Source: a virus. From it: a DNA stretch of 64,000 bases. The notes beneath the pieces are model-generated. The model did not search any database. It had not been told where the DNA came from and worked only from the letters and a program-made list of their open reading frames with translations. Positions 1-64,000 of this stretch are shown here, piece after piece. Within the stretch, counting starts at the first letter, position 1, and every line of letters starts with the position of its first letter. The stretch is from positions 1-64,000 of the IMG/VR virus record IMGVR_UViG_3300028920_000002; one strand, 5' to 3'. The translations under genes and the position numbers were made by a program.

Positions 1-1274
1 TACTCGAAGTCCATCTCCATCATCTTCTTCATGTTGGCATAGTTTCTGGCTTGTAGGGCTGTGACTTCCGTGCCGTCAGGTCGGATGATGCACACCTTGT
101 TTTTGACTTGTTGGATGACGCCTCGCTTCTGCCCAGCGACAATGACTGTGTCTTGGAAGTCGACGTTGCCTGGTAGGTCGTAGCGGAACAGGACCTCGCC
201 TGTGATGTTGTCGTGAGTTCCAGCCTTGCCTTTTTCGGTGGCCCACTTCATGACCTTGCCGAAGGCGACCTTGCCCACTCCCTTCACATCCTTCTTCTTG
301 ACCTCTCCATCCCAGAGAATCAGGTCGATGAGCTTGTAGTGCTTCATGGCGTAGCCGCCACTGATGGCCCAATCCTTGAGGTATTGCTGGATGTGCGCTG
401 GGGCTGTGGCCTTCTGAGGGTTGGCTCGTACCTGCTGGGTCATAAGCAGCGTGGTGTTGTTCAACCCGTACAGTCCCCGCGTGTAGGGGATGTACATGCT
501 GAAGAAGCGCTGCATCATCATGGCGTGTGCGGCACGCTTGTCGTTGTCTTCGAGGGACTTGTCCAAGTTGGCCAGCGGATTGAGGCTGTTCAGTGAGTCG
601 ATGCCGATGATGCTCACCACGTTGGTGCTCACCAGTCGGATGACCATATCCAGCATCTCCTCGCCGTAGGCACCACGGATGATTTCCAGCCGTCCGATGC
701 CTTGTCGGTACGGCATGAGCTCATCTTCGGAGAAAAGGGGTAGTCCCCGCTCCATGCGCGCTTGCTGCCACTGCTGAATCATGACTTCGGGATAGGGCAC
801 TACGAGACCAGCCTTGATGGCTTGGTCGAAGGGGAACGTCCCCTCACCGATGACGTAGGCTCCGACGAAGTTCTGTCCGTACAGCTTCTGTTGCATCGCC
901 AGGTAACGCAGCAGCAGCCAGGTCTTGCCGGAGTTGTCCGGCCCGCTGATGAAGCAGGCTCCACCAGCTGGAGGCCCACCACCCAGGTCAATGTCCAGCT
1001 CCATGATGCCGCAGGGCCTACGGAGCATGTGTGGATTGGGCGCTTCATGCACCGGCACGGCTAGGCGACGCCCGTCCTCCGTCACGGTGTTGACGATGGC
1101 GTCTAGGGCTAGTCGGCCTTCTTCGGCGCTGGTGATGCCACCAAGGGGCGGGGCGCTGGTAGACGGCGCCTTGGGTTCCGGCGCTGCCTTCCTAGCCTTC
1201 GGCTTCTTGATGACCGAAGCCGCCTTGGCGGCCTTCTTCTTAGTACGGGTTGTCGTCTTTTTCTTGGCTGCCAT
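1..1274 (-). CDS. recA: RecA/UvsX-like recombinase, C-terminus truncated by window edge, Lys/Ala-rich N-terminal tail
   Basis: Not in ORF track; my translation from ATG 1274: MAAKKKTTTRTKKKAAK...GIMELDIDLGGGPPAGGACFISGPDNSGKTWLL (Walker A), IIGIDSLNSL (Walker B), LLMTQQVR, SGGYAMKHY; open to position 1. Confidence 0.9.
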   Translation of the reverse strand, partial: MAAKKKTTTRTKKKAAKAASVIKKPKARKAAPEPKAPSTSAPPLGGITSAEEGRLALDAIVNTVTEDGRRLAVPVHEAPNPHMLRRPCGIMELDIDLGGGPPAGGACFISGPDNSGKTWLLLRYLAMQQKLYGQNFVGAYVIGEGTFPFDQAIKAGLVVPYPEVMIQQWQQARMERGLPLFSEDELMPYRQGIGRLEIIRGAYGEEMLDMVIRLVSTNVVSIIGIDSLNSLNPLANLDKSLEDNDKRAAHAMMMQRFFSMYIPYTRGLYGLNNTTLLMTQQVRANPQKATAPAHIQQYLKDWAISGGYAMKHYKLIDLILWDGEVKKKDVKGVGKVAFGKVMKWATEKGKAGTHDNITGEVLFRYDLPGNVDFQDTVIVAGQKRGVIQQVKNKVCIIRPDGTEVTALQARNYANMKKMMEMDFE

Positions 1275-1740
1275 CCTGGTTCATCAGCCCCTCGAAGGGC
1301 TTGCTCCCACATTTGGCACAGAGGATGACGTTGCCATGCCGGGAGAGCTCGCTGCCACACTCGGGACATCCCTCGTTGGCTAGCTTCTCGAGCTTCTCCT
1401 GGTCCACGCCGGACGTCTCATCCACTGCGTATTTGTCCATCCCATCCTTCAAGTCGGTACTCATGGCCAGTTCCTTTCTGAGCGGTACGCTCTTCTTGAA
1501 GGTTACACGAAGCATCGGCACGCCTGCCACCCTGTCGGTCTTTTCACCGAAGGAGGCAGGCATGGTTCCCCGCTGTTCTTTTACCCGAAACTGGCCGAAT
1601 CCGTCGTACATGACCTCTCCATCCTCGCTGAGCGCTTCGATGAGCTGAGAGGCAAATTCTCGGGTGACCGTGCTGACCTGCGAAGGACTGAGCCCCAATG
1701 CGAAGGCGGTAGCCACATCCAGGTCCTTCTTCCTCTTCAC
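1240..1740 (-). CDS. HU/IHF-like DNA-binding protein fused to a C-terminal Zn ribbon
   Basis: LIEALSEDGEVMYDGFGQFRVKEQ...LRVTFKKSVPLRKEL is the HU/IHF signature; tail CPECG..CAKCG. GTG 1740 overlaps the polA stop (track start 1755). Confidence 0.8.
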   Translation of the reverse strand: MKRKKDLDVATAFALGLSPSQVSTVTREFASQLIEALSEDGEVMYDGFGQFRVKEQRGTMPASFGEKTDRVAGVPMLRVTFKKSVPLRKELAMSTDLKDGMDKYAVDETSGVDQEKLEKLANEGCPECGSELSRHGNVILCAKCGSKPFEGLMNQDGSQEKDDNPY

Positions 1741-3683
1741 TTGGCGGACCCCCAAGACGCACCTTTGCCGGCGTCCACTTCTAGGCGAACGTCGAGGTCT
1801 CGAGAGAAGGGATGCTCCATGAGGTCGCAGATTTCAGGAAGCACGCGCTCCACGTTCTCGTTAGGGCACTCGAAGACCAGCTCGTCATGGACCTGTAGCA
1901 GCATCTTGCAGCCGAAACGGTACTCGAGCCCCACCTTGTCGATGAGAATCTGTGCCATCTTCACCACGTCAGCGGCAGAGCCCTGAATCTGAGTGTTGAC
2001 CGCTACTCGTTCTCCACGACCACGCTCGTCACGCCGGCTGGAGCGAATCTCCGGTACGTTGCGCCTGCGCCCGAGAATGGTGAAGGCGTAGCCCGTCTGC
2101 TCGGTTTCGTCGATGGCTTCTTGGTAGAACTGGGTGACGGCCGGGTAGGTCTTCTTGTACTGCTCAATCTTCTGAACGGCCTCTTCGTCTGAGCATCCGA
2201 GGGAGGTGGCTAACTTGCCGGGGCCCATGCCGTAGTTCAGCCCGAAGCCGATGTTCTTGGCGGCGGACCGAGCATGGATGCACTGCAGCACGTAGTCAGT
2301 CATCGCCTGCTCGCTGAGCTCGCCCTGCTTGACGGCCTTGTCGGTCTTCTTTGCTGCCTTCAGGTCCTCGTAGGGGATTCCGAACATGAGGCTGGCGTTG
2401 CCCATGTGGATGTCCCATTGACGGCGGAAGATGTCTATCATGTCCGCCTCACGAGAAGCGCAGGCCAGTAGGCGCATCTCCAGCTGCTCGTAGTCAATCG
2501 CGATGATGCTGTTGCCCGGCTCGGCGATGAACGCGTCTCGCAGGTGCCACTTGTCGTTCTCCAGGCGCGGTATGTTCTGGAGGTTCGGGTCGCTGGAGCT
2601 CAGTCGGCCAGTGCGCGCGACGTCCTGGTTGAACCGCGAGTGGATGCGGTCAGCTGGGTCTAGCAGGTCATGGAGGCCGACGATGTAGGTGCCATGCAGC
2701 TTCGCGTACTCACGAAACTGTAGGATGAGGTCGACCATCTTGTGCCTGCCCTGGTAGTGCTCCAGGAAGTGCGAATCGATGCTCGGCTCGCGGGTGCCAC
2801 TCTTGCCTCCCTTGGTCCACCGCACGGGCTTCAAGCCCTCCTGCTCGATGAAGTAGCGACGCAGTTGTGGCGTGCTGTTGGGGTTGAGCGGGAAGCCGGC
2901 CAGACTGGTGATTTCACGCCTGATGCGGTCAATCTCCTTGCGCGCTTTGGGCTCCGCCAGCTCCAGTCGCTCACGGTCGACCTTGATGCCGTGCCTCTCC
3001 ATCCGCCAGAGCACCTTGGTGTAGGGAATCTCCGTCTTGTAGAACAGGTCCCAGAGCGTCTGGATGTAGGGAGACGTGTCTCGAAAGAGTGAGTGGGTTA
3101 CCGCATCCTCGAGTTGCTTACGCAGCTCATCGTAGAGGCGTAGCGTGCCCCAGGCGTCGTTGGCCGCATACTCGACGAGCAGCGCCATGTTTTCCCGCTC
3201 TGCCCGTCGGATGACTTCCTCGGCGCTCTGGCGCTTGCCAATCTTGCCGAAGGAGTCCTCGAAGTCGGCCCACGTCCAGCCCAAAATGTGCTGAGCCATG
3301 AACTTGAGCTTGTGCGGTTTGTCCTCGTAGAGCAGCGCGTGCATCACCTGGGTGTCAATGCACTTGCCCGCCAAGTGAGCGCCGACGTTGCCTAGGATGT
3401 GCATGTCGTACTTGGCGTTGGCGAACAGCCAGTGCTTCGCAGGGTCGTCGAAGACCTTTTGGAAGTAAGGAAGAACGTCCGCGCGCAGCGTTGCCCGCTT
3501 CCCCGGCCAGGCTAGTGACCAGTAGAGCGGGATGTCCTTCCAGACGCACAGGCCGGTAGTCTCGGTGTCGATAGCTAGCAAAGGTTGGTCGGAAACTTCC
3601 TTCACCAGCTCTGCGAATTTGGGGTCACTGACGTTGTCGCCGCTGAAGTAGAGAGTCGGCGGCAGGTCGATGTTCCATCCCAT
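1737..3683 (-). CDS. polA: Family A DNA polymerase (3'-5' exonuclease + polymerase, no 5' nuclease)
   Basis: AIDTETTG, ANAKYDMH, TGRLSSSDPNLQNIP, IDYEQLEMR, RSAAKNIGFGLNYG, NTQIQGSAAD, LQVHDELVFE. Confidence 0.97.
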   Translation of the reverse strand: MGWNIDLPPTLYFSGDNVSDPKFAELVKEVSDQPLLAIDTETTGLCVWKDIPLYWSLAWPGKRATLRADVLPYFQKVFDDPAKHWLFANAKYDMHILGNVGAHLAGKCIDTQVMHALLYEDKPHKLKFMAQHILGWTWADFEDSFGKIGKRQSAEEVIRRAERENMALLVEYAANDAWGTLRLYDELRKQLEDAVTHSLFRDTSPYIQTLWDLFYKTEIPYTKVLWRMERHGIKVDRERLELAEPKARKEIDRIRREITSLAGFPLNPNSTPQLRRYFIEQEGLKPVRWTKGGKSGTREPSIDSHFLEHYQGRHKMVDLILQFREYAKLHGTYIVGLHDLLDPADRIHSRFNQDVARTGRLSSSDPNLQNIPRLENDKWHLRDAFIAEPGNSIIAIDYEQLEMRLLACASREADMIDIFRRQWDIHMGNASLMFGIPYEDLKAAKKTDKAVKQGELSEQAMTDYVLQCIHARSAAKNIGFGLNYGMGPGKLATSLGCSDEEAVQKIEQYKKTYPAVTQFYQEAIDETEQTGYAFTILGRRRNVPEIRSSRRDERGRGERVAVNTQIQGSAADVVKMAQILIDKVGLEYRFGCKMLLQVHDELVFECPNENVERVLPEICDLMEHPFSRDLDVRLEVDAGKGASWGSAK

Positions 3684-3695
3684 ATGTCACCTGGT

Positions 3696-3719
3696 GGGCC
3701 CGCCCCGGAGGGCGGGCCC
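3696..3719. other. Perfect 10-bp GC hairpin between SSB-like gene and polA
   Basis: GGGCCCGCCC-cgga-GGGCGGGCCC, no U-tract, immediately before the polA RBS. Confidence 0.6.
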
Positions 3720-3727
3720 TGGTGGAG

Positions 3728-5164
3728 TTACTGTTTGTTCATCGTGCTGTTGAGATGCTGCAGCGCAGCATTGAGGTCCGCACCCGTCTGCACCTGAGGC
3801 GCTGCCGGCGGGGTGACTGCCGGCGGAGGGGGCGGCGGCGCCACTGGCTGCGGCGGAGTAGCCTGCACCTGTGGGACCGGAGGCATCGGCGGGGGCTGCG
3901 GCGGCATGGGTGCCGGAGCGCCCATCGGCGGGGGCTGTACGTAGACTGGCTGGCCCGCGGGCGAGACTGGCTGGCCCTGCATGTTCATCGGCACTCCAGG
4001 TGGAGGTTGCCATCCTGACTGAGGACCGGGTGCTCCTTGCGGGGCCGGCGGCTGCGCGGGTGCCTCGCCGCTCAGGTTCCACAGCTTGCGCTGAGTATCG
4101 ATGGGCGTGGCTGCGAACTTCTTGGAGAGGTCGATGGGCTTGATGTCCTTCAGCGCTTCTGCGTCCTGCACCTGGACGGGTCTGGGGTTGCTGAAGCTGA
4201 TGATGTTCAGGAAGGTCTGCTGACCCCGAGAGCCCTGCTTCATCACCTGCAAGTCCACGTCGAAGATGCTGGCGCGTTGTGGGGCCTGGCAGGCGCTGCA
4301 GGCAATCTCCTCGTGTGGGTAGAGCGTCTGACCACACTGCGCACAGTGATGCGGGAAGTTCGCCATCTGGTCCTGCTGCTCGGGCGTCATGGTCGTGTTG
4401 TTCGGGTCGAACAGGAAGGCTCGACACTGCGGATTGCCACAGAAGTAGCCTCGCGAGGTCACGCAGTTCTGATTGCCGCAGCTCACGCAGCTGTTGCGGA
4501 TGACCTTGGCGTACTTGACCAGGGTGTCCTTGTAGGTGGTGCCCATCGACCAGGGGCAAAGGTGACCCTGCTTCCACGGTTTGCCTTGGTAGCGAGGGTC
4601 GTTCGGGCTGGCCTTCACCCATTCGGTGTACGGCTGGCCTTCCTTGTTGGTGCGAACCTGGCCGTTGCCATCGACCTGCGGGACCTGGAAGTAGATGCCG
4701 TAGTCCCAAGTCGTGAAGACGAATTGGTCACGCGCACTCATGCGGTTGGGTCCACGCGTCTTGTCGCCGCGAGCCTTCTTGGCCCTGCGCTCATCGACGT
4801 CCTCCCAGAACATGTCGCAGCCCAGGCAGGGTTCACGCTTGTCCTTGAACAGGAATGCCGGCCCAGCGCTGCAGATGGCGCCACGGTGGGACGAGGCATG
4901 GTAGTGCTCTCGCACCTTCAGGTAGGGCAGCACCTCCTCGTAGATGTCGCCTTCCTCATTGCAGACGAGCTGCTTGTAGTCGCCTCGAATCAGGCGAACG
5001 GTGTCCGGCGTGTGCTCGCTGAGCTGGAAGCATCCCTTCCAGTAGGGTTCGCCCCCACCACCTCGTCGGGGTCGGCGCTCAGTGGTCGCCGACTTCTGAA
5101 TGAAGCTGCCCTGGCCGTAGCCCGGGATGCCCTGCAGATTGTTCTGGTCTTTACCGAATGACAT
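3728..5164 (-). CDS. Putative gp32-like ssDNA-binding protein with several CxxC modules and Pro/Gln-rich tail
   Basis: Between primase and polA; TVRLI..REHYH..AICSAGP..PCLGC resembles phage gp32-type SSBs; extra CVSCG, CGNPQC, CAQCG, CSACQ. Confidence 0.55.
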   Translation of the reverse strand: MSFGKDQNNLQGIPGYGQGSFIQKSATTERRPRRGGGGEPYWKGCFQLSEHTPDTVRLIRGDYKQLVCNEEGDIYEEVLPYLKVREHYHASSHRGAICSAGPAFLFKDKREPCLGCDMFWEDVDERRAKKARGDKTRGPNRMSARDQFVFTTWDYGIYFQVPQVDGNGQVRTNKEGQPYTEWVKASPNDPRYQGKPWKQGHLCPWSMGTTYKDTLVKYAKVIRNSCVSCGNQNCVTSRGYFCGNPQCRAFLFDPNNTTMTPEQQDQMANFPHHCAQCGQTLYPHEEIACSACQAPQRASIFDVDLQVMKQGSRGQQTFLNIISFSNPRPVQVQDAEALKDIKPIDLSKKFAATPIDTQRKLWNLSGEAPAQPPAPQGAPGPQSGWQPPPGVPMNMQGQPVSPAGQPVYVQPPPMGAPAPMPPQPPPMPPVPQVQATPPQPVAPPPPPPAVTPPAAPQVQTGADLNAALQHLNSTMNKQ

Positions 5165-6179
5165 TGTGTTTCTCCTGATTGCTCATCAACCACTGTTCGT
5201 AGATAGGCGCTCTCGCCAACTGTTCACTCGCCTCGCTGGGCGTTAAGTCATCTGGCTGCGCATCCTCATCGCCGAGCAGCCGAGTTGGGTACTCGATGAT
5301 GTGGGTGGACAGTACTTTGCTAAGTCTGTGTGCGGCATCCTCATTGCACTGCCGCCCCGGCCCGTCGTTGTCCGTGAAGATGTACACCCGGGCTCCCAGG
5401 CGTTCAAGAATCCACTGTTGCTCCCAGGACAAATAACTTCCGAGGAGAGCGACCACGTTCCTTATGCCGCATTGCCACAACCACATTGCGGCCTTGAACC
5501 CCTCGACTATCACGAGGTAGGCGTCCGCCGGGCTCTGCCCGAAGGCGTCGGGGTACAAGGAGTTCGCGTTCCAGAGCAGGGCTCGTTTGTCCCACCCGTG
5601 TCGCGGCGGGTAGTGCCACACCTGGTACTCGCTGTCGTACACCTTGTACTTTGGCCACTGCTCTCCGTAGACCGCCCTGCCACTGATGCCTACCAGCTTC
5701 CCCTTCAGGTCTCGCAGCGGGAAGGTGATGCGCTTGTGCCAACCATCCCAGCCAACGTCGAAATGCTGCAGAGTGGACTGGGCGAAGTTGGGGAGTAGGT
5801 TCTGCGTATCGTGGTCGAAGAGCCCGAGCATGGCTTCATCCATCGGCTGGAGCTCGAAGACCCCGGGACGCATTGGGTCGGGCGGCGCTGGGATGTTGTT
5901 CGACGCAGCCTCGATGAGGTCTCGGTACTTCAGCTCGATGACCTGGCGGGTGAGGCCGAGGTCACGGAGGAAGGTGTAGAGATTACCCTTCGCCTTGCAC
6001 GCGTGGCAGAAGAACAGCCCGTTCGTCAGCGACATGGCGAACGATGGGTTCTGCTCCTCCGTGCCATCCGACTTCAGGTGGAAGGGGCAGATGGCCATGA
6101 TGTTCTCGGACCCCGAGCGCCTGACCTTTCTCAGGTGCTGGTAGCTCAGCATGAAGACTTCTTCTGAGACGTCCATCAT
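5151..6179 (-). CDS. dnaG: DNA primase (Zn finger + TOPRIM)
   Basis: ICPFH..NPSF..FFCHAC, RITFPLRD..GISGR, VIVEGFKAA, FTDNDGPG. Confidence 0.92.
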   Translation of the reverse strand: MMDVSEEVFMLSYQHLRKVRRSGSENIMAICPFHLKSDGTEEQNPSFAMSLTNGLFFCHACKAKGNLYTFLRDLGLTRQVIELKYRDLIEAASNNIPAPPDPMRPGVFELQPMDEAMLGLFDHDTQNLLPNFAQSTLQHFDVGWDGWHKRITFPLRDLKGKLVGISGRAVYGEQWPKYKVYDSEYQVWHYPPRHGWDKRALLWNANSLYPDAFGQSPADAYLVIVEGFKAAMWLWQCGIRNVVALLGSYLSWEQQWILERLGARVYIFTDNDGPGRQCNEDAAHRLSKVLSTHIIEYPTRLLGDEDAQPDDLTPSEASEQLARAPIYEQWLMSNQEKHNVIR

Positions 6180-7570
6180 CTACTGAGGTAGTCCGCCACG
6201 CGGTTCTGCATCTGCATGACGTCCTCCTCCCCTCGAGCTTTCTTGGCCGCCTTCTTCTTACCAGGTACTTTCGGGTTGCCACCCTCTGATTCGGCGTCTT
6301 GCTCCTTGGCCTTCTCAGCCTCTTTCTCGGTGATGGGCCCGGCGTAGTCGAAGTTGGTTGCCGGTACACCGTAGATGCGGAAGCCGTTGAGCTCGAACTC
6401 ACGTGAGCCGGCAAGTAGGAGAGCGATGGTTGGCTGCTGTCGCTCGTTGATGACGCGAGCAATGATGGTGCCGTCTTGGCTGAGCGCGTCACTGAAGGCT
6501 ACCTCATCCAGGTTGGCCTCTTGGTGCTTCGCCGCATCTCGGTTCGCTTGGATTGTGGCGAACACAGGCACACCCAGGTCTAGCGGGATACGCCGTAGGT
6601 CTCGGGAGATGTCACGTACGCGCTCGTTGTCCTTCTGCCTCCGGCCGCCCCGGATGTTGCTCATCAGGTACATGCCGTCGATGAAGGCCAGGTCGGGCTT
6701 GTGCGTCTCAATCTTCGAGCGGAACCAGGGGACGGTGTCTCCACCTTCTGGTGCGTCTTGGCCCGACAAGCACACTGTGGTCTGCGCCGTGCGAAGCGCG
6801 TGAACCATTCGGCGAGTGATGTACAACGACTCTCGTTCCTGGGCTGACAGGTTAGCTTTGCGGTACTCCTGGTAGCGAATTCTGGCCAGGGCTGCTGACA
6901 CACGCATGAAGATGTTGTCGGGGGTCATCTCCTTCGTGTAGATGAGCAGCCGCTTACCGCACTCGTAGTAGTAGGCGATGAGTGCGGCCAGCACCCATGA
7001 CTTCATAGACTTCGGCCGACCGTAGAAGATGATGTAGTCCTCTTTCTCCACACCGCCGGTAGCATCCTGCAGTGGATACCAAGGCCAGCTGGCGACGGAG
7101 AGGTCTACGCCTCTTTCCTTGAGCTCGTACTTGCCGATGGAGCGGTCGAACGCGTCTGAGAAGTGAACGTCGGTGTTCTTCGACGTGCCCAGATTTTGGA
7201 TGTCTGAGGTCAGTAGATTCAGCCTGGATGCTGCTGCTAGTGGGTCGTAGTCCACCAACTCCAGAGCACCCTGTATGCCTTGCTTGAGGTCGATGCTGAG
7301 CCGGGCTTTGCGCACCTCACCGCACAATGCCTCGGTCGTCATGCTTTCGTCGTCACACAGCACGAAGTTCGGGTAGATGCTTCGCACCGCGTTGGGGCCG
7401 AGCACCGCGCCGGCAGTTTGGGGCATGGAGAAGTACGAGAGTAGGTGGCGGAAGAAGCCACGCCCCTCGTTGGTCAAGAAGTCTTCAGGAGTGATGCCCC
7501 ACTGCAGTACGGTGTTGATTTCCCCGGTTCTGACAATCCGGCTGACGAGCTGCAGCTCCCATGTTGCCAT
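6176..7570 (-). CDS. dnaB: DnaB-like replicative helicase
   Basis: IIFYGRPKSMKSW (variant Walker A), YTKEM, AFIDGMYLM, FATIQANR, FSDALSQD; coupled to primase. Confidence 0.85.
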   Translation of the reverse strand: MATWELQLVSRIVRTGEINTVLQWGITPEDFLTNEGRGFFRHLLSYFSMPQTAGAVLGPNAVRSIYPNFVLCDDESMTTEALCGEVRKARLSIDLKQGIQGALELVDYDPLAAASRLNLLTSDIQNLGTSKNTDVHFSDAFDRSIGKYELKERGVDLSVASWPWYPLQDATGGVEKEDYIIFYGRPKSMKSWVLAALIAYYYECGKRLLIYTKEMTPDNIFMRVSAALARIRYQEYRKANLSAQERESLYITRRMVHALRTAQTTVCLSGQDAPEGGDTVPWFRSKIETHKPDLAFIDGMYLMSNIRGGRRQKDNERVRDISRDLRRIPLDLGVPVFATIQANRDAAKHQEANLDEVAFSDALSQDGTIIARVINERQQPTIALLLAGSREFELNGFRIYGVPATNFDYAGPITEKEAEKAKEQDAESEGGNPKVPGKKKAAKKARGEEDVMQMQNRVADYLSR

Positions 7571-7597
7571 TCCGTCGGTTACTCCTTCCGCGCGACC

Positions 7598-7626
7598 CTT
7601 ATCCCGTAGGACCCCATGTGGGTTGC
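7598..7626 (-). promoter_or_regulatory. Class B promoter-like motif GCAA-N20-ATAAG upstream of helicase
   Basis: Minus strand cgcGCAA cccacatggggtcctacGGG ATAAG; same motif at 12475, 19332, 23747. Confidence 0.55.
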
Positions 7627-7638
7627 GCGGGGTCTTTC

Positions 7639-7675
7639 AGCGTAGGTGGGGGGCGTCGAACGTCAACGTTTTTTT
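7639..7675 (-). promoter_or_regulatory. Class A sigma70-like promoter TTGACG-N16-TACGCT with upstream A-tract
   Basis: Minus strand aaaaaaacgTTGACG ttcgacgccccccacc TACGCT; TACGCT recurs at 12522 and 23795. Confidence 0.55.
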
Positions 7676-7727
7676 GGGCGTACCCCAACCTGTTGGGGCT
7701 CGTCGCCGCGACGCCACAAGATGTCGG

Positions 7728-8075
7728 TTAGACCGACGGAGGCTCATCGTCGGAGGCGCGAAGATGCTCACCTAGGCCCGCCGGCGGACCTAGCTGAAGA
7801 CCTTTCGTTTCGGTGGCCACGCCGGGCTCTACGCCCTTCATGTGCACCTTGGCGATGTCGCGCTCCATCGATTCACGCAACTGCTGCAGCAGCTTGGCAG
7901 TTTCATCTGACCACCTGATGCCTTCACCCGATACGTAAGAGCGTGTCTCTCCACTCTTCGTGTCTACCAGCGCGCCAACGGCGCTGATGCTGGGGCCAGG
8001 TGGTCGCTTCATCCAGTCGGCGCTCAGTCTCCCAAGCACCAACTGGTCAGCGTTCAGGGTTCCCTTGATGCTCAT
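7728..8075 (-). CDS. Hypothetical protein
   Basis: 115-aa ORF coupled in the operon. Confidence 0.7.
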   Translation of the reverse strand: MSIKGTLNADQLVLGRLSADWMKRPPGPSISAVGALVDTKSGETRSYVSGEGIRWSDETAKLLQQLRESMERDIAKVHMKGVEPGVATETKGLQLGPPAGLGEHLRASDDEPPSV

Positions 8076-8371
8076 GTCTTCGGGATTCCCATGTCCTCGG
8101 AGCCATCGTCAAGCAGCTGCTTGGCGCGGCGGAAGGCTACTTCGCCAGCCATCATGATGTGAGCATCCGTCTGAGGGCACTCGATGGTGATGGAGAAGTT
8201 GCACTTCAGCTGGCCATAGTCGGCGCCGCTGGTGGGGCTGCAAGTCACTCGAGTGGTGGGCAACCCCTTCGTCTTGGCGTAGGCCGCTTCGTTGGCCAGG
8301 TAGGTGAACGGGTCCCCTCCGCCGCTGGTGGGGTCGAGACTATACTTCTGAAAGACTTCGGTCCAGCTCAT
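8072..8371 (-). CDS. Hypothetical protein
   Basis: 99-aa ORF, ATGA overlaps with neighbours. Confidence 0.7.
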   Translation of the reverse strand: MSWTEVFQKYSLDPTSGGGDPFTYLANEAAYAKTKGLPTTRVTCSPTSGADYGQLKCNFSITIECPQTDAHIMMAGEVAFRRAKQLLDDGSEDMGIPKT

Positions 8372-8799
8372 GGAACCTCCACCTTCTTCGGCGTGCTGAA
8401 GACTGGGCTGATGACCCGCACCAGGGAGGCCAGGGCCTCGTCAATCTGACCTGAGGCTATGGAAGCGTCTATCCGCTTCTTGTCACACTCGTATTGGGTC
8501 TTGGTGGAAATCTTGCCCCCGAGCTCGAGGAACTTCTCTCGACCCACTGCTTGGTACAGCTCCTCCGGCTTGTAGCGCCTTTGGAACTTGTCCAGCTTGA
8601 AGTCACCACAGCTGACCTGCTTGGCTCGGGCGGCCTTGTCTGCCGCCTCCAGTTTGGTGTTGTAGTCGTCGATGAGTTCTTCGAGGTACGTGAAGAACTC
8701 GGGGTTCTGTTTGCGGAATGCTTCGAGCCGCTCTTTGGCGGCGTGGAAGTCCGCTACTTCTGGGACCTGCTCCACAGGAACCTTGTTGTGCTCACCCAT
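8368..8799 (-). CDS. Hypothetical helical protein (possibly Gam/Gp157-like)
   Basis: ATG 8799 follows a GGAG RBS; coiled-coil then KFQRRYK..KISTK pattern. Confidence 0.55.
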   Translation of the reverse strand: MGEHNKVPVEQVPEVADFHAAKERLEAFRKQNPEFFTYLEELIDDYNTKLEAADKAARAKQVSCGDFKLDKFQRRYKPEELYQAVGREKFLELGGKISTKTQYECDKKRIDASIASGQIDEALASLVRVISPVFSTPKKVEVP

Positions 8800-9637
8800 C
8801 CTGTAGCTCCTCCTGAAGACGTTCGATGTCACTTGCTTCGATGCTGGGTTCTTCCAGCTGGTCGCCGTAGACCTCATGCACGAAGCGGATGTAGATTTGG
8901 CTGGCCTTCGCCATCGCTTTGACGAAGGACTCGACCGGATTCTTGAAGCGTTTGTCCTCCTTCATCCTCAGCACCCACGCTGGGTGGAAGATGGGGATGG
9001 TGAGGTACTCCACGCTGTTCTGCTCGACCGGCATGACGTACTGGCCGCGCAGTTTGCGGAGCCACTGCTTCCGCTTCTCGGTCAGCTGAGGGCTGTAGCC
9101 AGCGCCTGGGATTTTGGCTATGTGAGTAGTGCCATTCTCCGACATCATCGTGATGGACCGATTGAGCACAGCTTCGCTGGCAGCGACGCCAAGCGTCACG
9201 ATGATGACTGGGTCCACGAGGTAAATCTCCTCGTGTAGTCGAGGCAGACAGCTGTTCACCTCAAGTTTGGAGGGTGGCTTGTCGATGATGACTGGCTCAC
9301 GCCCGTGCTTGCCATTCCTCCATCGGAGGTTGCCCTCGAGGTCGGCGGCCTGCCCACAAGAGCGGCAGCACACCACGTTGCTGATGTAGGTGTTCTGCTC
9401 AACCTTGCACTCACGAAGTACCATGCGCAGGAATTGGCCAGACTTACCGACGAATGGACGCCCTTCAGCGTCCTCGTCTTTGCCCGGACCTTCGCCGATG
9501 ACCATCATTCCTCGGACCGGACCTTCGCCGAAGACGAATTGCCCTCCAGACGAAGCACGGTACTGGCCAAGGCCGCACGCTTGGCAGCCCTCCCACTCAC
9601 TGCGGAGGACTGCCAGCGACCTGGTGAAGTCAGGCAT
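8792..9637 (-). CDS. Uracil-DNA glycosylase, family 4 (Fe-S type)
   Basis: CQACGL, VFGEGP..MMVIGEGPGKDED.EGRPFVGKSG, YISNVVCCR, C...L..EI..VDP..IVTLG, IFHPAWVLR. Confidence 0.88.
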   Translation of the reverse strand: MPDFTRSLAVLRSEWEGCQACGLGQYRASSGGQFVFGEGPVRGMMVIGEGPGKDEDAEGRPFVGKSGQFLRMVLRECKVEQNTYISNVVCCRSCGQAADLEGNLRWRNGKHGREPVIIDKPPSKLEVNSCLPRLHEEIYLVDPVIIVTLGVAASEAVLNRSITMMSENGTTHIAKIPGAGYSPQLTEKRKQWLRKLRGQYVMPVEQNSVEYLTIPIFHPAWVLRMKEDKRFKNPVESFVKAMAKASQIYIRFVHEVYGDQLEEPSIEASDIERLQEELQDG

Positions 9638-10118
9638 CGTACGGCCCGCGGCCCCCCGTCGGCATCTTGTCGGTCACCTCTATGCCGGACCTCTTGGCCC
9701 GAACCTTTGCGAGGGAATCCTGCAACCTGCGGCGAACGTCTTCCACAAGTTCTTTGTACCCGAGCCGGTCATCTTCTTCCAACTCGTCGAGGAAGTGGGC
9801 GGTGTCGATTGCAGAACAGCGGAACCACTTCTGCACGTCGCACATGCAGTCGTTGATGGACATGCACTGAGTGACTTTGCCCAGGCCAGCCTGCGGGTGT
9901 TGGACCATCATGTCCTTGAAGATGTAGCAAGGCTTCAGTAGGACCGTGTAGCCCTCTCCACCTCTGAAGAGGAACGACCTGGCATCGACTCCTCCTACTC
10001 CGTCAAAGCGGTTGCCCTTCGAGTTCACGAAGTATTCAATCGCTCCGATGTAGGACTCTCCTCCACGGAGAGTCACAACTGTCCAAACGCGTCCTTCAAA
10101 GATGTCGCTTTTTGCCAT
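9630..10118 (-). CDS. Hypothetical protein
   Basis: 162-aa ORF overlapping both neighbours. Confidence 0.65.
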   Translation of the reverse strand: MAKSDIFEGRVWTVVTLRGGESYIGAIEYFVNSKGNRFDGVGGVDARSFLFRGGEGYTVLLKPCYIFKDMMVQHPQAGLGKVTQCMSINDCMCDVQKWFRCSAIDTAHFLDELEEDDRLGYKELVEDVRRRLQDSLAKVRAKRSGIEVTDKMPTGGRGPYDA

Positions 10119-11821
10119 CGCTTTGTCTGTGGGTTGTCAACGTACTCGAAGTCGAACGGCCCACCTTCTTCGTGCGGCCACGACCTCAAGTGAGATTCGA
10201 GTTTCTGGCACATGCCATGCATCACGCCGATGTTGTCTCGGTAGATGACGATGAGAGGCGGTTTCTTACCTGCTCGGATGCGGGTCGGTCGACCCTTCAG
10301 CTGCTGGAGGCCGTTCTTGCTAGAGAAGGGCGTGCTCACCAACACGGTATCGAGCTCGGGGCAGTCCAGCCCCTCCTTGCCATATTTGGTGATGGCGAAG
10401 ACCACGGGGCGTGAGTCCAGGAACTCCTGACGCCTTGCCGGCGGCACCCCGTAGGTCATCACTCCAGCGCTGCTGACCTCGTCAATCAGCGTTCTCAGGA
10501 ACGCCTTCTGCCTCTTCTCCAGCTCTCGCAGAATCTTGCGATGTACTTGGTAGCGCTCCCAGTCTTGCTCCATGGAGGCCAGCTGCCCCTCCAGCTCAGC
10601 CTGCTTCGTTGGGTTGTGCGGCTTCTCGACCAGCTTCTTCTGCTTGGCGATGTTCGCCTTGAGCCGCTTGCCCTCCTTGTCGTCGAGTGCCAGTGGGGTG
10701 AGAGTTGAGCCGACGTCGGTGTTCGTCGGGGTTGGTACGTCTGAGTACAACGGCGTGTGCGGGCCCCTGGTCCACAGCGTCATGAGGTTGACCACCTCGT
10801 CCACGCTGTTGGAGAGCAGGAGCACCTTGCGCCCAGTACTCACGGCGTCGATGCAATCCTGCACCAGTACCCACAGTCGGTGACGCCACTTTCCGAGGTA
10901 GGTGTACACCTTAGAGGTGTGAATCTCACCATTGACGTCCGTGACGTCGCAGGTTGGGTCGGTCAGGTCCAGTTCCAGTCCAGTCCACTTGAAGATGATG
11001 CGAGACGGCATCATTTCTCGTAGGTCCTTGAACAGCACGCGTCCAACGTGCATGTCGGCGATGATATGCATCCCGTCATCACGTTCTGGGGTTGCAGTCA
11101 GCAAGAAGCGGAAGCCGTAGAACAACGGCGCACTCTTGGAGAACACGGGCGCGCTGAGATGATGTCCTTCATCCCAGAAGGCGGAGCCGAACCATGACCG
11201 GACCTCCTCCGGCATGGTATCCGCCCAGTTGGCGACCGAGTGGTACGTTCCGAGCACAAGGCCCTTCTTCCAGTCCTTCTTGCCGCCGGCTATGACGCCT
11301 ACGCCACCGGGGACCACCAAGTGCTCTCGGATGTCGTCCATCCACTGGTGAAAGAGATTGGTGTTGTCCAGCATGATGATGGCTGGCATCTGACTGCGTG
11401 CGATGTATTCAAGAGCGATGATGGTCTTACCTTTGCCACACGCTAGTTGAAGTACGCCGCCCATCGCTTGCTGCAGCGCACCCATGGATTTCTGCTGTAC
11501 GTCATCCCCGGTGGGGATGAGCTTGCCCTCAACTTTCAGGTGGTCGAGCTTGATGCGGGTCTTGAAAGAGACCTGAGTGAACCGGCGTGGGCGGCAGTCC
11601 ACTACATCGAAGGGCAGAGAAGAGGGATTCCAGTACGCTCGTGGTACGAGCAGGTGGTGTGGTGCCTCCTTGTACAGGTACACGAGCTTCTCGTGGCCCG
11701 AGTAGTCCGCAATCTTGTGTGTCAGAGACTGCTTCACGCTGTTGACGTTCACAAATGACTGCGGAATCCAGAGCCAGTCGTCGATGTAGCCCTTGTTGGG
11801 GTCCCTTCGTACTACTCTCAT
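10073..11821 (-). CDS. Superfamily 2 helicase (UvsW/XPB-like)
   Basis: LACGKGKT, FWDEGHH, LLTATPERDDG, GKEGLDCPELD, QQLKGRPTR. Confidence 0.9.
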   Translation of the reverse strand: MRVVRRDPNKGYIDDWLWIPQSFVNVNSVKQSLTHKIADYSGHEKLVYLYKEAPHHLLVPRAYWNPSSLPFDVVDCRPRRFTQVSFKTRIKLDHLKVEGKLIPTGDDVQQKSMGALQQAMGGVLQLACGKGKTIIALEYIARSQMPAIIMLDNTNLFHQWMDDIREHLVVPGGVGVIAGGKKDWKKGLVLGTYHSVANWADTMPEEVRSWFGSAFWDEGHHLSAPVFSKSAPLFYGFRFLLTATPERDDGMHIIADMHVGRVLFKDLREMMPSRIIFKWTGLELDLTDPTCDVTDVNGEIHTSKVYTYLGKWRHRLWVLVQDCIDAVSTGRKVLLLSNSVDEVVNLMTLWTRGPHTPLYSDVPTPTNTDVGSTLTPLALDDKEGKRLKANIAKQKKLVEKPHNPTKQAELEGQLASMEQDWERYQVHRKILRELEKRQKAFLRTLIDEVSSAGVMTYGVPPARRQEFLDSRPVVFAITKYGKEGLDCPELDTVLVSTPFSSKNGLQQLKGRPTRIRAGKKPPLIVIYRDNIGVMHGMCQKLESHLRSWPHEEGGPFDFEYVDNPQTKRWQKATSLKDAFGQL

Positions 11822-11830
11822 CGTTGTTCC

Positions 11831-12439
11831 TCAGCCCGCCTTGGGCGCCTCGTAGGGCGTGACGGTTGAATGGTCGAAGAAGTTGGCTGCAGTGTGGCAG
11901 CCGGCCTTGCCCATGGCGCGCAGTAGGTTGTGCGCGAGCCTCCAGTACCAAGGCACGTCCACATTGTAGGGCTCCGGGACCGTCAGATAGCTAGGAATTT
12001 GCATTCCCAGCCCCGGAACGTTCATCGGTACGAAGGCGGGTAGTCCTGCCCACGACGGAGGCACCATCTGCGGGCCGGTCATGCCCTGCCAGGTTCCTTG
12101 TGGGCTCATGTTTGGGGGTAGAACAGGAGGCGCTGGGGGCCTTGGCGCACTGGTGTTCTGCCAGATTTGCTGTTGTGGTGGTGCGACCACCATCGGAGCA
12201 GTGGGTACACTCGGAACTTGGGGCAAAGATGGAATGAGATTCTGCTGTGGTGCGGCCGGGGCCGCCGCTGCAGCTTTGCGTCGGTTGGTCTCGGTGGCAC
12301 AAGTACTGAAGTACTTGCATCGCTCTCGGCGATTTGAGCCATTCTGTGGGTGAACATAGGCCGGGTCATTCCCGCCGGCACACAGGACGTTGGTGGCATC
12401 CCAGCTCACGCCGTAGCACGGTACAGTCGGATTGGTCAT
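11831..12439 (-). CDS. Hypothetical protein with Cys-rich N-terminus and Pro-rich linker
   Basis: GGAGG RBS; PCYG..LC..RC..C, then low-complexity region. Confidence 0.7.
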   Translation of the reverse strand: MTNPTVPCYGVSWDATNVLCAGGNDPAYVHPQNGSNRRERCKYFSTCATETNRRKAAAAAPAAPQQNLIPSLPQVPSVPTAPMVVAPPQQQIWQNTSAPRPPAPPVLPPNMSPQGTWQGMTGPQMVPPSWAGLPAFVPMNVPGLGMQIPSYLTVPEPYNVDVPWYWRLAHNLLRAMGKAGCHTAANFFDHSTVTPYEAPKAG

Positions 12440-12474
12440 CAAACCTCCTGGACGTTAGTCCTTCATCCGCTTCT

Positions 12475-12527
12475 CTTATCCCCGGACATCGAATACTCTT
12501 GCAGGAGCGGCGCCCCGCATTTACGCT
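12475..12527. promoter_or_regulatory. Back-to-back promoter pair sharing hexamer 12499-12504
   Basis: Plus: TTGCAG-N17-TACGCT (12499-12527); minus: CTGCAA-N15-GGGGATAAG (12504-12475). Confidence 0.6.
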
Positions 12528-12542
12528 GTTTTGGAGGTCTTC

Positions 12543-13049
12543 ATGGAGAAGCTCAGCGGCCTGGTTCTGGACCCGGCGGACGACCACGACGGAGCCATCC
12601 TCCGCTCCATCTTTCCCGCCGAGTCGGACGTGCCGGAGCTCATCAAGCAGGCGGAGTACTTGAGCCCTGAACGGCGCACGAAGCTGCCGGACGACTTGTT
12701 CGCGCTGATTCTTCAGAGCGATGATGTGTCTCTGCGCAAGTACGCCTGTGCGGACGCAGGGAACACGGCACTCAGCACCGAGTACTTCATGAAGACGGCG
12801 CACAAGTTGCCGGTAGAGGCGCAGAAGGTCGCCGCCTCAAACCTCGTGAAGGCGTGTGCCTGGTATGGCATCGAGCCTCCCGAGCAGCTCGAGAAGGTTG
12901 CTATTGGTCTGCTGACCATGGGTGTTGGTGCCCTGGCTGCCCCAGGTGCTATGCGTCAGGCGAAATCCAACCTGCAGATGGCCAAGCAGTCTCCCGGCAT
13001 CGTCAACCCAGAAGTGACCAAGGCCCCCGTGGTGCCGAAGATGAGGTGA
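12543..13049 (+). CDS. Putative head protein with DUF6582-like domain
   Basis: GGAGG RBS before ATG 12543; KLPDDLFAL..RKY..DA..A..NLVKAC.WYGI; K-x-A sites (MKTAH, EKVAI). Confidence 0.6.
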   Translation: MEKLSGLVLDPADDHDGAILRSIFPAESDVPELIKQAEYLSPERRTKLPDDLFALILQSDDVSLRKYACADAGNTALSTEYFMKTAHKLPVEAQKVAASNLVKACAWYGIEPPEQLEKVAIGLLTMGVGALAAPGAMRQAKSNLQMAKQSPGIVNPEVTKAPVVPKMR

Positions 13050-13052
13050 AGC

Positions 13053-13958
13053 ATGGTCGAGAAAGAAACTCGGCAGCAGTTGTGGCGAAGCATGGGACGC
13101 ATCCTGCACAAGGAGGCGGAACTCGCTGAGACCTACGATATGCCGCTGAGCCCTCCACCCAGCAAGAAGGACCGCGGCAAGGAGAAGACAGTCATCGACA
13201 AGGTCGGCTCTCTGCAACCTCATGTGGACGTGTCCGGGCTCGAGCCGCCGGGAGAGGTGAAGCAGGCGTCCGTCAGTCGCTTCGCCATGCCTTCTCAGCA
13301 GCGCTACCCGCTGGACAGCTACGCCCAGGTGAAGCAGGCAGAAGCCTACTTCATGGAGAACTTCGGCCTGCTACCTCCGAGAGACCGGCATGAATACTGC
13401 GAGAATCTCGTCGGGCGGGCGGGGGAGCTGGCCATCGGCGTGAGCCCGCTCATCGAGAAGTACGGCTCGAGCACCTACGCTACCGCGGAGCAGGTGGGCA
13501 TCGCCATCGACGGACGGCGCTCCATCCTGAAGGACCCGGAGCACGTGGAGCTTCTGGACAAGCTGGCACACATTCGGGTGCACACCCCACCTCAAGTCTT
13601 CGCTGATTCGCTGGCCGAGTTCGACAAGCTTGCCGGCATCGACGAGTACTACGGTCAGGACATCCCGGACCCGTACTACTCAACCTTCGGCAAGACCGCC
13701 GAGAAGCAGGAGAGCGAGACCAGCCCTGAGGGTGCCGTCGTCGTGGGCAATGAGTACGTCACTCAGAGAAAGCTGGTGGAATTCTCCAAGCGTGGGAGCG
13801 GCATCATCTCCAAACGATTCGGCGAAGACTTCCAGAAGGAGTTCACCCAGGACCCCGTGGGCATCCTCAAGTCCTTGCCGCGCGACCAGCAGCTCGTCAT
13901 CATGCGGCTGGCCAACACGGACGAGGTGGTCGGCGTCACTGCGCCGTACGGCGGGTAG
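13053..13958 (+). CDS. Putative head protein with DUF6582-like domain
   Basis: SRFAMPSQQRYPLDSYAQVKQAEAYF; HKEAE, VKQAS, DKLAH, GKTAE. Confidence 0.6.
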   Translation: MVEKETRQQLWRSMGRILHKEAELAETYDMPLSPPPSKKDRGKEKTVIDKVGSLQPHVDVSGLEPPGEVKQASVSRFAMPSQQRYPLDSYAQVKQAEAYFMENFGLLPPRDRHEYCENLVGRAGELAIGVSPLIEKYGSSTYATAEQVGIAIDGRRSILKDPEHVELLDKLAHIRVHTPPQVFADSLAEFDKLAGIDEYYGQDIPDPYYSTFGKTAEKQESETSPEGAVVVGNEYVTQRKLVEFSKRGSGIISKRFGEDFQKEFTQDPVGILKSLPRDQQLVIMRLANTDEVVGVTAPYGG

Positions 13959-13961
13959 TCC

Positions 13962-14798
13962 ATGGACGCTCCGCTCGATTTCGAGCAACGACTCAAGCGG
14001 GCGTTGGATAGCCTCGGCCTGCGCAAGACAGCTGCGCCCTACAAGGTGCCCGCGGGGGATGTCGGTCTACCCGAGGACGGTGATGTCGACAACACCGTGG
14101 AGGTGGAGACGACTCAGGGTGACCGCCAGGCCAGCGACGCAATCTCAGAGAAGCCGTTCCCGAATCCCGTAGGAATCAACCTGTTTCAGCACCCGAGCTC
14201 ACATCCCATCGTGCTGGACCTGGCTCTGCTCAAGAAGTACGGCCCGGAGTGGATGGACTGGGAGCCGGAGATTCTGGCGTGGCGCATTCCTCAGGACTTC
14301 AGGACCGCGTCGGTCAGCGACCTGAACATGAACAAGCTGCAGGCCACGAAGACTCTGCACTACGTGGACAGCTACTGGAGTGAGTGGGAGGTCTTCGTTC
14401 CCTGCACTATGTCGTTCAACGGTTTGCTCCCGGACTTCGAGGTCATGCAGGTGCCGACGGTGGCGCAGTGCATGGTCAGCGTGGACGTGGCCAACCGCAT
14501 TCGCCAGGATGTTTCATGGGGTGAAGAGCTGAAGGAGTACCTCTCCGTGGTGCACTTCCACGAGGGTATCTTCTGCCCCATCGAGCCACTCGAGTTCGTC
14601 AAGGTGGACGGTGAGGACTACCCTGTAGAGTGCGCAATAGTGCGTGAGTTGTGGCCACAGGTGCGCAAGACTGGGCGAGTCCCATCAACCAGTCCTGTTG
14701 AAGAAGAGCAGCTGCATCGACTGCTGCTCGTGCGAGAATATCTCGAGGAGAGCCGAGAGCTTCTTCGACAACAGCTGCCCCTCATCATCGATGCCTAG
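13962..14798 (+). CDS. Hypothetical virion-module protein
   Basis: 278 aa; N-terminal LGLRKTAA then acidic linker and globular region. Confidence 0.7.
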   Translation: MDAPLDFEQRLKRALDSLGLRKTAAPYKVPAGDVGLPEDGDVDNTVEVETTQGDRQASDAISEKPFPNPVGINLFQHPSSHPIVLDLALLKKYGPEWMDWEPEILAWRIPQDFRTASVSDLNMNKLQATKTLHYVDSYWSEWEVFVPCTMSFNGLLPDFEVMQVPTVAQCMVSVDVANRIRQDVSWGEELKEYLSVVHFHEGIFCPIEPLEFVKVDGEDYPVECAIVRELWPQVRKTGRVPSTSPVEEEQLHRLLLVREYLEESRELLRQQLPLIIDA

Positions 14799-16545
14799 AT
14801 TCAGCGAAGAGATAATGCTCGCCTTCGAGGACGAGCTGCAGAAAGAGGCGGCCGGCGCTGGTCAGCTCATGTCCTTTCTGCGCGCTGGAGGGCAGGCTGG
14901 GCTGCGCCGAGGCGCTGGCGTAGGCGCGGTGGGGGGCGGTCTAGCCGGCGGGCTGACCGGGCGTGAGGAGGGCGAGAGGTTCAACGTCGGCCGGGCGCTG
15001 GCGGGCGCCGCGGGCGGCGCGGCCCTCGGCGCTGGCGCCGGGCACTTCGGCTCGAGGGTGATGATGGGCCGGCGGGCCGGATTGGGGCTAGGGGAATCGG
15101 CTCGCATGGCGAAGCAGGACATCGCCGCCACCGTGCGGGGCCTGAGCCCCAAGAGGGTGACGGACGCCGAGAGGGCCAGTGAGGGGCTACGCAAAGCCAT
15201 GGAGCGGGCTCCCACACAGAAGGCGCCGGTGGGCGCGCCTACGAGCGACACCGGCTACCTGCGGGCCTACCGACACATGGACGAGCAGACACGCATCCGG
15301 CGCGGTCTGCCACCCCGCTCCGTCACTCAGCCCAGCCCGCGGGCGCCCGCAGTGAGCGGCGAGGCCACCATCGCCAACCCGGGTGTGGCCCGCCGTAGGG
15401 CGCCTCAGACCGGCGAGGCTACCATTGCCTCTCCAGCTCGCCAGCGGGCGGCACAGCGCGCTGCCGAGCAAGACCTGCCCACCATCATGACCGGCGGGCC
15501 CACGCTCCAGTCAGCTGGTAAGACCACTTTGGCCTCGGCCAAGTATGCTGCCCCCGCCTGGTACACGGCGGCGCGGGGCGCCATGCAGAAAGCGCTGCCG
15601 GGCGCCCAGTCGCGCTTGATGGGCGCTGGTGCTGGCGCGTCCCTGGGAGCCGTGGGCGGGGCCGGGCTCGGCGCCGGGGTTGGCGGCGTCCGCGGCTATC
15701 AGCAGGCCCGACAGCAGGGCGCCACTAAGGGGCAGGCACTGCTCTACGGACTGGGTGGTGGAATGAAGGGCATGGCCTTGGGCGGCGCGGCCGGGTTGAC
15801 CGCGGGCGGCGCGGCCGGCGGCCTGCTGCGCGGTGGAGCAGGGGTAGCGCGGCGTACGGCCGAGCTTGGGGGAGCTACCGGGGCCGTCAGTCGCTTTGGG
15901 CAGCGTCAGATGCATGCTCTCACTGGTGCTCTGCCCCAGGGCATGCCTCGACTTTCAGCTCAGCGGAGTATCGGTGTCGGCGGCGCAGACCTCGCCAGTC
16001 AGCTCAACAAGGCCAAGGCCGGTCTAGCGAAGGCTGCTCCAGGCTCAAGAGAGGCTGCCAGCGCACAGAAGCAGATAGGCTCTCTGTCGAAGGGCATGGA
16101 ACATGCGCGTGCGCTCGAGCAGATGGGGGCTACCAACCTACCTGGATACGTCAAGGCTCTGGCGTCCAGGGATGCAGGTAAGGTGCTCAAGCATACGGCT
16201 GGCTCTCAGTGGCATGGCACTCCCGGTGTAGGGGGCAAGCTCATGGCCTTTGGGATGCCAGCTGGCTTCGTCGGTATGGAGACACTCGGTAAGCCGCAGC
16301 CTGGGCAAGAGGGAGAGAGCAAGCTTCGACGAGGGGCCAAGTCTGTTGCTACGAACCTGCCGTTCCTGCTTCCTATGGGTATGGCTGGTCAACTGGTTGC
16401 TTCCGGCGCTGCAGGTAAGCTGATGGGGCGCCGTGGCGGACGCGTCCCAAACCCGGAGCCAGAGGAGGCGTCGGCATCTGGGGACGTGGAGCGCATCTAC
16501 TCACCGTCTGCGATGGGTAGGCCGCCGGAGGGTATGCTCACATGA
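14791..16545 (+). CDS. Gly/Ala-rich glycine-zipper protein, putative internal head/ejection protein
   Basis: Start at ATG 14791 (MPRFSEEIMLAFEDELQKEAA); several GxxxGxxxG segments among basic stretches. Confidence 0.6.
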   Translation: MPRFSEEIMLAFEDELQKEAAGAGQLMSFLRAGGQAGLRRGAGVGAVGGGLAGGLTGREEGERFNVGRALAGAAGGAALGAGAGHFGSRVMMGRRAGLGLGESARMAKQDIAATVRGLSPKRVTDAERASEGLRKAMERAPTQKAPVGAPTSDTGYLRAYRHMDEQTRIRRGLPPRSVTQPSPRAPAVSGEATIANPGVARRRAPQTGEATIASPARQRAAQRAAEQDLPTIMTGGPTLQSAGKTTLASAKYAAPAWYTAARGAMQKALPGAQSRLMGAGAGASLGAVGGAGLGAGVGGVRGYQQARQQGATKGQALLYGLGGGMKGMALGGAAGLTAGGAAGGLLRGGAGVARRTAELGGATGAVSRFGQRQMHALTGALPQGMPRLSAQRSIGVGGADLASQLNKAKAGLAKAAPGSREAASAQKQIGSLSKGMEHARALEQMGATNLPGYVKALASRDAGKVLKHTAGSQWHGTPGVGGKLMAFGMPAGFVGMETLGKPQPGQEGESKLRRGAKSVATNLPFLLPMGMAGQLVASGAAGKLMGRRGGRVPNPEPEEASASGDVERIYSPSAMGRPPEGMLT

Positions 16546-18599
16546 CCTTTCCCGGGATGTTCAACTTCAGCTGCGGAGCTGCTGGCCCGGGGCGTGGCGG
16601 CGGGTACACACCGGGGCGCATGCGCGGTGGGTTGCAGGGACAAGGTCTCGGTTACCCCAATCCCTTCTTCGACATCGCCCACACGTATCTACCGGCGACC
16701 GTCAAGGAGATGTTCAAGTACTGCCGGTACTACTTCCTGACCAACGCGCTCATCAACGCGACGGTCTTCAAGTTGAGCGAGTACCCCGTCACCGACATCA
16801 TCATCGACCACGAGAACTCTGAGACGAAGAAGCGGTGGGAGGAGTACTTCCACGACCACCTGCAGTACCGGCCGTTCCAGGTTGAGTGCGGGCTCGACTA
16901 CAACACGTACGGCAACTGTCTGGTCAGCCTGAGCTTCCCCTTCCAGAAGTACCTCAAGTGCCGCGGCTGCGGCTACACCGAGCGCGCGGACAAGATTCGC
17001 CCCTTCTGGAAGTTCACCAACTTCGGCTTCCGCATGACCTGTCCGCATTGTGGGACGACCGAGGAGGCCATTGCCAAGGACGTCTACCTGAAGAACGCCA
17101 GCGGCATCAAGCTGCTGCGGTGGAACGTCGAAGACATCGAGATTCAGTACAACGACATCAGCGGTGAGTGCACGTACTACTACACCATTCCCCAGCCGCT
17201 GCGCTCGGACATCGTCATCGGCAAGAAGGAAGTCGTTGAAGGCGTACCCCAAATCTTCATCCAGGCGCTGCGTCAACAGAAGGGCATCATCTTCAGCAAG
17301 GACAACCTCTTCCACCTCAAGCGCCCGACGCTGGCGTGGCAAGACCGCGGCTGGGGCATCCCGCTCATCCTGCCGGTGCTCAAGGATACGTTCTACCTGC
17401 AAATCATGAAGAAGGCGCAGGAGGCGGTGCTGCTCGAGCACGTCGTCCCACTACGCGTTCTTTTCCCACAGGCGGCCTCCGGTACCAGCGACCCGTTCAC
17501 CACCATCAACCTGACCCAGTGGAAGGAACAGGTCGCCAGCGAGATTGCGCGGTGGCGCTACGACCACAACTACATCCCCATCATGCCGCTGCCTCTGGGC
17601 AATCAGAGCATCGGCGGCGACGGCAAGGCTCTTCTGCTCATGCAGGAGATGCAGATGTGGTCAGAGCACATCATCATGGGGATGGGCGTGCCCCGCGAAT
17701 TCCTCATGGGAGGCTTGAGCTATGCCGGCACCAACGTGTCGATGCGGATGCTCGAGAACGCGTTCATCGGTTACATCCTGCGCCACAAGCTGATGGCCAA
17801 CTGGGTGATGAAGATGGTCGCCAACTACATGGAGTGGCCCGAGGCGAAGATTCGCTTCAAGCCCTTCAAGATGGCCGACGACATCCAGCGCAAGGCGTAC
17901 CTGTTCCAACTCAACCAGGCGCAGAAGATTTCGGACACCACGCTGCTCGCCGATGCCGACCTCAACATGGAGGAGGAGGACGAAATCATGGTCCACGAGA
18001 CGGATAAGCGTCTCGAGTCGACCAAGAAGCAGCAGCTCGCGATGGCCCAGATTCAGGGAGAGTCTCAGGTCATCATGATGAAGATGCAGGCCAAGGCACA
18101 GGAGGCCATGCAGGCTGCTCAGATGGGTCCTCAGGCTCCCGGAGAGCCAGGCGGCCCCGAGGGCCCGCTGCCGGGCATGCCGCCCGGTGCTGGCGCCCCT
18201 CCGCCCGGCGCCGCGGGCGTCCCCATGGGCGGCCCTCCAGCGCCCATGCCGGAGGCCGGGGGTGGCGGCCCGACTGGCGGCATGCCTGCTGAGGCACAGA
18301 GCCAACTCGGCGCTGGCCAGGACCTGGGCGCGCCTCCTGGGCAGGAGCAGATGGGTGTGGACCTGGTTCAACTGGCGGAGGGATACGCGGCTCAGGTCGC
18401 TCAGCTCCAGCCGGAGCAACAGGAGCTGGCGCTGCAGGCCATCGAGGCTCAGAGTCCCGAGCTTGCTCAGCTGGTGCAGCAGTTCATGTCCCTCATGATG
18501 CGCGGCCAAGCTGGGCAGCACTTGGGCGGGGAGCCCCAAGTAGACATGCGCCCACTGCCGGAGAAGCTGCCGCCGCGGCGTGAAGCGGCGATGGTCTGA
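16542..18599 (+). CDS. Portal protein with Zn-ribbon insertion and Pro/Gly-rich tail
   Basis: ECGLDYNTYGNCLV, FHLKRP..GWGIPLI, MGVPREFLMGG.SY; CRGCG..CPHCG insert; first large gene of the virion arm. Confidence 0.78.
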   Translation: MTFPGMFNFSCGAAGPGRGGGYTPGRMRGGLQGQGLGYPNPFFDIAHTYLPATVKEMFKYCRYYFLTNALINATVFKLSEYPVTDIIIDHENSETKKRWEEYFHDHLQYRPFQVECGLDYNTYGNCLVSLSFPFQKYLKCRGCGYTERADKIRPFWKFTNFGFRMTCPHCGTTEEAIAKDVYLKNASGIKLLRWNVEDIEIQYNDISGECTYYYTIPQPLRSDIVIGKKEVVEGVPQIFIQALRQQKGIIFSKDNLFHLKRPTLAWQDRGWGIPLILPVLKDTFYLQIMKKAQEAVLLEHVVPLRVLFPQAASGTSDPFTTINLTQWKEQVASEIARWRYDHNYIPIMPLPLGNQSIGGDGKALLLMQEMQMWSEHIIMGMGVPREFLMGGLSYAGTNVSMRMLENAFIGYILRHKLMANWVMKMVANYMEWPEAKIRFKPFKMADDIQRKAYLFQLNQAQKISDTTLLADADLNMEEEDEIMVHETDKRLESTKKQQLAMAQIQGESQVIMMKMQAKAQEAMQAAQMGPQAPGEPGGPEGPLPGMPPGAGAPPPGAAGVPMGGPPAPMPEAGGGGPTGGMPAEAQSQLGAGQDLGAPPGQEQMGVDLVQLAEGYAAQVAQLQPEQQELALQAIEAQSPELAQLVQQFMSLMMRGQAGQHLGGEPQVDMRPLPEKLPPRREAAMV

Positions 18600-18672
18600 A
18601 CTGAGGGCTAGAGAAGAGGACCCGCACGGATGGGTCCTTTCGGGAGCCCGCTGCTCCCTCTTCTCCTCGTCG

Positions 18673-19110
18673 CTACTTCTTGCTCATGGAGCCGGCGACG
18701 GCACCGGCGAGGAAGCCGATGGCGGCGGCAGCGGCTTCGGAGCTGGAGTCGCGACGGACGCGGTGCTCGACGACGGTGCGGGTGCGCACGACCGGCCGCT
18801 CGACGACGACGGTGCGGGTCACCGTGTGGCGGGGGCGGCGCCCGTTGTCGCGCGAGTGGTCCGGCGTGGCCTCCTTGAAGGTGTCGTCCCAGCGCACGCG
18901 CTTGCAGTGGTGGCGCCGCTGGCAGTCGAACACCTCTTCGGGGACGCGCACGACGGGCACGCGCTCGGTTTCGGCGAAGGGCCCATCCTTGCGGATGAGG
19001 TACCACTGCCGTTCACCGTGCAGGTACTCGAAGAGGGCATCGCTGATGCCGATGTCCCAGTTGCGCCAACGACGGACGGGATTGCCTGAGGGGGTTCGGA
19101 GATTCATCAT
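18673..19110 (-). CDS. Hypothetical protein with C-terminal glycine-zipper-like helix
   Basis: ATG 19110 after GGAG; ends AAAAAIGFLAGAVAGSMSKK. Confidence 0.6.
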   Translation of the reverse strand: MMNLRTPSGNPVRRWRNWDIGISDALFEYLHGERQWYLIRKDGPFAETERVPVVRVPEEVFDCQRRHHCKRVRWDDTFKEATPDHSRDNGRRPRHTVTRTVVVERPVVRTRTVVEHRVRRDSSSEAAAAAIGFLAGAVAGSMSKK

Positions 19111-19325
19111 TTGCTTCTTGCTCCTGGCTCTACGCCATACTGGCCGAGAGAACTCGGCTGTGAGGTTTCCCGGCTGCCTAAGCACTCGCGCCCGCCGGGA
19201 GGGCGCTTTGGTCGTCGGTGTTCTACACCTGCGGTGCTTGCTCCCGCAGAGTCTTTCCGGTCTAGCGGCGCGGGCGTCAGACTCGAACGCCGGAGAGCCT
19301 CATCTGGTCAATGTGGTTCCTCTCC
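19111..19325 (-). ncRNA. Candidate structured leader RNA/ncRNA (unclassified)
   Basis: About 215 nt without a good ORF downstream of a class B motif; at least five hairpins plus a long-range stem. Confidence 0.35.
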
Positions 19326-19331
19326 ATAATT

Positions 19332-19359
19332 CTTATCCCCGACTGAGCATCAATTTTGC
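19332..19359 (-). promoter_or_regulatory. Class B promoter-like motif
   Basis: Minus strand ctGCAA aattgatgctcagtc GGGGATAAG, just downstream of a terminator. Confidence 0.6.
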
Positions 19360-19363
19360 AGCT

Positions 19364-19391
19364 AGAAGAAAGGCCACGTTGTTGTGGCCTT
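19364..19391 (-). terminator. Intrinsic terminator after VWA gene
   Basis: Minus strand AGGCCAC-aacaac-GTGGCCT followed by ttcttct. Confidence 0.6.
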
Positions 19392-19395
19392 CCCT

Positions 19396-20766
19396 CTACT
19401 CGAACTCGTCAACCACTGATTGTTCTTCAGTGCAGATGACGATGTGCCCCCAGTCGGCCGGCTTGCTACGCCATCGGCTGGGTACGATGCACCAGATAAC
19501 CGGAATGCCTTTGGGTGGCTTGTCCGGCGCGGAGCCGTCACCGTCAGTCAAGTAGATGATGACGTCGGGGCGTGGCTTCAGTTTGGCGGCTCGCGCTAGC
19601 GGTTCGATGAAACTAGTGCCGCCGCGGCCTACTGGGTCGAGCCTGGGAATGTCCTTTAGCCTCACCAGCTTGAAGCCGTACTGCTGCGTGTCTGCATCAG
19701 CCCACCAGACCTGCTCCACACCGGTCTGCTCCATCAATGCGATGGCTTCGTTGTTCGCCTCGTGCAGCTGTTTGGTTCCCATGGAGCCAGAAGTGTCTCG
19801 GATGAGGCAGGGTACCCACTGCTGGTCAATCATGCCGGGTCGTAGAATGCCCCGCAGCAGTGAGCGTTTGGAGGGGCGCCGCAGGGAGAAGTCGCTGCCG
19901 CCTGAGATAGCGATACCGGAGGCGCGCCGAACGATGCGGCTGAGCGTACGCTTCCAGTCGTTCTTGGACTTCTTCTTGGGAACGCTGTCCAGCAGCTGTT
20001 TTAGGTGTCCAGGTACGGAGCCGCGACCCTGCTGCTCGACGTGCTCCCGCACGGCGTGAACTACTTCTTCTCGGGCGGATTGAACCTCGTCTTTGCTCCG
20101 GCCGAGACCACGTGACTTCAGCTCGTCTTCGACGGGGTCGTTGCTTGCACCACCGCCTGCGGAGCCGCTTACGCCGGAGCATATGTCCCAGCGCATTCCA
20201 TCCTTGCCACCCTGGCCCTTCTGCTTGGAGGAGCTCTTGCCACCCTGGCCCTGGTCGTCTCCGTCCCCACTGCCAGGCGGACTTCCCATCAGCCGGTAGA
20301 CCTTCTTGGCGTCTGCCTTCAGCCGCTCGAGATACTGTTCGAGCGTCTCGCCATCTGGATAGCCGTACGAACCCGGGAAAGCACCCCATGAAGGCAACTT
20401 CACTCCGGCCTGTTGAAGCGGACCGTTGATGGCCAGGTCTGCCGCGAGGGTGACCAAGTTCTCATCCTCGCCTTGTTGCAGCAGCACCTCGATGCGCTCC
20501 ATGTGTTCCTGCACATGCCAGCACTCGTGGAAGAGTACGCCGGCCAAGGTCTCTGGGTCACTCAGCTCGGGGTCGTCTACAACTCGTATTGGGTCGACGG
20601 AGAGGATGCAATCTTTGCTGACCCCGAGAGTGTTCAGCCCTACGACGAATACGGGGACCAGCTTGTACTGAATCGCCGACATGTACGGCGCGAGTTTCTC
20701 GAGCTCAAGGCGGGCGAGCTCCAGTAGGTCGCCCGCCTTGTCCTCATAGTCGATAGCTGCGCTCAT
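19396..20766 (-). CDS. HExxH metallopeptidase-like + VWA domain protein (DUF2201-like)
   Basis: GVLFHECWH, DLAIN, RRPSKR, IRDTSGSM (MIDAS), GRGGTSF, IYLTDGDG. Confidence 0.85.
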   Translation of the reverse strand: MSAAIDYEDKAGDLLELARLELEKLAPYMSAIQYKLVPVFVVGLNTLGVSKDCILSVDPIRVVDDPELSDPETLAGVLFHECWHVQEHMERIEVLLQQGEDENLVTLAADLAINGPLQQAGVKLPSWGAFPGSYGYPDGETLEQYLERLKADAKKVYRLMGSPPGSGDGDDQGQGGKSSSKQKGQGGKDGMRWDICSGVSGSAGGGASNDPVEDELKSRGLGRSKDEVQSAREEVVHAVREHVEQQGRGSVPGHLKQLLDSVPKKKSKNDWKRTLSRIVRRASGIAISGGSDFSLRRPSKRSLLRGILRPGMIDQQWVPCLIRDTSGSMGTKQLHEANNEAIALMEQTGVEQVWWADADTQQYGFKLVRLKDIPRLDPVGRGGTSFIEPLARAAKLKPRPDVIIYLTDGDGSAPDKPPKGIPVIWCIVPSRWRSKPADWGHIVICTEEQSVVDEFE

Positions 20767-22031
20767 AGACCCAGTGCGTTCGCGTACTTGGACAGGCCCT
20801 TCTGCCCGAGGCGGTAGACGACCTCTTCGGACACCTTCTTCAACTCAGGGGTTGCGTCTGTGGAGTCGAAGTAGACGTTGTGCTTGACCAGTGCGGCAGA
20901 AGATTTGACGGCCATGTCGCTGATTTTCTTGTCCATGCATCTGCCCAGGATGTCCCAGGCCGCAGGAGCGAGCTTGAGCTGCTCTTTGCGATTGGGTCGT
21001 CCGGTGAGGTACGTCACCATGCTGGTGAGCGCTGCAGCAGTGATGTCCAACCGTTGTGGGTTGGGCGTCCAGCCGTTGGTGAGCATCTCGAGGGGCTTGG
21101 GCAGGTCGCATTCGCGCAACCAGGTCAGCCACTCCTTCATGACACCTTGGCCCACACAGGCTTGCACGAGCTCACGCTCCAGTTCTCCTCGTAGCGCCTT
21201 GCGCGCCTCAGCGGCCTTCATCTGGTTTTCGTCGCTCGGGTCGGTGACGGGCAGGTCTGGGTACAGGCATGCGGCAGTAGCCTTGGCACGGCCGGCCCAG
21301 TTCCAGGTGCGGTGGCTAGGCCATGCACCGCCAGAGTCCGCATCATCCGGTTTGGGCTGCTGGTGAATCAGGGACGGCTTGCGCTTCATGAAGCCAACCA
21401 GTTGACCGCGTACTTCGGGCCATTCGTCGGGCCAGGAGTTAGTAACTCGCTGCTCTCCTTTTAGGACTGCCTCTACACGGAGCTGCGCATTGCCGAGCAG
21501 CCAGTCAATCCACTCGTCTGCGCTGGGCGCTCTGTAGGCCACATGCGCCAGTCGGTTGGCCAGAGGGGGCTCGAGGCCGAATCCGCCAGCGGCGTACTCC
21601 GGCGGGTTCATCGCAGTGACCACTCGCACTTTGGGTGGCAGGATGTGGTCTCCAACCCTGCGTTCATTGACCACGCTGAGCAGAGCAGCCTGGACCGCAG
21701 GGCGAGCGCATGAAATCTCGTCGATGAACAAGACACCGTAGCCGGTGTCTAGGAGCTTCCTCGCTTGAGGCAGAATGCACTCAATGACCACGCCGTTGGG
21801 CGTGGCGAAGGGGGCTCCCGTGAAGTCCTCCGGCTGCTTTGTAGCCGGGTAGACGGTTTGAACATTGAGACCTACTGCTGCACCGGCGGCCTGGATGCGC
21901 TCGGATTTGCCGATGCCGGAGAGCCCTTCGATGTTCACGGGCAATCCCCAGATGCAGGCGGGATTTGTCGGCTCGCCGTGGGGGACGAGAAACGCTGTCG
22001 CTAGGAACTGTTCTAGGCTAGCCATATTCAT
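20763..22031 (-). CDS. MoxR-type AAA+ ATPase
   Basis: EGLSGIGKS, LFIDEISCARPAVQAALL, AMNPP, LEPPLANRL, PSHRTW. Confidence 0.88.
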   Translation of the reverse strand: MNMASLEQFLATAFLVPHGEPTNPACIWGLPVNIEGLSGIGKSERIQAAGAAVGLNVQTVYPATKQPEDFTGAPFATPNGVVIECILPQARKLLDTGYGVLFIDEISCARPAVQAALLSVVNERRVGDHILPPKVRVVTAMNPPEYAAGGFGLEPPLANRLAHVAYRAPSADEWIDWLLGNAQLRVEAVLKGEQRVTNSWPDEWPEVRGQLVGFMKRKPSLIHQQPKPDDADSGGAWPSHRTWNWAGRAKATAACLYPDLPVTDPSDENQMKAAEARKALRGELERELVQACVGQGVMKEWLTWLRECDLPKPLEMLTNGWTPNPQRLDITAAALTSMVTYLTGRPNRKEQLKLAPAAWDILGRCMDKKISDMAVKSSAALVKHNVYFDSTDATPELKKVSEEVVYRLGQKGLSKYANALGL

Positions 22032-22302
22032 TCAGCTGTTCGTTGACTTCTTTACACCACGCGGCAGGCATGACGGTGACCACTTGCTGCTCACCGACAA
22101 TGACCGCGAACCCATCTTCTCCGTAGAAGCAGAACGGGAAGTACCGTCCGCTTGGGGTGTCTACCACACGACCGCTACGCCTGGCGTCATCAATACGCTC
22201 GGTGAGCGTCTGCATGAGCTGGGCGTCGGAGTAGCGGCGGGCGTCAGACCACCTATCTCGGAATTGCGTTAGAGCATGGTGTGTGAACACCAGTGGCTTC
22301 AT
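22018..22302 (-). CDS. Small hypothetical protein
   Basis: ATGA overlap with upstream gene; VFTHHALTQFRDRW. Confidence 0.6.
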   Translation of the reverse strand: MKPLVFTHHALTQFRDRWSDARRYSDAQLMQTLTERIDDARRSGRVVDTPSGRYFPFCFYGEDGFAVIVGEQQVVTVMPAAWCKEVNEQLNEYG

Positions 22303-22904
22303 CCGCCTCGTCGATATCTGCACCCGCCTTCGCATTCTCCTGTTCTCCAGCAGCGTCTCGAAGTCCCCTCCTCACATTCGCCGTGGTACGACAAGTTGCT
22401 CCAGAGCTCTAGTATGGACGAGGTGTACTCCCTCATGCATGAGATGCAGTAGAAGTCTGGAGCCTGCGTCCCTTGAAAGCAAATCGTCGATTCACCGTTC
22501 GGCGTCTGCTTTGGACGTTGGAGCCTGCCTAGTGTGGACATGCCACAAGGCTCCCAAGGTGGGATGTCACTGCTACAAATTGAGCACCTGCAGATGGAGT
22601 AGTCGCACAGCTCGGGGGCGAAGTTCCCGTAGGTCTCTTCCATGTGTTCGCGAAGCTTATCTATCGTCTCGTCCCAGCAGACCTCATCCAAGAACGACGG
22701 CTCGTAGCCATAGTCGCCCTCAGAGTTCAGCACTGGTCGGAATGTGAGTATGTTGCTCTCGTCGATGTGACCGTAGACGACCTGCACGAGCACTACATCG
22801 CTAGTCAAGTGCAGCGCCTCTCCGCATGAGTCACACTCGTGGCCTGACTGGAAGATGATGTTCTCCAGCTCAGCTTCATCCGGCGTTAGGGCAGCCGGGT
22901 CCAC
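22299..22904 (-). CDS. Cys-rich acidic hypothetical protein
   Basis: GGAGG before GTG 22904; CDSC, CRCSIC, CISC, C..RRCWRTGEC. Confidence 0.6.
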   Translation of the reverse strand: MDPAALTPDEAELENIIFQSGHECDSCGEALHLTSDVVLVQVVYGHIDESNILTFRPVLNSEGDYGYEPSFLDEVCWDETIDKLREHMEETYGNFAPELCDYSICRCSICSSDIPPWEPCGMSTLGRLQRPKQTPNGESTICFQGTQAPDFYCISCMREYTSSILELWSNLSYHGECEEGTSRRCWRTGECEGGCRYRRGG

Positions 22905-23422
22905 ATCAGTTTCCTCCGTTCTACTCGAGACCATCGCCTCGAGAGGGTGAGCAGCCGTGGGTCTGGGTACATCCCGGTTTCGGGGTCCATATCCCACAAC
23001 AACATCTGCATCTCCTCGACGTCGGATGTAGCGTCTAGGTGAATGCGTCGGTCCAGCTGCAGATTGCTGGGTAAGAAGTGATGCTGGCACTGCGCCCTGA
23101 GGTCGAGCTCCCGCTCGTACAGGTCGTCGTCCAGGTCGATGGAGTCAACACAGAGTCCGTAGAACTCCGGGTCGTTTATACCCGGATACTCCTGGTTCGC
23201 CCAGAAGCACCACTCACCTGGTCTAGCCAGTTCCACCAGCAGCTCGAAGTCTCGTTGGTTGCAGAACGTGACGAAGCCCTTCTGGTCCACCAGTTTGACC
23301 CGCACCCCTCCCAGCGCTCTTCCGGGTATAGGGGCGTAGAGTTTGGTGACTGTCCACCTTCTTCCGAAGATTTTGGGGTCGTCGACACTCAGGCCGACAA
23401 CCCCAAAACCCTCGCTCAGCAT
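22886..23422 (-). CDS. Hypothetical protein
   Basis: ORF from the track, start adjusted to ATG 23422. Confidence 0.6.
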   Translation of the reverse strand: MLSEGFGVVGLSVDDPKIFGRRWTVTKLYAPIPGRALGGVRVKLVDQKGFVTFCNQRDFELLVELARPGEWCFWANQEYPGINDPEFYGLCVDSIDLDDDLYERELDLRAQCQHHFLPSNLQLDRRIHLDATSDVEEMQMLLWDMDPETGMYPDPRLLTLSRRWSRVERRKLMWTRLP

Positions 23423-23441
23423 TCGGGTTCCTGGATAGACG

Positions 23442-23540
23442 TTAAGGCCGCAGTATGGGTCCAAGAGCACCGTTCAGTGTCTCCACTAGATAGAGGAGGA
23501 CCCCGTTCAACAGCCCGGCCACGAACATCGACCAGAACAT
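23442..23540 (-). CDS. Putative 32-aa membrane peptide
   Basis: MFWSMFVAGLLNGVLLYLVETLNGALGPILRP; ATG directly follows the upstream TAG. Confidence 0.4.
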   Translation of the reverse strand: MFWSMFVAGLLNGVLLYLVETLNGALGPILRP

Positions 23541-23699
23541 CTAGCTCTCCGAGTCGTCCTCGCCTTCGTCCTCGGCCCGGTCGTCCTCCTCGTCCTGGTC
23601 GCCTTGGTCATCCTCACAGCCCCCGTACAGCTCGTTGATGTCCTGCTCGAGTCCCGCCCCGACGTTCCTGTCTTCTTCTTCTCTGGGTCCGCCATACAT
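23541..23699 (-). CDS. 52-aa highly acidic protein
   Basis: AAAGGAG RBS; MYGGPREEEDRNVGAGLEQDINELYGGCEDDQGDQDEEDDRAEDEGEDDSES; not in ORF track. Confidence 0.7.
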   Translation of the reverse strand: MYGGPREEEDRNVGAGLEQDINELYGGCEDDQGDQDEEDDRAEDEGEDDSES

Positions 23700-23746
23700 A
23701 GCTGTCTCCTTTGCGGTGGAGGGAGTCAGTCTCCCTCTCCACTACT

Positions 23747-23800
23747 GTTATTCCGCATGCTGCGAATGCCTTGCGGGGTATTCAGGCAGTGGAGTACGCT
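23747..23800. promoter_or_regulatory. Back-to-back promoter pair sharing hexamer 23771-23776
   Basis: Plus: TTGCGG-N18-TACGCT toward RNAP gene; minus: CCGCAA-N16-GGAATAAC toward acidic-peptide operon. Confidence 0.55.
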
Positions 23801-23815
23801 ACAATCGACTGACGA

Positions 23816-26800
23816 ATGGCGCGCCTAGACCCTAGTGAATCGTTCGCCGACTTCCGAGACCGCACGCTCGAGGGCATCCGTTCTCATTTCCCTGTCAAGG
23901 GAAGAACGCAGACGCTGGAGCTGGATGACCTGGAAGTCGATAGCGCAGGTATGGAGTCCGACGACATCCGTGGGCAGCATAGGGCTAAGGTAGAAGGCGC
24001 TAGTTGGAGTGCGCCGGTCTACGCCACTATGTCGCTGCGCGACAACGAGACGGGCAAGGCCAAGAAGCAGCGCATCAAGTTGGCTGAACTGCCGATGATG
24101 ACCAGGCGCTACAGCTACATCGTCAATGGCCAGGAGTATCAGGTCGACAACCAGTGGCAGCTCAAGCCGGGCGTTTACACACGCCGGCGCCAGAATGGTG
24201 AGCTCGAGTCTCGTTTCAACATCGTCAACAAGCCTCACTTCGACTTGAAGTTCGAGCCGGACAAGAAGCGCTTCTTGATGGAGCGTGGGAAGTCCAGCGC
24301 CATTCCTCTCTACCCGCTGATGAAGTCTCTCGGTATCAGCGACGACGACCTGGAGAAGACGTGGGGCAAAGAGATTCTCGAGCAGAACAAGGCAGCACGC
24401 GGCGTATCAGGCGCCCTAGAGAAATTCTACAAGGCGGACCGAAAGAAGTCGGCGCCGTCCAAGGAGGAAGCAGAGCGCTACTTCTACGAGACGATGATGC
24501 AGTCAGAGCTCCGTCCAGAAGCGACCAAGCGAACGCTGGGTAAGGAGTACAGCACTGTAGAGGGCGATGCCGTCCTGCGCGCCACGAAGCGGATGTTGGA
24601 GGTACAGAGTGGTGCCCCAGAGGACGACCGAGACTCTCTCGTCTTCAAGGACCTGCGCGGAGCAGGCGACTACGCGTTCGACCGACTGACAGACTACAAG
24701 ACGCGCCGTAGTCTGCAGGGCAAGATGGGGCGCCAAATCAACAACGCCAGAAGCATCCGCGACGTGATTCGTCCTGGAACCTTCGACGACCAGATTCGTA
24801 GGACCTTCACCGAGAACAAGGGCGCGACCCGCGTGCCGGAGCAAATCAATCCGGTAGAGATGATTGCTGGGTCACAGCAGACGACCGTTATGGGTCCCGG
24901 TGGCATTCAAAGCGAGAACGCCATCATGGATGAGACGAAGTTCATCAACCCGACGCACTTCGGGTTCTTGGACCCCATCCATACCCCGGAGGGCAACAAG
25001 ACTGGTGTGACGCTGCATCTGCCCATGGGAGTGAGCAAGAAGGGGAAGTCTCCGGTCATCCCGGTCTACAACCTGAAAACCGGCAAGGGTGAGCGCATCA
25101 CTCCTGAGCAGTTCATGGACTCTACAGTGGCGCTGCCCGACCAGATGAAGTGGAAGGACAACAAGCCCACTCCTGTTGGCAAGAAGGTCAAGGTATCCAC
25201 ACCCGGCAACGAGCTCGATGAGGTGGACCCGAAGGACGCGAAGTACGCGATGTACCATCCATCGCAGGCGTTCAGTATCACGAGCAACCTGGTTCCCTTC
25301 ATGGGGAACACCTCTGGCAACCGTGCCAGCTATGCCACGCACCACATCGAGCAAGCCATCAGCCTCAAGGACCGGGATGTGCCTCTGGTCCAGTCTGGTA
25401 CTGGTGGTCAGCGGGAGGGCCTACGTACCTTCGAGGAGCTGTTGGGTCGGGGCTCGTCGCATCCCTCGCCGATGGATGGCGAAGTAGTCAAGGTGAAGAA
25501 GGATGGCGTCATCGTTAAGGGCAAGGATGGCAAGACCCGAGAGATTCAGCTCTACAACAACTTCCCGCTCAACGATGCCAAGGCCGTCATCGACTCTACT
25601 CCGACGGTGAAGGTCGGCGATAAGGTGAAGCAGGGCCAGCCTGTTGCTGACACCAACTTCACCAAAAACGGCACGCTGGCATTGGGTAAGAACCTGCGTA
25701 CTGCCTATCTGCCATTCAAGGGCTACAACTTCGAGGATGGCGTAGTCATCAGTGAGAGCGCCGCCAAGAAGCTTACTAGTGTCCACATGCACAAGCCGGA
25801 CACCAGGGTCGCCGACAGCGACGTGACCGACCCGAAGAAGTTCCGGGTCTTTCACCCTGAAGCGTTCACGAAGGACCAGTACAAGCTGGTCGGAGATGAC
25901 GGTATCGTGCGTGTTGGCACAAGGGTGCAGAAGGGAGACCCCCTCGTACTCAATACCAAGCCCTATCAACTGCGCGACAGGACTGGTATCGCCGCTGTGC
26001 GCAAGAACGCCTCAGGTGCGCAGACCGACGCCTCATTGAAATGGGACTCGGACTACGCAGGGGAGGTGGTGGGCGTACACCGCGGAAAGAAGGGCCAGAT
26101 TGGCGTCCACGTTCGCACTGAAGAGCCGATGCAGGTCGGCGACAAGCTGACTGGGCGGCACGGCAACAAGGGCATCGTCACCAAGGTCATCCCTGATAAG
26201 GAGATGCCTCATACCAGAGATGGCAAGCCGATTGAGGTAGCGCTCAACCCCGCTGGCGTGCCCGGTCGTATGAATGTGGGTCAGGTGCTCGAGACTGCGG
26301 CGGCCAAGGTAGCTGAGAAGACTGGTAAGCCCTACATCGTTGAAAACTTCGAGCATGGCGTCGACCAACTCAAGCGGGTGAAATCCGACTTGAAGAAGCA
26401 CGGCTTGTCGGACACTGAAGAGCTCATCGACCCGAATACTGGCAAGAGTCTAGGTAACGTCCTCGTCGGTCCGCAGCACATGCTCAAGCTGCAGCATCAG
26501 GTAGACAAGAAGGCGTCGGCCCGCTCCGGTATGAGCCTCAAGGGTGAAGAGGGAGAGGGGTATGACTACAACCTGCAGCCGGTGGGTGGCAGCAAGACCG
26601 GAGCGCAGAGCGTAGGCAACTTGGGTATCTACACACTGCTCGCTCACGGCGCCAAGGCCAACATCCGAGAGATGCAGACCTGGAAGAGCGAGGGCGAGGA
26701 TACCAGCCCGGAGGGGAAGCGTTGGGCGTCTCAGCACAATGAGGTCTGGCGCGCCATCCAGAGTGGAGACCCGCTGCCGCCACCCAAGCCAACGTTCGCC

Positions 26801-29800
26801 TTCCACAAATTCACCGAGATGTTGAAGGCGGCTGGCATCAACGTTGAGAAGCGTGGCAACACCATGCAGCTCAACCCGCTCACCAACCAGGACATCCTGA
26901 ACATGTCAGCGGGGGAGCTCTCGAAGCCAGCGGACCGGCTTCGCCAGGGCAAGCTCGATGAGAATGGCGACCCCATGCCCATGAAGGGAGGGCTGTTCGA
27001 CCCGAAGCTCACCGGTGGGCACGGTGGGAAGAAGTGGACGCACTTCAAACTGGCAGAGCCAGTTCCGAATCCGGTCTTCGAGGGAGCCATCCAGCGGCTG
27101 ACTGGGCTCACCGGTAAGCAGTACGAGTCAGTCGTCAACGGTGAGCAGTCCATCGACCTCAAGACGAGGAAGGTCGTACCTCTTGGCAAGGGCGCGACGG
27201 GAGGCCCCGCCATCAAGAGCATGCTCGATGGCATCGACGTGAACAAGGAGCTGGAGCAGTCCATGAAGGAGCTGGAGGCGGTGAAGCTGCCTTCTGGATT
27301 CGCTCACGGCGCCAGCACCACGAAGCTCGACAAGGCGATGAAGAAGGTGAGGCACCTTCAAGTCCTCAAGGACAAGAAGATGAGCCCCTCCGACGCCTAT
27401 ATGCTGGAGAACGTACCGGTCATCCCGCCGGCGATGCGCACGGTCAGCGTGCTGAAGGACGGCGGCGTTCGCTGGGGCGATTTGAACCAGCTCTACTCCG
27501 ACCTCGCCCAGACCAATGGCGAGATGGGCAAGATGAAGCAGCGCTCCTACTTCGGCGACAAGGACCTGAAGGACAGTCGAAAGGATGTCTACGATGGGCT
27601 TCGCGCTTTGGTAGGTATTGGTTCCTCGCCGGCTGAGAAGGAGGCCAAGAACAAGGGCGTGCTGCAACAGATTGCTGGCAGTCAGCCGAAGAAGGGCTAC
27701 TTCCAGAACACCCTGATGAACCGTCGTCAGGACATGAGCATGCGCTCGACCATCGTTCCTGAGCCGGCGATGGGGTTGGATGAGGTGGGCATTCCTCAGG
27801 AGCATGCACTCAAGCTGTTCCGTCCGTTCGTCGTCAAGAAGATGATGGACATCGGCGTGGCTCCAACTGAGTTGGATGCTCAGCACATGCTGGCCGAGAA
27901 GAAGAAGGATAAGGGGGTGTGGCGGGCGCTGGACTTGGCGATGGAGGACCGGCCGGTTCTGATGAAGCGTGACCCCGCACTGCACAAGCATTCGATGCAG
28001 GCGTTTCGCCCTTACCGTACGAGCGGGCACGCTATCAAGATTCATCCGCTGGTGACCAATGGCTACAACGCTGACTTCGATGGCGACACCATGAGCATGT
28101 TCGTCCCCATCTCCAAGGAGGCAGTGGACGAAGCCAAGCAGATGCAGCCGTCGAACAACCTGTTCAACGAGGCGCAGGGTAAGGTTACCTACACTCCGAC
28201 CTTGGAGAGTTCATTAGGCTTGTACAAGATGAGCCGCGTGCGTGGTGATGGTAAACAGCAGTACAAGAACCCCACCGACGTGCTCAAAGCCGTGGAGGCG
28301 GGCAAACTGCCGATGGACGAGCTCGTCACCGTCGGTAAGATGAAGACTACTGGTGGCCGCATCATGCTCTCCTCCGCGCTGCCTAAGCCGCTGCAGAACA
28401 AGATGCTGACTGACCACAAGTTCGTCCTGGACAAGAACGGCGTTCATCAGCTCTACACAGACTTGGCGAAGAACCATCGTGCGGACTTCGGAGAGGCGGC
28501 GAACAAGCTCAAGGACTTTGGTTTCGACGCTTCCTACGGCTCAGTACGCGTGGCACATCCACAGCACAAGGGACCCAACGCCATCGCGGCTATGGAGAAC
28601 CCGAAGCAGAACGTCAAGTTCCTGCCGATGGGAGCGCATACCTTGTCGCTCGACGACCTGGAACCCGACCGTGAGGTCCGAGACCGGGAAATCGCCAAGG
28701 CGCAGAAGCAGGTGGACAAGATTCGCTCCATGAAAGGACTGTCCAAGCTCGAGCGCGACCGGCGCAGCGTAGCCATCTGGGAGAAGGCGGATGCCGACAT
28801 CGCTCGGAAGCATGTAGGTCGCGCTGAGGCTAGAGATGACCGCCTGCACCAGATGTTGGCGGCCGGCACTAAGCCAAGTTGGTCTCAGTACAAGCAGCTC
28901 AAGCTCGCGCCGATGGTAATGCAGGATGCGGCTAACCGGGACATCCCGACGCCCATCAAGCACTCCTACTCAGAGGGCCTCGACATGGGCGAGTACTGGA
29001 CCGGGATGCATGGCGCTCGGCGAGGTACGGTCCTCAAGGTTCAGGAGGTGCAGGAGCCCGGCTACTTCTCCAAGCAGCTCATCAACACCACGATGAACAT
29101 GGTGGTGAACAAGGATGACTGCGGCACCAAGCGGGGCATAGCGGTTCCGGTCGGCTCGAAGGATATCTACGACCGTGAGTTGGCAGCGCCGGTAACAGTC
29201 AAGGGAAAGACCTTCAAGCCGGGCACGATTCTGGGACCGGACCTGGTCGCTCAGATTCGCTCCCACGACAAGAACGCGCAGCTCGTTGTACGGAGCGCGC
29301 TTCGCTGCGAGCACGGTGATGGCCTCTGCCAGCACTGCGCCGGCCTGTCCGCCGACGGCACCTACTACAAGAAGGGCTCGAATCTGGGTGTGCTCTCTGC
29401 CCAGTCATTGGGTGAGCGCGCCGTGCAGCTGCCGATGAAGATGTTCCACAGCGGCGGCGTCAAGCAGGGCGGACGGGGCGGAGTGGTCGGTATGTTCGAC
29501 CGCACCAAGCAGCTGACTGAGCTGCCCAAGAAGATTCCAGACGCCTCAACCCTGGCCATGCACTCGGGTACCGTCGACAAGGTAGAGCGGGACCCCACCG
29601 GCACGAACGTATGGATTGGTGGGCAACGACATCACGTGCCGAAGGACCGCTCTGGTATGCCTCTGCACATTCCCTTGCCAGGTGAGAAGGTCAAGGGTTG
29701 GCAGCCACCTAGAGTAGGGATGAAGGTGGAGGCCGGCCAGTCACTTAGCGACCCCACCCGCACCTTCGTGAATCCGCACGACCTGTACAAGGCCACGCGT

Positions 29801-30271
29801 AGTATGGAGAAGGTGCAGAACCATCTAGTCAACGAGCTTCACGGCATCTACTCTGAAGAGGGCGTGCGCCGACAGCACATCGAGACCGTCGTGAAGGCTA
29901 TGGGTAATCTCACCCGCGTAAGGAATCCAGGAGACGCGCAGGGTATTTTGAAAGGCGAGTACCAGCCGACGTCCAGGTTGCGGGAGCTCAATCGTCAGTT
30001 GTCCCGACAGGGCAAGAAGCCCGTGCAGCACTCACCCATCCTCAAGGGCATCGACGTGATGCCACTCACCGTCCAGGAAGATTGGATGGCGAAGCTGAAC
30101 TACGCTCAGCTCCAGAGAACGCTCACGGAAGGAGCTGCGATAGGAGCGAAGTCGCATCTGCACGGTACTCATCCCATCCCTGCGGCAGCCTACGGCGCCG
30201 AGTTCGGTTTGACTGAGAAGCACAAGAAGAAGTATCCGCACTTGGCCAAAGTCCCCTCCTGGTCCTACTGA
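23816..30271 (+). CDS. rpoBC: Single-chain fused beta-beta' DNA-directed RNA polymerase
   Basis: Beta motifs GYNFEDG, GDKLTGRHGNKG, LNPAGVPGRMNVGQ, LKLQHQVDKK; beta' motifs GLFDP, PVIPP, RPVLMKRDPALH, YNADFDGD, CEHGDGLCQHC, AQSLGE..QL.MKMFH; no internal stop. Confidence 0.95.
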   Translation: MARLDPSESFADFRDRTLEGIRSHFPVKGRTQTLELDDLEVDSAGMESDDIRGQHRAKVEGASWSAPVYATMSLRDNETGKAKKQRIKLAELPMMTRRYSYIVNGQEYQVDNQWQLKPGVYTRRRQNGELESRFNIVNKPHFDLKFEPDKKRFLMERGKSSAIPLYPLMKSLGISDDDLEKTWGKEILEQNKAARGVSGALEKFYKADRKKSAPSKEEAERYFYETMMQSELRPEATKRTLGKEYSTVEGDAVLRATKRMLEVQSGAPEDDRDSLVFKDLRGAGDYAFDRLTDYKTRRSLQGKMGRQINNARSIRDVIRPGTFDDQIRRTFTENKGATRVPEQINPVEMIAGSQQTTVMGPGGIQSENAIMDETKFINPTHFGFLDPIHTPEGNKTGVTLHLPMGVSKKGKSPVIPVYNLKTGKGERITPEQFMDSTVALPDQMKWKDNKPTPVGKKVKVSTPGNELDEVDPKDAKYAMYHPSQAFSITSNLVPFMGNTSGNRASYATHHIEQAISLKDRDVPLVQSGTGGQREGLRTFEELLGRGSSHPSPMDGEVVKVKKDGVIVKGKDGKTREIQLYNNFPLNDAKAVIDSTPTVKVGDKVKQGQPVADTNFTKNGTLALGKNLRTAYLPFKGYNFEDGVVISESAAKKLTSVHMHKPDTRVADSDVTDPKKFRVFHPEAFTKDQYKLVGDDGIVRVGTRVQKGDPLVLNTKPYQLRDRTGIAAVRKNASGAQTDASLKWDSDYAGEVVGVHRGKKGQIGVHVRTEEPMQVGDKLTGRHGNKGIVTKVIPDKEMPHTRDGKPIEVALNPAGVPGRMNVGQVLETAAAKVAEKTGKPYIVENFEHGVDQLKRVKSDLKKHGLSDTEELIDPNTGKSLGNVLVGPQHMLKLQHQVDKKASARSGMSLKGEEGEGYDYNLQPVGGSKTGAQSVGNLGIYTLLAHGAKANIREMQTWKSEGEDTSPEGKRWASQHNEVWRAIQSGDPLPPPKPTFAFHKFTEMLKAAGINVEKRGNTMQLNPLTNQDILNMSAGELSKPADRLRQGKLDENGDPMPMKGGLFDPKLTGGHGGKKWTHFKLAEPVPNPVFEGAIQRLTGLTGKQYESVVNGEQSIDLKTRKVVPLGKGATGGPAIKSMLDGIDVNKELEQSMKELEAVKLPSGFAHGASTTKLDKAMKKVRHLQVLKDKKMSPSDAYMLENVPVIPPAMRTVSVLKDGGVRWGDLNQLYSDLAQTNGEMGKMKQRSYFGDKDLKDSRKDVYDGLRALVGIGSSPAEKEAKNKGVLQQIAGSQPKKGYFQNTLMNRRQDMSMRSTIVPEPAMGLDEVGIPQEHALKLFRPFVVKKMMDIGVAPTELDAQHMLAEKKKDKGVWRALDLAMEDRPVLMKRDPALHKHSMQAFRPYRTSGHAIKIHPLVTNGYNADFDGDTMSMFVPISKEAVDEAKQMQPSNNLFNEAQGKVTYTPTLESSLGLYKMSRVRGDGKQQYKNPTDVLKAVEAGKLPMDELVTVGKMKTTGGRIMLSSALPKPLQNKMLTDHKFVLDKNGVHQLYTDLAKNHRADFGEAANKLKDFGFDASYGSVRVAHPQHKGPNAIAAMENPKQNVKFLPMGAHTLSLDDLEPDREVRDREIAKAQKQVDKIRSMKGLSKLERDRRSVAIWEKADADIARKHVGRAEARDDRLHQMLAAGTKPSWSQYKQLKLAPMVMQDAANRDIPTPIKHSYSEGLDMGEYWTGMHGARRGTVLKVQEVQEPGYFSKQLINTTMNMVVNKDDCGTKRGIAVPVGSKDIYDRELAAPVTVKGKTFKPGTILGPDLVAQIRSHDKNAQLVVRSALRCEHGDGLCQHCAGLSADGTYYKKGSNLGVLSAQSLGERAVQLPMKMFHSGGVKQGGRGGVVGMFDRTKQLTELPKKIPDASTLAMHSGTVDKVERDPTGTNVWIGGQRHHVPKDRSGMPLHIPLPGEKVKGWQPPRVGMKVEAGQSLSDPTRTFVNPHDLYKATRSMEKVQNHLVNELHGIYSEEGVRRQHIETVVKAMGNLTRVRNPGDAQGILKGEYQPTSRLRELNRQLSRQGKKPVQHSPILKGIDVMPLTVQEDWMAKLNYAQLQRTLTEGAAIGAKSHLHGTHPIPAAAYGAEFGLTEKHKKKYPHLAKVPSWSY

Positions 30272-31506
30272 TGGGTCTCAAAGAGAACAAATTCTTCGAC
30301 CCGCTATCCTGGCGAAGCTTCGCTCATGGGGGCTGGTCTCAACCCGAGGGGTCCATCCCAGCCTACATACACGAGGCCAGGGTCATCGATGTCAATCTGA
30401 CCAACTGGACCATCGATTGCCACACCATCTTCGACCAGAAGATGTTCTTGGACGTACAGGTCGCCTCCCCCTACATGCACCCAGCTCGCGGAGAGGGGAT
30501 GTATGTCATCCCGGAAGTTGGTGCGAAGTGCCTCATCTGTATTCCATCGGATGGGCCTCCGCCGTTCGTCTTGGCCTTCCTAATGCCGATGGAGACCAAG
30601 ACCAAGACCACTGCCGTCACCGACCCCATCGAGGCGAATGACTCGAACGCCAGCTTTGGCGGTGGGCGCAAACGCCCCAAGCCCGGAGACATCGTCGTTC
30701 AGGGTCGTGACGGGAACTTCATGCGGCTCCACCGTGGAGGGGTTGCGGAGTTTGGAGCCAGCCAGTTGGCCCAACGCATCTGCATTCCGCTCGGCAACCT
30801 CGTCACGGACATCAGTCAGAACTACAACCACTTCAACTCTGGCGGGGCCATCAACTGGGGCGTCCGAGATGGTGGTACGAGCAACCCGGAGTCGGAGTAC
30901 AGACACACCATTCGTGTGTTCGCGGATGACGAGTACGCGGACATGCGCTTCGCCATGGGCAAGTTGAAGCGCCCGGTGGCTGAGCCAGTAGGAGAAGACG
31001 GCGAGACCTCGAACTTGGAGCAGCTCGGTATCGGAACTACCGAGGACATCGTGTTCGAGATGGTACTTGCGCCCGGTGGGTTCGATGGTGGAAACGGCGA
31101 CCAGAAGGATGTGAAGGAAACTCGAGACCTGACCAAGCTGCGCATCTTCTTCGACCGCGGTGGCAACGCCATGGCTCGCTTCGAGGGAGCTGTGGATATG
31201 CGTGTGAAGAAGCGACTCAAGCTGACGGTGGACGAAGACATCGACATCATCGGCAAGAAGCGCATCTCCATCGAGGCCACGGAGATTCTGCGCCTGATTG
31301 GCCAGAATGGTCTCGAGCTTGGTACGGGTGGTGGAGTCACAGCCATCAACGGTGGTACGAAGGCTGTTGCCTACGTAGGCTCTCCAGTGACTGTTACCGT
31401 CCCCCCAGGGCTTCTGGTTACTACACCCGGAGGTGAAGGCTTCGTGAACCCAGGTCAGACCTTCACCGGATTCATCACGCTCGGCAACTCTACCATTCTC
31501 GTCTGA
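30271..31506 (+). CDS. Baseplate hub/spike protein (gp5/gpV-like OB fold)
   Basis: ARVIDVN..VASPY..GEGMYVIPEVGAKC, then beta-rich repeats. Confidence 0.7.
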   Translation: MGLKENKFFDPLSWRSFAHGGWSQPEGSIPAYIHEARVIDVNLTNWTIDCHTIFDQKMFLDVQVASPYMHPARGEGMYVIPEVGAKCLICIPSDGPPPFVLAFLMPMETKTKTTAVTDPIEANDSNASFGGGRKRPKPGDIVVQGRDGNFMRLHRGGVAEFGASQLAQRICIPLGNLVTDISQNYNHFNSGGAINWGVRDGGTSNPESEYRHTIRVFADDEYADMRFAMGKLKRPVAEPVGEDGETSNLEQLGIGTTEDIVFEMVLAPGGFDGGNGDQKDVKETRDLTKLRIFFDRGGNAMARFEGAVDMRVKKRLKLTVDEDIDIIGKKRISIEATEILRLIGQNGLELGTGGGVTAINGGTKAVAYVGSPVTVTVPPGLLVTTPGGEGFVNPGQTFTGFITLGNSTILV

Positions 31507-32153
31507 TGCCCATCAGCCCAGACCCTCCTCGCGGCTTCACCCTGCTTGAATTCAACAAGGGGGCTGCGGCTGCAGTGGGTGCCATCAACCCGTTGGGTGC
31601 GCAGATAGACGCTCTGCTGTCCGCGGGCATCACTCCATTTCAACTGGCACTGGCCGCGCAGCTCAACGCAGCTGTAGCAGCACAGGCCAACCTCACTCTT
31701 CAGGTCACCGACCCTCTGGCTGCTATCCGCGCACTCCTCGCGGCGATGGCTCAACTACAAGCGGCGCTCACCGCAGCATTGTCGCTACCTCCGCTGGACA
31801 TCAGTCTTGGCGCGGAGCTCACTGCCACGGCCCGCTTGGTAACTGACCTACAGGCGCAGCTTGGGCCTTTGCAGCTGGCGGTAGATGCTGCTCTACGCAT
31901 CAAGATTCCGGCTATTCGACTGGCTGCTGAGCTCGGTCTTGCTCTCAACGCCGGTCCGTTCTTCGCCTTCACCTATGACAACACGACCTTGTCTGGTGCA
32001 GGAGCCGAAATCAACAGCGTGTTCAGCGCCGGCTTGAATGACGGCACGAATACAATTGCGCCTACTGGCGAGCCAGTCTTCGGCTTAGTAGTCGTCTGCA
32101 AGGAGTTTGGCCTTTCAGGCTACTTCTCGGCCATAATCGACGTGCCCACCTGA
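31506..32153 (+). CDS. Hypothetical Ala/Leu-rich protein coupled to the spike gene
   Basis: TGATG overlap; helical composition. Confidence 0.6.
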   Translation: MPISPDPPRGFTLLEFNKGAAAAVGAINPLGAQIDALLSAGITPFQLALAAQLNAAVAAQANLTLQVTDPLAAIRALLAAMAQLQAALTAALSLPPLDISLGAELTATARLVTDLQAQLGPLQLAVDAALRIKIPAIRLAAELGLALNAGPFFAFTYDNTTLSGAGAEINSVFSAGLNDGTNTIAPTGEPVFGLVVVCKEFGLSGYFSAIIDVPT

Positions 32154-32164
32154 GGAGCCCACTG

Positions 32165-34357
32165 ATGGAACTGTTCATCCAGCCCGAGACCTACTTGGAG
32201 AAGACCGCCGGCGAAGTGGAGCTGCCGGAAGACCCCAACATGTGGCCCCAGGAGGTGCTGCAGGAGCTGTTCAAGCAGGTCCCGTACATCTCGGACTTCC
32301 AGCCCCACGTCGTCATGGACAAGGTGGACGCCGAGCAGGGCTATGGTCTCGGGCACGTCGAGATTGCCAACCAGAGCGAGGCGCAGGTCACCGCTGAGCC
32401 GGAGATGGCCGAGGCGGCGGGCATCCGCACGGTGCGCATCCCGGTGGTCATCCGAGAGGGCAAGCTCACACCTTTCGACCTGCTCATCAACGACAACGGC
32501 AAGATTCTCCCGCTCACCGAATCCCGCATCCGGCAGGCCCTCTTCCGCCCGCAGGCATTCGACGTCACCAGCAAGACGCCGGGCGACCAGAGCATGATTG
32601 GGCAGCTCTACCCTCCGTACCGTCAGAACTACGGTTTCGGGCGCACTGGTACTGGCGTAGTGACTGGAACCGGACTCGGGAAGATGGGGTCTGCGCTCGA
32701 CGCGTACTTGACTGCGGAGCTCGAGAAGACTGCGCAGAGAGCCCAAGTACCTGAACGACCCAAGTCGGACTTTCAGTTTCATCGGTTGGAGAAGAAAGCT
32801 TCCATCCTCGAGTCCATTCTCCCAACGCTCAACCGGACGGACTTCGACAGCTTCTGGGAGAAGGTCAGCAGTGACCACAGCCTTCAGGCGCAGTTCCGTC
32901 ACAACGCTGACGCTACGCAGGGGGCGCTCTGTCTGCTGGCCAACCACGAGCCCATCACGCTGGAGAAGACGGCCAGCGCGTTGGCTGAGGTGGTCAAACC
33001 TACTGTCGCTCAGGTCACGAAGACGGTCGATGGCTATCTGGTGAAGACCGCCAGCCACCTCTACTGGAAGCCGCAGACCAGGCTCCTGAACCGCGGGGAG
33101 GTGATTCAGGAGTTCGGTGAGAAGGTGGCTCTGGCGGCGGATGAATCCGGCGGCGTCACGCTGGCCGAGGGTGCCGACGCCGAGGACGCCGAAGGAGCTC
33201 TGGACCAGGAGGAGCCCATCAGCGTTTCGGACTCTGGCCTCTACAAGGTCTACGACGATACCGGCAAGGAGCTGGTGGGCTTCGTCATCCCCAACCTGCT
33301 CGACACCGACGGCACCCCGCTGCCGCTGAGCCTGTTCACCAACGGTTCTCAGACGGCGGTGCAGGACGATATCCAGGGGGTGCCCGCCGGCGACGGCGTG
33401 AATCTGCCCACCGCCCAGCCCGGCGGACGGGGAGCCTTCTTCTCCGTCACCGACGAGGGCAGCGTTCAGGCCACTGTCCCCCTCGTTTTGGGTGGGTCCT
33501 ACGCCACGGGTGACGGTCAGACCGTCCTGAACGGACAGACCTTTGACGGGCGCCCGGTGGAGGTCAGCGTCCAGTCGAACATCCAGACCGTCATGGGCAC
33601 GCCCGAGGGGCGGATGCTGGTGCCGGAGAGCTGGCAGTGGACTCCGATGTCTGATGAGCAGGTCTCCTTGTACGGAGGCGACGTCGGGGAGCAGCCTGAC
33701 GAAGGCGACGACGAGCAGCTGCAGCAGGCTTTCGGCGCCGAGAACGAGGGTGAGGCAGCTCCCCAGCAGGAGGAGCAGGCTGAAGAGAAGCAGAGCTCGG
33801 CCTTCATCTGGGTCCGCTCCGGCGGCCCGGACACCTTCTCCGTCAGCGGTCCGGCGCTCGAGAAGCTGGCCTACAGCGAACGGGAGTCGTTGAGTCTGGA
33901 TGACGCCATGTTCCTCCTGGCGGGCCTTGGTGTGTCACAGGCGTATGGCGTCAAGAAACTGGCGCACGCCTGTTCAGGGGCCAACCCGGAACGCGTGCGG
34001 ATTGGGCGCATCATCAAGACCGCGGCCGAGGTGGATGCCTGGTCCAGGGAGCGCGCACAAGCTCTGCACTCGGTGGTCCCACGGCTCAAGCAGGACCTGG
34101 TGAAGGAGGCCGCGCTCATCCCCAATCCGTCGGCCGTTGACACCGTACTCAGCCTGGGCTTCATCAACCCAGAGAACATCATGACGTTCGTAGGCTACCT
34201 GCCGGACATCGACGGCGCGCAGGGCAAGCTCTGCGAGTTGCTGCTCGCTTCCCGCCTCGGCATGGACGACATCCCAGCTTCGGCACTAGAGCGGGCAGTC
34301 CGCTCCGTCGAAGAGACCATCGAAGGTCTGAAGGTCCTCGCGTTCCAAGGAGGCTGA
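32165..34357 (+). CDS. Putative internal head protein with about 10 K-x-A sites
   Basis: EKTAG, EKTAQ, EKKAS, EKTAS, VKTAS, EKVAL, EKLAY, KKLAH, IKTAA, VKEAA. Confidence 0.65.
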   Translation: MELFIQPETYLEKTAGEVELPEDPNMWPQEVLQELFKQVPYISDFQPHVVMDKVDAEQGYGLGHVEIANQSEAQVTAEPEMAEAAGIRTVRIPVVIREGKLTPFDLLINDNGKILPLTESRIRQALFRPQAFDVTSKTPGDQSMIGQLYPPYRQNYGFGRTGTGVVTGTGLGKMGSALDAYLTAELEKTAQRAQVPERPKSDFQFHRLEKKASILESILPTLNRTDFDSFWEKVSSDHSLQAQFRHNADATQGALCLLANHEPITLEKTASALAEVVKPTVAQVTKTVDGYLVKTASHLYWKPQTRLLNRGEVIQEFGEKVALAADESGGVTLAEGADAEDAEGALDQEEPISVSDSGLYKVYDDTGKELVGFVIPNLLDTDGTPLPLSLFTNGSQTAVQDDIQGVPAGDGVNLPTAQPGGRGAFFSVTDEGSVQATVPLVLGGSYATGDGQTVLNGQTFDGRPVEVSVQSNIQTVMGTPEGRMLVPESWQWTPMSDEQVSLYGGDVGEQPDEGDDEQLQQAFGAENEGEAAPQQEEQAEEKQSSAFIWVRSGGPDTFSVSGPALEKLAYSERESLSLDDAMFLLAGLGVSQAYGVKKLAHACSGANPERVRIGRIIKTAAEVDAWSRERAQALHSVVPRLKQDLVKEAALIPNPSAVDTVLSLGFINPENIMTFVGYLPDIDGAQGKLCELLLASRLGMDDIPASALERAVRSVEETIEGLKVLAFQGG

Positions 34358-34358
34358 G

Positions 34359-35870
34359 GTGGCCGAAGGTTTCGGCCGACTCATTGGGGGCGTGAAGGCC
34401 GAGCTTGGCTACGGCCCGGCACTGCCTAAGCCCACGGAGGAGGAGAAGCGTGAGGCTCTGCAGCGCGCGGAGGAAATCAGGCGCACTGTCGGCAAGCGGT
34501 ACAACGTCTCCCCCTATCTGGCTGGGTCGCTAGCCACCGGCTTGAACATTCCTGGGCAGCACGACTTCGACTACGGGGTACGCGTTACCTCCAAGCCGAA
34601 GTTCGACAAGCTGGTCAATCGTTTGCAGCGGGCCGAGGGAGTGAAGACCTCTCCATACAATCAGACTGGTACGGACTACCACGTCTTCACCACCAGTGTT
34701 GGGGGCGAGCCCGTGGACTTGGCTGTCATGTATGGGGACAAGGGCAAGCTGCAGCGGCAGGCGATTCAGCGGGCTCAGAACCTCAGTCAGGACGAGAAGG
34801 ACAAAATCATTGCTGAGAAAGCGCGGCTCTCCAACGTCCTGTTCTTTCAGAAGCAGCGCAAGAAGCGCTTCAAGCGACAGGTAGACGCGCAGCTCGGTCT
34901 ACCGCGCTTCGGTAAAGAGAAGGTGGGACGTGTTGTGACCGACCAAGAATGGAGGCGACTCGCTACTCGCCCTACTGTGTTCGGCCATCGCACGAACAAC
35001 ATCGAGCCCATCATGCAGTCTCAACGACTGTTGAGCGCCGCTGATGCGGCGAAGAGGGGAGCGCTGAAGAGCTACGAGACGGGGACGGGTCGTGGGAGCC
35101 GCGAGCGCTCTGATTTGAGTGAGCGTAGAGGCGAGCGCAAGATGCTCCGCTCAGAGGTCTTCATGAACAAGGGCGGATTGATGCCCCCCAGCGAAGCGTA
35201 TGGACAATACGGCGTGCTCTTCGAGAAGCAGAAGGCCGCGCCCTCGAAGTACCTCAACGCCGTACCTCGAGAGCACACGGCAGAAACGGTGAAGAGCAAG
35301 CTCACTTACGTTGTGCCTGACAAGGAATTCGCGAAGTGGAATCGTAAGTTCCCTGACCGGAAAATCATGCGCGAGTCACACGTGCCGGAGCATATGAGGC
35401 TGCCAGGCAAAGACCGCGGAGAGCTCATCCAGAGAATCCTGACCGGACCCAAGCTCTACGAGAAGAAGGAAGAGGTCAAGATTGGTGGAGCACTGGCCAA
35501 GAAGAAGGGGCTGCGCCGGGTGGGGCAGCTCCTCAGTGGTTCCCGAATGAAGGCGTTGGAGGAGCGGGCTGCTGGTCTGGAGTCCCCATTTCGACGGCGC
35601 GCCCAGCGTGCGCTGGAGCCTGTCCGAAGTAGCGGGATGAAGAAGCGCCGTATAGAGGAGAGCCTCGGGCGCGTGAAGTCCAGAGGTAGGGTTGAATCCG
35701 CGCTGAAGGCCGAGCAGGAAGCAGTACAAAAGGCGAGAAAGACCACCAAGACTGTTGGGGGTGTGGCTGCTGGACTTGGGGCCGCGGCGCTTGGTGCTGG
35801 GGCGTTCAGCAAAGCCATGAAAGAGCCGGACTACGCGGCGATTGCGGCCGAGCAGCGCGCAAAGGCTTGA
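34359..35870 (+). CDS. Nucleotidyltransferase (Pol-beta superfamily) + ART-like domain + basic glycine-zipper tail
   Basis: AGSLATGLNIPGQHDFDY..EPVDL; FGHRTNNIEPIMQSQRLLS..VFM..YGQYGVLF..REH; tail VGGVAAGLGAAALGAG. Confidence 0.65.
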   Translation: MAEGFGRLIGGVKAELGYGPALPKPTEEEKREALQRAEEIRRTVGKRYNVSPYLAGSLATGLNIPGQHDFDYGVRVTSKPKFDKLVNRLQRAEGVKTSPYNQTGTDYHVFTTSVGGEPVDLAVMYGDKGKLQRQAIQRAQNLSQDEKDKIIAEKARLSNVLFFQKQRKKRFKRQVDAQLGLPRFGKEKVGRVVTDQEWRRLATRPTVFGHRTNNIEPIMQSQRLLSAADAAKRGALKSYETGTGRGSRERSDLSERRGERKMLRSEVFMNKGGLMPPSEAYGQYGVLFEKQKAAPSKYLNAVPREHTAETVKSKLTYVVPDKEFAKWNRKFPDRKIMRESHVPEHMRLPGKDRGELIQRILTGPKLYEKKEEVKIGGALAKKKGLRRVGQLLSGSRMKALEERAAGLESPFRRRAQRALEPVRSSGMKKRRIEESLGRVKSRGRVESALKAEQEAVQKARKTTKTVGGVAAGLGAAALGAGAFSKAMKEPDYAAIAAEQRAKA

Positions 35871-35903
35871 CCCACAAGAAGAAGTCGGCCACTTTCAACG
35901 GGG

Positions 35904-36872
35904 ATGATTCGCCGCAGCCCCTGCGAGTGCTACATCAAGTACCTGCTCGTGCACCCCGATGGGTACGCTGATACTGCAGTCATTGACCTGCTCCGGCTAC
36001 AACAGCTCGATGTAGTGAGCGCGGCGTACATCGACCGCTTGAGGCGGAGCATGCGTCTGCCCAAGCCGTTCTACCCCAGCAATAGGCTGCATAGGCCGTC
36101 GAGCCGGTTTCTCCGAGCGCAGCATATCTACCTGCTGTTCCACCCCGACCAGTCCATGCGGGAGGCCCAGCAGATTTTGCGCCATGCCCGAGGCAAGGAG
36201 CTCATGGAGACATTGGTGCTCGCCGGTGAGCCTCCAGCCTTCATCGCTCACAGACTTTCCGGGGCCGGCTTCAAGTGCACGACTGAAACAGTTGAGCGCT
36301 ACTGCCACCACTTCTGGAATCTCCGCCTACTCGACTCTACTGAGACTCGTGCACTACTCCGCTTGCGGTGGGAGTACGTCTCTGACGTTGAGGAGCCGGA
36401 AGATGCGCGCACGCGCACCGCGTTGAAGAAGGCGTACCACAACGACCCGCGGCGCATCGTGGCCGAGAACCCGGTCAGCCCGCTCGCCGGGGTGATGGGC
36501 CAGATGCAGCTTGGCTACATGCCCGGTCAGGTTGAGCTGTCTCGTCTAGCCGACGCAACTCGCACGGCGGCGCAGCTGCAGATGATGGCCTCATCGGTTG
36601 TAGGAGGTCCTGGCCGCGCTGCTGAGGCGAGGGATTGGTCCATGGTCGTGTCGGCCATGACTCAGCTCATTGCAGATATAGGCAGTCCGGAGGCAGAGTT
36701 GCAGAAGGAGCTGCAGCAGCTGGGGCTCAAGACCGAAGAGGCTATGGTCCCGCACATCAAAGAGCTCAGCGATGGGTCGCACACGGTGGATTTGCAGCCG
36801 ATAGGAGACAGCGATGTCAGTGAGGAGCCAAGAGCAGGAGCGTCAGGTGGTACTGGGGGAAGTGCCGGATGA
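35904..36872 (+). CDS. Hypothetical HTH-containing protein, possible terminase small subunit
   Basis: AFIAHRLSGAGFKCTTETVERY resembles an HTH; two genes upstream of TerL. Confidence 0.4.
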   Translation: MIRRSPCECYIKYLLVHPDGYADTAVIDLLRLQQLDVVSAAYIDRLRRSMRLPKPFYPSNRLHRPSSRFLRAQHIYLLFHPDQSMREAQQILRHARGKELMETLVLAGEPPAFIAHRLSGAGFKCTTETVERYCHHFWNLRLLDSTETRALLRLRWEYVSDVEEPEDARTRTALKKAYHNDPRRIVAENPVSPLAGVMGQMQLGYMPGQVELSRLADATRTAAQLQMMASSVVGGPGRAAEARDWSMVVSAMTQLIADIGSPEAELQKELQQLGLKTEEAMVPHIKELSDGSHTVDLQPIGDSDVSEEPRAGASGGTGGSAG

Positions 36873-37275
36873 GAAGGCACGCGAGTACATCAATCATGCG
36901 CAGGATGTGAGCATCGGCAAAGATGCCATCCCGCAGTTCATCAAGTACAAGTGCTACAGCTTTCGGGCTGAGTACACGTTCATCGATGAGGACCTCGTCA
37001 TCCATTTCTATCTGCCAGCTCACGCGAATCTGGAAACGCCGGAGGCGGAGCAACAGTGGATGCGATACTGGATTGGGCGCTTCGCCGAAGTGCTGGACCG
37101 GATAGCACGAGAACACTTCGAGGCGGAGCATCCGCGGCTGGTGGCGAAATACACTGAGGAAGTGGCCTCGTGGTGGTTCCGAGCGCAGGGTTTTGGGGGA
37201 GGTCTGTCTCCTGAGATGCTGGTCGTGCGCTTCTTCGAGAAGCTCGATGAAGCACTAAGGACTTCGAGCAACTGA
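36862..37275 (+). CDS. Hypothetical protein
   Basis: GTG 36862 in the track frame, overlaps the previous stop. Confidence 0.6.
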   Translation: MPDEKAREYINHAQDVSIGKDAIPQFIKYKCYSFRAEYTFIDEDLVIHFYLPAHANLETPEAEQQWMRYWIGRFAEVLDRIAREHFEAEHPRLVAKYTEEVASWWFRAQGFGGGLSPEMLVVRFFEKLDEALRTSSN

Positions 37276-37526
37276 ACTCCACGCGCTGGTTGTAGAAGCG
37301 CACGTTGCCGAACGTCCATCCGCACGCCGCTCCATACTGACGTATGTACTCACGAAGGCTCTCCCTCGCTTTGGGCAGAACACCACTCAGCTGAAATGCC
37401 ACCCGGTAGCCATCATCCTCTTCCCACGCCTGGACCAACCCTGTCAGGTTACCAGCGGCCCGATTCAGAGATTCCCACAGACCGCGCACTGCCTGTTCGG
37501 GGTCGCTCGTAGACTCAGGGGGGAAC

Positions 37527-39323
37527 ATGGCGGCTGAACAAGTCTACGTCGAACCAGAGGATGAGTGGGACGATAGTTGGTTCGACGACCGCATATGGAC
37601 ACCAGAGCCCGAGATTGTAGAGCAGCCGCTCGTCATACGTCAGAAGCGGAAGAAGCTGCCGAGAATACCGGAGGTTAGACCTTCGGACTTCACCGCCTTC
37701 GCCTTCCGCATGCCGAGGGAGGACGAAGAAGGGCGCATCGTCATCGACAACTTCTCGTTCGAGGGTCGCCGTCATCTGCGCCGTATATACGACACTCCCG
37801 CTAAGAAGCTGCTGCTCATCTGTGGTCGACAGGTCGAGAAGTCCACACTGCTGGGGAACATCGCTCTCTGCTACATGAGTCTAGTGCAGGGCTACCGCGT
37901 CTTGTACGTCAGCCCTTCTGCAACGCAGACGAAGACGTTCAGCAACGACCGAGTCAAGGAGCCGATTGAGACCAGTCCGATTCTCAAGAAGTTCACGACT
38001 CACATGCTGTCGCAGAACATCTTCGAGAAACAGTTCATCAACCGCAGCAAGATTACGATGCGGTACGCATTCCTCAATGCGGACCGAGCTCGAGGTATCC
38101 CCTCGTACATGCTGGACGTCGATGAGTTGCAAGACATCCTCGGAGACAACCTGCCGGTTCTCGAAGAGTGCCTCAGCCACGCTCCCGACCGTTGGAAGAG
38201 ACAGGTCTACTCAGGAACGCCCAAGAGTCTCGATAACACCATCGAGCAGTACCGCGTAAAGCGCTCAACGCAGAGTGAGTGGGTGGTGCCACACAACTGT
38301 AGAGGAGGAGAGGGAGGTCGCTTCTGGAACATCCTTGGTGAGAAGAACATCGGGCTGAAAGGTCTCATCTGTGAGAACTGCGGCACTCTCATCGACCCCA
38401 TGTGTGACGACGCGCAGTGGGCCTGCATGGTCTACCCCAGCGACAAGGTGGACTTCGAGAGCTACCGAATCTCTCAATTGATGGTGCCTTGGGTACCCTG
38501 GATTGACGTCCTCACGAAGTATCGGAACTACGGGCGCGACCGGTTCTACAACGAGGTGTTGGGGCTGAGCTATGACTCGGGGCTACGCCCGCTCACCATG
38601 CAGCAGGTGAAGGACCGATGCATGGACCACATCACCATGTCTGCAGTGGAGGCGTATCGGTCCAGAGCCTACACCACTCCGGTCTTCGCCGGCATCGACT
38701 GGGGTACTGGAGAGCACAGCTACACCGTCGTCTTCTTGGGCACCTACGTCGACATGCAGTTCCGCGTCTTCTTCGCTCACCGATTCACTGGTGAGGAGAC
38801 TGAACCCGAGCTGCAAATCAAGCGCATCATCGAACTCCTGCGGTACTTCAACGTCCGGCTCATCGGCTGCGACTATGGTGGCGGGTTCGCCATGAACCAC
38901 CGGCTCATTCGAGAGTTCGGAGCCGACAAGGTTCATCAGTTTCAGTATCTGGCACGAACCACCGGTAAGAAGGTGCAGTGGGACCCCAAGATGGGCCGCT
39001 GGAAGATTGCACGCACCGAAGTGATGAGCGACATCTTCAACGCCATCAAGCGCAACAAGTGCGAATTTCCTCGGTGGGAGGAGTTCGAGGAGCCTCACGG
39101 CAGTGACATGCTGAACATCTACTCGGAGTACAACGAGAAGCTCCGCATGATTCAGTACGACCACTCCCCCGACAACCCAGACGATTCCTTCCACGCGTTC
39201 TTGTACTGCTGGTTGGTGAGCATGCTCATCATCCCACGTCCTGACATCGTCGCGCCGACGAAGGAGGACCCACGTACTGGAATGCCCATGCAGAACTTCG
39301 CAGGTCCGGTAGACCAGAGCTAG
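37527..39323 (+). CDS. terL: Terminase large subunit (GpA-like)
   Basis: FSFEGRRHL..ICGRQVEKST, LDVDELQD, YSGTPK, FYNEVLG, AGIDWG, IGCDYG, PDDSFHA. Confidence 0.9.
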   Translation: MAAEQVYVEPEDEWDDSWFDDRIWTPEPEIVEQPLVIRQKRKKLPRIPEVRPSDFTAFAFRMPREDEEGRIVIDNFSFEGRRHLRRIYDTPAKKLLLICGRQVEKSTLLGNIALCYMSLVQGYRVLYVSPSATQTKTFSNDRVKEPIETSPILKKFTTHMLSQNIFEKQFINRSKITMRYAFLNADRARGIPSYMLDVDELQDILGDNLPVLEECLSHAPDRWKRQVYSGTPKSLDNTIEQYRVKRSTQSEWVVPHNCRGGEGGRFWNILGEKNIGLKGLICENCGTLIDPMCDDAQWACMVYPSDKVDFESYRISQLMVPWVPWIDVLTKYRNYGRDRFYNEVLGLSYDSGLRPLTMQQVKDRCMDHITMSAVEAYRSRAYTTPVFAGIDWGTGEHSYTVVFLGTYVDMQFRVFFAHRFTGEETEPELQIKRIIELLRYFNVRLIGCDYGGGFAMNHRLIREFGADKVHQFQYLARTTGKKVQWDPKMGRWKIARTEVMSDIFNAIKRNKCEFPRWEEFEEPHGSDMLNIYSEYNEKLRMIQYDHSPDNPDDSFHAFLYCWLVSMLIIPRPDIVAPTKEDPRTGMPMQNFAGPVDQS

Positions 39324-40045
39324 TCGTCGAAGTCGATGTGGCTCAGGATGCGGTCATGGATGTCGCATCCAGTTTCCGGGAAGCGTTTGGTGGCCTCCGG
39401 TAATCCGTGCTTGGTACGGATGTAGAAGTAGGCAGCGTGGCGTAGACTACGTCTTCCCGCATCTAACCACCCATAGGCGATGCGCGTCATAGGCTCAGCA
39501 TCGAGTAGTTCGATGGGGCAGTTGACCGTGAGCTTATTTGCTAGCTCCAAGAAAGGCTCCCACGGTTCATCCTTGCCCAGAACCTTCTCGATGAGCGCGA
39601 AGTACTCTTCGCCGATGGCCATGAACACCTTGGCCCAATTCAGAATCTCGTCGGCATCAGTGATACGTCGGTCTTTGTACTCGTGGACCTTGAGCCACAT
39701 CGAGACGACCGAATCCTCGTCGAGCTGAAGCGGAGGTACACCGGCTCCACACATCTGCTCTAGGATGTCCACGCGCCGTTCGAGTGCGCGGGCGGTGGCG
39801 AACGCCTGAGCGGCGGTGACTGACACTTCAGGTAGGGTCACTCCTCGCCGGCGCGCCTCGGCCAGGGCGGACACTTCCTCCGACCAATACATCCTGGGCG
39901 CATTCAGCCTCTGTCCTGTAGGATAGTGGGGTCGGAGCATTCCTTGGCGCGCGAGTTGCATCACCTGGTGGACACTGACCCCGAGGACCTCTGCGGCCTC
40001 CTCGGGAGGAATCAGGCGGTTGCTTCCCATGACCTTGACCGACAT
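39320..40045 (-). CDS. MerR/excisionase-type HTH protein with coiled coil
   Basis: LIPPEEAAEVLGVSVHQVMQLARQGMLRP; ARALERRVDILE. Confidence 0.75.
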   Translation of the reverse strand: MSVKVMGSNRLIPPEEAAEVLGVSVHQVMQLARQGMLRPHYPTGQRLNAPRMYWSEEVSALAEARRRGVTLPEVSVTAAQAFATARALERRVDILEQMCGAGVPPLQLDEDSVVSMWLKVHEYKDRRITDADEILNWAKVFMAIGEEYFALIEKVLGKDEPWEPFLELANKLTVNCPIELLDAEPMTRIAYGWLDAGRRSLRHAAYFYIRTKHGLPEATKRFPETGCDIHDRILSHIDFDD

Positions 40046-40080
40046 GGTACTTCTTTTGTGCACGGCTGAAAGAGGTTCTG

Positions 40081-41736
40081 ATGCACGACCTTCCATCCAT
40101 CACCCTTCTGCAGCAGGCTCACGCAGTCCCCAAGACCGGAGAAGAACTCGAAGTTCTCGGGAAGACCGCGGCTTGTAGGTATGAATCGGGTGAGTGCTCC
40201 AGTCTCAGCGATGCTGTGGTGGAGACCGTCAAACACGCCGGCCTCTCCCCGGAGCAGGTGAAACGGGTCACCGAGTTCACCAACCAGGCGGCGTACCTCA
40301 ACGAGTTCCGCAAGCTGGGGAGCAACCACAAGTACATCGAGTTCGACGGCGGCCCGGCCGACCCCGGCGCTGTGTTGAAGGACCTCAACGATGGGAGTGG
40401 CGGCACCGTCTTCGACCGTGGCGTCCTCGACTACGCCTCCCAGCCGTCGACTCCTGTGAAGACCGCATCCGTGAAGCGCAACATGGCTCGGCTGGAGAAG
40501 GTGGCTCAGCGCTTCATGAGCGATGCGGACTTGGCACAGTTCGCTGGCATGCAGCCGATGGGCATGGAGAATTGGCGGGACAACCCCATGTATCAGAACC
40601 AGCGGAAGCTGCAGCAGGTGGCGATGCTCAGTGCCATGACCGGCCGGCAGCCCATCAAGGTCGCTGCTGCTGAAGAGAAGCCGTTGCCCGGTAACGGGCT
40701 CGGTGAGCGAGGGAGGGGCGCTCCAGGACCGGGTTCTGGGTGTGACCAGCCGGGACGTCGGCTTGGGCAGAGGGGCGAGGTCCCCCGTAAGTTTAGGCAC
40801 CGCGCTGCGGATTTGTCGGCGGTGCAGCTCGCTGGTGAGCGGAAGCAGTCGTCGGCCGAGCTCGACTTCAACCCGGCCGAAGCCGCCTTCGAGGACATGT
40901 TCCGAGCCGACGGGCCGGAGACTGAGCCGTACCACGAGCCCATGCAGGACACGCTCGACATGAGGGAGAAGCTCGCCGGCGCGCGGGACCACCTGACGGG
41001 TGAGCTCGGAGGGCTCGAGCTCGCCTTCGGCGAGGTCCTCGAGGACATGTACCAGCAGGTCAAGCAGGCGGCGCTGCAGGGCGCGACGCTCGGCCAGGTA
41101 ATTCGTGCCTGGAACGACGTGGTCCCCGGGCCGGAGTACGTGAAGACCGCCTTCGCCCACATCGGCCCGCGCCTGCATGAGGAGGGAGTCTTCCCCTCCC
41201 TCGACTCCATCGGCGAGTCGCTCACCAAGACTGCGGCCACTGGGCTGGTAAACCACAGTCACCCTTTGGTCCAGTCCATGGCCGCGTATATCACCGTGCT
41301 CGATAAGCTGGCTCATGTGCGCGCAGCACGGGATGAGCTGGCTCAGGAGTTCGAGCGCATCGATTGGTTCGCCAAGCGTGCAGCTCCGACCGCTCAAGGG
41401 CTCAACATCATGAAGCGGATGGCCCAGAGTGGAGGGCTCATCCCAAAAGTGACGGGCGCTGCCAGGCGAGCGGGTGAAGCTGTAGCTCCTCGGGTGCAGC
41501 AGGTGGGGGAGGCCCTCCTAGGCGCCGGCTCTCCAGCCGCTGCGCAGATGGGGCAACTCGCTGGCGGCGCCGTCAAGTACACCCCGCATGCCGTTGCCGG
41601 ATTGGCCGGCCTCGAGGCGTACCAGCGCGCCAAGTACAACCCGGCCTTCCAGACGGCGAAGAACGCCCTGCTCGGCCGCATTCCCTACACCCACCCCTGG
41701 CAAGTTCGGCAGTACCAGCTGCAGATGGGAGCATGA
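40081..41736 (+). CDS. Putative head assembly/internal protein with about 10 K-x-A sites
   Basis: GKTAA, VKTAS, EKVAQ, IKVAA, EKLAG, VKQAA, VKTAF, TKTAA, DKLAH, AKRAA; glycine-zipper C-terminus. Confidence 0.65.
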   Translation: MHDLPSITLLQQAHAVPKTGEELEVLGKTAACRYESGECSSLSDAVVETVKHAGLSPEQVKRVTEFTNQAAYLNEFRKLGSNHKYIEFDGGPADPGAVLKDLNDGSGGTVFDRGVLDYASQPSTPVKTASVKRNMARLEKVAQRFMSDADLAQFAGMQPMGMENWRDNPMYQNQRKLQQVAMLSAMTGRQPIKVAAAEEKPLPGNGLGERGRGAPGPGSGCDQPGRRLGQRGEVPRKFRHRAADLSAVQLAGERKQSSAELDFNPAEAAFEDMFRADGPETEPYHEPMQDTLDMREKLAGARDHLTGELGGLELAFGEVLEDMYQQVKQAALQGATLGQVIRAWNDVVPGPEYVKTAFAHIGPRLHEEGVFPSLDSIGESLTKTAATGLVNHSHPLVQSMAAYITVLDKLAHVRAARDELAQEFERIDWFAKRAAPTAQGLNIMKRMAQSGGLIPKVTGAARRAGEAVAPRVQQVGEALLGAGSPAAAQMGQLAGGAVKYTPHAVAGLAGLEAYQRAKYNPAFQTAKNALLGRIPYTHPWQVRQYQLQMGA

Positions 41737-41737
41737 G

Positions 41738-42259
41738 ATGAGCCCGCTCGACGAGTACATGGAGCTACGCAAGGAGGCGGCCACCCAGATGCTTCTACCG
41801 GGCTTCAGGCGTGGGGCCGGTACGCTGATGAGGGAGTTCGGCCACTCTGCCGTCAGCCCCCAGGCTGTCGGTGAAATGGGCAGGGCCTTCGGCATCGGTG
41901 CGGTGGGTGCCGCCGGCGCGGCGATGTTCGGCGGAGCTGTGTCTGGTGTGCGCAAGCTCATGGGTGCAGCGAGCGCCAAGCGCGACTTCCGGGACATGAT
42001 GGACACCCACCCCGACCTGCACGACGTCCAGCAGGAGAACCCGCGCTTCTTCAACCAGGCGTACAAGTCGCTCAGGCGAATGAACCCGACCTACGCCAAG
42101 GACCCGATGATTGCCGGCAGCTACATGAAGAAGATGATGGCCTCCCCGGACACCGCGGGTTTGACGCTGGCACAGAGCTTCCGGCAGCCACAAGAGCACG
42201 GACAGCAGCCGCTCGGACTGCGCGTGGGCAAGGATTCGCCCGTCACCTTCAACGTCTGA
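41738..42259 (+). CDS. Small glycine-zipper protein with MELRKEAA leader
   Basis: ATG 41738; AFGIGAVGAAGAAMFGG. Confidence 0.65.
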   Translation: MSPLDEYMELRKEAATQMLLPGFRRGAGTLMREFGHSAVSPQAVGEMGRAFGIGAVGAAGAAMFGGAVSGVRKLMGAASAKRDFRDMMDTHPDLHDVQQENPRFFNQAYKSLRRMNPTYAKDPMIAGSYMKKMMASPDTAGLTLAQSFRQPQEHGQQPLGLRVGKDSPVTFNV

Positions 42260-42260
42260 G

Positions 42261-43961
42261 ATGCTCAAGGTCAGCACCTTCTTCGCCGAGAGTGACCACG
42301 GCCTCGCCGCGGTACCGCTCTTCGGCAAGGCTGACGCAGCCTTTGAGAAGACGGCAGCGGCGGGATTGCTGCCGGAGGTGATGGCCTACATCGAAGGACT
42401 GAGGCCCCGGCCAGGAGCTCAGTACGTTCTCGTCAACGCTATGGGCGCCGGCGAGTACTACGGCTCAAACATCAACGGCGACTACTTCGAGGAGAGCGGC
42501 CTCATCCACAAGCCCGATGGCTGGAGCGGCAACCCGCTGACCGACAAGCTGTTGGCGAAGAACTGGCACTACGGATTCCCCACCTTCTACAACGCTCATC
42601 CGTACGCCCATCACCGCAACAAGGACCCCAGCCGGGCCTACGGTGAGGTCGAACTCGCAGTGTGGAACGACCACATGAAGCGGGTTGAACTCGTAGTCCG
42701 TGTGGACCTGGACAAGTGCAACAAGTTCGGAGGGGTCAGCGTCTGGGACCGGCTCAAAGAAGGTCAGTTCCCTGACGTCAGCATGGGCTCTCGTGTGCCG
42801 TTCGACCTGAGCTCCGTCAATACAGACTGGGAGTTGTACCGTAAGGCACTGGCGGGCTTCCGCCCAGGTAAACATAAGCATCCTGGCTTGGCGGTGGTGG
42901 AATTCCACAAGAAGCTCAAGGCCGAAAACGGTGTGGGCATCAAGGGTGTCTCCATCACCCGCAATGACTACGACGAGTGGACGAAGAATCACATGAACCG
43001 CATCCTGCCCGATGGCAGGAAGGTCTTCGTCTACAACCCGTTCCCCCGCTTCTTCGACATCAGCTTCGTCTTCATCGGCGCGGACAAGACCGCCAAGGTG
43101 ATGGTGTTCATCATCCGCTGTGGAGGCCCGAAGTACGTCTCCTCTGCCGATGCTGCAGAGAAGCTTGGGTACGATGAAGTAGCTACAGAGCGGCTCGAGC
43201 GCGCTGCTTCGGAAGGCGTGAAGACCGCCAGCATTGCTGATGAACTTTTGAAGAGTGCGTTCCTCGGCAAGAAGAGTGAGATTGAGAAGGAGGTCGTGCC
43301 ATCGCAGTTCGCGAGCAAGGCCATTCCGGTCCTGACCAAGTGCGAGAAGGACCTACCGGAGGAGGCGGTCAAGGCGCTGGCCTCCGTGCCCGAGAAGAAT
43401 GCGCTCTCTACCCTCAGCGGAATGGGGATTGTGCTCCGGCCTCGGGAGTTTCAGCGCATCACCCTCATTCGTGAGGGCAAGGGACCGTTGGCGGACCAGC
43501 TCAGTGAGGCGGACCAGCTCTTTCCAAAGAGCAAGGACAGCTTGCCGATGGCCCTTTCTGCAGGCGATTTCATGCCTGCTCTGGCCCGGCTGCTGATGCC
43601 CTTGATGATGGAGCGTTCAGCGCTGGGCCCGTACGTCGAGAAGCGTGTTGTAGTCGTTGATTCTGACAAGAAACCCACCAAAGAAACGGCCACTTCCCAT
43701 CCAGACGAAAGTCTCCGTAAGATGAGTGCTGCGTACAACGGGTACCGGCAGAGTTTGATGGATACAGTGGCGCACACCCAAGAGCTCATCGAGTCAGCAG
43801 CGCTGCCTGAAGACGTCGAGTTGCGAAAGCTCGCTGCCGCACCCGCTGAAGAAGTCTTCACCCAGTTGGCGGTCAACTACTTGGAAGACGCTTTCATGGA
43901 TGAAGCACCGTTTGCCGTTACGGAAAACACGGTGGTACAACCCAAGGACCTCAGGCGATAG
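42261..43961 (+). CDS. Prohead maturation protease (HK97/assemblin clan SH-like)
   Basis: GSNINGDYF, AHHRNKD (candidate catalytic His), PDVSMG (candidate catalytic Ser), FDISFV; upstream of scaffold and MCP. Confidence 0.72.
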   Translation: MLKVSTFFAESDHGLAAVPLFGKADAAFEKTAAAGLLPEVMAYIEGLRPRPGAQYVLVNAMGAGEYYGSNINGDYFEESGLIHKPDGWSGNPLTDKLLAKNWHYGFPTFYNAHPYAHHRNKDPSRAYGEVELAVWNDHMKRVELVVRVDLDKCNKFGGVSVWDRLKEGQFPDVSMGSRVPFDLSSVNTDWELYRKALAGFRPGKHKHPGLAVVEFHKKLKAENGVGIKGVSITRNDYDEWTKNHMNRILPDGRKVFVYNPFPRFFDISFVFIGADKTAKVMVFIIRCGGPKYVSSADAAEKLGYDEVATERLERAASEGVKTASIADELLKSAFLGKKSEIEKEVVPSQFASKAIPVLTKCEKDLPEEAVKALASVPEKNALSTLSGMGIVLRPREFQRITLIREGKGPLADQLSEADQLFPKSKDSLPMALSAGDFMPALARLLMPLMMERSALGPYVEKRVVVVDSDKKPTKETATSHPDESLRKMSAAYNGYRQSLMDTVAHTQELIESAALPEDVELRKLAAAPAEEVFTQLAVNYLEDAFMDEAPFAVTENTVVQPKDLRR

Positions 43962-44034
43962 CCGGCGTGGAGAGGGGTCTCCCCCTCGAGGAACACGTGG
44001 AGTAACTCAGAGACCCAATCCCACGGAGAATCCC

Positions 44035-45027
44035 ATGAACGAGTGGCTCGCGCAGATGTACGGCACCAACACGGACCCCCAGGTCGTCGAAGAAGAGCAG
44101 GCCAAGCTGGCGCAGGTGGAACTGTTCGCCAAGCTCGCCTCCGATTCCGGCGTCGACCTCGACGAGTACACGGATGAGCAAATCCAGGAGCTCTTCAACG
44201 AGGTCATGCTCAAGGAAGCTCAGGAGAACGAGCCCGGCGAGGGCGCTGCTCACGAGAAGTCCGAGTCCAAGGCCAAGGAAGAGGGCGAGGACGAGGGCGA
44301 GGCCGCGACCAAAGAGAAGGCCAAGGAGGAGTTCGCCGAGAAGAAGGCGTTCTCCGAGAAGTTCGCCGAGGCCGACTTCATGGGACGCGTGATGGCCCAC
44401 GCCTTCACTCAGGAGAAGGACGCCATCGAGAAGACCGCCAAGGAGGACAAGAAGCCTCTGAGCGAGCGCGTTGGTGAGGCAGCTGGCCGCAACCTGGAGA
44501 AGGGCACGGCGGCCGTCGGTGGTGGCTACGGCGGCGCAGTGGGTGGTGTCGGTGGTGCGGTTGCGGCGCGCAAGGCCGGCGAGAAGATTGTCGGCAAGCA
44601 CTGGGTCCGCTCCCAGCAGGGAGGCAAGCTCGGCCGGCTCGGCAAGGCCATCGGCGGCAAGAAGGGCCAGATTGCCGGCGCCGCTCTCGGTGCGGCAGGC
44701 GGTGCGGCAGCCGGCGGGCTCGCCGGTCGCGGCTACGGTCGGTTCGCCAAGGGAATGACCCGAGGTGCGGCCGAGGAGAAGAAGGCGTCGGCCACTCCGA
44801 ACCTCGACCTCATCGCGGCAGAGCACGCCGTGAAGATTGCCGAAGCGGCGGAGTACGACACCGATGAGGCCATCGAGCGCCTCAACGCGGTGCTGACCCT
44901 CGGCGTCGAGGACAGTGAGAAGCTGGCCTACGCGCCCGACGAGGAGACGGCCGTTCACATCCGCGGGCTCGAGCTGCTCGAGTCTGCCGGCTACCCGGTC
45001 AACTGGGAGGAAGTCTTCGGCGAGTAG
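44035..45027 (+). CDS. Putative scaffold/core protein with central glycine zipper
   Basis: ATG 44035; acidic helices, zipper bounded by IEKTAK and EKKASA. Confidence 0.6.
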   Translation: MNEWLAQMYGTNTDPQVVEEEQAKLAQVELFAKLASDSGVDLDEYTDEQIQELFNEVMLKEAQENEPGEGAAHEKSESKAKEEGEDEGEAATKEKAKEEFAEKKAFSEKFAEADFMGRVMAHAFTQEKDAIEKTAKEDKKPLSERVGEAAGRNLEKGTAAVGGGYGGAVGGVGGAVAARKAGEKIVGKHWVRSQQGGKLGRLGKAIGGKKGQIAGAALGAAGGAAAGGLAGRGYGRFAKGMTRGAAEEKKASATPNLDLIAAEHAVKIAEAAEYDTDEAIERLNAVLTLGVEDSEKLAYAPDEETAVHIRGLELLESAGYPVNWEEVFGE

Positions 45028-45046
45028 AGCTCTGGTGAGGTGATGG

Positions 45047-46528
45047 GTGGTTCTCTGGCACAAACTGGCTGCTTCGTCCGGGTCGGGATTACCCGACCCG
45101 ACGCAGTCCGAGGCCAATCTGGGTCAGGTGCCACCCGTGGCCATCGCGAACAAGCCGCCCCCGGGCCGCACGGGACCGCGGGGCTTGCAGCCACGTCAAA
45201 CGTACTCCCGCGTGAACACGGGGAGTCCACCGGTGCCTGATGCAGGAGCTTCGTCCCAGAAAGCCTCACCCCCTCGAGGGATGGAGTTCCTCCCGCAGAA
45301 GGTGGCTCACTCAGAGGAAGGTTTCATGAACAGCATGATGCGCAAGCCGCTTCTTCAGGACCTCGTCAAGGAGGCGATGGAGGGGACGGTTCAGAAGGTG
45401 AATGTCACGGCGGAAGCTCTCCGTCAGTTCGGTGGCTACCCGAACGACGAGGAACAGACCAAGACCGCGTCTGTCGAAGAGCCGTCAGTCCTGAATGGCG
45501 AGTTCGTGGAGAAGCTCGCCTCGGCGCTCGAGTACATCTCCGACGCGCTCGAGAAGGACGCCGCCAACCCCAACTCTCCCGACAACGCCTCCCCCGGCGT
45601 CGGACCTGGTCAGGGTCAGAACACCCTGCAGGTCATGAAGGCCGAGTCCAGCGAAGAGAACATCGACGCTGGCGAGGGTGGCAAGGCGGTGCCCAAGGAG
45701 CAGCCGCCCATGAACCCGTCGCTTCAGAGCGTCCCGGGTCAGAGTTCTGACCCATCCAACGCTCTCGAGAGCAACGACTCCATGATGCACGGCGAGCAGC
45801 CCGTCGAGCCCATCAGCAACGAGAAGGCCAGCATCAAGGCGGCCCAGGCCCTGTTCGAGAAGAACTTGGAGCGGCTCGGCCTGCCCAAGGAGGCATCTCG
45901 TACGCTCCAGGCGCCACCGCAGGCCAAGCTCGGCGGGGCCAACCAGGAGCTGCTCGCCAAGAACCTGGCGCGCCTCGGCTTCCAGAAGCAGGCTGAGGAT
46001 GCCATCAACCCGGCGCAAATCTCCGCCGGGCCCGCACCCGCGCAGGGCGCCGCTGCTCCTCCTGGAGTGAGCGAGGCGGAGAAGGGGCCCATCCCGGCCG
46101 AGCCCAGCGACGTCAACAGCCAGAAGCGCCTCATCGCTTCCAACGACGCGGCTATCAACTACAGCAAGCGCGACGCGAAGGCCGACCCGAAGAAGGACAT
46201 GGGCAATCTGTTGGCCGAGCCGATGCAGAGCAAGGCCACCGACAAGACCCTGAGCCGGGTCTGGGACCACACCGACCAGGCCGGCGCGAAGATTGCCGGC
46301 GACATGACCCGCACCGCCGCGGCTCGGGCTCTGCTCGCGAAGCTGGCCTCGAAGCAGGAGACCAAGACCGCCGAGGGTGAGAGCTGTGCCTCCGGCGAGG
46401 ACAAGGTCCGCAGTGCGGTCGCCAAGGCAGTCAAGGGCAAGGAGAAGGACTCGCAGGGTATGGGCGGACCGACCCCGACTCCCGAGGGCCACTCCGGTTT
46501 CCGGTCCGCTGACGTCGGCGGCATGTAG
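45047..46528 (+). CDS. Putative scaffold/core protein, disordered, many K-x-A sites
   Basis: HKLAA, QKVAH, TKTAS, EKLAS, PKEAS, QKQAE, AKIAG, AKLAS, TKTAE; second strong start at ATG 45327. Confidence 0.6.
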   Translation: MVLWHKLAASSGSGLPDPTQSEANLGQVPPVAIANKPPPGRTGPRGLQPRQTYSRVNTGSPPVPDAGASSQKASPPRGMEFLPQKVAHSEEGFMNSMMRKPLLQDLVKEAMEGTVQKVNVTAEALRQFGGYPNDEEQTKTASVEEPSVLNGEFVEKLASALEYISDALEKDAANPNSPDNASPGVGPGQGQNTLQVMKAESSEENIDAGEGGKAVPKEQPPMNPSLQSVPGQSSDPSNALESNDSMMHGEQPVEPISNEKASIKAAQALFEKNLERLGLPKEASRTLQAPPQAKLGGANQELLAKNLARLGFQKQAEDAINPAQISAGPAPAQGAAAPPGVSEAEKGPIPAEPSDVNSQKRLIASNDAAINYSKRDAKADPKKDMGNLLAEPMQSKATDKTLSRVWDHTDQAGAKIAGDMTRTAAARALLAKLASKQETKTAEGESCASGEDKVRSAVAKAVKGKEKDSQGMGGPTPTPEGHSGFRSADVGGM

Positions 46529-46536
46529 GAGCCATC

Positions 46537-46923
46537 ATGAACGACCAGGAAAAGCAGAAGGTTGCGCAGGTCCTCAAGGACGCCGCCGCCGGCATGCGTC
46601 AGCTCCAGGCGGAGCGAGATGCGGCCATCACCATGGCGGCCAGCCACCAGGAGAAGCTGGCCACCATCGAACGTCGGCTCATGGCCGAGAAGGTCGCTGC
46701 GGAGATGCACCGTAAGGGTCTCCGCACCGACGAGAACTTCAGCGACCTCGCAGACGACCTAGAAAAGGCCGCTGCCGAGGGCAAGCTGGCGACGATTCAG
46801 GAAGCGGTGGACATGGTGGCACCAGACATGGGCATCAAGACCGCCTCCATCAACCACGACACGGCGCAGGCCGGCTCGGGCACCTCGGAGCTCGAAGCCT
46901 TCCTCGTCGGGCAAGTCGGCTAG
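46537..46923 (+). CDS. Putative scaffolding protein
   Basis: Coiled coil, C-terminal SELEAFLVG helix, between protease and MCP. Confidence 0.55.
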   Translation: MNDQEKQKVAQVLKDAAAGMRQLQAERDAAITMAASHQEKLATIERRLMAEKVAAEMHRKGLRTDENFSDLADDLEKAAAEGKLATIQEAVDMVAPDMGIKTASINHDTAQAGSGTSELEAFLVGQVG

Positions 46924-46974
46924 TCCGACGAGGACCATTCAAGGAGTCCTTCCCCAGGAAAGCAGGAGACAATC

Positions 46975-47520
46975 ATGAGCACCATCCAGAAGGTCAACTT
47001 CGAGAACGTCTCGAACATGATGCAGGTCCAGACGCGGGACTTCGAGCTGGCGGCTGCGCAGAAGGTCATCGTCAACCCGCTCAACGCCAACGCGCTCATC
47101 GACGGCGAGTGGATGAACTTCGACAGCACCGGCAAGCTCGTCCGCGCCGTGGACATCAGCGGAGCAGAGGGCACGGCAGCCACCGCCATCAGCTGGCCGG
47201 CATGGGGCGAGCGGGGGCGTACCGACTGGCAGGCTCTCGGCGGCCGGAAGATTCCGCTGCTGTGGCTCGGCCCGTGGGAGTTCGACACCCGCGTGTTCAA
47301 GGCCACCGGCGTCGGCGCGCTCACGGACATCACCGCCATCGGCCAGGCCGTTCAGGTCGCGGTCATCGACATCGGCGGTACGAAGTACGCCGGCCTCGCT
47401 GGACACGACGGTGGCCCGCAGGTGGGTGGCACCGACACAGGCATCATCGTGGCGCGCGTCGTGCGCCTCCCGGCCAACAACGGCGGCAAGCTGCGGATTC
47501 GCGGAGGCATGCTGTACTGA
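46975..47520 (+). CDS. Putative capsid decoration/cement protein
   Basis: 181 aa beta-rich ORF with AGGAG RBS directly before MCP. Confidence 0.55.
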   Translation: MSTIQKVNFENVSNMMQVQTRDFELAAAQKVIVNPLNANALIDGEWMNFDSTGKLVRAVDISGAEGTAATAISWPAWGERGRTDWQALGGRKIPLLWLGPWEFDTRVFKATGVGALTDITAIGQAVQVAVIDIGGTKYAGLAGHDGGPQVGGTDTGIIVARVVRLPANNGGKLRIRGGMLY

Positions 47521-47576
47521 GCAGCGCGCCTTCCTAACCTCTCTGGCCACCAAGGACTGAACCAAGGAGAACCATC

Positions 47577-48704
47577 ATGAGCAGCGTCGTTTCACCGCGA
47601 ATGCTGAACGACCTCTTCGCGCAGAAGCTGAACACGCAGGAGGGCAAGGAAAAGATTGCCCAGTACGGCGGCAGCTACATCCGCGACCGGCTACGCGAGG
47701 TCAGCTTCGCACGCAAGATTCTTCCGCCGGAGCAGGTCACGCGCAACGACTGCCAGCGGTCCACGAACCACGACACCCTCGTGAAAATCGTGGACATCGA
47801 GCCGCAGTCCCGCGCGATGGCCATCACGTTCCGGGGGCAGCCCTCCGCCCGCTTCATCCGCGCGCCCCGCGCGGAGTGCGCGTTCTTCACCATCAGCTCG
47901 GAAATCTTCCAGAAGACCGAGCAGGAACTGCTGGCCTACGAGATGCCCATCACCAAGGTCATCGAGGAGAACAGCGTGAAGGACATCCAGGAAATCGAGG
48001 ACCGCGAGTTCCTGCTGCACATCGAAGCGGCCGTGCAAGCCCTGCAGACCGAGGCCAATGGCGGGACGCCGACGGCGCTCAACAACACGGCCATCGGCAC
48101 GACGGTCGAGTTCAGCGTCCGCAAGGGCGAGCTGGCTCGGGCGTCCGGCGTGGGCGACGACGCCGTGGTGCGGCCCATCCAGCGGGTGGACATCGTCAAC
48201 CTGTTCAAGATGCTGGACGGGAATCGGCTGCGCGCCGAGCGCATGCTGATGACCGAGGTCGACTACGACGACATCCTTCAGTGGACCGTCGAGGACCAGG
48301 GCGACCGCATCCAGTCGGAGACCACGGTCGACGGCTACAAGTACAACACGCTGCTCGGGCGTGCGTACATCCGCACCATCAAGACGGACCTGCTTCGACC
48401 GGGCAACGTCTACATCTTCACCGCTCCGCAGTTCTTCGGCCGGTTCTTCATCCTGAACCAGACCAAGTTCTACATCGACAAGGTCGCCAACCTCATCTCC
48501 TGGCAAGCCTGGGAGGACATCGGCATGCTGGTGGCCAACATCGCGTCGGTGCGGAAGATGGAGCTGTACTCGGCGGACGCCAACCCGTCCACCGACGCCG
48601 ACAGCCTCCTCGCCAACTTCATTCCGAAGGAGGAGGAAGAACTGGGAGCGGTCAACAACCGCGTCGACTCGGGACTCAAGTTCCCGCAGGTCGTCCAGTT
48701 CTAG
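47577..48704 (+). CDS. Major capsid protein (HK97 fold)
   Basis: IRDRLREVSFARKILPP, strongly biased codons, AAGGAG RBS, followed by a terminator, follows protease/scaffold. Confidence 0.82.
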   Translation: MSSVVSPRMLNDLFAQKLNTQEGKEKIAQYGGSYIRDRLREVSFARKILPPEQVTRNDCQRSTNHDTLVKIVDIEPQSRAMAITFRGQPSARFIRAPRAECAFFTISSEIFQKTEQELLAYEMPITKVIEENSVKDIQEIEDREFLLHIEAAVQALQTEANGGTPTALNNTAIGTTVEFSVRKGELARASGVGDDAVVRPIQRVDIVNLFKMLDGNRLRAERMLMTEVDYDDILQWTVEDQGDRIQSETTVDGYKYNTLLGRAYIRTIKTDLLRPGNVYIFTAPQFFGRFFILNQTKFYIDKVANLISWQAWEDIGMLVANIASVRKMELYSADANPSTDADSLLANFIPKEEEELGAVNNRVDSGLKFPQVVQF

Positions 48705-48735
48705 TCGCAGTTCCGCCCTTGGTCGGCCCGGAGTT

Positions 48736-48772
48736 GGGCGCCGGCGCCTCCGGTGTGTCGGCGCCCTTCTTC
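48736..48772 (+). terminator. Intrinsic terminator after MCP
   Basis: GGGCGCCGGCGC-loop-GTGTCGGCGCCC then ttcttc. Confidence 0.65.
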
Positions 48773-48812
48773 GTATGGGCCGTAGGGGCCAACCTCAACA
48801 GGAGAACAGACC

Positions 48813-49325
48813 GTGGCCGCCAAGAAGAAGCCCGAGTTCTACCAGATTCGTTCGGCCGTTCGTACGCTCGACACGCGAGTGCAGCGCGTCACGTCACCGG
48901 CCCGGCACCGCTTCACCTACATGTTGGGTGGTGGGCTGGTCCGCCTGACCCGCAAGCGCCCGGCCACTGTGTCGGCGGACGTGCTTCAGAAGCTCCTGCC
49001 TGAGCTCAAGGACAAGGAGCAGCAGGGCATTCTCGTCGTCACCAACGCTGCGGGCGAGCGGCTCGACCTCAACAGCCTCAAGGTGGTGAGCAAGCCGGCT
49101 CCGGCTTCGCCGCTGCCCAACATCCAGCCCGACTCTATCGCCAACGACAAGAACGAGGGCATCGGCAAGCCGATGGCACCCGAGGAGGGCGCACTGCCTG
49201 AGGGAGCCGTCGTGCCCGCTCCGGTGGTCACCCGACCGGACCGCATTCCCGAGGGCATTGAAGAGCCTGACGGAGCCCCCGAAGTCGTCGAGAAGAAGAA
49301 GGGCGGTCGCCGGAAGAAGGGCTGA
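48813..49325 (+). CDS. Hypothetical protein after MCP
   Basis: AGGAG RBS; basic termini, Pro-rich C-terminal half. Confidence 0.7.
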   Translation: MAAKKKPEFYQIRSAVRTLDTRVQRVTSPARHRFTYMLGGGLVRLTRKRPATVSADVLQKLLPELKDKEQQGILVVTNAAGERLDLNSLKVVSKPAPASPLPNIQPDSIANDKNEGIGKPMAPEEGALPEGAVVPAPVVTRPDRIPEGIEEPDGAPEVVEKKKGGRRKKG

Positions 49326-49834
49326 TGTCAGAAGCGCTGCAAGGTGTGGAGAGCGCAACGCCCACTCTACGGGCGTTCGTACATACCGTGCGCCTCTACA
49401 TGAGGGATTTCCCTGAGCTCAACCGGCTCATCGCAGGCGAGGAGAGCACCGACCGGATGATTGGCTGGGCGGTGCTCGACGCGCTCAATGCGTTCAACGG
49501 CACTCCACACGTCACCAACCTGACCCTCGAAGAACTGTTCGCGCGCAACCAGCAGCATCTGATGTTGCGCATGACGGTGATATCGCTCGTCGAGTCGGTG
49601 GGCCTCCTGCAGACGCGCAACCACATCAACTACTCCACCGGTGGCATCAACGTCGGCGTGAACGACAAGACGCCGCTTCTCATGAACTGGCTACAGTACT
49701 TCAAGTCCTACACCGACCAGCTCAAGCAGCAGGTCAAAGTGAGCTTGAACATCGAGGGCATTCTGGGCTCGGACCAAGTGGGTGCCCATAGTGAGTACTG
49801 GGCCGCGAATCTCTCCTACCTCTCGTACTACTGA
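49325..49834 (+). CDS. Putative head-tail adaptor (neck)
   Basis: Helical protein, position after MCP, RNHINYSTGG motif typical of adaptors. Confidence 0.55.
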   Translation: MSEALQGVESATPTLRAFVHTVRLYMRDFPELNRLIAGEESTDRMIGWAVLDALNAFNGTPHVTNLTLEELFARNQQHLMLRMTVISLVESVGLLQTRNHINYSTGGINVGVNDKTPLLMNWLQYFKSYTDQLKQQVKVSLNIEGILGSDQVGAHSEYWAANLSYLSYY

Positions 49835-49840
49835 GGCGTC

Positions 49841-50302
49841 ATGGCGGCTCTCTACACGCGCAAGTTCGGCAAGCTCGAGGACATGCAGCTCTTTCTGCAG
49901 GGCGGCATTCGCGGCGGCAAGAAGGTCGTTCAGCTCGACGGTAAGGTCTTTGGTCTGCACGGCAAGACGCTCGTGTTCAACACCCCGACTGGCACGGTCA
50001 CGTTCGCTGATGCTACCAACGCCGGCCTTACCTACAAGCAAATCGTCGACGAGATTGCCGCTGACGTGACCACTGTCGTGGGTAGATTCGACGGTGATGG
50101 TCGCCTCACCATCTTGGACGCCGACCTCAGCGGCCCCATCGACCTCGACGTTACCGGCACGGCCAACAAAGCTCTAGGCTTCAGTACGGTCAATGACACA
50201 GTCGGAACGCTCTACGCCGCGCCGGATGGTTCGGCTCCACGACTCGTCACCATGGGAGGCAACTCTCAGGGTGATGGCTACCACGTTGTGACGGAGGAGT
50301 GA
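49841..50302 (+). CDS. Virion protein resembling the sheath insertion domains
   Basis: GLTYKQIVDEIAA..DGRLTIL..GTANKALGF. Confidence 0.55.
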   Translation: MAALYTRKFGKLEDMQLFLQGGIRGGKKVVQLDGKVFGLHGKTLVFNTPTGTVTFADATNAGLTYKQIVDEIAADVTTVVGRFDGDGRLTILDADLSGPIDLDVTGTANKALGFSTVNDTVGTLYAAPDGSAPRLVTMGGNSQGDGYHVVTEE

Positions 50303-52236
50303 TGTCACGCATCGAAGACGCATTGAGACGGGACATCCCTCTGCATGTGGCGGCAGAGTACTTCTCCATGGTGAAGCAGGCTCGTGAGCTCACGATGAAG
50401 GGACGCGAGCAAATCAAGGAGAAGAACTTCGCCATTCCGAAGGGTGATGGGCCAGGAGATACTGGCAAGTACCCCATCCACGATGAGCGCCATGCGAAGA
50501 CCGCGCTCACCTATGTGGAGCAGCACGGCACGCCGGCGGAGAAGGCCAAGGTCTACTCGGCAGTGGCGAAGAAGTACCCAGGTCTCAGCCGCGAATCGAG
50601 CGTTCCTGCACTGCGAGAGAAGGCTCAGGAGAAGAAGGCCGCGGAGGAGAAGAAGGCGCCTATCAAGACGATGCACCCCGGAATCTCGGCGGCCATCGGC
50701 GCGGGTGGTGGTCAGGGAGTTCCTGACCTTGCGGCTGCTGCCTATCAGAAGATGAAGGGCAAGTCGGTTCGTGGAGCCGGCGTCAAGTCCCGCCTCGTAG
50801 GTGGCGCCATCGGTGCAGCTACGTTGGGAGCTGCCGGGTTGGCTGCACGTCGGCAGGAGAAGAAGCATCAGAAGCAGGAGAAGACGGCGGCCGATGAGTC
50901 CGACTCCGAACTGCGAGAGAAGGGACGACAGCGCGCTGTCTCCAGCATGGCCGCCGAGTTCGAGCGGGAGAAGTCCCGTCGGGCAGAGCGCGCCGGCGGC
51001 GCCCTGGGCGCCCTGGGTGGAGCTGCAGCAGGGGCGTTGGCTGGTAAGAAGCTCGTGGGTGGCAAGCTCGGGACGCTTGGTGGGGCGGCTCTCGGTTTGA
51101 CCACCGGGCGGCAGGCCGGCAAGGAGGTCGGCACCGAGGTCGACATCAAGCGGCACGAGAAGACCGCGGCGCTCAGATTCGATGAGGCGGCAGAGGCGCA
51201 GCTGCGCCCCATCGAGGCCGACACGCGTAAGGGTATGGGCAAGCTCTTCCGAGATGCTGGCATCGTGCGTGGGGCCGTACCCTCCGCTCTGGTCAGCGGG
51301 CTGGGAAGCGCTGCCCTCACCGCCGGAATGGGTGGTGGACTACGCGGGGCAGGCCGCGCCGCCGGCGCTGGCGCCCTCGGCGGGCTCGTCTTGGGCGGTC
51401 TCGGCGGTGCTCTGGCCGGGCAGGCCAAGGGGCAGGAGGCAGCCGAGCGCCTCAACGAGATGCGCCGCAACGCCGTCCTGGGGCGGGCCATCCAACAGCA
51501 GGCAGCTGCGCCTCCGCCGGAGGCAGTTCAGGAGCCGGTGAAGGCCGCTGCTGCCCGCATGAAGTTCAAGCTGGCCGCCACCAAGCTGGCCGACGACGGT
51601 GCCATGGGCCAGGAGGCCCCCATGACCTCCCCGACCGCGCCTGAGCTGCAGCCCCAGAACTATCTGGCGGCCGAGCAGATTGGCCAGCAGGCCCAGGACG
51701 CGACCGAGATGGCCTACTACAAGGAGCAGGCCCGTCAGGCTCAGCAGCAGGCGGCCATGGCCTCTCAGCAGGCCGAGGCGACGGCCGCTGCCTCCGCCGA
51801 GGGCCAGGCGCAGGCCCAGCAGCTCCAGCAGCAGGCGATGATGGCTCAGGATGAGGCCACCAAGCAGACCCAGGTGGCCGCCCAGCTACGCATCGCCCTG
51901 CAGGCCCAGCGGGCCAAGCTCATGGACGTGGTGAGCCAAGACCCGACTGAGGCCCTGGCCGCCGAGATTGGGCAGGGGCCGGCGCCGGCGGTGCCGCCGG
52001 GGGCCGAGGAGGCGGGGGCCGCCGCGGGCGCTCCACCGCCGCCCGAGGCCGGTATGCCCCAGCCTCCGCCTTCGGCCGCCGCCGCCAAGGAGATGGAGGA
52101 GGCCGCCCGCGCCCAGAACGACGCCGCCGAGCAGACCGCTCAGGCCGAGGGAGCCGCCCAGGGTGGCCCCGCTGCCGCCCCACCGCCCGGAGGCCCCGCC
52201 GGGCCGCCCGGCGCCGCCCCACCTGCAGGACCGTAG
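50299..52236 (+). CDS. Modular K-x-A-punctuated protein: DUF6582-like domain, three glycine zippers, Gln coil, Pro tail
   Basis: KNFAIP..KYPIHDERHAKTAL; modules separated by EKKAA, EKTAA (twice), VKAAA, FKLAA, TKLAD. Confidence 0.7.
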   Translation: MMSRIEDALRRDIPLHVAAEYFSMVKQARELTMKGREQIKEKNFAIPKGDGPGDTGKYPIHDERHAKTALTYVEQHGTPAEKAKVYSAVAKKYPGLSRESSVPALREKAQEKKAAEEKKAPIKTMHPGISAAIGAGGGQGVPDLAAAAYQKMKGKSVRGAGVKSRLVGGAIGAATLGAAGLAARRQEKKHQKQEKTAADESDSELREKGRQRAVSSMAAEFEREKSRRAERAGGALGALGGAAAGALAGKKLVGGKLGTLGGAALGLTTGRQAGKEVGTEVDIKRHEKTAALRFDEAAEAQLRPIEADTRKGMGKLFRDAGIVRGAVPSALVSGLGSAALTAGMGGGLRGAGRAAGAGALGGLVLGGLGGALAGQAKGQEAAERLNEMRRNAVLGRAIQQQAAAPPPEAVQEPVKAAAARMKFKLAATKLADDGAMGQEAPMTSPTAPELQPQNYLAAEQIGQQAQDATEMAYYKEQARQAQQQAAMASQQAEATAAASAEGQAQAQQLQQQAMMAQDEATKQTQVAAQLRIALQAQRAKLMDVVSQDPTEALAAEIGQGPAPAVPPGAEEAGAAAGAPPPPEAGMPQPPPSAAAAKEMEEAARAQNDAAEQTAQAEGAAQGGPAAAPPPGGPAGPPGAAPPAGP

Positions 52237-52249
52237 CTAGGAGCCAGTC

Positions 52250-53956
52250 ATGTTGGACCAATTCCTCGAGGTCGCCTACGAGGCACAGCAGAAGAAGGAA
52301 GCTCAGGCCGAGATGGTCGAGGGCTTCAAGAACCTCCCCGAGCGGGAGCTGTTCAAGCTGGCCACCGGTCAGACCAAGCTCGCCATGTACGACGGGGACG
52401 ACTGGCTCGAGAAGTACAAGGACACGGAGCTCTACCCCGAGGCCCTACAGCTCGAGCAGCAGTGCCTGCAGGCCAAGATTCAGCAGGAGCAGAAGCGCTT
52501 GGCCGAGCAGGAGGAGCGGGACTCCAAGCGCGAGGAGCAAGATGAGGAGTGGCGCGCGATGGACGCCATCCGCCTGAAGAAGCGCATCCTCGACCTCAAG
52601 CTCAATCAGGCAGAGCTCGCAGCTCTCGGCTCAGAAGGCGGAGAGGCCGGCGAGGAAGAGGAGTCTGAGGAGGAAGAGGCCGAAGAGGAGGCCGAGGAGC
52701 CTGAGGCTGAAGAGGGCGAGGAAGAAGCCGAGGCCGACAACGCCGCAGTGGCAGCTGATGAGAAGGCTGCTTCAGACATGAAGACTGCAGTGTCTATTGA
52801 TTGGGTGCGTCGCGGCGCTAGGAGTGGTGCCAAGCAAAGGACTCTGAAGGGGGAGGGTGAGAAGCTAGTTCAGTCCATCCGCAAAGCTCGAGCGCCGTCG
52901 CCCAAGAGGCAGGCGGCTAGCAAGGGTCTAGCTGAAGGCATGGTAGAGGCTGCCCGAACCAAGAAGGCGTCAGCGGCTCTCACGAAGGTCGCTCAGCCTC
53001 CGGCGGCGCAATCCATGAACCCCATCAAGGCTCGGCGGGTTGTCCAGCCTCAGCTGGAGGACGTGGCTCTCGACATGGACCTGCCCGAAACCTACACGCC
53101 ACAGGACGTAGAGGCCGGCGGTGCGCTGCTCGGTGAGAACATCGCAGCTCAGCGGGGAAAGCTCCAAGAGCAGGCTCAGTACGCCCAAGAGCATCCGGTG
53201 ATGAACAAGCTGAAGGGCGCGGTGCCCGGCGCTGTGATTGGCGGGGTGGGCGGTGGCCTAATCGGTGCAAGTACGGGAGGTACGGGCAAGCAGATGTTGG
53301 CTCGGGGAGCCATCGGTGCTGGCCTCGGCGCGCTCGGCATGGGAGGAATCACCGCTGCCGCCACTCCCGGCGCCGCGAAGCGTCAGGAGACGGCGGGTGA
53401 GTACGAGGCTGCTGAGCAGGCGCTCACGCCAGAGCTGCGGCAGGCCCTGGTAGAGCGTGAGCTCAAGGATTGGGGAGCTGAGCAGGCGCACAACCGGGCT
53501 CTTGCTTTGGCAGAGGCTCGAGCACCTCGTACGAACATCTCGCAGACGACGCGCAACGTCATGCGTCCGCCGTACGCTGCGGAGGATGAGGACGAAGGGG
53601 ACTACCGGTATGCGTCCGCTCAGCTCAAGCTCGCGGCGGCGAAGATTCGCATGCGCCAAGAGATGGAGAAGGAGGCGTGGGGCCCGGTGCTGGCGGCGAT
53701 GGGCAAGGGCCTGCAGGGCATGGGGCAGTTCGCTGCCAAATCCGGCCGTCAACTCGGTGGTGCCATCAGCCGTGGCGCCAAGGCAGGTACGGTAGCGCCG
53801 GTAGGCCGCACCCTGGGTAGGCAGGCGCAGGCTGGAATGATGCGCGCAGGCCAGTGGGCGGCGAAGAATCCCAAGGCTGCCCTAGGTATTGCTGGCGCCG
53901 GCGCGCTGGGCGTTGGTGGTCTGGGGTACATGGCAGGCCGCGGCTCCAACCAGTAG
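52250..53956 (+). CDS. Modular K-x-A-punctuated protein: acidic coil, basic module, glycine zippers
   Basis: FKLAT, TKLAM, EKAAS, MKTAV, KKASA, TKVAQ, LKLAA, EKEAW. Confidence 0.7.
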   Translation: MLDQFLEVAYEAQQKKEAQAEMVEGFKNLPERELFKLATGQTKLAMYDGDDWLEKYKDTELYPEALQLEQQCLQAKIQQEQKRLAEQEERDSKREEQDEEWRAMDAIRLKKRILDLKLNQAELAALGSEGGEAGEEEESEEEEAEEEAEEPEAEEGEEEAEADNAAVAADEKAASDMKTAVSIDWVRRGARSGAKQRTLKGEGEKLVQSIRKARAPSPKRQAASKGLAEGMVEAARTKKASAALTKVAQPPAAQSMNPIKARRVVQPQLEDVALDMDLPETYTPQDVEAGGALLGENIAAQRGKLQEQAQYAQEHPVMNKLKGAVPGAVIGGVGGGLIGASTGGTGKQMLARGAIGAGLGALGMGGITAAATPGAAKRQETAGEYEAAEQALTPELRQALVERELKDWGAEQAHNRALALAEARAPRTNISQTTRNVMRPPYAAEDEDEGDYRYASAQLKLAAAKIRMRQEMEKEAWGPVLAAMGKGLQGMGQFAAKSGRQLGGAISRGAKAGTVAPVGRTLGRQAQAGMMRAGQWAAKNPKAALGIAGAGALGVGGLGYMAGRGSNQ

Positions 53957-53969
53957 GAGATGCATTTGA

Positions 53970-54860
53970 GTGCCCTGCCTGAAGGTCATCAACATCAAGG
54001 TTCGGTCTCTGTCGGTCGAGTACAACGAGGTCTCTTGGGAACTCGAGCCGACCAGCGAAGACGCCCTTGACTACACCTTCGAGGTGTTGAGGTCCGAAGG
54101 ACCTGAGGGACCTTTTGCGCCAGTTGCTCCTCCATTCGACGACCAGTACATCTTCGTCGACAACATCATCAAGAGCGCGAATCGACACCGTCAGTACTTC
54201 TACAAGGTGCGAATCACCAGCAAAATGTCTGGTGATTCCGAGGAGTTCGGACCTGCATCTCTCGGCGCAGATGCAGAGCTGGTGACGATTGAACTGCGCA
54301 CTCACATGAACCTCTTGTTCAAGGAGTACGCGGGTCGGTTGTGCTGGCTGCTGCCGGTGCGCACCTTCGGGCAGCGCTGCACGTGCTTCAACGAGACGCT
54401 GCAGCGTCGCACGCGTTCTGGCTGCCGTACCTGCTACGACACCGGCTTCGTCCGTGGGTACATGCACCCCATCGAGTTCTGGGCGCAGTTCGACCCCAGC
54501 CCCAAGGCAGAGCAGGAGACCAGCCTCGGTAAGCTCGAGCAGAGCAACACCACCCTACGCTTCGGCTATTGGCCACCGGCCAAGCCTGGCGACCTCATCA
54601 TCGAGAGCGAGAATCGACGGTGGAGAGTGGTGCAGGTCAGCTCGACGCAGCACAATCGAAGCGTGGTCCATCAGGAAGTCCAGGTCCACGAGGTTCCCAA
54701 GAGCGACATCGAGTACCTCATTGAGCTGCAGCTCGATAAGGCGCTGCGCGACATCACGAGCTCGCCCCCACGCAACTTCACCAACCCACACAACCTCGAA
54801 GCTTTCGAGGACGAGCACATCCCAGCCATCTACGACCTCTACTCCGGGTGCAGCCGATGA
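53970..54860 (+). CDS. Putative head-closure/neck protein
   Basis: N-terminal beta-sandwich, GQRCTC..CRTCYDTGF, GDLIIE..RWRV; position in the neck module. Confidence 0.6.
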   Translation: MPCLKVINIKVRSLSVEYNEVSWELEPTSEDALDYTFEVLRSEGPEGPFAPVAPPFDDQYIFVDNIIKSANRHRQYFYKVRITSKMSGDSEEFGPASLGADAELVTIELRTHMNLLFKEYAGRLCWLLPVRTFGQRCTCFNETLQRRTRSGCRTCYDTGFVRGYMHPIEFWAQFDPSPKAEQETSLGKLEQSNTTLRFGYWPPAKPGDLIIESENRRWRVVQVSSTQHNRSVVHQEVQVHEVPKSDIEYLIELQLDKALRDITSSPPRNFTNPHNLEAFEDEHIPAIYDLYSGCSR

Positions 54861-55228
54861 CTGCGTCAGTTCAGTACAGCGCTATGGCTGATGAGCTCAC
54901 CAAGATAGCTCAGCAGCCACAGGATGCAGCATCGAGTCCGCTTGAGGAGCAGAAACTTCCTCCGCACCCGGCACTCACCGCTGGTAAGGGAGCTCTGGGC
55001 TTCGGCGCCGGTCTGGGAGCTGGCTACCTGGGAGCGAAGGGGCTCGACCTGGCCATGGGTGGCCCAGGCAAACTGGCACCATGGGGGCTCAAGGCGGCGC
55101 CTGTACTCACCGGTCTTGGCGGACTGGCCTACATGCACTCTCAGGGCGTCACGCTCGACAAGATGCGCGAGGACGCTGCTGTGCGCCGGCGCATGAAGGA
55201 GGCTCAGCGTGGTCGCGTCAATTCCTGA
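54857..55228 (+). CDS. Small glycine-zipper protein with DELTKIA leader
   Basis: AMADELTKIAQ; GALGFGAGLGAGYLG. Confidence 0.65.
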   Translation: MTASVQYSAMADELTKIAQQPQDAASSPLEEQKLPPHPALTAGKGALGFGAGLGAGYLGAKGLDLAMGGPGKLAPWGLKAAPVLTGLGGLAYMHSQGVTLDKMREDAAVRRRMKEAQRGRVNS

Positions 55229-56141
55229 GACGCGGGCGCTGTCTGCCTTCCCGGGCAGCAGCTTCAAGTACGGACCGCTCATGCATGTCCGCTACTTGTT
55301 CATCAGGTTCTGTCAAGGCTTGTTCCACGCGGCGCCGGAGAACTGCTACCACTGGGTAGAAGACCAGCACACCACCGAAATCTTCATCGCTGACGAAGAG
55401 ACGCTCAACCCGGAAGTCATCGCCAAGCGGCCCGGCATCTCCTTCACTCGAGGCCCAGTGCAGTTCTACTCGCTCGGCATCGACGACATGCAGGAGTACG
55501 ACTTCAGCTTGGATAAGAAGACCAAGGGTGTCCTCATTCCGGGCACGATGACCATCAACTGCTGCTCCAGAGTGCCCATCGAAAGCGAGCACATCGCATG
55601 GGTTGTCGCCGAACATCTGTGGCTTCTTCGACACCTCATGATGAGAGCTGGATTCTTCGAGATTGCCCGAGGAATTCAAGTCGGTGCGCCTTCAGCGGCT
55701 GGCTCCATCATCGCGCAAGACCGCGGTGAGGAGTTCACTTGTACGCCGGTGAGCGTGCCCTTCCAGTTCGCACGTACTTCTTCCTACACCCCGCTGGGCA
55801 AGGAAATCGTCAACAACATCGACATGAACTTGAGAGTCCGTAGGGGTTTGCCCATACAGAGTCTCGGTCCCGCACAAGCTGGACACGAGTATCCCATGGG
55901 TGTCTATACCTGCCAGCCGGAGTCATTTGCGCCTAACGCCGCCGACCTCCAGCGGGATGAAGACCTGCCCAAGATTCCTCACCCGCTCAATCCGGCAAAG
56001 ACCGTGAGAGTCCGCGTTGTTCGGCCCCATCGGGCGGGTACCAGACTCATCCAACGCCAGGGCGCCACTATTCCCATAGTGCGGCCCTGCGTGGAACAAT
56101 CGAACTCGCAATCAGCCCCAGTGTTTACGCAGCAAGGCTAG
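55209..56141 (+). CDS. Putative tail terminator/completion protein
   Basis: KRPGISFTRG, INCCSR..ESEHIA; directly before sheath. Confidence 0.55.
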   Translation: MVASIPETRALSAFPGSSFKYGPLMHVRYLFIRFCQGLFHAAPENCYHWVEDQHTTEIFIADEETLNPEVIAKRPGISFTRGPVQFYSLGIDDMQEYDFSLDKKTKGVLIPGTMTINCCSRVPIESEHIAWVVAEHLWLLRHLMMRAGFFEIARGIQVGAPSAAGSIIAQDRGEEFTCTPVSVPFQFARTSSYTPLGKEIVNNIDMNLRVRRGLPIQSLGPAQAGHEYPMGVYTCQPESFAPNAADLQRDEDLPKIPHPLNPAKTVRVRVVRPHRAGTRLIQRQGATIPIVRPCVEQSNSQSAPVFTQQG

Positions 56142-56156
56142 AGAAAGGAGCCCGCA

Positions 56157-59100
56157 GTGGCCGCAGAACAGCTTGCACGCCCCGGCGTAGAGGTCATCCA
56201 GGAGTTCCGCACGGTCACTCCTTCTGTCATCACGCCTACGCTCAATCCCTGTGTGGTCGGTGTGGCGAAGCAGCTCGTGGAGGTGCTTCAGTCCGATGGG
56301 GCTGGTGGCTCCGAGCTCAACCCGGATGCGCTCATCACCCTACCCGGCTTCTTCATCGCGTCGGCCGGCAGCGGTAGCCCCGTGGTCTACGGTGGATTGG
56401 ACGGCCTGGCGCTGGCCCTGTCCATCAATGAAGGCCCGGTAGTGACCATCACCTTCGCCGACCCAACGGCGACCGGACTGACCCCAGCGACGGTGGTCAA
56501 CGCCATCAACCAGCAGTTCACTCAGGATGGCATCACTTCGGCCATCGCAGAGACGGTGGGCACTGACCGCTTCCAGGTGCGCACTACGGGGGTCGGCGAG
56601 TTCCAGAACATCTTCGTCGACTCGACTACCGCTCAGGCAGTGGCGGACGCGTTCGGTATCGGTCTGCAGAAGACCTATCAGGGGCTGACCAGCTACAACC
56701 AGTACATCGTCACCGTCCCGGAAATCGCCTTCCCGGACCCGCGTGACAACCTCGACGAGCTCGCCATCCAGAAGGACACCATCCGGGTCTTCCTGTACCA
56801 GGGTAGCGGCACTGGGCTACAGGAGGTCAAGCGGGACGAGAGCTTCCTACGTCGCGGTGAGGTGAACGACCAGGCCAGCTTCACCAGTACCATCGCTGGC
56901 CCGCCGACGTACCCGACGGACTTCTATGACAAGACCGTGCGCATCCTGGTGGATGGGGTGCTGCAGGTCTACACGTTCCCGGGTTCTGGTACGGCCCCGG
57001 CCGACGCCGACGCTGTGGCCACACTGCTCAGCGCTGGTTTCAGCGGTGTGACGGTGACCAACTTGGCCGGCGTTCTGACTTGGACGCGCGACGACGGTGG
57101 CTACGCCAACACCATCGCTGTGGATGGCACGGCCGGTACTGCCCACACCATCCTTGGTCTGACGACTCAGAGCTCCGCAGGCATCTCCATCCGAGCCATC
57201 GACGATGGCAACGGTGATGCCGTCACTCCGCTGCTGCAGTTCGACGGGGCATCTCCGCAGGACTTCACCGCCACTGGCGCACCCGCCACGGCGGCCGTCC
57301 TGGCCGGTACCGGTGTGGTGACCTACGGCAACATCAGTGCCGGTGACACCCTCGTCATCTCCGATGGCAACCAGGAGCAGACCATCACCTTCCTGGGCAC
57401 GGAGACGAGCATCGATGGTGGCTCCCCCGACATGAAGACCACCATCGAGGCGGTGGTGGGACCGGCTGCCGGAGGCAAGATTACCGTCGATGACGCTGGC
57501 ACCGACCAGCTACGGCTCACCCACTCAGACCTCGGCGAGGAGTCGTACATCAAGCTGGTGGGTGGCACGGTCAGCTTCGCTGACCTGGACGATGATGCCA
57601 CCCCGACGTTGTACGCCGGCGTCACGGCCAACGGCGACCCGTTCGCCCCGCAGCCGGGTGACCACCTGTACATCGACGGGTTGTTCTACGCCACCATCAC
57701 CAAGGTCGCCCCAGGCGGAGCTGGTAACGAGGACGTGCTGAAGATTGACCGTCAGGTCCCCATCAGCAACAACATCGGCCGCCGGTTCTACATCATCTCG
57801 CAGGACATCGTCCCCGGGGATGCCGCCATCGGCGTGACCATCCCGACACCGGACCTGACGGTGGATGCAGAAGGCAACGTCATCCTCAAGCACAACCTGC
57901 TGCGGGACACCACCGGCGCGCCCATCAGTGGCAAGGCGCCCATCTACCTGTCGTACACCGCCGTGCGTCAGGATGTGACGGCTCTGGCCAGCAACCCGGG
58001 CTTGCTGCGTTTCGACACCACGACTGAGCTCGACTCGGCTCTGGAGCCCATCAACACCGACAACCCGTTGGCGTTGGGGTTGTACTACGCGATGATTAAC
58101 GCCGCTGGCATCCAGGTGACCGGTCTGGGCGTGGACGAAATCAGCGCGGACAGCCCGTTCGGTACGGTGGAGGCATTCACCCGGGCGGCGGAGTACCTCG
58201 AGGGCTACGAAGTGTACGCCCTGGCTCCGCTCACCCACGACCGAACGGTCGCCGAGGTGTTCAACACCCACGTCAACTTCATGAGCGAGCCCGAGAGCAA
58301 GGGTGAGCGTATCGTCATCTGGAACCCGGAGGTTCCGACCAACCGCAACGACACGCTGGTCGCCTCGGGCACCGACGGCGACGGTCTGACCACCACCACC
58401 TTTGACACCAAGGTGGTCAACCTCAGCGCGCTGCTCCTGAACGCCGGCGTGGATGCCACCGGCACCATCCCGGTCAGTGATGGAGTCCTCCTCGACATCG
58501 CCAGCGATGCCAAGCGCTACAGCGTGGAGAGCGTCAGCGGCGGCGTGGTGACCATCCGTACGGTCTTCAACGCCGGCGAGAACGATGACGGCTACTACAG
58601 CACTACCGCCCTCACCCTGCCTCTCATCAGCGAAGCCTTCGCGATTCGTGTACGAGGCACCGCGCTGGTCACGGCAGCTGGTACGGCAGACAAGGATGCC
58701 ATCGCGGAGACCGTGGCCACGACCGGCCAGGCATTCCAGAACCGTCGGTTCTGGATGACCTTCCCGGACCAGGCGGCGGCCACCATCGAAGGGCTCGAGC
58801 AGCTCGTCAACGGCTTCTACATGAACGCGGCCATCGCGGGCATGATTGGCCAGCAGCCTCCGCAGCAGTCCTTCACCAACTTCCCGATGACCGGCTTCAC
58901 CCGGGTCATCGGGTCGCAGGACACCTTCAACGACCGGCAGCTCAACGTGATGGCCGGCGGCGGCGCCTACATCATCGTGCAGGACGCTGAGGGCGCCCCG
59001 CTCATCAGCCGGATGGCTCTGACCACCGACCTGACGAGCATCGAGACCCGGACTGACTCCATCACCAAGGTCGTGGACTTCACCGCGAAGTTCATGCGCC

Positions 59101-59330
59101 GGGGCCTGCGGAGTTTCATCGGCCGGTTCAACATCACGCAGGGCTTCCTGGACACTCTCGGCTCCGTCATCCAGGGCCTGCTCGGCTTCTTGGTGGAGAC
59201 GGGCGTGCTCATCGGTGGCAACCTGAACAACCTGGTGCAGGACGAAGATGCCCGGGACACCGTCCTCATCGACGTCTCGCTCGACCCACCCTACCCCTGC
59301 AACTACATCCGCCTGACGCTGGTGGTGTGA
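56157..59330 (+). CDS. Contractile tail sheath protein with large insertions
   Basis: ARPGVEVIQEF N-terminus, YALAPLTHD, C-terminal ISRMALTTD..SITKVVDF..NNLVQDED..IDVSLDPPYPCNYIRLTL. Confidence 0.9.
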   Translation: MAAEQLARPGVEVIQEFRTVTPSVITPTLNPCVVGVAKQLVEVLQSDGAGGSELNPDALITLPGFFIASAGSGSPVVYGGLDGLALALSINEGPVVTITFADPTATGLTPATVVNAINQQFTQDGITSAIAETVGTDRFQVRTTGVGEFQNIFVDSTTAQAVADAFGIGLQKTYQGLTSYNQYIVTVPEIAFPDPRDNLDELAIQKDTIRVFLYQGSGTGLQEVKRDESFLRRGEVNDQASFTSTIAGPPTYPTDFYDKTVRILVDGVLQVYTFPGSGTAPADADAVATLLSAGFSGVTVTNLAGVLTWTRDDGGYANTIAVDGTAGTAHTILGLTTQSSAGISIRAIDDGNGDAVTPLLQFDGASPQDFTATGAPATAAVLAGTGVVTYGNISAGDTLVISDGNQEQTITFLGTETSIDGGSPDMKTTIEAVVGPAAGGKITVDDAGTDQLRLTHSDLGEESYIKLVGGTVSFADLDDDATPTLYAGVTANGDPFAPQPGDHLYIDGLFYATITKVAPGGAGNEDVLKIDRQVPISNNIGRRFYIISQDIVPGDAAIGVTIPTPDLTVDAEGNVILKHNLLRDTTGAPISGKAPIYLSYTAVRQDVTALASNPGLLRFDTTTELDSALEPINTDNPLALGLYYAMINAAGIQVTGLGVDEISADSPFGTVEAFTRAAEYLEGYEVYALAPLTHDRTVAEVFNTHVNFMSEPESKGERIVIWNPEVPTNRNDTLVASGTDGDGLTTTTFDTKVVNLSALLLNAGVDATGTIPVSDGVLLDIASDAKRYSVESVSGGVVTIRTVFNAGENDDGYYSTTALTLPLISEAFAIRVRGTALVTAAGTADKDAIAETVATTGQAFQNRRFWMTFPDQAAATIEGLEQLVNGFYMNAAIAGMIGQQPPQQSFTNFPMTGFTRVIGSQDTFNDRQLNVMAGGGAYIIVQDAEGAPLISRMALTTDLTSIETRTDSITKVVDFTAKFMRRGLRSFIGRFNITQGFLDTLGSVIQGLLGFLVETGVLIGGNLNNLVQDEDARDTVLIDVSLDPPYPCNYIRLTLVV

Positions 59331-59339
59331 GGCCCCCCG

Positions 59340-59726
59340 ATGTTGGACCTCGTCACCACCCAGGCGCTCCGCGATGAGCTCGTGAAGATTGCCAACGTCA
59401 AGGCGTTGGCGATTGGCAAGCGACTCGCGAAGCGGCCTCTCCCGCCCAGCGTCCGAGGGCTGAAGCCAAAGGCCGAGGCCCTCAAGAAGGTGGACTTCAG
59501 CATCGACCCGAAGCAGATGGCGTCCTGGGCGGGGAAGACCTCCACGGCGTCGGTCAAGTTGTCGGCCAAGCTGCCTCCCCAAGCGAAGGCCAGCTTGGAA
59601 GCCCTCGCCACACGGCTGGCCAAGAGCGAGAAGAAGGTACCTCAGAAGCTCGTCATGAAGAGCCTCGGCGGAGGCGGTGGCCTCATCAGTGGCAGGGGCA
59701 AGGCTGCCGTCATGGGCCTGAAGTAG
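59340..59726 (+). CDS. Small basic protein with DELVKIA leader
   Basis: ALRDELVKIAN; Lys-rich; between sheath and tube. Confidence 0.65.
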   Translation: MLDLVTTQALRDELVKIANVKALAIGKRLAKRPLPPSVRGLKPKAEALKKVDFSIDPKQMASWAGKTSTASVKLSAKLPPQAKASLEALATRLAKSEKKVPQKLVMKSLGGGGGLISGRGKAAVMGLK

Positions 59727-59749
59727 AATACTCGTAGAAGGAGAAGGAC

Positions 59750-60511
59750 ATGGCAGGAAACTACAGCGACTGGTCGCCCTACACCAACTACGTCCAGGCC
59801 GGCCTGGTCGACGGGGCGTACGTCAACGCAGGGCACACGCTGCTAGCCGCCGGCCCTCCGCGCATCGCCAACATCGGCGGGGCTGCGAGCTTCGCTCAGG
59901 CGGTGAGCGGTGATGGGCAGTCAGCCAATCAGATTGTGCTGCCCATTGGCATCATCCAGAACTTCGCCCTGAGCCACAACCGGCAGTTCAGCCGCATCTT
60001 CGAGATTGGCTCCGAGCGGAGCTACTTCATCTCGGGTCGTACGGTCGGGCAGCTGCAGCTCGGGCGCATCTACTACCACGGTGCGTCCCTGCTTCGCATT
60101 CTGTACGCGTACTACCAGGACCTCATCCCGCCGACCTTCGTGCCGGCGATGTGGCCCAACGCTGGTACGGCGTCGATGAGCAACCCCCACGACGTCATCA
60201 TCCCGCCGGGGTACGAGAACATCTACCTCAACCTGGCGAGCGACCTGTTCGCGCAGCCCATCGGCATCCTGATGTACATCCGGGACGTCAACCAGGACGC
60301 GTTGGGCTCCGGCTACTTCGAGGCGTGCTACGTCCCGAACCACAACTGGCGGACCGATTCGCAGGGTGTGCTCGTACAGGAGGACGTCGGCGTGCAGTTC
60401 GAGCGCATGGTGCCCGTCGCCATCAGCGCCCTGACCCTCATCACCTCAGCCAGCCAGAACGCCGGAGGCGCCAGCGCCAACGAGACCTTCCTCGGCATCC
60501 CCGGTTCCTGA
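59750..60511 (+). CDS. Tail tube protein
   Basis: IGIIQNFALSHNRQFSRIFEIGS..YFISGR, follows sheath. Confidence 0.8.
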   Translation: MAGNYSDWSPYTNYVQAGLVDGAYVNAGHTLLAAGPPRIANIGGAASFAQAVSGDGQSANQIVLPIGIIQNFALSHNRQFSRIFEIGSERSYFISGRTVGQLQLGRIYYHGASLLRILYAYYQDLIPPTFVPAMWPNAGTASMSNPHDVIIPPGYENIYLNLASDLFAQPIGILMYIRDVNQDALGSGYFEACYVPNHNWRTDSQGVLVQEDVGVQFERMVPVAISALTLITSASQNAGGASANETFLGIPGS

Positions 60512-60523
60512 TAGGAGGTCCTC

Positions 60524-60931
60524 GTGGCAGCAACACCCTTCACCTTCTCTGGCACGCTCGTACGACCGCCCGTTCCGGGTCAGGCGAACAACAACATCCC
60601 GGTTCCGCTCACGACCTTCAGCTCGAGCTTCAAGCCGAAGAGCGAAGATGAGTACGACCTCTCGGGCGCGGGTACGAAGGCCGTGGACATGGCCGGTATC
60701 TCGAGCGCTGGCGCCAAGTTCTTCTCCATCGAGGTCAGCACCACCACGCCCGACGACCTGCCTGCATCCGCTCCGGTGAACCTGCGCGTCAACGGTGGCA
60801 CCGACGACATCGAGCTCAGCCCCGGCGGCTTCATCATCTTCGGCAGTCCGAATCCCACGGCCAGCGGCATCACCAGTCTCGACCTGGTACACACGCAGGA
60901 CGCGAAGGTCATCGTCAGGGTGTACGGCTGA
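60524..60931 (+). CDS. Small beta-rich virion protein
   Basis: AGGAGG RBS; 135 aa. Confidence 0.65.
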   Translation: MAATPFTFSGTLVRPPVPGQANNNIPVPLTTFSSSFKPKSEDEYDLSGAGTKAVDMAGISSAGAKFFSIEVSTTTPDDLPASAPVNLRVNGGTDDIELSPGGFIIFGSPNPTASGITSLDLVHTQDAKVIVRVYG

Positions 60932-60942
60932 CCGGAGGCTAC

Positions 60943-61317
60943 GTGCTATTGGCCTCCTTCATGAGCGGTCCGGGGGCGGAAGCCGCCGAACTTGCTGGGA
61001 GAAGTGGGCTCACCCTGCTCGAGTCCAGCCTGCTCGGGGCCATCGCGGTACTATCTTTGCTTGTCGCGATTTTTGCGGTCTGGAAACTCAACCGGGTGCA
61101 AAATGAGAGGGTAGAGGACCAGAAGCAGATGAGCGAGCGTATGGAGAAGTTGGCTGACAGGCTGGTCAGCACTTTCTCCGAGACGAACAGCGCTCTACAA
61201 AACCTGACGCAGGCCGAAGTGCAAGGTCAGGCGCTCATGCAGCAGCTCAAGTCTTCCATCGACGGGGTCATCATGGCCGCGGTCCGTCGTGGTTCCTCTC
61301 ATCCGCCCCGTCCATGA
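60943..61317 (+). CDS. Holin-like single-TM protein
   Basis: LLGAIAVLSLLVAIFAVW followed by coiled coil (BhlA-like layout). Confidence 0.5.
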   Translation: MLLASFMSGPGAEAAELAGRSGLTLLESSLLGAIAVLSLLVAIFAVWKLNRVQNERVEDQKQMSERMEKLADRLVSTFSETNSALQNLTQAEVQGQALMQQLKSSIDGVIMAAVRRGSSHPPRP

Positions 61318-61327
61318 GGGGGTTCTC

Positions 61328-61591
61328 ATGCTCATGTTTTTCAGACGACTGGTTGGTGTGGAGGACACACAGCGAGAGGAGCATGCGCGCTTCAAACGCA
61401 ACCTGAACGGCTTCGATAAGCGAGCCACTGAGCTCAACGACATCGAATCCCAGCTGGCCAAGGTGGTACACGCCATCGACGAGAAGAAGGATGCCGTACA
61501 AGCTAGTCGTTGCTCAGGAGCATCCGGCGAACATTCATTGAACCTGACCATAGACGGAGAGAGCTGTGTCACAGGAGAAGCAGCAGAATGA
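61328..61591 (+). CDS. Small coiled-coil protein
   Basis: GAGGGGG RBS, ATG 61328. Confidence 0.55.
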   Translation: MLMFFRRLVGVEDTQREEHARFKRNLNGFDKRATELNDIESQLAKVVHAIDEKKDAVQASRCSGASGEHSLNLTIDGESCVTGEAAE

Positions 61592-62153
61592 GGGGACCGT
61601 CAGCCAAGAGGCGCAGGTCATCCGCCGCAAAGACCTGACGGACCTCGCCGACACGTTCAAGCAGGCGTTGTGCCCGGTCCAGAACCTTGTGGGGTTGGTG
61701 GGCGACCAGAACGTTTTGGTCAAAGAGACCAACAGACAGGTCAAGGACACCAGCCACAAGCAGAAGTGGCAGAGTGTGTGGCTCATCGCGCTGACCATTG
61801 GCTTCATAGCTGTGGCGGTAGCGCAGACACGTACTAGCAGTGCCCAAGATGTTACTGCCAAGAGCCAGAAGCAGCTTGTCGAGAGCGGCGCTCAGGTTCA
61901 GAAGGACTTGTCTGATGTCACTGTCGAGCTGCGCGGTCTAGTCGCACTTGCGAAGAAGACCGGGCAGCAGGTGGAGGACATCAAGGAGAACAAGGAAACC
62001 GAGCCCGAAGTTCAGCTGGTGGCTGAGACCGACCCGGTGAAGGCCCGCCGAGCACCGGTGAAGGTGCGTATTCTTCCTCCGAAGAAGAAGGGGGCTGCGC
62101 CTCCGCCGCAGTCGGCGGTAGAATTACCCATTCCCAGCAAGCACGTGAAGTGA
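61566..62153 (+). CDS. Single-TM coiled-coil protein (spanin-like?)
   Basis: VWLIALTIGFIAVAVA, then coiled coil and Pro-rich end. Confidence 0.5.
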   Translation: MSQEKQQNEGTVSQEAQVIRRKDLTDLADTFKQALCPVQNLVGLVGDQNVLVKETNRQVKDTSHKQKWQSVWLIALTIGFIAVAVAQTRTSSAQDVTAKSQKQLVESGAQVQKDLSDVTVELRGLVALAKKTGQQVEDIKENKETEPEVQLVAETDPVKARRAPVKVRILPPKKKGAAPPPQSAVELPIPSKHVK

Positions 62154-62770
62154 TGGAAAGCCCCAGCCCCGAGCTGATGCACGCATACGGTACCGACGAA
62201 TTCTACGTCGACAACCTGGAGAAGCGTGCGGCTCTGCCGATACTCGCTCGAATGGCTGCGGGTGCCGGTTTCCTCGGCCTGGTGGCTCATCAGAGACGGC
62301 ACGAGGAGCGTCTGCGTACTCAGGCTGCCATCCTGAATGAGATGTTCCGCCAGGAGGAGGCGGAGCGCATGGCGGCCACCATCCAGTCGTTTCAGCATCC
62401 AGGAGACAGAATGATGGCTGGCATCTATCCGCTCGACCAGGGCATGGAGCGCTTGGCGTCGGTGGCCGCACACATCGGTCGAGGAATGGCACACCAAGAG
62501 CTAGAAAAAGAAGCCGGCATAGGTGGCGCGGCGCTGAGTGCCCTCGGCAAGGGGCTGAGCCGGGCCAAAGGAGCCGTAGGCAGCGCCACCAAGATTGGGT
62601 GGAAGGGCAAGCTTCTTGGACTGGGTGCCCTTGGCGGAGTTGGATACCTCGGGTACAAGGGCCTGCAGGCGGGCAAGGACTACATGATGCAGCCCACTTC
62701 CGGTGGCCGTTGGGGTACGGGGCAGCAGCTCAGGACGCGTGTCAATCAGTGGGGGCAGCCTACCTACTGA
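62150..62770 (+). CDS. Glycine-zipper protein with K-x-A sites
   Basis: NLEKRAA, ELEKEAG; GLGALGGVGYLG. Confidence 0.65.
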   Translation: MMESPSPELMHAYGTDEFYVDNLEKRAALPILARMAAGAGFLGLVAHQRRHEERLRTQAAILNEMFRQEEAERMAATIQSFQHPGDRMMAGIYPLDQGMERLASVAAHIGRGMAHQELEKEAGIGGAALSALGKGLSRAKGAVGSATKIGWKGKLLGLGALGGVGYLGYKGLQAGKDYMMQPTSGGRWGTGQQLRTRVNQWGQPTY

Positions 62771-63490
62771 CGCCACCAGTAGGTCGGTGGGGACTCGTCC
62801 GGCCCGTCCGTGATGGGCACCAGCGCACCCTCTCGGTACTCCAGTTCGATGGAGTCATCAGCGAGGGCGTCCTCGAGGCTGAGGACATGCTCCAGTGCGG
62901 CGGGCACCTGGGACTCCTCTGCCGCTTGTACCTGTGGCTTCGGTGTGCGTCTCGGCTCCGCGAAGTCAAGCACCGCGGCGTCGAGTTGACCCATCTCGCT
63001 TGGCCCGAGCTCGTCGAGCTTCTTCTGGCCCGCGATGAGCTGTTGTAACAAGTCCCCGAGTTCTGGGTTGAACTTCTCGGGTTCCTCCAGGTACTCCTGA
63101 TACAAAACTGCTGGGTCGCCGATAAGGGCCGTGAACAGCCCCTCTCTCCGCTTTGGCTCGGCGTTCGTCTCTGCGCTTTGGGTCAAGGCAAACGGCGTCG
63201 GGAATTTCGGAAGCGCTGGCCGACGCAATAGCCACAAGTTGTTCGGAACTGTAAAATCTGGGTAGCCCAGCCTTTGTAAGTTCCAGCTGAATCTGCGAGA
63301 ACTCTGCTTGGATTCCATTGCCGTGCTCCACTAGGAAGTCTTGCAGGATGGCGCTGACGAGCTTGGACAGATTGGCCATCGGTCGTCCGCTCGTCAGCAG
63401 CCTGTACTGCATCACCGCCACGTACATCCCCAGGACCTTCCAGCAGCCGCCGGTTATCCCGAAGGGCACCCTCGTGTAGACGCGCTTCAC
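62764..63490 (-). CDS. Two overlapping ORFs (ribbon-helix-helix-like N-part; acidic helical C-part), possibly one frameshifted gene
   Basis: 62966-63490 begins KRVYTRVP plus two helices; 62764-63318 looks protein-like only in its last two thirds. Confidence 0.4.
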
Positions 63491-64000
63491 CCTGGAAGAG
63501 TATCTCGCTCTTCTACGTCGGGCAACTGGTTGCTCAGTAGTACGCAGTAGAAGCGGTAGTACTGACTGTTCTCACCCTCTAGCTCGTCGGGCAGCTTCAC
63601 CAGCCGCCCTCCCTGCGACAGGTATTCTAGGCAGGCGTCCTCAACCCGTGCCTCCGACGGCGCTTCTTCGTCAACCAGGTCTGGGCAGAGAGGTAGGTTG
63701 TTTACGTCGTAGCAAAGGGAGATGCCACGACGATGAGACTCTCGCACCACCTCCTTGCTCGCACCGGTGTCGTGTGTGCTGAGCGTCCAGTGTTCACGAG
63801 CGAGGTTCTTGACCACGGCTGGACCTTGGATGAGCTTGAACGGCGTCGCAGAATTGAGCCTCTCTGACGTCCACCGAGGGGCCCACTCTTCTGGTAGGAA
63901 TCCACCCTTCTTCATCCACCCGTTGAGGGCTGCGACGTGGTCGACCAGGTCGTTCACGTTGGCGATGAGCTCGTCTACTTCCTCGGGCTTGGCTTCCTCG
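63487..64000 (-). CDS. Hypothetical protein, 5' end outside the window
   Basis: Frame stays open upstream of GTG 63957 (EEAKPEEVDELIAN) to the window edge. Confidence 0.65.
   Translation of the reverse strand, partial: EEAKPEEVDELIANVNDLVDHVAALNGWMKKGGFLPEEWAPRWTSERLNSATPFKLIQGPAVVKNLAREHWTLSTHDTGASKEVVRESHRRGISLCYDVNNLPLCPDLVDEEAPSEARVEDACLEYLSQGGRLVKLPDELEGENSQYYRFYCVLLSNQLPDVEERDTLPG

Follow-up and report, generated by a model that had tools for sequence, protein, structure and literature searches.

The two divergent gene junctions described here probably each consist of two genuine back-to-back promoters of different classes, which use one and the same hexamer as a common -35 element. 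The junctions, J1 on the portal side and J2 on the RNAP side, lie in a 64,000-nucleotide stretch of viral DNA (the window), and their parts are listed in Table 1. Both border particle-building genes of this uncultured phage: the rightward genes are virion genes (the portal operon; RNAP, TerL, capsid and sheath), and the leftward genes are those of replication together with accessory genes. The hexamers, their coordinates and their spacings (12499-12527 and 23771-23800) are exactly as given in a preliminary description of this DNA, as is the gene context, with UDG and helicase genes to the left of J1 and the portal gene to its right, and small genes to the left of J2 and the RNAP gene to its right. 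The same geometry does occur twice, as TTGCAG-17-TACGCT and TTGCGG-18-TACGCT, both times at a divergent junction, and comparative evidence supports the claim that a single hexamer at each junction occupies the -35 position for both opposite promoters.

Table 1. Features at and around the divergent junctions J1 and J2 (positions in the window)
Feature	Position	Strand	Remarks
UDG gene, leftward of J1	8792-9637		
ResIII helicase gene, leftward of J1	10073-11821		
Leftward J1 operon, gene 1	11831-12439	-	202 aa; helicase and UDG genes downstream
J1 leftward phage-type -10 box	12475-12482	-	33.0 bits; member of 31-copy family
J1 shared hexamer	12499-12504	both	plus TTGCAG, rightward -35; minus CTGCAA, leftward -35
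J1 rightward -10 candidate TACGCT	12522-12527	+	identical hexamer at identical distance in relatives L092 and L099
Rightward J1 operon, gene 1	12543-13049	+	168 aa; kept at J1 in 14 relatives
Portal protein gene	16542-18599	+	closes rightward J1 operon
Internal control copy of leftward promoter	19332-19361	-	between co-directional genes; 41.1 bits
DUF2201 (VWA/metallopeptidase) gene	19396-20766		leftward J2 operon
AAA+ ATPase gene	20763-22031		further along leftward J2 operon
Leftward J2 operon, gene 1	23541-23699	-	small gene, 52 aa
J2 leftward phage-type -10 box	23747-23754	-	44.7 bits; member of 31-copy family
J2 shared hexamer	23771-23776	both	plus TTGCGG; minus CCGCAA
J2 rightward -10 candidate TACGCT	23795-23800	+	commonest hexamer at that position among relatives
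Alternative J2 -10 candidate TACAAT	23800-23805	+	overlaps TACGCT; 10 nt before ATG
Fused beta-beta' multisubunit RNAP gene	23816-30271	+	2151 aa; opens virion-gene block

At J1, the leftward box reads CTTATCCC on the plus strand and GGGATAAG in the sense of the minus strand, where it is followed by AGAAGCGGA; the leftward element, GGGGATAAG, belongs to a phage-specific promoter family. The hexamer is 16 nt from this box and 17 nt from TACGCT, which is followed by an SD (GGAGG) and an ATG at 12543; on the leftward side an SD precedes the gene start (ATG 12439). At J2, the box is GTTATTCC (in the sense direction GGAATAAC, then AGTAGTGGA), and the hexamer is separated by 16 nt from this box and by 18 nt from TACGCT, with the rightward ATG at 23816 and, leftward, an SD and ATG 23699. 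The first gene of the leftward J1 operon is without a family match. The portal protein shows 31% identity to the portal protein gp204 of Salmonella phage Arash, and by sequence match also resembles the portal of Bacillus phage G. The RNAP chain carries the Pfam domains Rpb2_6, Rpb2_3, Rpb1_1, Rpb1_2 and Rpb1_5 together, and downstream of its gene follow TerL (37527), the major head protein (47577) and the tail sheath (56157).

The leftward elements are members of a family with the consensus CnGCAAa-N16-GGGATAA(G/C)AG..GTGGA, of which a genome-wide motif scan found about 31 copies, none of them between 24 and 63 kb. Both leftward boxes conform to the family pattern GGNATAA(G/C/A)(A/G) followed by ..GTGG and point at a gene start with an SD, and the upstream element, CTGCAA at J1 and CCGCAA at J2, stands exactly N16 before the box. 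Among the 21 copies selected by the -10 box and the downstream element alone (21 hits versus 0.6 expected), 12 carry CAA at positions -19 to -17, compared with 1.2% expected; since this enrichment is independent of the copy selection, the upstream element is genuine, and its antisense strand reads TTG(C). The promoter reading of the minus strand in the preliminary description is likewise real, with three matches to CAA-N16-GGNATAANRNNNNYGG in the window versus 0.00 expected (scores of the junction copies in Table 1). The interpretation of the leftward "-10" as a sigma-70 -10 element was rejected: it is a long GGGATAA(G/C)AG box.

The -35 core of the family, CAA, and the TTG of the rightward -35 are reverse complements of each other, and antisense TTGC is present in nearly all of the phage-type promoter copies. 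With antisense TTGC built into the family, a shared hexamer comes free, so that conservation of TTGC is by itself uninformative on rightward use. The position of a partner is more telling: among the 31 copies, those at J1 and J2 are alone in having a TAnnnT at 16-19 nt from the antisense TTG, and both times the hexamer is TACGCT. The internal control copy (CTGCAA-N16-GGGATAAG; Table 1) has an antisense TTGCAG without a TAnnnT partner. In the closest full relative, G001, the copy at the RNAP junction shows the same pairing, the only other match being one unrelated site at 19 nt; the G001 copy at the portal junction is likewise a shared-hexamer site.

Among the promoters of group-3 sigma factors, those of FliA (sigma-28) read TAAA-N15-GCCGATAA and those of SigB and SigF read GTTT-N14-17-GGGTAT. 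The phage family resembles them in its G-rich extended -10 ending in ATAA/TAT, its A-rich -35 and its similar spacing (GCAA-N18-GATAA versus TAAA-N18-GATAA), whereas its CnGCAA -35 and its conserved downstream GTGGA have no counterpart there. The phage sigma P0002 (261 aa) is distantly like SigB/F/G and FliA/WhiG; membership of this presumed cognate sigma in the FliA/SigB/SigF (group 3) families was rejected, as it scores far under the curated cut-offs (at best 27.1 bits versus 234 for TIGR02980; 18.9 versus 189.6 for FliA_WhiG). Homologues of P0002 occur in five of the five relatives tested, including Arash (gp10), and relatives of the RNAP in 79 loci; the link of the leftward family to the phage sigma and RNAP consists in this co-occurrence. 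The most likely reader of the leftward promoter, CYGCAA-N16-GGGATAA(G/C)AG..GTGGA, is a holoenzyme with the phage sigma and probably also the fused beta-beta' polymerase, and the promoter would drive the replication and accessory genes.

The rightward -35 elements start with TTG, as the housekeeping sigma-70 type requires, and a TAnnnT -10 follows them after spacers of 17 and 18 bp, within the 16-19 bp expected of this type. A generic sigma-70 scan (at least 4/6 matches per hexamer) with the E. coli consensus, which may not suit the host of this 61% GC genome, returned no sites in 9-28 kb, because TTGCAG and TTGCGG each match TTGACA at only three of six positions. The pattern TTGCRG-N17/18-TACGCT has two matches in the window versus 0.05 expected from shuffles, a test that is not independent, since the pattern was set after the sites had been seen; the two junction sites are its sole matches on either strand of the entire 186,723-bp phage genome. 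Among relatives, the distance from TACGCT to the start codon varies (8-29 nt) and its distance to TTGC is constant, as expected of a promoter element but not of a translation signal.

For a -10 element, TACGCT is rich in G+C, and most other host-type promoters of the phage genome are without a -35. The rightward promoters could be -10-only (TACGCT, or TACAAT at J2), with TTGCRG serving the leftward phage promoter alone and nothing being shared. Hexamers of the TA(G/C)A(C/A)T class, which stand 5-20 nt before starts, as a rule lack a -35, and many relatives carry TAGAAT or TATACT near the RNAP start at a variable distance from TTGC. TACAAT, which fits this class, overlaps TACGCT at J2 and in L003, occurs also in L011, and at J2 has no -35 at a usable distance. 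TACGCT, however, deviates from the -10-only consensus at position 4, and thus resembles a weaker -10 dependent on a -35.

Most of the 63 distinct relatives retain the leftward J2 box in front of their RNAP gene. Conservation of both spacings in related phages, a check proposed in the preliminary description, holds in part: spacer lengths are fixed where the layout is kept, but the layout is kept in only 17 of the 63 relatives at J2 (box-N16-TTGnnn-N18-TAnnnT) and in three of 14 at J1 (L092, with TTGCAG-17-TACGCT, L089 and L100), and these relatives are not independent samples. Within the 17, a first spacer of 16 nt is seen in 15 relatives and a second spacer of 18 nt in 16, and the layout persists to 43-63% RNAP identity. 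Compared in pairs, the 15 sequences with the 16/18 spacing (J2 of the window plus 14 relatives) have a mean identity of 0.32 and 0.38 over the spacers versus 0.77-0.82 over the three elements, the latter figure being inflated by the selection pattern. L099 and L096 have two separate TTGCRG copies at J1, the first at 16-17 nt from the box, the second at 17-18 nt from TACGCT, which looks like a natural un-sharing in which a hexamer was kept for each promoter and implies that each promoter needs its own. The fixed 17/18-nt distance in 17 J2 and three J1 relatives despite scrambled spacers, and the second TTGCRG of L099 and L096, retained though the phage promoter has its own copy, make -10-only rightward promoters improbable.

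A shared -35 may nevertheless be without consequence. The rightward promoter would then have co-opted a ready-made TTGC, with occupancy so low that each side fires on its own, on separate genome copies. Because the family inherently carries antisense TTG(C), a TAnnnT placed 17-18 nt away is enough to create a shared -35, and some relatives manage without sharing; moreover, in E. coli promoters with a shared element, competition is negligible at basal activity and matters only with one side strongly active (PMC12825309). Phage promoters, however, are usually strong, which favors competition, and the identical layout recurs at two junctions of one genome, both bordering the virion module, and is retained in relatives with distant RNAPs. 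We regard a real architecture with no regulatory role as somewhat doubtful.

As relatives keep the layout, two transcription machineries probably compete at the shared hexamer. The most informative base pairs of the two -35 readings coincide, namely the three of TTG/CAA, and with the same triplet in both readings two sigma region-4 domains could not sit on one DNA molecule together. The hexamer is no palindrome: to the phage-specific class it would present CYGCAA, and to the housekeeping-type class TTGCRG. Mutual exclusion would follow from this geometry: each template would fire in one direction at a time, by presumed steric exclusion, and the direction would be set by the abundance and affinity of one holoenzyme relative to the other.

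For the rightward promoter, TTGCRG-N17/18-TACGCT, which is of the housekeeping-sigma type, the host holoenzyme is the most likely reader, and the promoter would drive the two operons at the start of the virion module, that of the portal and that of RNAP with head and tail genes. The type of the rightward -10 differs among relatives (TACGCT, TAGAAT, TATACT, TAATAT), whereas the leftward box is constant over GC contents of 0.45-0.70; this fits host-dependent versus phage-encoded recognition. Alternatively, the phage polymerase would serve both classes, equipped with different specificity factors (for example a captured host sigma-A, or an unrecognised phage late factor), in a contest of sigmas and not of host versus phage enzyme. 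Consistent with this, TAC(G/C)CT and a conserved G-rich stretch just upstream (GnGG.GTAC.CT) are more conserved than a plain need for TAnnnT predicts, and RNAP is abundant in virions of Arash, where mass spectrometry revealed RNAP beta, beta' and sigma (PMC10585845), so that the phage enzyme could be present all through infection. However, a second conserved sigma did not turn up, P0001, a protein with region 4 only, being absent from G001, which has both shared-hexamer junctions, and the varying rightward -10 is as expected for adaptation to different hosts; we consider a phage polymerase on both sides quite unlikely.

Which polymerase reads which side, and what the junctions mean in time, is something that we infer from sequence. 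The repressor-free switch suggested in the preliminary description, in the form of an early/late toggle with the phage holoenzyme first firing leftward and the housekeeping-type holoenzyme later firing rightward, seems to us unlikely. Under such a toggle, the phage holoenzyme (fused beta-beta' and phage sigma), which to judge from the Arash virion proteome may enter the cell along with the DNA, would be titrated by replicating DNA or otherwise outcompeted, and the housekeeping-type holoenzyme would take the hexamer. If this were true, late rightward firing would cover the virion genes, including the gene of the polymerase itself. A very unlikely alternative to competition is cooperative coupling, in which negative supercoils from leftward transcription would help to melt TACGCT, so that left activates right. 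A G+C-rich -10 is hard to melt, the predicted starts are close (probably about 65 bp apart), and the two directions of bacterial bidirectional promoters are reported to stimulate each other (bioRxiv 10.1101/2020.01.31.928960). The sequence offers nothing that separates coupling from competition, and coupling leaves unexplained why the hexamer itself, beyond mere proximity, is kept.

Several phages hand over transcription between polymerases or sigma factors: N4 uses its virion RNAP early and the host sigma-70 RNAP late, SPO1 a sigma cascade, and phiKZ virion and non-virion RNAPs. Like these programmes, the phage studied here would have gene classes read by different holoenzymes with different promoter types. 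To our knowledge, the promoter classes of N4, SPO1 and phiKZ stand at separate sites, with no single -35 common to two classes. A further likeness to polymerase hand-over phages is the location of the polymerase gene among the virion genes, together with the presence of RNAP and sigma in the particles of the relative Arash (PMC10585845).

As in the Pant/Pmnt pair of P22 immI, two divergent overlapping phage promoters would form a compact decision point; in P22, a single host holoenzyme serves both promoters, and control lies with the repressors Arc and Mnt, which act at operators (cited in PMC2724298). In contrast, the two sides of J1 and J2 differ in promoter class, and no palindromic operator was found there, a search for inverted repeats of at least 8 nt (imperfect sites could remain) returning none at either junction. 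The bacterial bidirectional promoters of Warman, Grainger and colleagues (bioRxiv 10.1101/2020.01.31.928960; PMC12825309) also have one short pseudo-symmetric element read on both strands, where binding one way blocks the other and competition is visible with one direction strongly activated. Those promoters share the -10, with starts 18, 10 or 23 bp apart, a separate -35 for each direction and sigma-70 both ways. Assignment of J1 and J2 to this type was rejected, since the -10 elements of their two directions do not overlap: the phage junctions share the -35, combine two promoter classes, and have their -10 elements 39 bp (J1) and 40 bp (J2) apart.

The genome is complete (186,723 bp, with direct terminal repeats and 61% GC according to IMG/VR), the window comprising its first 64 kb. 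A megablast search of the 12-24.5-kb segment against cultured phages gave no match; at the DNA level there is no close cultured phage. Two divergent junctions, J1 and J2, each contain one hexamer that could serve as a -35 element on both strands (see table). The hexamers, coordinates and spacings given for both in the preliminary description were re-read exactly from the sequence, and the same geometry indeed occurs twice: J1 and J2 are the only matches to TTGC[AG]G-N16-19-TACGCT on the two strands of the complete genome. The two matches in the window compare with 0.05 expected from shuffles, for a pattern set after the sites had been seen. The -10 elements of the opposite directions are 39-40 bp apart with the single hexamer between them, and the most informative bases of both strand readings fall on the same triplet. 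Each junction carries two promoter-like units of different classes, positioned back to back, and this two-promoter, one-hexamer architecture is very likely real. No inverted-repeat (palindromic) operator was detected in J1 or J2, and no Rfam family was matched across 12-24.5 kb.

Positions of the promoter elements and gene starts at J1 and J2, and of the small region-4 protein P0001
Feature	Position	Strand	Remarks
J1 leftward box CTTATCCC	12475-12482	-	sequence reading
J1 common hexamer TTGCAG	12499-12504	both	16 nt from box, 17 nt from TACGCT
J1 rightward -10 candidate TACGCT	12522-12527	+	followed by GGAGG and ATG 12543
J1 leftward gene start ATG	12439	-	AGGAGG ahead of start
J2 leftward box GTTATTCC	23747-23754	-	sequence reading
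J2 common hexamer TTGCGG	23771-23776	both	16 nt from box, 18 nt from TACGCT
J2 rightward -10 candidate TACGCT	23795-23800	+	followed by ATG 23816
J2 leftward gene start ATG	23699	-	AAGGAG ahead of start
P0001	G000:C1 129247-129684 (L081:1249-1686)		145 aa; Cys-rich N-terminal half and region 4.2 helix

The gene contexts of both junctions proved to be as originally described. Leftward of J1 are genes for a 202-aa protein without assigned function, a ResIII helicase and a UDG; the rightward operon consists of five genes, the last of which (16542-18599) encodes a portal with 31% identity to gp204 of the cultured relative Arash, a Salmonella phage, and also a match to the portal of Bacillus phage G. 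The leftward operon of J2 contains small genes, an AAA+ ATPase and a DUF2201 VWA/metallopeptidase. Its rightward gene (23816-30271) codes for a 2151-aa, single-chain, fused beta-beta' multisubunit RNA polymerase (RNAP), composed of Rpb2 domains (beta, residues ~340-900) and then Rpb1 domains (beta', ~1070-2040), and is followed on the same strand by the large terminase, major head protein and tail sheath. Judged by these genes, each rightward unit is an entry into the virion module, and neither leftward unit is structural. Relatives of the RNAP are found at 79 IMG/VR loci (35-63% identical in the first 800 residues) and, at ~31% identity, in Vibrio phages D69, D148 and D181 and in Arash. A single Arash ORF (gp206) spans RNAP residues 12-1513; the split point therefore differs from the bacterial beta/beta' boundary.

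The leftward promoters belong to a larger family. An iterated weight matrix identified 31 copies in the genome of the form C-n-G-C-A-A-a, ~12 nt, T-T-n-n-GGGATAA(G/C)AG-n-a-GTGGA, which point toward gene starts with Shine-Dalgarno (SD) sequences; some of the weakest (14-22 bits) may be false positives, and J1 (33.0 bits) and J2 (44.7 bits) do not stand out from the rest. None of the 31 is located in the 24-63-kb virion block. Copies were also re-selected by the box and downstream element alone, in order to avoid circularity over the upstream element, and this yielded 21 matches versus 0.6 expected, 12 of them with CAA at -19 to -17 (1.2% expected). Such enrichment in independently chosen copies shows that the family has a genuine -35-like element, whose antisense reading is TTG(C). 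Directly after the sense CAA, J1, J2 and most J2 relatives have G (antisense cTTGC), and 19 of the 31 family members have A; the G at shared-hexamer sites may be a signature of double constraint. The leftward leader of J2 (23703-23742, minus strand, from the predicted 5' end) contains a hairpin starting at the conserved GUGGA (-17.4 kcal/mol, z = -2.5), and similar GTGGA-anchored inverted repeats appear in the leaders of several other copies; the J1 leader has no comparable fold (z = -0.8).

Because the antisense TTG(C) is present in every phage-type promoter, the hexamer alone proves nothing about rightward use. That the rightward reading is not a mere by-product of the leftward one is indicated by four findings: specificity to the two junctions, conservation at J2, conservation at J1, and natural un-sharing of the hexamer. 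Among the 31 copies, a TAnnnT element 16-19 nt from the antisense TTG occurs only at J1 and J2, in both cases as TACGCT; an internal family copy (19332-19361) has TTGCAG and lacks the -10. The closest near-complete relative, G001, was scanned with a CAA-N16-box regex in place of a strict core regex, which gave just 7 matches. Its RNAP-junction copy shows the TTG/TAnnnT pairing, its portal-junction copy is a shared-hexamer site too, and the sole other match is an unrelated site at 19 nt. The own-genome matrix applied to relatives' loci gave 14 non-junction promoters, too few for a good null, with no shared-hexamer site among them. The rightward hexamers each match the E. coli consensus at only 3 of 6 positions, and TACGCT is G+C-rich; a generic sigma-70 consensus scan of 9-28 kb reported 0 sites, at thresholds too strict for the J1 and J2 hexamers. 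At J2, an alternative TACAAT (23800-23805) that overlaps TACGCT resembles the other host-type promoters of the genome, most of which consist of a -10 only, often 5-7 nt ahead of SD-less starts. A third divergent junction, outside the window (88746-88777), has an antisense TTGCGG, 14 nt, an extended -10 (TGgTAGAGT) and 9 nt to the ATG; it is a near-miss of the shared layout and probably works without a -35.

Conservation of both spacings in related phages, suggested earlier as a check, was borne out for one sub-clade and not for the whole family. The layout box-N16-TTGnnn-N18-TAnnnT is present at 17 of 63 distinct RNAP junctions, and the J1 layout in 3 of 14 J1 relatives; in many relatives TAGAAT, TATACT or TAATAT lies near the RNAP start at a variable distance from TTGC, which limits the layout to that sub-clade. 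The relatives share descent, so these counts are not independent events. The J1 relatives were found via the relatives' own records, locus searches with the 168-aa protein alone or the helicase alone having found none. Of the 17 J2 relatives with the layout, 15 have a first spacer of 16 nt and 16 have a second spacer of 18 nt, and TACGCT is the commonest -10. Within the 16/18-spaced set (n = 15, J2 of the window and 14 relatives), the identity of the two spacers is near random (0.32 and 0.38) and that of the three elements is 0.77-0.82, a value that the selection pattern raises to some extent. TACGCT itself stands anywhere from 8 to 29 nt ahead of the start codon in J2 relatives, so that what is constrained is the -35/-10 pairing rather than translation.

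For J1, locus L092 reads CTTATCCG-16-TTGCAG-17-TACGCT with spacers unrelated to those of the window, and the layout is also kept in L089 (TTGCGG-18-TACGTT) and L100 (TTGCCG-17-TATTGT). In L099 and L096 (genomes G011 and G007, respectively), the hexamer upstream of the 168-aa gene is duplicated, offset by 20 bp and 11 bp. These loci are un-shared, with two hexamers: CTTATGCC-16-TTGCGG-14-TTGCAG-17-TACGCT in L099 and CTTATTCC-17-TTGCGG-5-TTGCGG-18-TACGCT in L096. Once separated, each promoter has a hexamer at the proper distance, as expected if both need one. CTACTC stands just ahead of TTGC at J1 in the window, L092, L093, L098 and L099, and accompanies the rightward copy in L099; it may mark an additional rightward element or a factor site. 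A comparable layout is seen in Arash at the gp203c/gp204 junction, ahead of the portal-RNAP operon (L084 1872-1971): CTTATACC-N17-TTGAAT-N15-TAGTCT, with GGTATAAG as the leftward box. Its spacings differ from those of J1 and J2, and the promoter would be poor by Salmonella sigma-70 standards.

A phage sigma factor, P0002 (261 aa, genome positions 103178-103963), is preceded by a phage-type promoter copy, and each of the five relatives tested encodes a homologue, gp10 in the case of Arash; its remote matches to SigB/F/G and FliA/WhiG are far under curated cut-offs. Genome-wide, sigma region 4 (PF04545) was matched and sigma region 2 (PF04542) was not. A second protein, P0001, has an RpoD-like region 4.2 helix (LTRERVRQIEARAL) nearly identical to those of primary sigma factors, and a TACACT hexamer, as in a predicted promoter, 6 nt ahead of its ATG. 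It was considered as the reader of the shared hexamer and rejected as a core part, since G001 has both shared-hexamer junctions without a convincing homologue. Among five relatives, none was found in G001, G006 or Arash, and matches in G004 and G009 were marginal (E 0.002-0.009); not being conserved in relatives with the shared layout, P0001 was dropped from the mechanism. It may act as a -35 or beta-flap decoy.

Sigma region 4 occupies the major groove of the -35 element, and for this reason two holoenzymes could presumably not hold the common triplet at once; each DNA copy would fire one way at a time. Co-occurrence, together with the constant-versus-variable pattern across relatives, suggests the phage sigma and polymerase as readers of the left side and a housekeeping-type (host) holoenzyme as reader of the right. 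The interpretation in the preliminary description, a left/right temporal switch by mutually exclusive occupancy, is partly supported. Between E. coli promoters sharing a -10, competition is seen only if one side is strongly active (PMC12825309), making such an effect at J1 and J2 plausible and not guaranteed; supercoiling-mediated cooperation between the two sides is an alternative to competition. The shared hexamer might, speculatively, set the order of gene expression. In purified Arash particles, mass spectrometry detected RNAP beta, which gave more spectra than any other protein, together with beta' and the sigma factor; according to the authors, these could be packaged for early transcription or be abundant proteins carried over (PMC10585845). 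Injection of the phage holoenzyme, which this proteome allows, would have the left side expressed ahead of the virion side; otherwise the RNAP operon would come first.

The bidirectional promoters of Warman, Grainger and colleagues share a -10 and use one sigma, a defining feature that differs from J1 and J2; the P22 promoters Pant and Pmnt diverge and overlap, and are controlled by repressors (PMC2724298). J1 and J2 would be set apart by two readers of different promoter classes and by recurrence at each border of the virion module. A literature search of incomplete coverage found no published -35 common to two sigma classes. If both promoters work as read, they would form a natural contest of two sigma specificities for three base pairs, on opposite strands, at the exact border of non-structural and virion genes, in a widespread and barely studied clade of ~150-195-kb phages with their own multisubunit RNAP. 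This would be a minimal, protein-free means of keeping two gene sets from being expressed together on one template, and a testable handle on the hand-over of transcription between machineries in such phages, with Arash as a cultured relative for tests and the un-shared-hexamer natural variants as ready-made controls.

A second type of compact overlap occurs outside the window, where two phage-type promoters are back to back at each of 109953-109988 and 118776-118811. The boxes of each pair are separated by exactly 20 nt (GTTATTCC-20-GGCATAAG and TTTATCCC-20-GGGATAAC, respectively), such that the -35 of each promoter overlaps the -10 box of the other.

What the first reader, a model, noticed from the sequence alone, without database searches (positions are those of the whole stretch)
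12543..62770. K-x-A(G)-punctuated head polyproteins: a candidate protease-coded capsid cargo system
Seen: about 15 virion-arm ORFs (12543, 13053, 14791, 32165, 34359, 40081, 41738, 42261, 44035, 45047, 46537, 50299, 52250, 54857, 59340, 62150) repeat a hydrophobic/E-K-x-A-small motif (EKTAA, EKLAS, VKTAS, QKEAA, TKIAQ), about 10 times each in 32165 and 40081. The sites fall between compositionally distinct modules (zipper, acidic coil, basic module, folded domain). The MCP has one near its N-terminus (EKIA, residues 25-28), while sheath, tube and TerL show no such punctuation by eye. Known: prohead proteases of T4 (gp21) and phiKZ (gp175) cut many head proteins at a short consensus ending in Glu; herpes assemblin, in the same clan as HK97-type proteases, cuts V/L-x-A|S. 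Inference: the 42261 protease cuts at K-x-A and converts these ORFs into dozens of peptides and enzymes stored in the head. I do not recognise a Lys-anchored, Ala-P1 consensus used as a polyprotein grammar from characterised phages.
Basis: partly seen in the sequence, partly recalled or inferred. Interest (0 to 1): 0.9.

Follow-up and report, generated by a model that had tools for sequence, protein, structure and literature searches.

The report
Lys-x-Ala head-protease cleavage motif
The head-assembly proteins of this uncultured 187-kb phage and its many relatives carry a conserved Lys-x-Ala signal that is most likely where the phage's own T4-type capsid protease cuts; I found no description of that specificity, no cut has been measured, and the "cargo polyprotein" idea goes beyond the evidence.

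Summary
KTA occurs 23 times against 2.5, and never in 12,511 aa of control proteins. K.A is the top hit of an unbiased scan of 1,600 gapped residue pairs.

The motif is hydrophobic-[E/V]-K-[T/L]-A-[A/S]. It recurs in mutually unrelated proteins. It lies within the first 35 residues of 16 of the 17 ORFs. It is conserved across a clade with more than 1,400 protease homologues, including Salmonella phage Arash and Vibrio phage D69.

ORF 42261 has the fold of the T4 gp21 prohead protease, with invariant His117/His118 and Ser174, and carries an invariant K30-x-A32 site of its own.

The best reading is a cleavage code of a gp21-like protease that trims N-terminal leaders and degrades scaffold-like proteins. 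Its specificity differs from the cut-after-Glu rule of T4, phiKZ and SPN3US.

Three things are not supported:
- "Enzymes stored in the head": no enzyme domain was found in the motif-rich ORFs.
- Strict punctuation between modules: six of ten sites in 32165 lie in confidently modelled elements.
- Membership of 34359, which is depleted in K.A.

The scissile bond is unknown and no cut has been measured. This scan has flagged the same motif before on other DNA.

The parts
42261..43961 (+). Prohead protease (566 aa). A gp21/assemblin-fold catalytic domain of about residues 35-275 is followed by a C-terminal extension of about 290 aa. Its own motif sites are K30-T-A32 (nt 42348-42356), K321-T-A and K523-L-A.
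   Evidence: A1 alignment of 24 homologues down to 42% identity: invariant K30, A32, H117, H118, S174. AF2 model pLDDT 60.6. VIA-align best hit T4 gp21 5jbl_A, Z 8.7, rmsd 3.1, 139 aa; next VZV protease, Z 5.5. Foldseek top rows are 5jbl, then herpesvirus proteases, E about 0.1. ESM Atlas: 13 of 30 named neighbours are Peptidase_S77. No Pfam, PHROG or PDB sequence hit.
47577..48704 (+). Major capsid protein (375 aa) with one site near the N-terminus, E25-K-I-A28 (nt 47649-47660). Candidate short propeptide.
   Evidence: phrog_2522 major head protein, E 5.5e-9. GKEKIA[AQ] is kept in 13 orthologues. Arash and D69 have LVKEAG / LTKEAG shifted by two residues. The whole N-terminus is conserved, so this site alone is weak evidence.
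32165..34357 (+). 730-aa multidomain virion-module protein of unknown fold with 10 K.A sites (K13, 188, 210, 268, 294, 320, 567, 598, 618, 647).
   Evidence: 10 vs 2.7 expected, p<0.003. In 80 homologues: 12.1 K.A per protein vs 3.5 shuffled; K in K.A conserved 0.85 vs 0.54 for other K. AF2 pLDDT 83.3: K13, K210 and K268 in low-confidence stretches, K188 in an isolated helix of the flexible stretch, six in confident elements. No fold match.
40081..41736 (+). 551-aa protein upstream of the protease with 12 K.A sites; 46% of its lysines are in K.A.
   Evidence: 12 vs 3.6 expected. 8 of 12 sites are kept in the one full-length orthologue. Its orthologue in the distant relative G003 is enriched too, 8 vs 3.0.
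41738..42259 (+). 173-aa protein with a single leader site, L-R-K12-E-A-A.
   Evidence: SD-like sequence before the 41738 ATG. K kept in 0.71 and A in 0.76 of 17 orthologues, against flank identity 0.15.
44035..45027 (+). 330-aa acidic, Gly-rich protein in the scaffold position (between protease and MCP) with 10 K.A sites.
   Evidence: 10 vs 4.8 expected. A3 alignment of 18 orthologues: K33, A35 and K109 invariant; EKTA islands recur in variable acidic linkers. The start is confirmed by the conserved MNE[LW]LAQ.YGT.
45047..46528 (+). Protein of up to 493 aa in the scaffold region with 12 K.A sites. The true start is probably downstream, at Met79 (nt 45281).
   Evidence: 12 vs 5.0, p 0.003. K in K.A conserved 0.64 vs 0.43. 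Orthologue conservation begins at MEFLPQKVAH.
46537..46923 (+). 128-aa helical protein; 7 of its 9 lysines are in K.A.
   Evidence: 7 vs 1.6 expected, p<0.003.
12543..13958 (+). Two ORFs upstream of the portal-like gene (12543-13049, 13053-13958), each enriched in K.A.
   Evidence: 5 vs 1.8 and 6 vs 1.3. Their fused orthologue in G003 (104047-105057) has 9 vs 2.0.
13962..16545 (+). Two ORFs (13962-14798, 14791-16545) with leader-like sites only: L-R-K22-T-A-A and L-Q-K18-E-A-A.
   Evidence: Sequence. Not individually enriched. No SD-like sequence before 14791, so that start is less certain.
50299..53956 (+). Two Ala/Gly-rich ORFs (50299-52236, 52250-53956) with EKTA/KTA sites but little or no overall K.A excess.
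   Evidence: 10 vs 9.5 and 11 vs 6.9. KTA at residues 67, 195 and 288 of 50299 and at 178 of 52250.
54857..55228 (+). 123-aa protein with leader A-D-E-L-T-K16-I-A and five K.A in all.
   Evidence: 5 vs 1.3, p 0.003.
59340..59726 (+). 128-aa basic protein with leader R-D-E-L-V-K16-I-A.
   Evidence: Sequence. Not enriched overall.
62150..62770 (+). 206-aa protein with L-E-K25-R-A-A and L-E-K120-E-A-G.
   Evidence: Phi.K.A 2 vs 0.4, p 0.05.
34359..35870 (+).
   Evidence: 1 K.A vs 5.1 expected; 51 lysines. No Pfam or PHROG family.
19396..22031 (-). Second protease candidate, considered and excluded: a DUF2201_N HExxH putative metallopeptidase with a VWA-like domain (19396-20766), next to a MoxR-type AAA ATPase (20763-22031).
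   Evidence: Pfam PF13203 E 3e-20, PF09967 E 1e-13, PF07728. PF13203 is absent from three complete relatives and from Arash and D69, all of which keep the motif.

Best explanation
The motif, hydrophobic-[E/V]-K-[T/L/x]-A-[A/S/G], is the recognition and cleavage signal of the phage's own prohead serine protease, ORF 42261. That enzyme has the T4 gp21 / herpes assemblin fold.

Proposed mechanism, by analogy with T4 and phiKZ:
1. The protease is built into the prohead core together with its substrates.
2. Once active, it removes short N-terminal leaders of about 12-35 aa from the MCP, from itself and from a set of head-internal or head-associated proteins.
3. It cuts the scaffold-position proteins (44035, 45047, 46537, and probably parts of 40081 and 32165) at several sites, so that they can be cleared or rearranged before DNA packaging.

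Shown here: the enrichment, its restriction to head-module proteins, its conservation across the clade, the N-terminal bias, and the protease fold with invariant His and Ser.

Inferred: that the sites are cut at all, that 42261 does the cutting, and where the scissile bond lies. I favour a cut after Ala at about 60:40. Position +2 accepts only A, G or S and +3 is mostly S or A, a small-small pair as at the assemblin A|S site. A cut after Lys, with the hydrophobic residue at P3 as in T4 L/I-x-E, is not excluded.
For: 1. Enrichment is strong, directional and specific. KTA 23 vs 2.5 in candidates and 0 in controls. K.A is the top of 1,600 gapped pairs. A.K, K..A and KA show no comparable excess.
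2. The 17 carriers share no detectable sequence similarity with each other (blastp E <= 0.01 finds nothing), so the motif arose independently in unrelated proteins.
3. 16 of 17 carriers have a K.A within the first 35 residues, against 4.8 in shuffles (0 of 1,000 shuffles reach 16). Controls: 7 of 30 vs 3.8.
4. Clade-wide conservation. [LIVMF].K.A[ASG] has z >= 3.7 in 28 of 32 related loci, with GC 0.44-0.65, including the cultured phages Arash and D69 (z about 14). The four loci below that are cut off at or soon after the start of the protease gene.
5. Site-level conservation. K30 and A32 of the protease are invariant in 24 homologues while their flanks vary. In 80 homologues of 32165, K in K.A is conserved 0.85 vs 0.54 for other K. 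In 44035, K33 and A35 are conserved 1.00 against flank identity 0.32 in 17 orthologues, and EKTA islands sit in gapped acidic linkers.
6. Independent replicate. An unbiased scan of a complete distant relative (G003, 173 kb, protease 35% identical) picks out the orthologues of 12543/13053, 32165, 40081 and 44035.
7. Protease identity. 5jbl (T4 gp21) is the top hit of VIA-align (Z 8.7, next Z 5.5 is VZV assemblin) and of Foldseek. H117/H118 and S174 are invariant. ESM neighbours are Peptidase_S77, S78 and S80.
8. The layout matches the precedent: T4 gp21 and phiKZ gp175 cut the MCP, themselves, N-terminal targeting propeptides and, many times over, the scaffold/core proteins (PMC9026906). Immediately after the catalytic domain the window has ADKTAK and the marine-like clade has MAKVAS; Arash has LEKVAN.
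9. The only other protease-like gene in the window is absent from relatives that keep the motif.
Against: - No cleavage has been observed. The only virion proteome of a cultured relative (Arash, PMC10585845) is a tryptic shotgun list with no cleavage analysis (the paper never mentions cleavage or a protease) and includes proteins such as ribonucleotide reductase, so it cannot test the idea.
- The protease has no sequence-level family match. Its model is only moderately confident (pLDDT 60.6), and Z 8.7 is near the range the tool calls common.
- In 32165, six of ten sites, including the invariant K294-T-A296 in a beta-strand, lie in confidently modelled elements. A protease would not easily reach them there, and their conservation may simply reflect the fold.
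- Co-occurrence of motif and protease is partly built in, because the related loci were found through the protease.
- The candidate list and some start codons were chosen by a reader who was looking at the motif.
Confidence: 0.65

Rival explanations
1. The multi-site ORFs are true polyproteins that the protease converts into dozens of functional peptides and enzymes. These stay in the head as cargo and are delivered to the host.
For: Several carriers are long and modular (32165, 40081, 50299, 52250). Head-internal ejected proteins with cleaved propeptides exist in T4, phiKZ and SPN3US. Homologues in Arash were detected in the virion preparation (gp218, gp220-225).
Against: No enzyme or other known domain in any motif-rich ORF. 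34359, the enzyme-like candidate, is depleted in the motif. Six of ten sites in 32165 lie in confidently modelled elements rather than between modules. The densest carriers sit in the scaffold position, and in T4 such fragments mostly leave the head.
Confidence: 0.12
2. The motif is a short binding or targeting signal that docks proteins to the scaffold, the MCP inner surface or the portal during assembly. It is not itself cut.
For: The N-terminal bias and the multiplicity would also suit an avidity-based targeting tag. Sites inside folded domains are easier to reconcile with binding or structure than with cutting. T4's capsid targeting sequence shows that leaders can carry targeting information.
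Against: The MCP and the protease, which need no targeting to their own shell, carry the site at the position where gp21-type systems cut. Only A, G or S is tolerated at +2, and small residues dominate +3, which is a typical protease subsite pattern. Targeting and cutting are not exclusive: in T4 the tag ends in the cleavage site.
Confidence: 0.13
3. The sites are cut by a different protease: the DUF2201_N HExxH putative metallopeptidase at 19396-20766, or a host enzyme.
For: A second protease-like gene exists in the window. 42261 has no sequence-level protease signature.
Against: PF13203 is absent from three complete relatives and from Arash and D69, all of which keep the motif. The motif is conserved in phages of very different hosts (Salmonella, Vibrio, unknown high-GC and marine hosts), which argues against a host enzyme. 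42261 homologues are present in every locus and have the gp21 fold.
Confidence: 0.04
4. There is no signal. K-x-A is a by-product of Ala/Lys/Glu-rich helical or low-complexity sequence, plus the reader's selection of ORFs.
For: The carriers are Ala-rich. Several (14791, 50299, 59340) show no excess over their own composition. The set was chosen by eye.
Against: Per-protein shuffles control for composition. The reverse and shifted patterns are not enriched. Flanking preferences exist at -2, -1, +1 and +3. K is 97% conserved, with 0.3% R, at conserved sites. An unbiased scan of a distant genome finds the same orthologues.
Confidence: 0.04

Closest known systems
Phage T4 prohead protease gp21 (MEROPS S77, PDB 5jbl), with its L/I-x-E sites and the capsid targeting sequences of the internal proteins
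   Same: Best structural match of 42261. A short linear motif with a hydrophobic residue two positions before a charged one. Sites near the N-termini of the MCP, the protease and small head proteins, and many sites in the scaffold/core proteins encoded around the protease and MCP genes.
   Different: T4 cuts after Glu at L/I-x-E (PMC9026906). Here [LI].E is at expectation and the conserved residues are Lys and Ala. 42261 gives no Pfam PF03420 hit and carries a C-terminal extension of about 290 aa.
phiKZ gp175 and SPN3US gp245 (giant-phage gp21 homologues), motif S/A-x-E
   Same: A large virion, many head proteins with N-terminal propeptides, redundant sites within propeptides, self-cleavage of the protease, and a virion-associated multisubunit-type RNAP in the same phages.
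   Different: Those enzymes also cut after Glu. [SAG].E is not enriched here. No sequence similarity was detected.
Herpesvirus assemblin (HSV/PrV UL26, HCMV UL80, VZV; clan SH), with release and maturation sites cut at Ala|Ser
   Same: Second-best fold family (VZV protease Z 5.5; pseudorabies virus and HSV-1 proteases among the first eight Foldseek rows). A small residue followed by Ser/Ala at +2/+3 of the motif. A protease fused to a long C-terminal part, with a site right after the catalytic domain and another about 40 residues from the C-terminus (K523), like the R and M sites.
   Different: The herpes-type pattern [VLI].A[SA] is not enriched. The invariant Lys two residues before Ala has no counterpart in the assemblin rule. 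The match is weaker than to gp21.

Membership tests
T4 gp21-type prohead serine protease (Peptidase_S77, clan SH) | gp21/assemblin fold of the catalytic domain | tested here: met
   VIA-align: 5jbl_A Z 8.7, rmsd 3.1, 139 of 165 residues, 3 Z units above the next family. Foldseek top rows are 5jbl (E 0.09, weak). The model is only pLDDT 60.6.
T4 gp21-type prohead serine protease (Peptidase_S77, clan SH) | Conserved catalytic His and Ser | tested here: inconclusive
   H117, H118 and S174 (in V-S-M-G) are invariant in 24 homologues. Their equivalence to the catalytic residues of gp21 was not checked residue by residue.
T4 gp21-type prohead serine protease (Peptidase_S77, clan SH) | Sequence match to the family profile (PF03420) | tested here: not met
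   No Pfam hit for the protein or for any of 24 homologues at E <= 1. No PDB sequence hit. Only ESM-feature neighbours carry PF03420 (13 of 30, score 0.91).
T4 gp21-type prohead serine protease (Peptidase_S77, clan SH) | Gene lies in the head module next to the scaffold and MCP genes | tested here: met
   Order is TerL 37527, 40081, 41738, protease 42261, 44035, 45047, 46537, 46975, MCP 47577. The same order is seen in Arash gp218-226 and in G003.
T4 gp21-type prohead serine protease (Peptidase_S77, clan SH) | Cuts after Glu at L/I-x-E (or S/A-x-E) | tested here: not met
   [LI].E 60 vs 60.5 and [SAG].E 138 vs 154 in the candidate substrates. This tests motif enrichment, not enzymology.
T4 gp21-type prohead serine protease (Peptidase_S77, clan SH) | Proteolytic activity on head proteins, and autoprocessing | not testable with these tools
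   Needs MS or biochemistry.
Herpesvirus-type assemblin | Assemblin fold | tested here: inconclusive
   VZV protease Z 5.5, rmsd 4.2, 110 aa; HCMV Z 3.6; KSHV Z 2.8. Foldseek rows have E 0.1-1. Same clan as gp21, but a weaker match.
Herpesvirus-type assemblin | Cleavage at (V/L)-x-A|S | tested here: not met
   [VLI].A[SA] 26 vs 28.4. Only the small-small +2/+3 pair resembles it.
Viral polyprotein (protease-released functional units) | Sites lie between independently folding functional modules | tested here: inconclusive
   32165: three of ten sites in low-confidence stretches, one in an isolated helix, six in confident elements; low-confidence blocks make up about 22% of the protein. In 44035 the EKTA islands do lie in variable linkers.
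Viral polyprotein (protease-released functional units) | Released units have recognisable functions (enzymes) | tested here: not met
   No significant Pfam or functionally annotated PHROG family in any motif-rich ORF; the only hits are weak or of unknown function.

The most novel reading that the evidence does not exclude
A short leader ending in hydrophobic-E-K-x-A-[A/S] is a portable load-and-release tag. Any protein that carries it is built into the prohead and freed by the protease. The multi-site proteins are real polyproteins whose pieces stay in the head and enter the host. On this reading a widespread uncultured phage clade uses a Lys/Ala grammar as a programmable capsid cargo system.
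Probability: 0.13. Interest if true: 0.8.

Novelty: new variant of a known kind. Interest (0 to 1): 0.55.

Why it matters
In the reviews read here, the characterised gp21-type head proteases (T4, phiKZ, SPN3US) all cut after Glu. A Lys-x-Ala code in a clade with more than 1,400 protease homologues would show that the specificity of this old enzyme family can be rewritten wholesale, together with all its substrates.

In practice, the motif lets one predict mature N-termini, propeptides, scaffold-like proteins and head-internal proteins in hundreds of otherwise unannotatable genomes of 170-200 kb.

It is directly testable, because cultured members exist (Salmonella phage Arash; Vibrio phages D69, D148 and D181).

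Tried and rejected
- Complex prediction (protease domain A1 35-300 with the N-terminal 70 residues of 44035, A3) was sent nine times. It did not complete, so there is no result.
- Sequence-level family searches for the protease found nothing: Pfam, PHROGs, a profile against PDB sequences, and Pfam on 24 homologues.
- Megablast of the head module against 50,697 phage records found no match.
- Fold searches with the good model of 32165 gave nothing usable. Foldseek gave only weak rows; several were chymotrypsin-fold proteases at probability about 0.1. I rejected those, because no His is invariant or nearly invariant in the beta-rich region 350-505. VIA-align matched only the generic C-terminal helical bundle.
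- The Arash paper and its supplements hold no peptide-level data. Supplement 2 is the gene table.
- A literature search for 'K-X-A' with capsid, protease and phage returned 0 papers. The T4 and SPN3US papers read here list only Glu-P1 motifs.
- The DUF2201 metallopeptidase was rejected as the responsible enzyme.
- The idea that the motif was inherited by duplication of one domain was rejected: there is no pairwise similarity among carriers. A few K.A do lie in a segment with a weak DUF6582-like / phrog_16160 match in 13053 and 50299.

Full report
WHAT THE WINDOW IS
The window is the first 64 kb of a single 186,723-bp virus record, GC about 0.6. Between 12.5 and 63 kb lies a rightward virion module.

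Genes identified there:
- a single-chain RNA polymerase beta-beta' (23816-30271; Pfam Rpb2_6 E 3e-63, Rpb1_2 E 4e-27)
- TerL (37527-39323; phrog_675 E 4e-55)
- the MCP (47577-48704; phrog_2522 E 5.5e-9)
- a sheath-like protein (56157-59330; phrog_279 E 1e-6)

Megablast against 50,697 phage records finds nothing. By tblastn the only cultured relatives are distant: Salmonella phage Arash and Vibrio phages D69, D148 and D181, whose proteases are about 30-33% identical. In metagenomes the protease alone has more than 1,400 homologues, many on contigs of 170-200 kb.

- K.A 106 vs 58.1 expected (z 7.2)
- KTA 23 vs 2.5 (z 13.7)
- EK.A 30 vs 4.9
- [LIVMFE]K.A[ASGQ] 35 vs 6.3

Thirty control ORFs (12,511 aa) have no KTA at all (2.9 expected) and EK.A at expectation. 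The reverse pattern A.K is not enriched.

An unbiased scan of all 1,600 residue pairs at gaps 0-3 puts K.A first in the candidates; it is not among the 15 most enriched pairs in the controls. T4-type [LI].E, phiKZ-type [SAG].E and herpes-type [VLI].A[SA] sit at expectation.

The position-specific profile is L/F/M at -2, E/V at -1, K, T/L at +1, A, and A/S at +3. The same profile appears in three separately pooled groups of relatives.

The 17 carriers have no detectable similarity to one another, so the motif is not inherited from a shared domain.

Sixteen of the 17 have a K.A within the first 35 residues, against 4.8 in shuffles; none of 1,000 shuffles reached 16. SD-like sequences or orthologue alignments support the starts at 12543, 41738 and 44035. 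The start at 14791 is not supported in this way. The true start of 45047 is probably Met79.

MEMBERSHIP NEEDS TRIMMING
- Individually enriched (p <= 0.015): 12543, 13053, 32165, 40081, 44035, 45047, 46537, 54857.
- Marginal: 13962, 52250, 62150.
- Leader-like single site only: 14791, 41738, 42261, 59340. 50299 has 10 K.A vs 9.5 expected.
- 34359 has 1 K.A against 5.1 expected and does not belong.
- The MCP does carry E25-K-I-A28.

CONSERVATION
[LIVMF].K.A[ASG] is enriched at z >= 3.7 in 28 of 32 related loci, with GC between 0.44 and 0.65, including Arash and D69 (z about 14). The four exceptions are contigs that end at or soon after the start of the protease gene. Arash gp220-gp225 and its MCP read like the window: IEKTAS, MEKAAS, LTKQAAA at residue 29 of the protease homologue gp222, and LVKEAG in the MCP.

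At site level:
- K30 and A32 of the protease are invariant in 24 homologues down to 42% identity, while their neighbours vary.
- In 80 homologues of 32165, every protein has 8-15 K.A (mean 12.1 vs 3.5 shuffled). K in K.A is conserved 0.85 against 0.54 for other lysines; A in the motif 0.76 against 0.47.
- In the 44035 family, K33 and A35 are invariant and K109 is invariant, against flank identities of 0.3-0.4. EKTA islands recur in gapped, acidic, otherwise unalignable linkers.
- At 11 conserved sites, K is 97% (R only 0.3%). The Ala position is A 86%, G 9%, S 2%. Position +3 is S 36% and A 21%.

The individually enriched ones include the orthologues of 12543/13053 (9 vs 2.0), 32165 (17 vs 5.1), 40081 (8 vs 3.0) and 44035 (6 vs 1.5).

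THE PROTEASE
ORF 42261 has no Pfam, PHROG or PDB sequence match, alone or as a profile.
- An AF2 model of residues 1-320 is moderate (pLDDT 60.6, pTM 0.60).
- A search of 48,161 PDB representatives that does not use Foldseek puts T4 gp21 (5jbl_A) first: Z 8.7, rmsd 3.1, 139 aligned of 165. The VZV protease is next at Z 5.5.
- Foldseek independently lists 5jbl first, followed by herpesvirus proteases, at weak E-values.
- H117, H118 and S174 (V-S-M-G) are invariant.
- ESM Atlas neighbours with names are mainly Peptidase_S77, then S78 and S80.
- In some homologues an intein sits between G68 and S69 of the invariant GSNINGD segment.

I take the protease assignment as well supported at fold level. 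Catalysis is not proven.

A second protease-like gene exists on the other strand: 19396-20766, DUF2201_N with HExxH plus a VWA-like domain, next to a MoxR-type ATPase. That family is absent from three complete relatives and from Arash and D69, all of which keep the motif. It is therefore not the motif's partner.

MECHANISM
The layout matches the T4/phiKZ paradigm summarised in PMC9026906. There a core-resident serine protease cuts at a very short motif. It removes N-terminal targeting propeptides from internal proteins. It trims the MCP and itself. It chops the scaffold/core proteins at many sites, and most of those fragments leave the head.

Here the densest carriers (44035, 45047, 46537) lie exactly between the protease and the MCP. 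The MCP and the protease carry N-terminal sites. Small proteins carry leaders of the form (D/E)-E-L-x-K-x-A. Immediately after the catalytic domain the window has ADKTAK and the marine-like clade has MAKVAS, and Arash has LEKVAN. Another site lies about 40 residues from the C-terminus (K523). This resembles the release and maturation sites of herpesvirus protease-scaffold fusions.

The difference is the chemistry: Lys and Ala instead of Glu.

Where the bond is cut is open. The small-small pair at +2/+3 favours A|S/A, as in assemblin. A hydrophobic residue two positions before Lys mirrors T4's L/I-x-E| and would fit a cut after Lys. I put this at about 60:40 for a cut after Ala.

WHAT IS NOT SUPPORTED
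- The 'polyprotein cargo' part of the interpretation. No motif-rich ORF has an enzyme or any significant, functionally annotated domain.
- Strict punctuation between modules. The AF2 model of 32165 is good (pLDDT 83.3). K13, K210 and K268 lie in low-confidence stretches and K188 lies in an isolated helix of the flexible 141-210 stretch. K294 (beta-strand), K320, K567, K598, K618 and K647 lie in confident elements. With about 22% of the protein at low confidence, this is no clear enrichment in linkers.
- Those buried-looking, invariant sites are the main unexplained point. They may be conserved for folding reasons, may be exposed at the ends of secondary-structure elements, or may mean that the motif also serves binding.
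- 32165 has no recognisable fold.

LITERATURE AND EARLIER NOTES
The Arash paper (PMC10585845) lists 116 'virion' proteins from a tryptic shotgun run. It never mentions cleavage or a protease, and its supplements hold no peptides. No paper combines 'K-X-A' with capsid, protease and phage. The T4 and SPN3US papers list only Glu-P1 motifs for gp21-type enzymes.

This scan has flagged the same motif on other DNA several times, with follow-up agents reaching similar readings. Those are unchecked AI notes and I give them no weight as evidence. They do mean that this window is one more member of an already noticed phenomenon.

VERDICT
- Observation: confirmed.
- Interpretation: partly supported. A cleavage code of a gp21-like protease is likely; a cargo polyprotein system is unshown.
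- Novelty: a new variant of a known kind of system.
- The finding is testable in cultured relatives.

Noticed in passing
homologues P0023, P0047, P0065, P0066, P0078, P0109 of window 42261-43961: Some protease homologues are 935-973 aa and carry intein or homing-endonuclease domains (PF14528, PF13403, PF14890). In P0023 the insert sits between G68 and S69 of the invariant E-Y-Y-G-S-N-I-N-G-D segment, which marks that segment as functionally critical.
   Followed up: partly
window 19396-22031 (- strand): A MoxR-type AAA ATPase (PF07728) lies next to a DUF2201_N HExxH putative metallopeptidase with a VWA-like domain. The metallopeptidase family is absent from three complete relatives and from Arash and D69, so it looks like an accessory of this phage lineage.
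   Followed up: partly
window 59750-60511 and 56157-59330: The 253-aa tube-position protein has no lysine at all, and the 1,057-aa sheath-like protein has only 18 (1.7%). Lysine looks scarce in these two tail proteins of a phage whose head proteins use Lys as a signal. This may be coincidence.
   Followed up: no
window 14791-16545, 44035-45027, 50299-53956, 54857-55228, 62150-62770: Many motif carriers also contain long Gly/Ala 'glycine-zipper' stretches. G...G is the second most enriched pair in the set (125 vs 76, z 5.6). No explanation was tested.
   Followed up: no
window 23816-30271: A single-chain beta-beta' RNA polymerase of 2,151 aa. In Arash the beta and beta' homologues are separate genes and are among the most abundant proteins of the virion preparation (PMC10585845). 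The window's RNAP has no K.A leader (first K.A at residue 88) and no K.A excess (17 vs 14).
   Followed up: partly
G000:C1:98253-101576 (outside the window): A second, weaker cluster of EKTA/KTA sites. The 554-aa ORF at 99364-101028 has three KTA, its neighbour at 98253 has EKTA, and 101028 has EK.A at residue 14. None is individually significant.
   Followed up: no
window 13053-13958 (residues 70-101) and 50299-52236 (residues 30-91): A small segment with a weak DUF6582-like / phrog_16160 match (K-Y-P-I-x-D...H-A-K-T-A-L). A few K.A instances lie inside it, so they may be part of a fold rather than free sites.
   Followed up: partly
window 45047-45280: The first 78 codons of the 45047 ORF (Pro/Gly-rich) are probably not translated. 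Orthologue conservation starts at Met79 (nt 45281, MEFLPQKVAH).
   Followed up: partly

Follow-up and report, generated by a model that had tools for sequence, protein, structure and literature searches.

The locus raises the question of whether a phage can carry the β and β' subunits of a bacterial-type RNA polymerase (RNAP) in one polypeptide and, if so, with which partners and at which stage of infection such an enzyme would act. The window, i.e., the whole 64,000-nucleotide stretch analyzed here, belongs to the complete genome of an uncultured marine-sediment phage (186,723 bp, or ~187 kb), with terminal repeats and phage hallmark genes. The first-pass annotation postulated a phage-encoded, bacterial-like, single-chain β-β' RNAP, with β preceding β' as in cells, close enough to RpoB and RpoC to be aligned with them, and 2151 aa long versus ~2750 in E. 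coli. All of this was borne out. The frame is uninterrupted, and the Pfam domains Rpb2_3 and Rpb2_6 at aa 341-904 (E 3e-63) are followed by Rpb1_1, Rpb1_2 and Rpb1_5 at aa 1073-2040. The top matches among solved structures are bacterial β' (E 1e-97) and β (E 6e-83), and the β part aligns nearly end to end, over aa 16-1011, with bacterial β subunits of 1100-1119 aa; identity of the fused protein (P0001) to bacterial subunits is only ~25-30%. E. coli β and β' have 1342 + 1407 = 2749 aa. On sequence evidence, the ORF encodes the catalytic core of a bacterial-type RNAP belonging to the phage itself, and it is the one RNAP copy in the complete genome.

Table 1. Features of the RNAP locus (positions in the window)
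Feature	Position	Strand	Basis or remark
Fused β-β' RNAP gene (P0001)	23816..30271	+	Single unbroken ORF, 2151 aa
β module, aa 1-1012	23816..26851	+	phmmer and MAFFT versus E. coli RpoB
β' module, aa 1017-2151	26864..30268	+	Alignment to E. coli β'
Fusion junction GINVEK-RGNT-MQLNPLT	26834..26884	+	E. coli alignment, relatives alignment, AF2 model
Rifampicin-binding cluster I equivalent	24821..24892	+	Alignment to E. coli
β catalytic barrel motif GDKLTGRHGNKG	26138..26173	+	Matches E. coli GDKMAGRHGNKG with K1065, K1073
TGGHGGKK in place of β' N-terminal zinc-binding domain	27011..27034	+	Alignment
β' clamp helices, start	27479..27541	+	Normal length, DLNxLY conserved (alignment)
Catalytic Mg-binding loop NADFDGD, aa 1418-1424	28067..28087	+	Alignment
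Second β' zinc site C1769, C1831, C1838, C1841	29114..29338	+	Retained; E. coli C814, C888, C895, C898
Portal protein gene, 685 aa	16542..18599	+	tblastn to Arash gp204 "portal protein", E 2e-81
Leftward promoter-like element GCAA-N-GGAATAAC	23747..23774	-	One of 10 genome copies
Rightward promoter-like element TTGCGG-18 nt-TACGCT overlapping TACAAT	23771..23805	+	Relatives versus shuffles
TGATG stop/start overlap	30269..30273	+	1 nt shared; no Shine-Dalgarno before it
Central-spike-like protein gene (P0121), 411 aa	30271..31506	+	N-terminal OB fold, then β-rich spike body

Distribution of the fused gene

Fused frames of ~2150 aa with 54-64% identity are found in at least 120 database protein clusters, and further lineages have continuous frames of ~2050-2150 aa at 31-50% identity. 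In IMG/VR, the fused frame occurs in ~75 independent loci from many samples, with identity down to ~31%; some copies are interrupted by inteins or LAGLIDADG domains, and the phages of the lineage come from very different habitats. The fused RNAP is thus not singular but the usual form of the enzyme throughout a very large phage lineage that is uncultured and almost unstudied; no published description of the fused enzyme was found in the literature. Single contigs can mislead either way, as shown by contig L071, where the gene is split by a frameshift relative to L070, a contig that matches the same database protein at 100% identity, but the idea that the fusion is an assembly chimera, a frameshift joining two genes, or a cellular rpoBC acquired by the phage or present as contamination is refuted by the comparative data and can be set aside almost with certainty, given the recurrence of the same continuous frame in these clusters and loci, a junction conserved residue by residue, a complete genome with terminal repeats and phage hallmark genes, and the low identity to bacterial subunits.

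The β-β' junction

At the junction, the C-terminal strand of β passes through a turn of ~2-4 residues into the N-terminal strand of β', and P0001 has no equivalent of the N-terminal ~20-25 residues of E. coli β'. The alignment of 33 relatives has no indels in this region. In the AF2 model, which superposes on E. coli β', the two strands are at aa 1008-1013 and 1016-1021, with block means of pLDDT from 73 to 95. The junction, newly described here, is conserved and indel-free and is confidently predicted to form a β-hairpin.

In the natural fusions of RpoB to RpoC in Helicobacter and Wolbachia, and in engineered E. coli β-β' tethers, β is also followed by β' in one chain, indicating that the C-terminus of β and the N-terminus of β' are close enough for joining. 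These natural and engineered enzymes are of full size (~2900 aa), have both Zn sites, and assemble with α2 and ω; P0001, in contrast, is ~750 residues shorter, lacks the N-terminal Zn finger, and is not accompanied by an α or ω gene.

Conserved and missing elements

By phmmer and MAFFT, the β module lacks SI1 (E. coli residues 215-355), SI2 (945-1047), and segments 1126-1141 and 1159-1194; the β' module is without SI3 (gaps within E. coli 947-1163) and a few shorter stretches. SI1, SI2 and SI3 are lineage-specific insertions, and their absence makes up ~60% of the ~600-aa deficit relative to E. coli, and the β part is nearly complete, so that the earlier label of a "minimal" enzyme was overstated.

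The active center is complete, with bridge helix and trigger loop present alongside the β lysine motif, the NADFDGD loop, and the second Zn site, the last of which contains the only four cysteines of the whole protein. The TGGHGGKK region that replaces the N-terminal Zn finger is free of Cys, where E. coli has C70, C72, C85 and C88, and this replacement is conserved clade-wide.

In rifampicin-binding cluster I, the substitutions are Q513R, D516E, H526G, R529Q and S531T (E. coli numbering). The resistance-determining region of rpoB is an established basis for reading rifampicin resistance from substitutions, and the substituted pocket, evident from the alignment and likewise newly described, predicts that the fused RNAP should be insensitive to rifampicin.

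Partner subunits

The observation that α, ω and σ genes are missing nearby holds for α and ω throughout the genome, whereas σ is absent only locally. No homologue of α (PF01000, PF01193) or ω (PF01192) was found in the complete 186,723-bp genome, nor of α in any of 20 related records, including Arash and D69 (21/21 with the present genome), in a Pfam-based search, which divergent α analogues would escape. A σ70-family gene, the orthologue of Arash gp10, is located outside the window, at ~103.2-104.0 kb of the genome. Its product alone gives a weak match to SigA in PDB (E 0.002); a profile of seven orthologues matches RpoD and SigA over regions 2-4 (E 2e-15), Sigma70_r3 is found in 7/7 of them, and the five complete relatives all have an orthologue. 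The β' clamp helices, the docking site of σ region 2 in bacteria, and the β flap are both kept. The fused enzyme is most likely σ-dependent, and it is highly probable that the core and the phage σ70-family factor would form a two-polypeptide holoenzyme reading phage promoters.

It is plausible that the enzyme works without α or ω, as the term "α-independent" used at first pass implies, and we think it somewhat likely that the covalent β-β' link and the compact core would replace the α-dimer assembly platform. Full covalent linkage would not by itself explain why α is dispensable, since Arash and D69 have a separate C-terminal chain of β' and also lack α. Alternatively, the fused chain may recruit the α dimer of the host, and perhaps ω, for assembly or activity, much as natural and engineered β-β' fusions keep α, and the end-to-end similarity of the β part to 1100-aa bacterial subunits would suit such an arrangement. 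Conserved reliance on diverse host α subunits, however, would be less parsimonious for phages that are 31-64% identical in this protein and differ in habitats and presumably hosts, and the deleted segments, E. coli β 1126-1141 and 1159-1194, lie in what we take to be the C-terminal region implicated in α binding. The non-virion RNAPs of phiKZ and AR9 are established α-less phage enzymes of multisubunit type (PMC7598289), and we consider the dependence on host α unlikely.

Gene order and expression signals

The downstream gene had been called "gp5-like", which is correct at the level of fold, though P0121 has no match in Pfam or PHROG. Its Atlas neighbors are the Gp5_OB and Phage_base_V families, and its AF2 model matches VgrG, CIS spikes, the R2 pyocin spike, phi92 gp138, P2 gpV and Mu gp45 (Foldseek probability 0.97-1.0, VIA Z 7-8). 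In all close relatives with downstream sequence, a spike homologue comes immediately after the RNAP gene. The TGATG overlap and the tight coupling to the spike-like gene proposed in the first-pass annotation both stand: the A that ends the RNAP stop codon (30269-30271) is also the first letter of the ATG of the next ORF, and relatives most often have an offset of -1 (TGATG or TAATG), the extremes being -13 and +32. The 1-nt overlap without a Shine-Dalgarno sequence points to termination-reinitiation coupling. Here, 5.2 kb separate the portal gene from the RNAP gene downstream of it; in 32 related loci, a portal homologue is 1-3.4 kb upstream of the RNAP gene, and most relatives retain the order portal, RNAP, spike, across deep divergence.

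The RNAP gene indeed has no clear ribosome-binding site: Shine-Dalgarno is absent within 17 nt of the ATG, and the sole GGAG is 22-25 nt upstream. The rightward promoter-like element ends 10-15 nt before the ATG. TAnnnT is found 5-16 nt before the ATG in 31/37 relatives (shuffle mean 6.1, maximum 16), and TTGCnn-N18-TAnnnT upstream of the gene in 8/37 (shuffle mean 0.18); genome-wide, the pattern is not enriched (14 copies versus 15.9 expected). Its proximity to the start codon suggests that the RNAP mRNA is probably leaderless or nearly so, which is also newly described here. None of the RNA runs searched for the sequence contains it. The leftward pattern, GCAA-N16-21-[GA]ATAA[GC], has 10 copies in the genome, 10/10 on the minus strand, with 9 copies of the GATAA[GC] version versus 1.6 expected; it is also upstream of the RNAP gene in 20/37 relatives (shuffle mean 0.23), and this promoter class heads replication operons.

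Relation to known phage polymerases

The cultured relatives compared were Salmonella phage Arash, described as a myovirus, and Vibrio phages D69, D148 and D181. The RNAPs of Arash (Gp206 + Gp216, σ Gp10; OQ632216.1, PMC10585845) and of the Vibrio phages have full-length homology to P0001, at 31-32% identity and 92% coverage. These phages share the β-β' junction, the loss of the Zn finger, an orthologous σ, the absence of α, the vicinity of the RNAP and portal genes, and a genome of ~180-187 kb. Their β', however, is split at the site matching aa ~1503-1512, giving two chains of 1525 + 606 aa, whereas P0001 is uncut; the two RNAP genes of Arash are 4.7 kb apart, with other genes between them, and one small gene lies between its portal and RNAP genes, in place of the 5-kb leftward cassette found here. 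A search of ~110 kb of Arash detected no spike homologue. The Arash paper gives subunit annotation and MS counts only; the fusion was not described and activity was not tested (PMC10585845).

The mReC polymerases (Weinheimer and Aylward 2020, PMC7481178) likewise belong to large tailed phages that have not been cultured, many of them taken from IMG/VR, have β and β' similar enough to cellular subunits to match COG0085 and COG0086, and are encoded among virion genes. In the rows of their Supplementary Data 2 that were examined, each has two separate proteins (β of ~1000 or ~1365 aa, β' of ~900-1010 aa), and none has a fused protein of ~2150 aa. The paper mentions fusion for crAssphage only and does not discuss σ, α or virion association (PMC7481178).

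The RNAPs of phiKZ/AR9 type are also phage relatives of β and β' that function without α and ω, and their virion form is packaged and injected, but they are much more divergent and consist of 4-5 polypeptides rather than one chain (PMC7598289, PMC7824862). They come as two paralogous sets per genome, against one copy here, and have no σ, the non-virion form using gp68 or gp226 instead of a σ70-family partner. In crAss-like phi14:2 gp66 and Thermus phage P23-45 gp96 (PMC10770324; bioRxiv 10.1101/2020.03.07.982082), both barrels are in one chain and the context is that of virion genes, as here; these, however, are parts of giant virion/tape-measure proteins in which sequence searches miss β and β', whereas P0001 matches both readily and keeps the flap, clamp helices, bridge helix and trigger loop.

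Intracellular or packaged enzyme

As a whole, the data are, fairly probably, best explained by a single-chain core that acts with the phage σ, free of α and ω, is made together with the spike and is probably packaged. The β module continues through the predicted two-strand hairpin into the β' module; in such a scheme, the gene would head the rightward virion-gene block, with a promoter-like element next to its ATG and a leaderless or near-leaderless mRNA; and translational coupling to the central-spike gene would have the enzyme made alongside virion proteins. There is perhaps an even chance that some enzyme and σ are packaged and enter the cell along with the DNA, allowing a host-independent start of transcription. 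In virion MS of Arash, Gp206 is the most-detected protein by spectral count, Gp216 is detected, and σ Gp10 has 100% coverage (PMC10585845). The same "structural" list includes 116 of ~250 proteins, ribonucleotide reductases among them (PMC10585845), so that abundant proteins foreign to the virion were likely carried over.

A serious competitor, to which we give rather less than an even chance, is an enzyme made after infection, which is not a virion component and, together with the phage σ, takes over middle/late transcription, like T7 or phiKZ non-virion RNAP. The rightward element resembles host σ70 promoters (TTGCGG-N18-TACGCT), so that host RNAP could read the gene and packaging would be unnecessary; P0001, aligned to E. 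coli, has no N- or C-terminal extension able to serve as a capsid-targeting signal; and there is one RNAP here, while phiKZ-like phages that package RNAP carry a second, non-virion one (PMC7598289). The over-inclusive Arash proteome would also fit, although not so easily the top spectral count of Gp206 or the full coverage of Gp10. Against a purely intracellular role are the position of the gene between portal and spike across lineages of 31-64% identity, its spike-coupled translation, and the minus-strand GCAA...GATAA[GC] promoters, which may need a reader other than standard host σ70 from the start of infection.

A bacterial-type RNA polymerase in a single chain

The phage encodes an intact, conserved core RNA polymerase (RNAP) of bacterial type as one polypeptide. 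The first-pass annotation had described a single open reading frame with beta followed by beta', and this holds: one frame is open over 2151 codons, and the Pfam domains of the two subunits follow each other in cellular order (see the table). In a comparison with all solved structures, bacterial beta' came out on top for the whole protein (E 1e-97) and bacterial beta for its first 1100 residues (E 6e-83), against which archaeal and eukaryotic subunits scored just E 1e-19 to 1e-27. Cyanobacterial and Thermus beta subunits, 1100-1119 aa in length, align to the protein from approximately aa 16 to aa 1011.

The source is an IMG/VR virus record of 186,723 bp, whose first 64 kb make up the window; it has direct terminal repeats and is rated 100% complete. 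It encodes a single RNAP in the whole genome, and the RNAP gene lies among phage genes, for DNA polymerase, helicases, large terminase and portal; most of the neighbors gave nothing at threshold in PHROGs or Pfam. Marine sediment is the source of the DNA sequencing runs that contain the phage sequence, and there were no RNA runs with phage sequence among the sequencing runs listed. A megablast search of the RNAP gene against 50,697 phage records gave 0 matches.

Location of the RNAP gene, its domains and associated features
Feature	Location	Strand	Remarks
Portal gene	window 16542-18599	+	
Leftward cassette	window 19396-22031	-	HNH-endonuclease-like (456 aa) and ATPase-like (422 aa) genes
Promoter-like element of RNAP gene	ends 10-15 nt before RNAP ATG	+	TTGCGG, 18 nt, TACGCT overlapping TACAAT
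RNAP gene	window 23816-30271	+	
Rpb2_3 and Rpb2_6 (beta)	RNAP aa 341-904		Pfam E 3e-63
Catalytic-lysine motif (beta)	RNAP aa 775-786		GDKLTGRHGNKG
Rpb1_1, Rpb1_2, Rpb1_5 (beta')	RNAP aa 1073-2040		Pfam
Mg loop (beta')	RNAP aa 1418-1424		NADFDGD
SI1	E. coli beta 215-355		absent from RNAP protein
SI2	E. coli beta 945-1047		absent from RNAP protein
SI3	within E. coli beta' 947-1163		absent from RNAP protein
Spike-like gene	window 30271-31506	+	411 aa
MerR/HTH_17-like ORF	window 39320-40096	-	258 aa
GCAA...ATAA motif, window copies	7598-7626, 12475-12502, 19332-19359, 23747-23774	-	
GCAA...ATAA motif, other copies	genome ~88.4-88.7 kb (three), 114.0, 117.2, 136.0 kb	-	
Sigma70-family gene	genome ~103.2-104.0 kb, outside window		profile of orthologues
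Region-4 protein	genome ~129205-129684 (contig L004:1207-1686), outside window		159 aa, Cys-rich
Helicase-containing ORF	genome 169231-173220, outside window		1329 aa

Conserved and missing elements

The catalytic apparatus is recognized by alignment with the E. coli subunits. The catalytic-lysine motif of the beta double-psi barrel (GDKxxGRHGNKG) aligns with the E. coli motif containing K1065 and K1073, the Mg loop of beta' is present, segments of the bridge helix and of the N-arm of the trigger loop align with E. coli beta', and both the clamp helices and the flap are kept at normal length. The Cys4 zinc-binding domain at the beta' N-terminus is absent, with TGGHGGKK in its place; the whole protein contains exactly four cysteines, all of them in the second beta' Zn site.

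Of about 650 residues found in E. coli only, approximately 390 fall in the lineage-specific insertion regions SI1, SI2 and SI3. Further missing segments correspond to residues 120-149 and 551-567 of E. coli beta' and to residues 10-32, 1126-1141 and 1159-1194 of E. coli beta. Neither terminus shows, in the same alignment, an extension that might serve to target the protein to the capsid.

The two subunits are joined practically without a linker. The end of beta, GINVEK (aa 1007-1012), matches LGINIE of E. coli, and four residues further on MQLNPLT matches E. coli beta' at about residues 20-26, so that beta' lacks its first 20-25 residues or so. There are no indels at the junction across 33 relatives. 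AF2, run on aa 860-1330 (pTM 0.68), predicts a β-hairpin at the junction, with strands at aa 1008-1013 and 1016-1021 (pLDDT block means 73-95), and superposition of the modeled beta' part on E. coli beta' gives E 1e-12 and an rmsd of 3-5 Å.

Resistance mutations in rpoB are the established basis for reading substitutions in rifampicin cluster I. The equivalent of this cluster is substituted in the phage protein (Q513R, D516E, H526G, R529Q, S531T), and the enzyme is therefore predicted to be insensitive to rifampicin.

Distribution of the fused form

We searched 5.8 billion proteins and found more than 120 clusters with 54-64% identity to the RNAP protein, nearly all of them 2130-2170 aa long, on contigs of up to about 200 kb. 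The clusters carry the source annotation 'RNA polymerase subunit beta'', and the names of the database cluster members that were checked gave no further information. The fused frame is unbroken in the source genome and in about 75 related loci; among 55 loci from IMG/VR, 42 have an uninterrupted frame of 2059 aa or more.

Short database proteins that appear to represent beta or beta' alone are not safe evidence of true splits. Two loci match one such protein, P0271, at 100% each, and one of them (L070) has an unbroken frame of 2147 codons, while the other (L071) is frameshifted into 1078 and 1294 codons. L071 is also the one exception among the 23 loci around P0271; the remaining 22 have frames of about 2050-2150 aa or longer. 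For a second short protein, P0288, all three loci checked have continuous frames of 2076-2304 codons, with 31-39% identity to the RNAP protein. Since both short proteins that we followed turned out to have fused relatives, we found no verified close relative with two genes; a search for loci related to a third protein, P0282, returned none. In a beta' tree, the fused clade at first seemed to branch from within stand-alone beta' genes; we rejected this reading because the relatives of P0271 and P0288 are continuous, at 2050-2150 aa. With continuous frames in the clusters, in most of the IMG/VR loci and in the relatives of both short proteins, fusion is the normal state across a deep and very large phage lineage.

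Some orthologous RNAP genes are longer, at 2440-3249 codons (loci L039, L043, L046, L050, L057 and L088; proteins P0030, P0038 and P0040), and several of these bear intein-splicing or LAGLIDADG domains, as do most members of a subset of clusters of about 2440-2680 aa. The RNAP gene is thus a repeated target of mobile elements. In Vibrio phage D181, a homing endonuclease gene lies inside the matched RNAP region.

Relation to other phage RNA polymerases

Phage-encoded RNAPs of cellular type are already known, and the enzyme described here belongs among them; what would be new is the fully fused, sigma-partnered form without alpha, of which we found no published description. Salmonella phage Arash and Vibrio phages D69, D148 and D181 are the relatives available in culture. 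Their RNAPs are 31-32% identical to the fused protein over aa 12-2131, and the beta-beta' junctions align; however, beta' is split in these phages at approximately aa 1503-1512, a region where the frame of the source phage is continuous. The Arash paper annotates the RNAP subunits without comment (PMC10585845).

The source phage also resembles the multisubunit-RNAP-encoding Caudovirales (mReC), in that it has Pfam equivalents of COG0085 and COG0086, the NADFDGD motif (the mReC criterion being NADxDGD) and a complete phage genome. It is set apart by the published mReC list which, in the rows covered, gives two-protein forms only; fusion is mentioned there only for crAssphage (PMC7481178). Judging by that list, the fused form has apparently escaped notice. 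Split enzymes, those of phiKZ and AR9, are the subject of reviews on multisubunit RNAPs of phages. They have at least two polypeptides per subunit, two paralogous sets of subunits and no sigma (PMC7598289, PMC7824862), whereas the source phage has one chain, one copy and a sigma gene; in PHROGs, the RNAP protein matches subunits of this type weakly, at E 1e-5 to 5e-28, while an unnamed PHROG reaches E 1e-99. Gp66 of the crAss-like phage phi14:2 and gp96 of P23-45 are single chains, as in the source phage, but they are too divergent for beta and beta' to be detected and lie inside a giant virion protein, while the RNAP of the source phage is close to the bacterial subunits and has no extra domains.

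In Arash, the gene directly after the one for the C-terminal part of beta' encodes gp217, which is annotated as a DNA helicase and was detected in virions. The C-terminal portion (~460 aa) of a 1329-aa ORF of the source phage is 38% identical to gp217; in the source genome, the helicase that accompanies RNAP in Arash is built into a larger fusion protein at a different location.

Alpha, omega and sigma

To our knowledge, an alpha dimer is needed for assembly of beta with beta' in all characterized bacterial-type RNAPs. The first-pass annotation had noted no alpha, omega or sigma gene near the polymerase. For alpha (PF01000, PF01193) and omega (PF01192), this extends to the complete genome, which gave 0 matches where all 14 control genomes matched; PF01000 was also not found in 20 related records, those of Arash and D69 included. 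The enzyme is, somewhat more likely than not, independent of alpha.

As to sigma, the claim does not extend to the genome, which encodes a sigma70-family protein outside the window. A Pfam search of the genome with Sigma70_r2 gave nothing, and the gene was first seen by weak matches to regions 3 and 4. Its product gives weak matches when taken alone (Sigma70_r3, E 1e-3; SigA in PDB, E 0.002), and has a homolog in Arash gp10 (E 5e-17), which carries a sigma annotation. Orthologs are found in all five complete relatives, a profile of seven orthologs matches RpoD, SigA, HrdB, SigB and FliA with E-values down to 2e-15 across regions 2-4, and Sigma70_r3 is recognized in 7 of 7. The phage encodes both a sigma70-family initiation factor and the elements, clamp helices and flap, to which it is predicted to bind.

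Two other small proteins were noticed. One, Cys-rich, has a sigma region 4 domain only (Pfam E 2e-9), and may act, next to the full sigma-like gene, as a minimal sigma or as a regulator resembling a sigma appropriator. The other is encoded just past the gene for the large terminase, in the opposite orientation, and has a weak DNA-binding domain of MerR/HTH_17 type and a sub-threshold match to Sigma70_r4.

Position between portal and spike genes

The RNAP stop codon shares the sequence TGATG with the start of the next gene, as the first-pass annotation had it, and there is no Shine-Dalgarno sequence ahead of this gene. The same annotation called the gene gp5-like, which stands for the fold of its product and not for its sequence family: there is no Pfam or PHROG match at threshold, and neither membership in Gp5_OB or Phage_base_V nor a gp5 lysozyme domain was found, although these two families are its neighbors in Atlas, a language-model resource. 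In an AF2 model (pLDDT 70.6), an OB fold (aa 30-105) precedes a β-rich spike body. The top 20 Foldseek matches are all spikes, led by VgrG, spikes of CIS, the R2 pyocin spike and phi92 gp138 (probability 0.97-1.0), and VIA gives middling but concordant Z-scores of 7.2-7.8 to P2 gpV, gp138, Mu gp45, VgrG and the R2 pyocin spike. The model is thus a moderate match to a central spike, or cell-puncturing protein.

A spike homolog lies directly 3' of the RNAP gene in all close relatives with downstream sequence, most commonly with a stop-start offset of -1, and within about 0.05-1 kb of it in most loci of the next lineage. On the other side, 32 loci have a portal homolog 1-3.4 kb upstream of RNAP; the order in Arash is portal, one small gene, RNAP. 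The RNAP gene is embedded between portal and spike genes in a conserved arrangement with translational coupling. In the source phage, the portal and RNAP genes are kept apart by a leftward cassette that includes genes for an HNH endonuclease and an ATPase; the portal is much nearer to RNAP in Arash and in the sister lineages.

Proposed mode of action

The core would associate with the phage sigma to form a holoenzyme of two polypeptides that transcribes phage genes. RNAP would be made along with virion proteins and, in this scheme, probably packaged. In the virions of Arash, mass spectrometry found Gp206, an RNAP chain, with the most spectra (3516), as well as the other chain Gp216 and the sigma Gp10 (PMC10585845); this is weak evidence of packaging, because 116 proteins are called 'structural' in that data set. 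By analogy with Arash, we regard the chances of packaging as evenly balanced. More tentatively, and with some doubt, we propose that the fused chain and a sigma70-family factor of ~250 aa make up a self-sufficient holoenzyme, without alpha, omega or the N-terminal Zn finger, which would be packed into the capsid and injected with DNA; the fusion would have been selected since a single chain can regain the fold of an active core after ejection without finding partners. If such a packaged two-polypeptide enzyme exists, it would be the smallest known sigma-dependent RNAP of cellular type, and a host-independent, rifampicin-insensitive transcription system.

The phage RNAP appears to be a compact natural enzyme, with a full bacterial active center and sigma-docking surfaces in one chain, that works with one small sigma alone. 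An enzyme of this kind would serve as a minimal model of sigma-dependent initiation and of RNAP assembly, would be tractable for structural work, and might provide an orthogonal two-gene transcription module. It marks a very large and widespread lineage of phages of about 165-200 kb, for which just two sets of relatives are in culture. Transcription in these phages is probably run by machinery of their own, which they may also carry with them; this bears on phage escape from host control and from RNAP-targeting defenses and drugs.

Candidate promoter signals

The RNAP gene indeed has no clear ribosome-binding site, as initially noted, and a promoter-like element ends shortly before its start codon. 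TAnnnT is found 5-16 nt before the ATG, mostly at 8-11 nt, in 31 of 37 distinct relatives (shuffle mean 6.1, maximum 16), and the full TTGCnn-N18-TAnnnT in 8 of the 37 (shuffle mean 0.18). With the element so close to the ATG, the mRNA is predicted to be leaderless or nearly so, which would explain the missing site. A repeated promoter class of the form TTGC-N19-22-[GC]TAnnnT was considered and rejected, with 14 copies genome-wide against 15.9 expected.

Enrichment of intergenic k-mers yielded GGGATAA and little else. Another motif, GCAA-N16-21-[GA]ATAA[GC] (consensus GCAAA...GGGATAAG), has 10 copies in the genome, 10 of 10 on the minus strand; its GATAA[GC] version has 9 copies against 1.6 expected. 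The copies at 7598, 12475, 19332 and 88582 are just upstream of leftward genes, and 20 of 37 relatives also have the motif, conserved, ahead of their RNAP gene. Because its -10-like part resembles sigma28-type GCCGATAA, the motif may represent a class of promoters read by the phage sigma.
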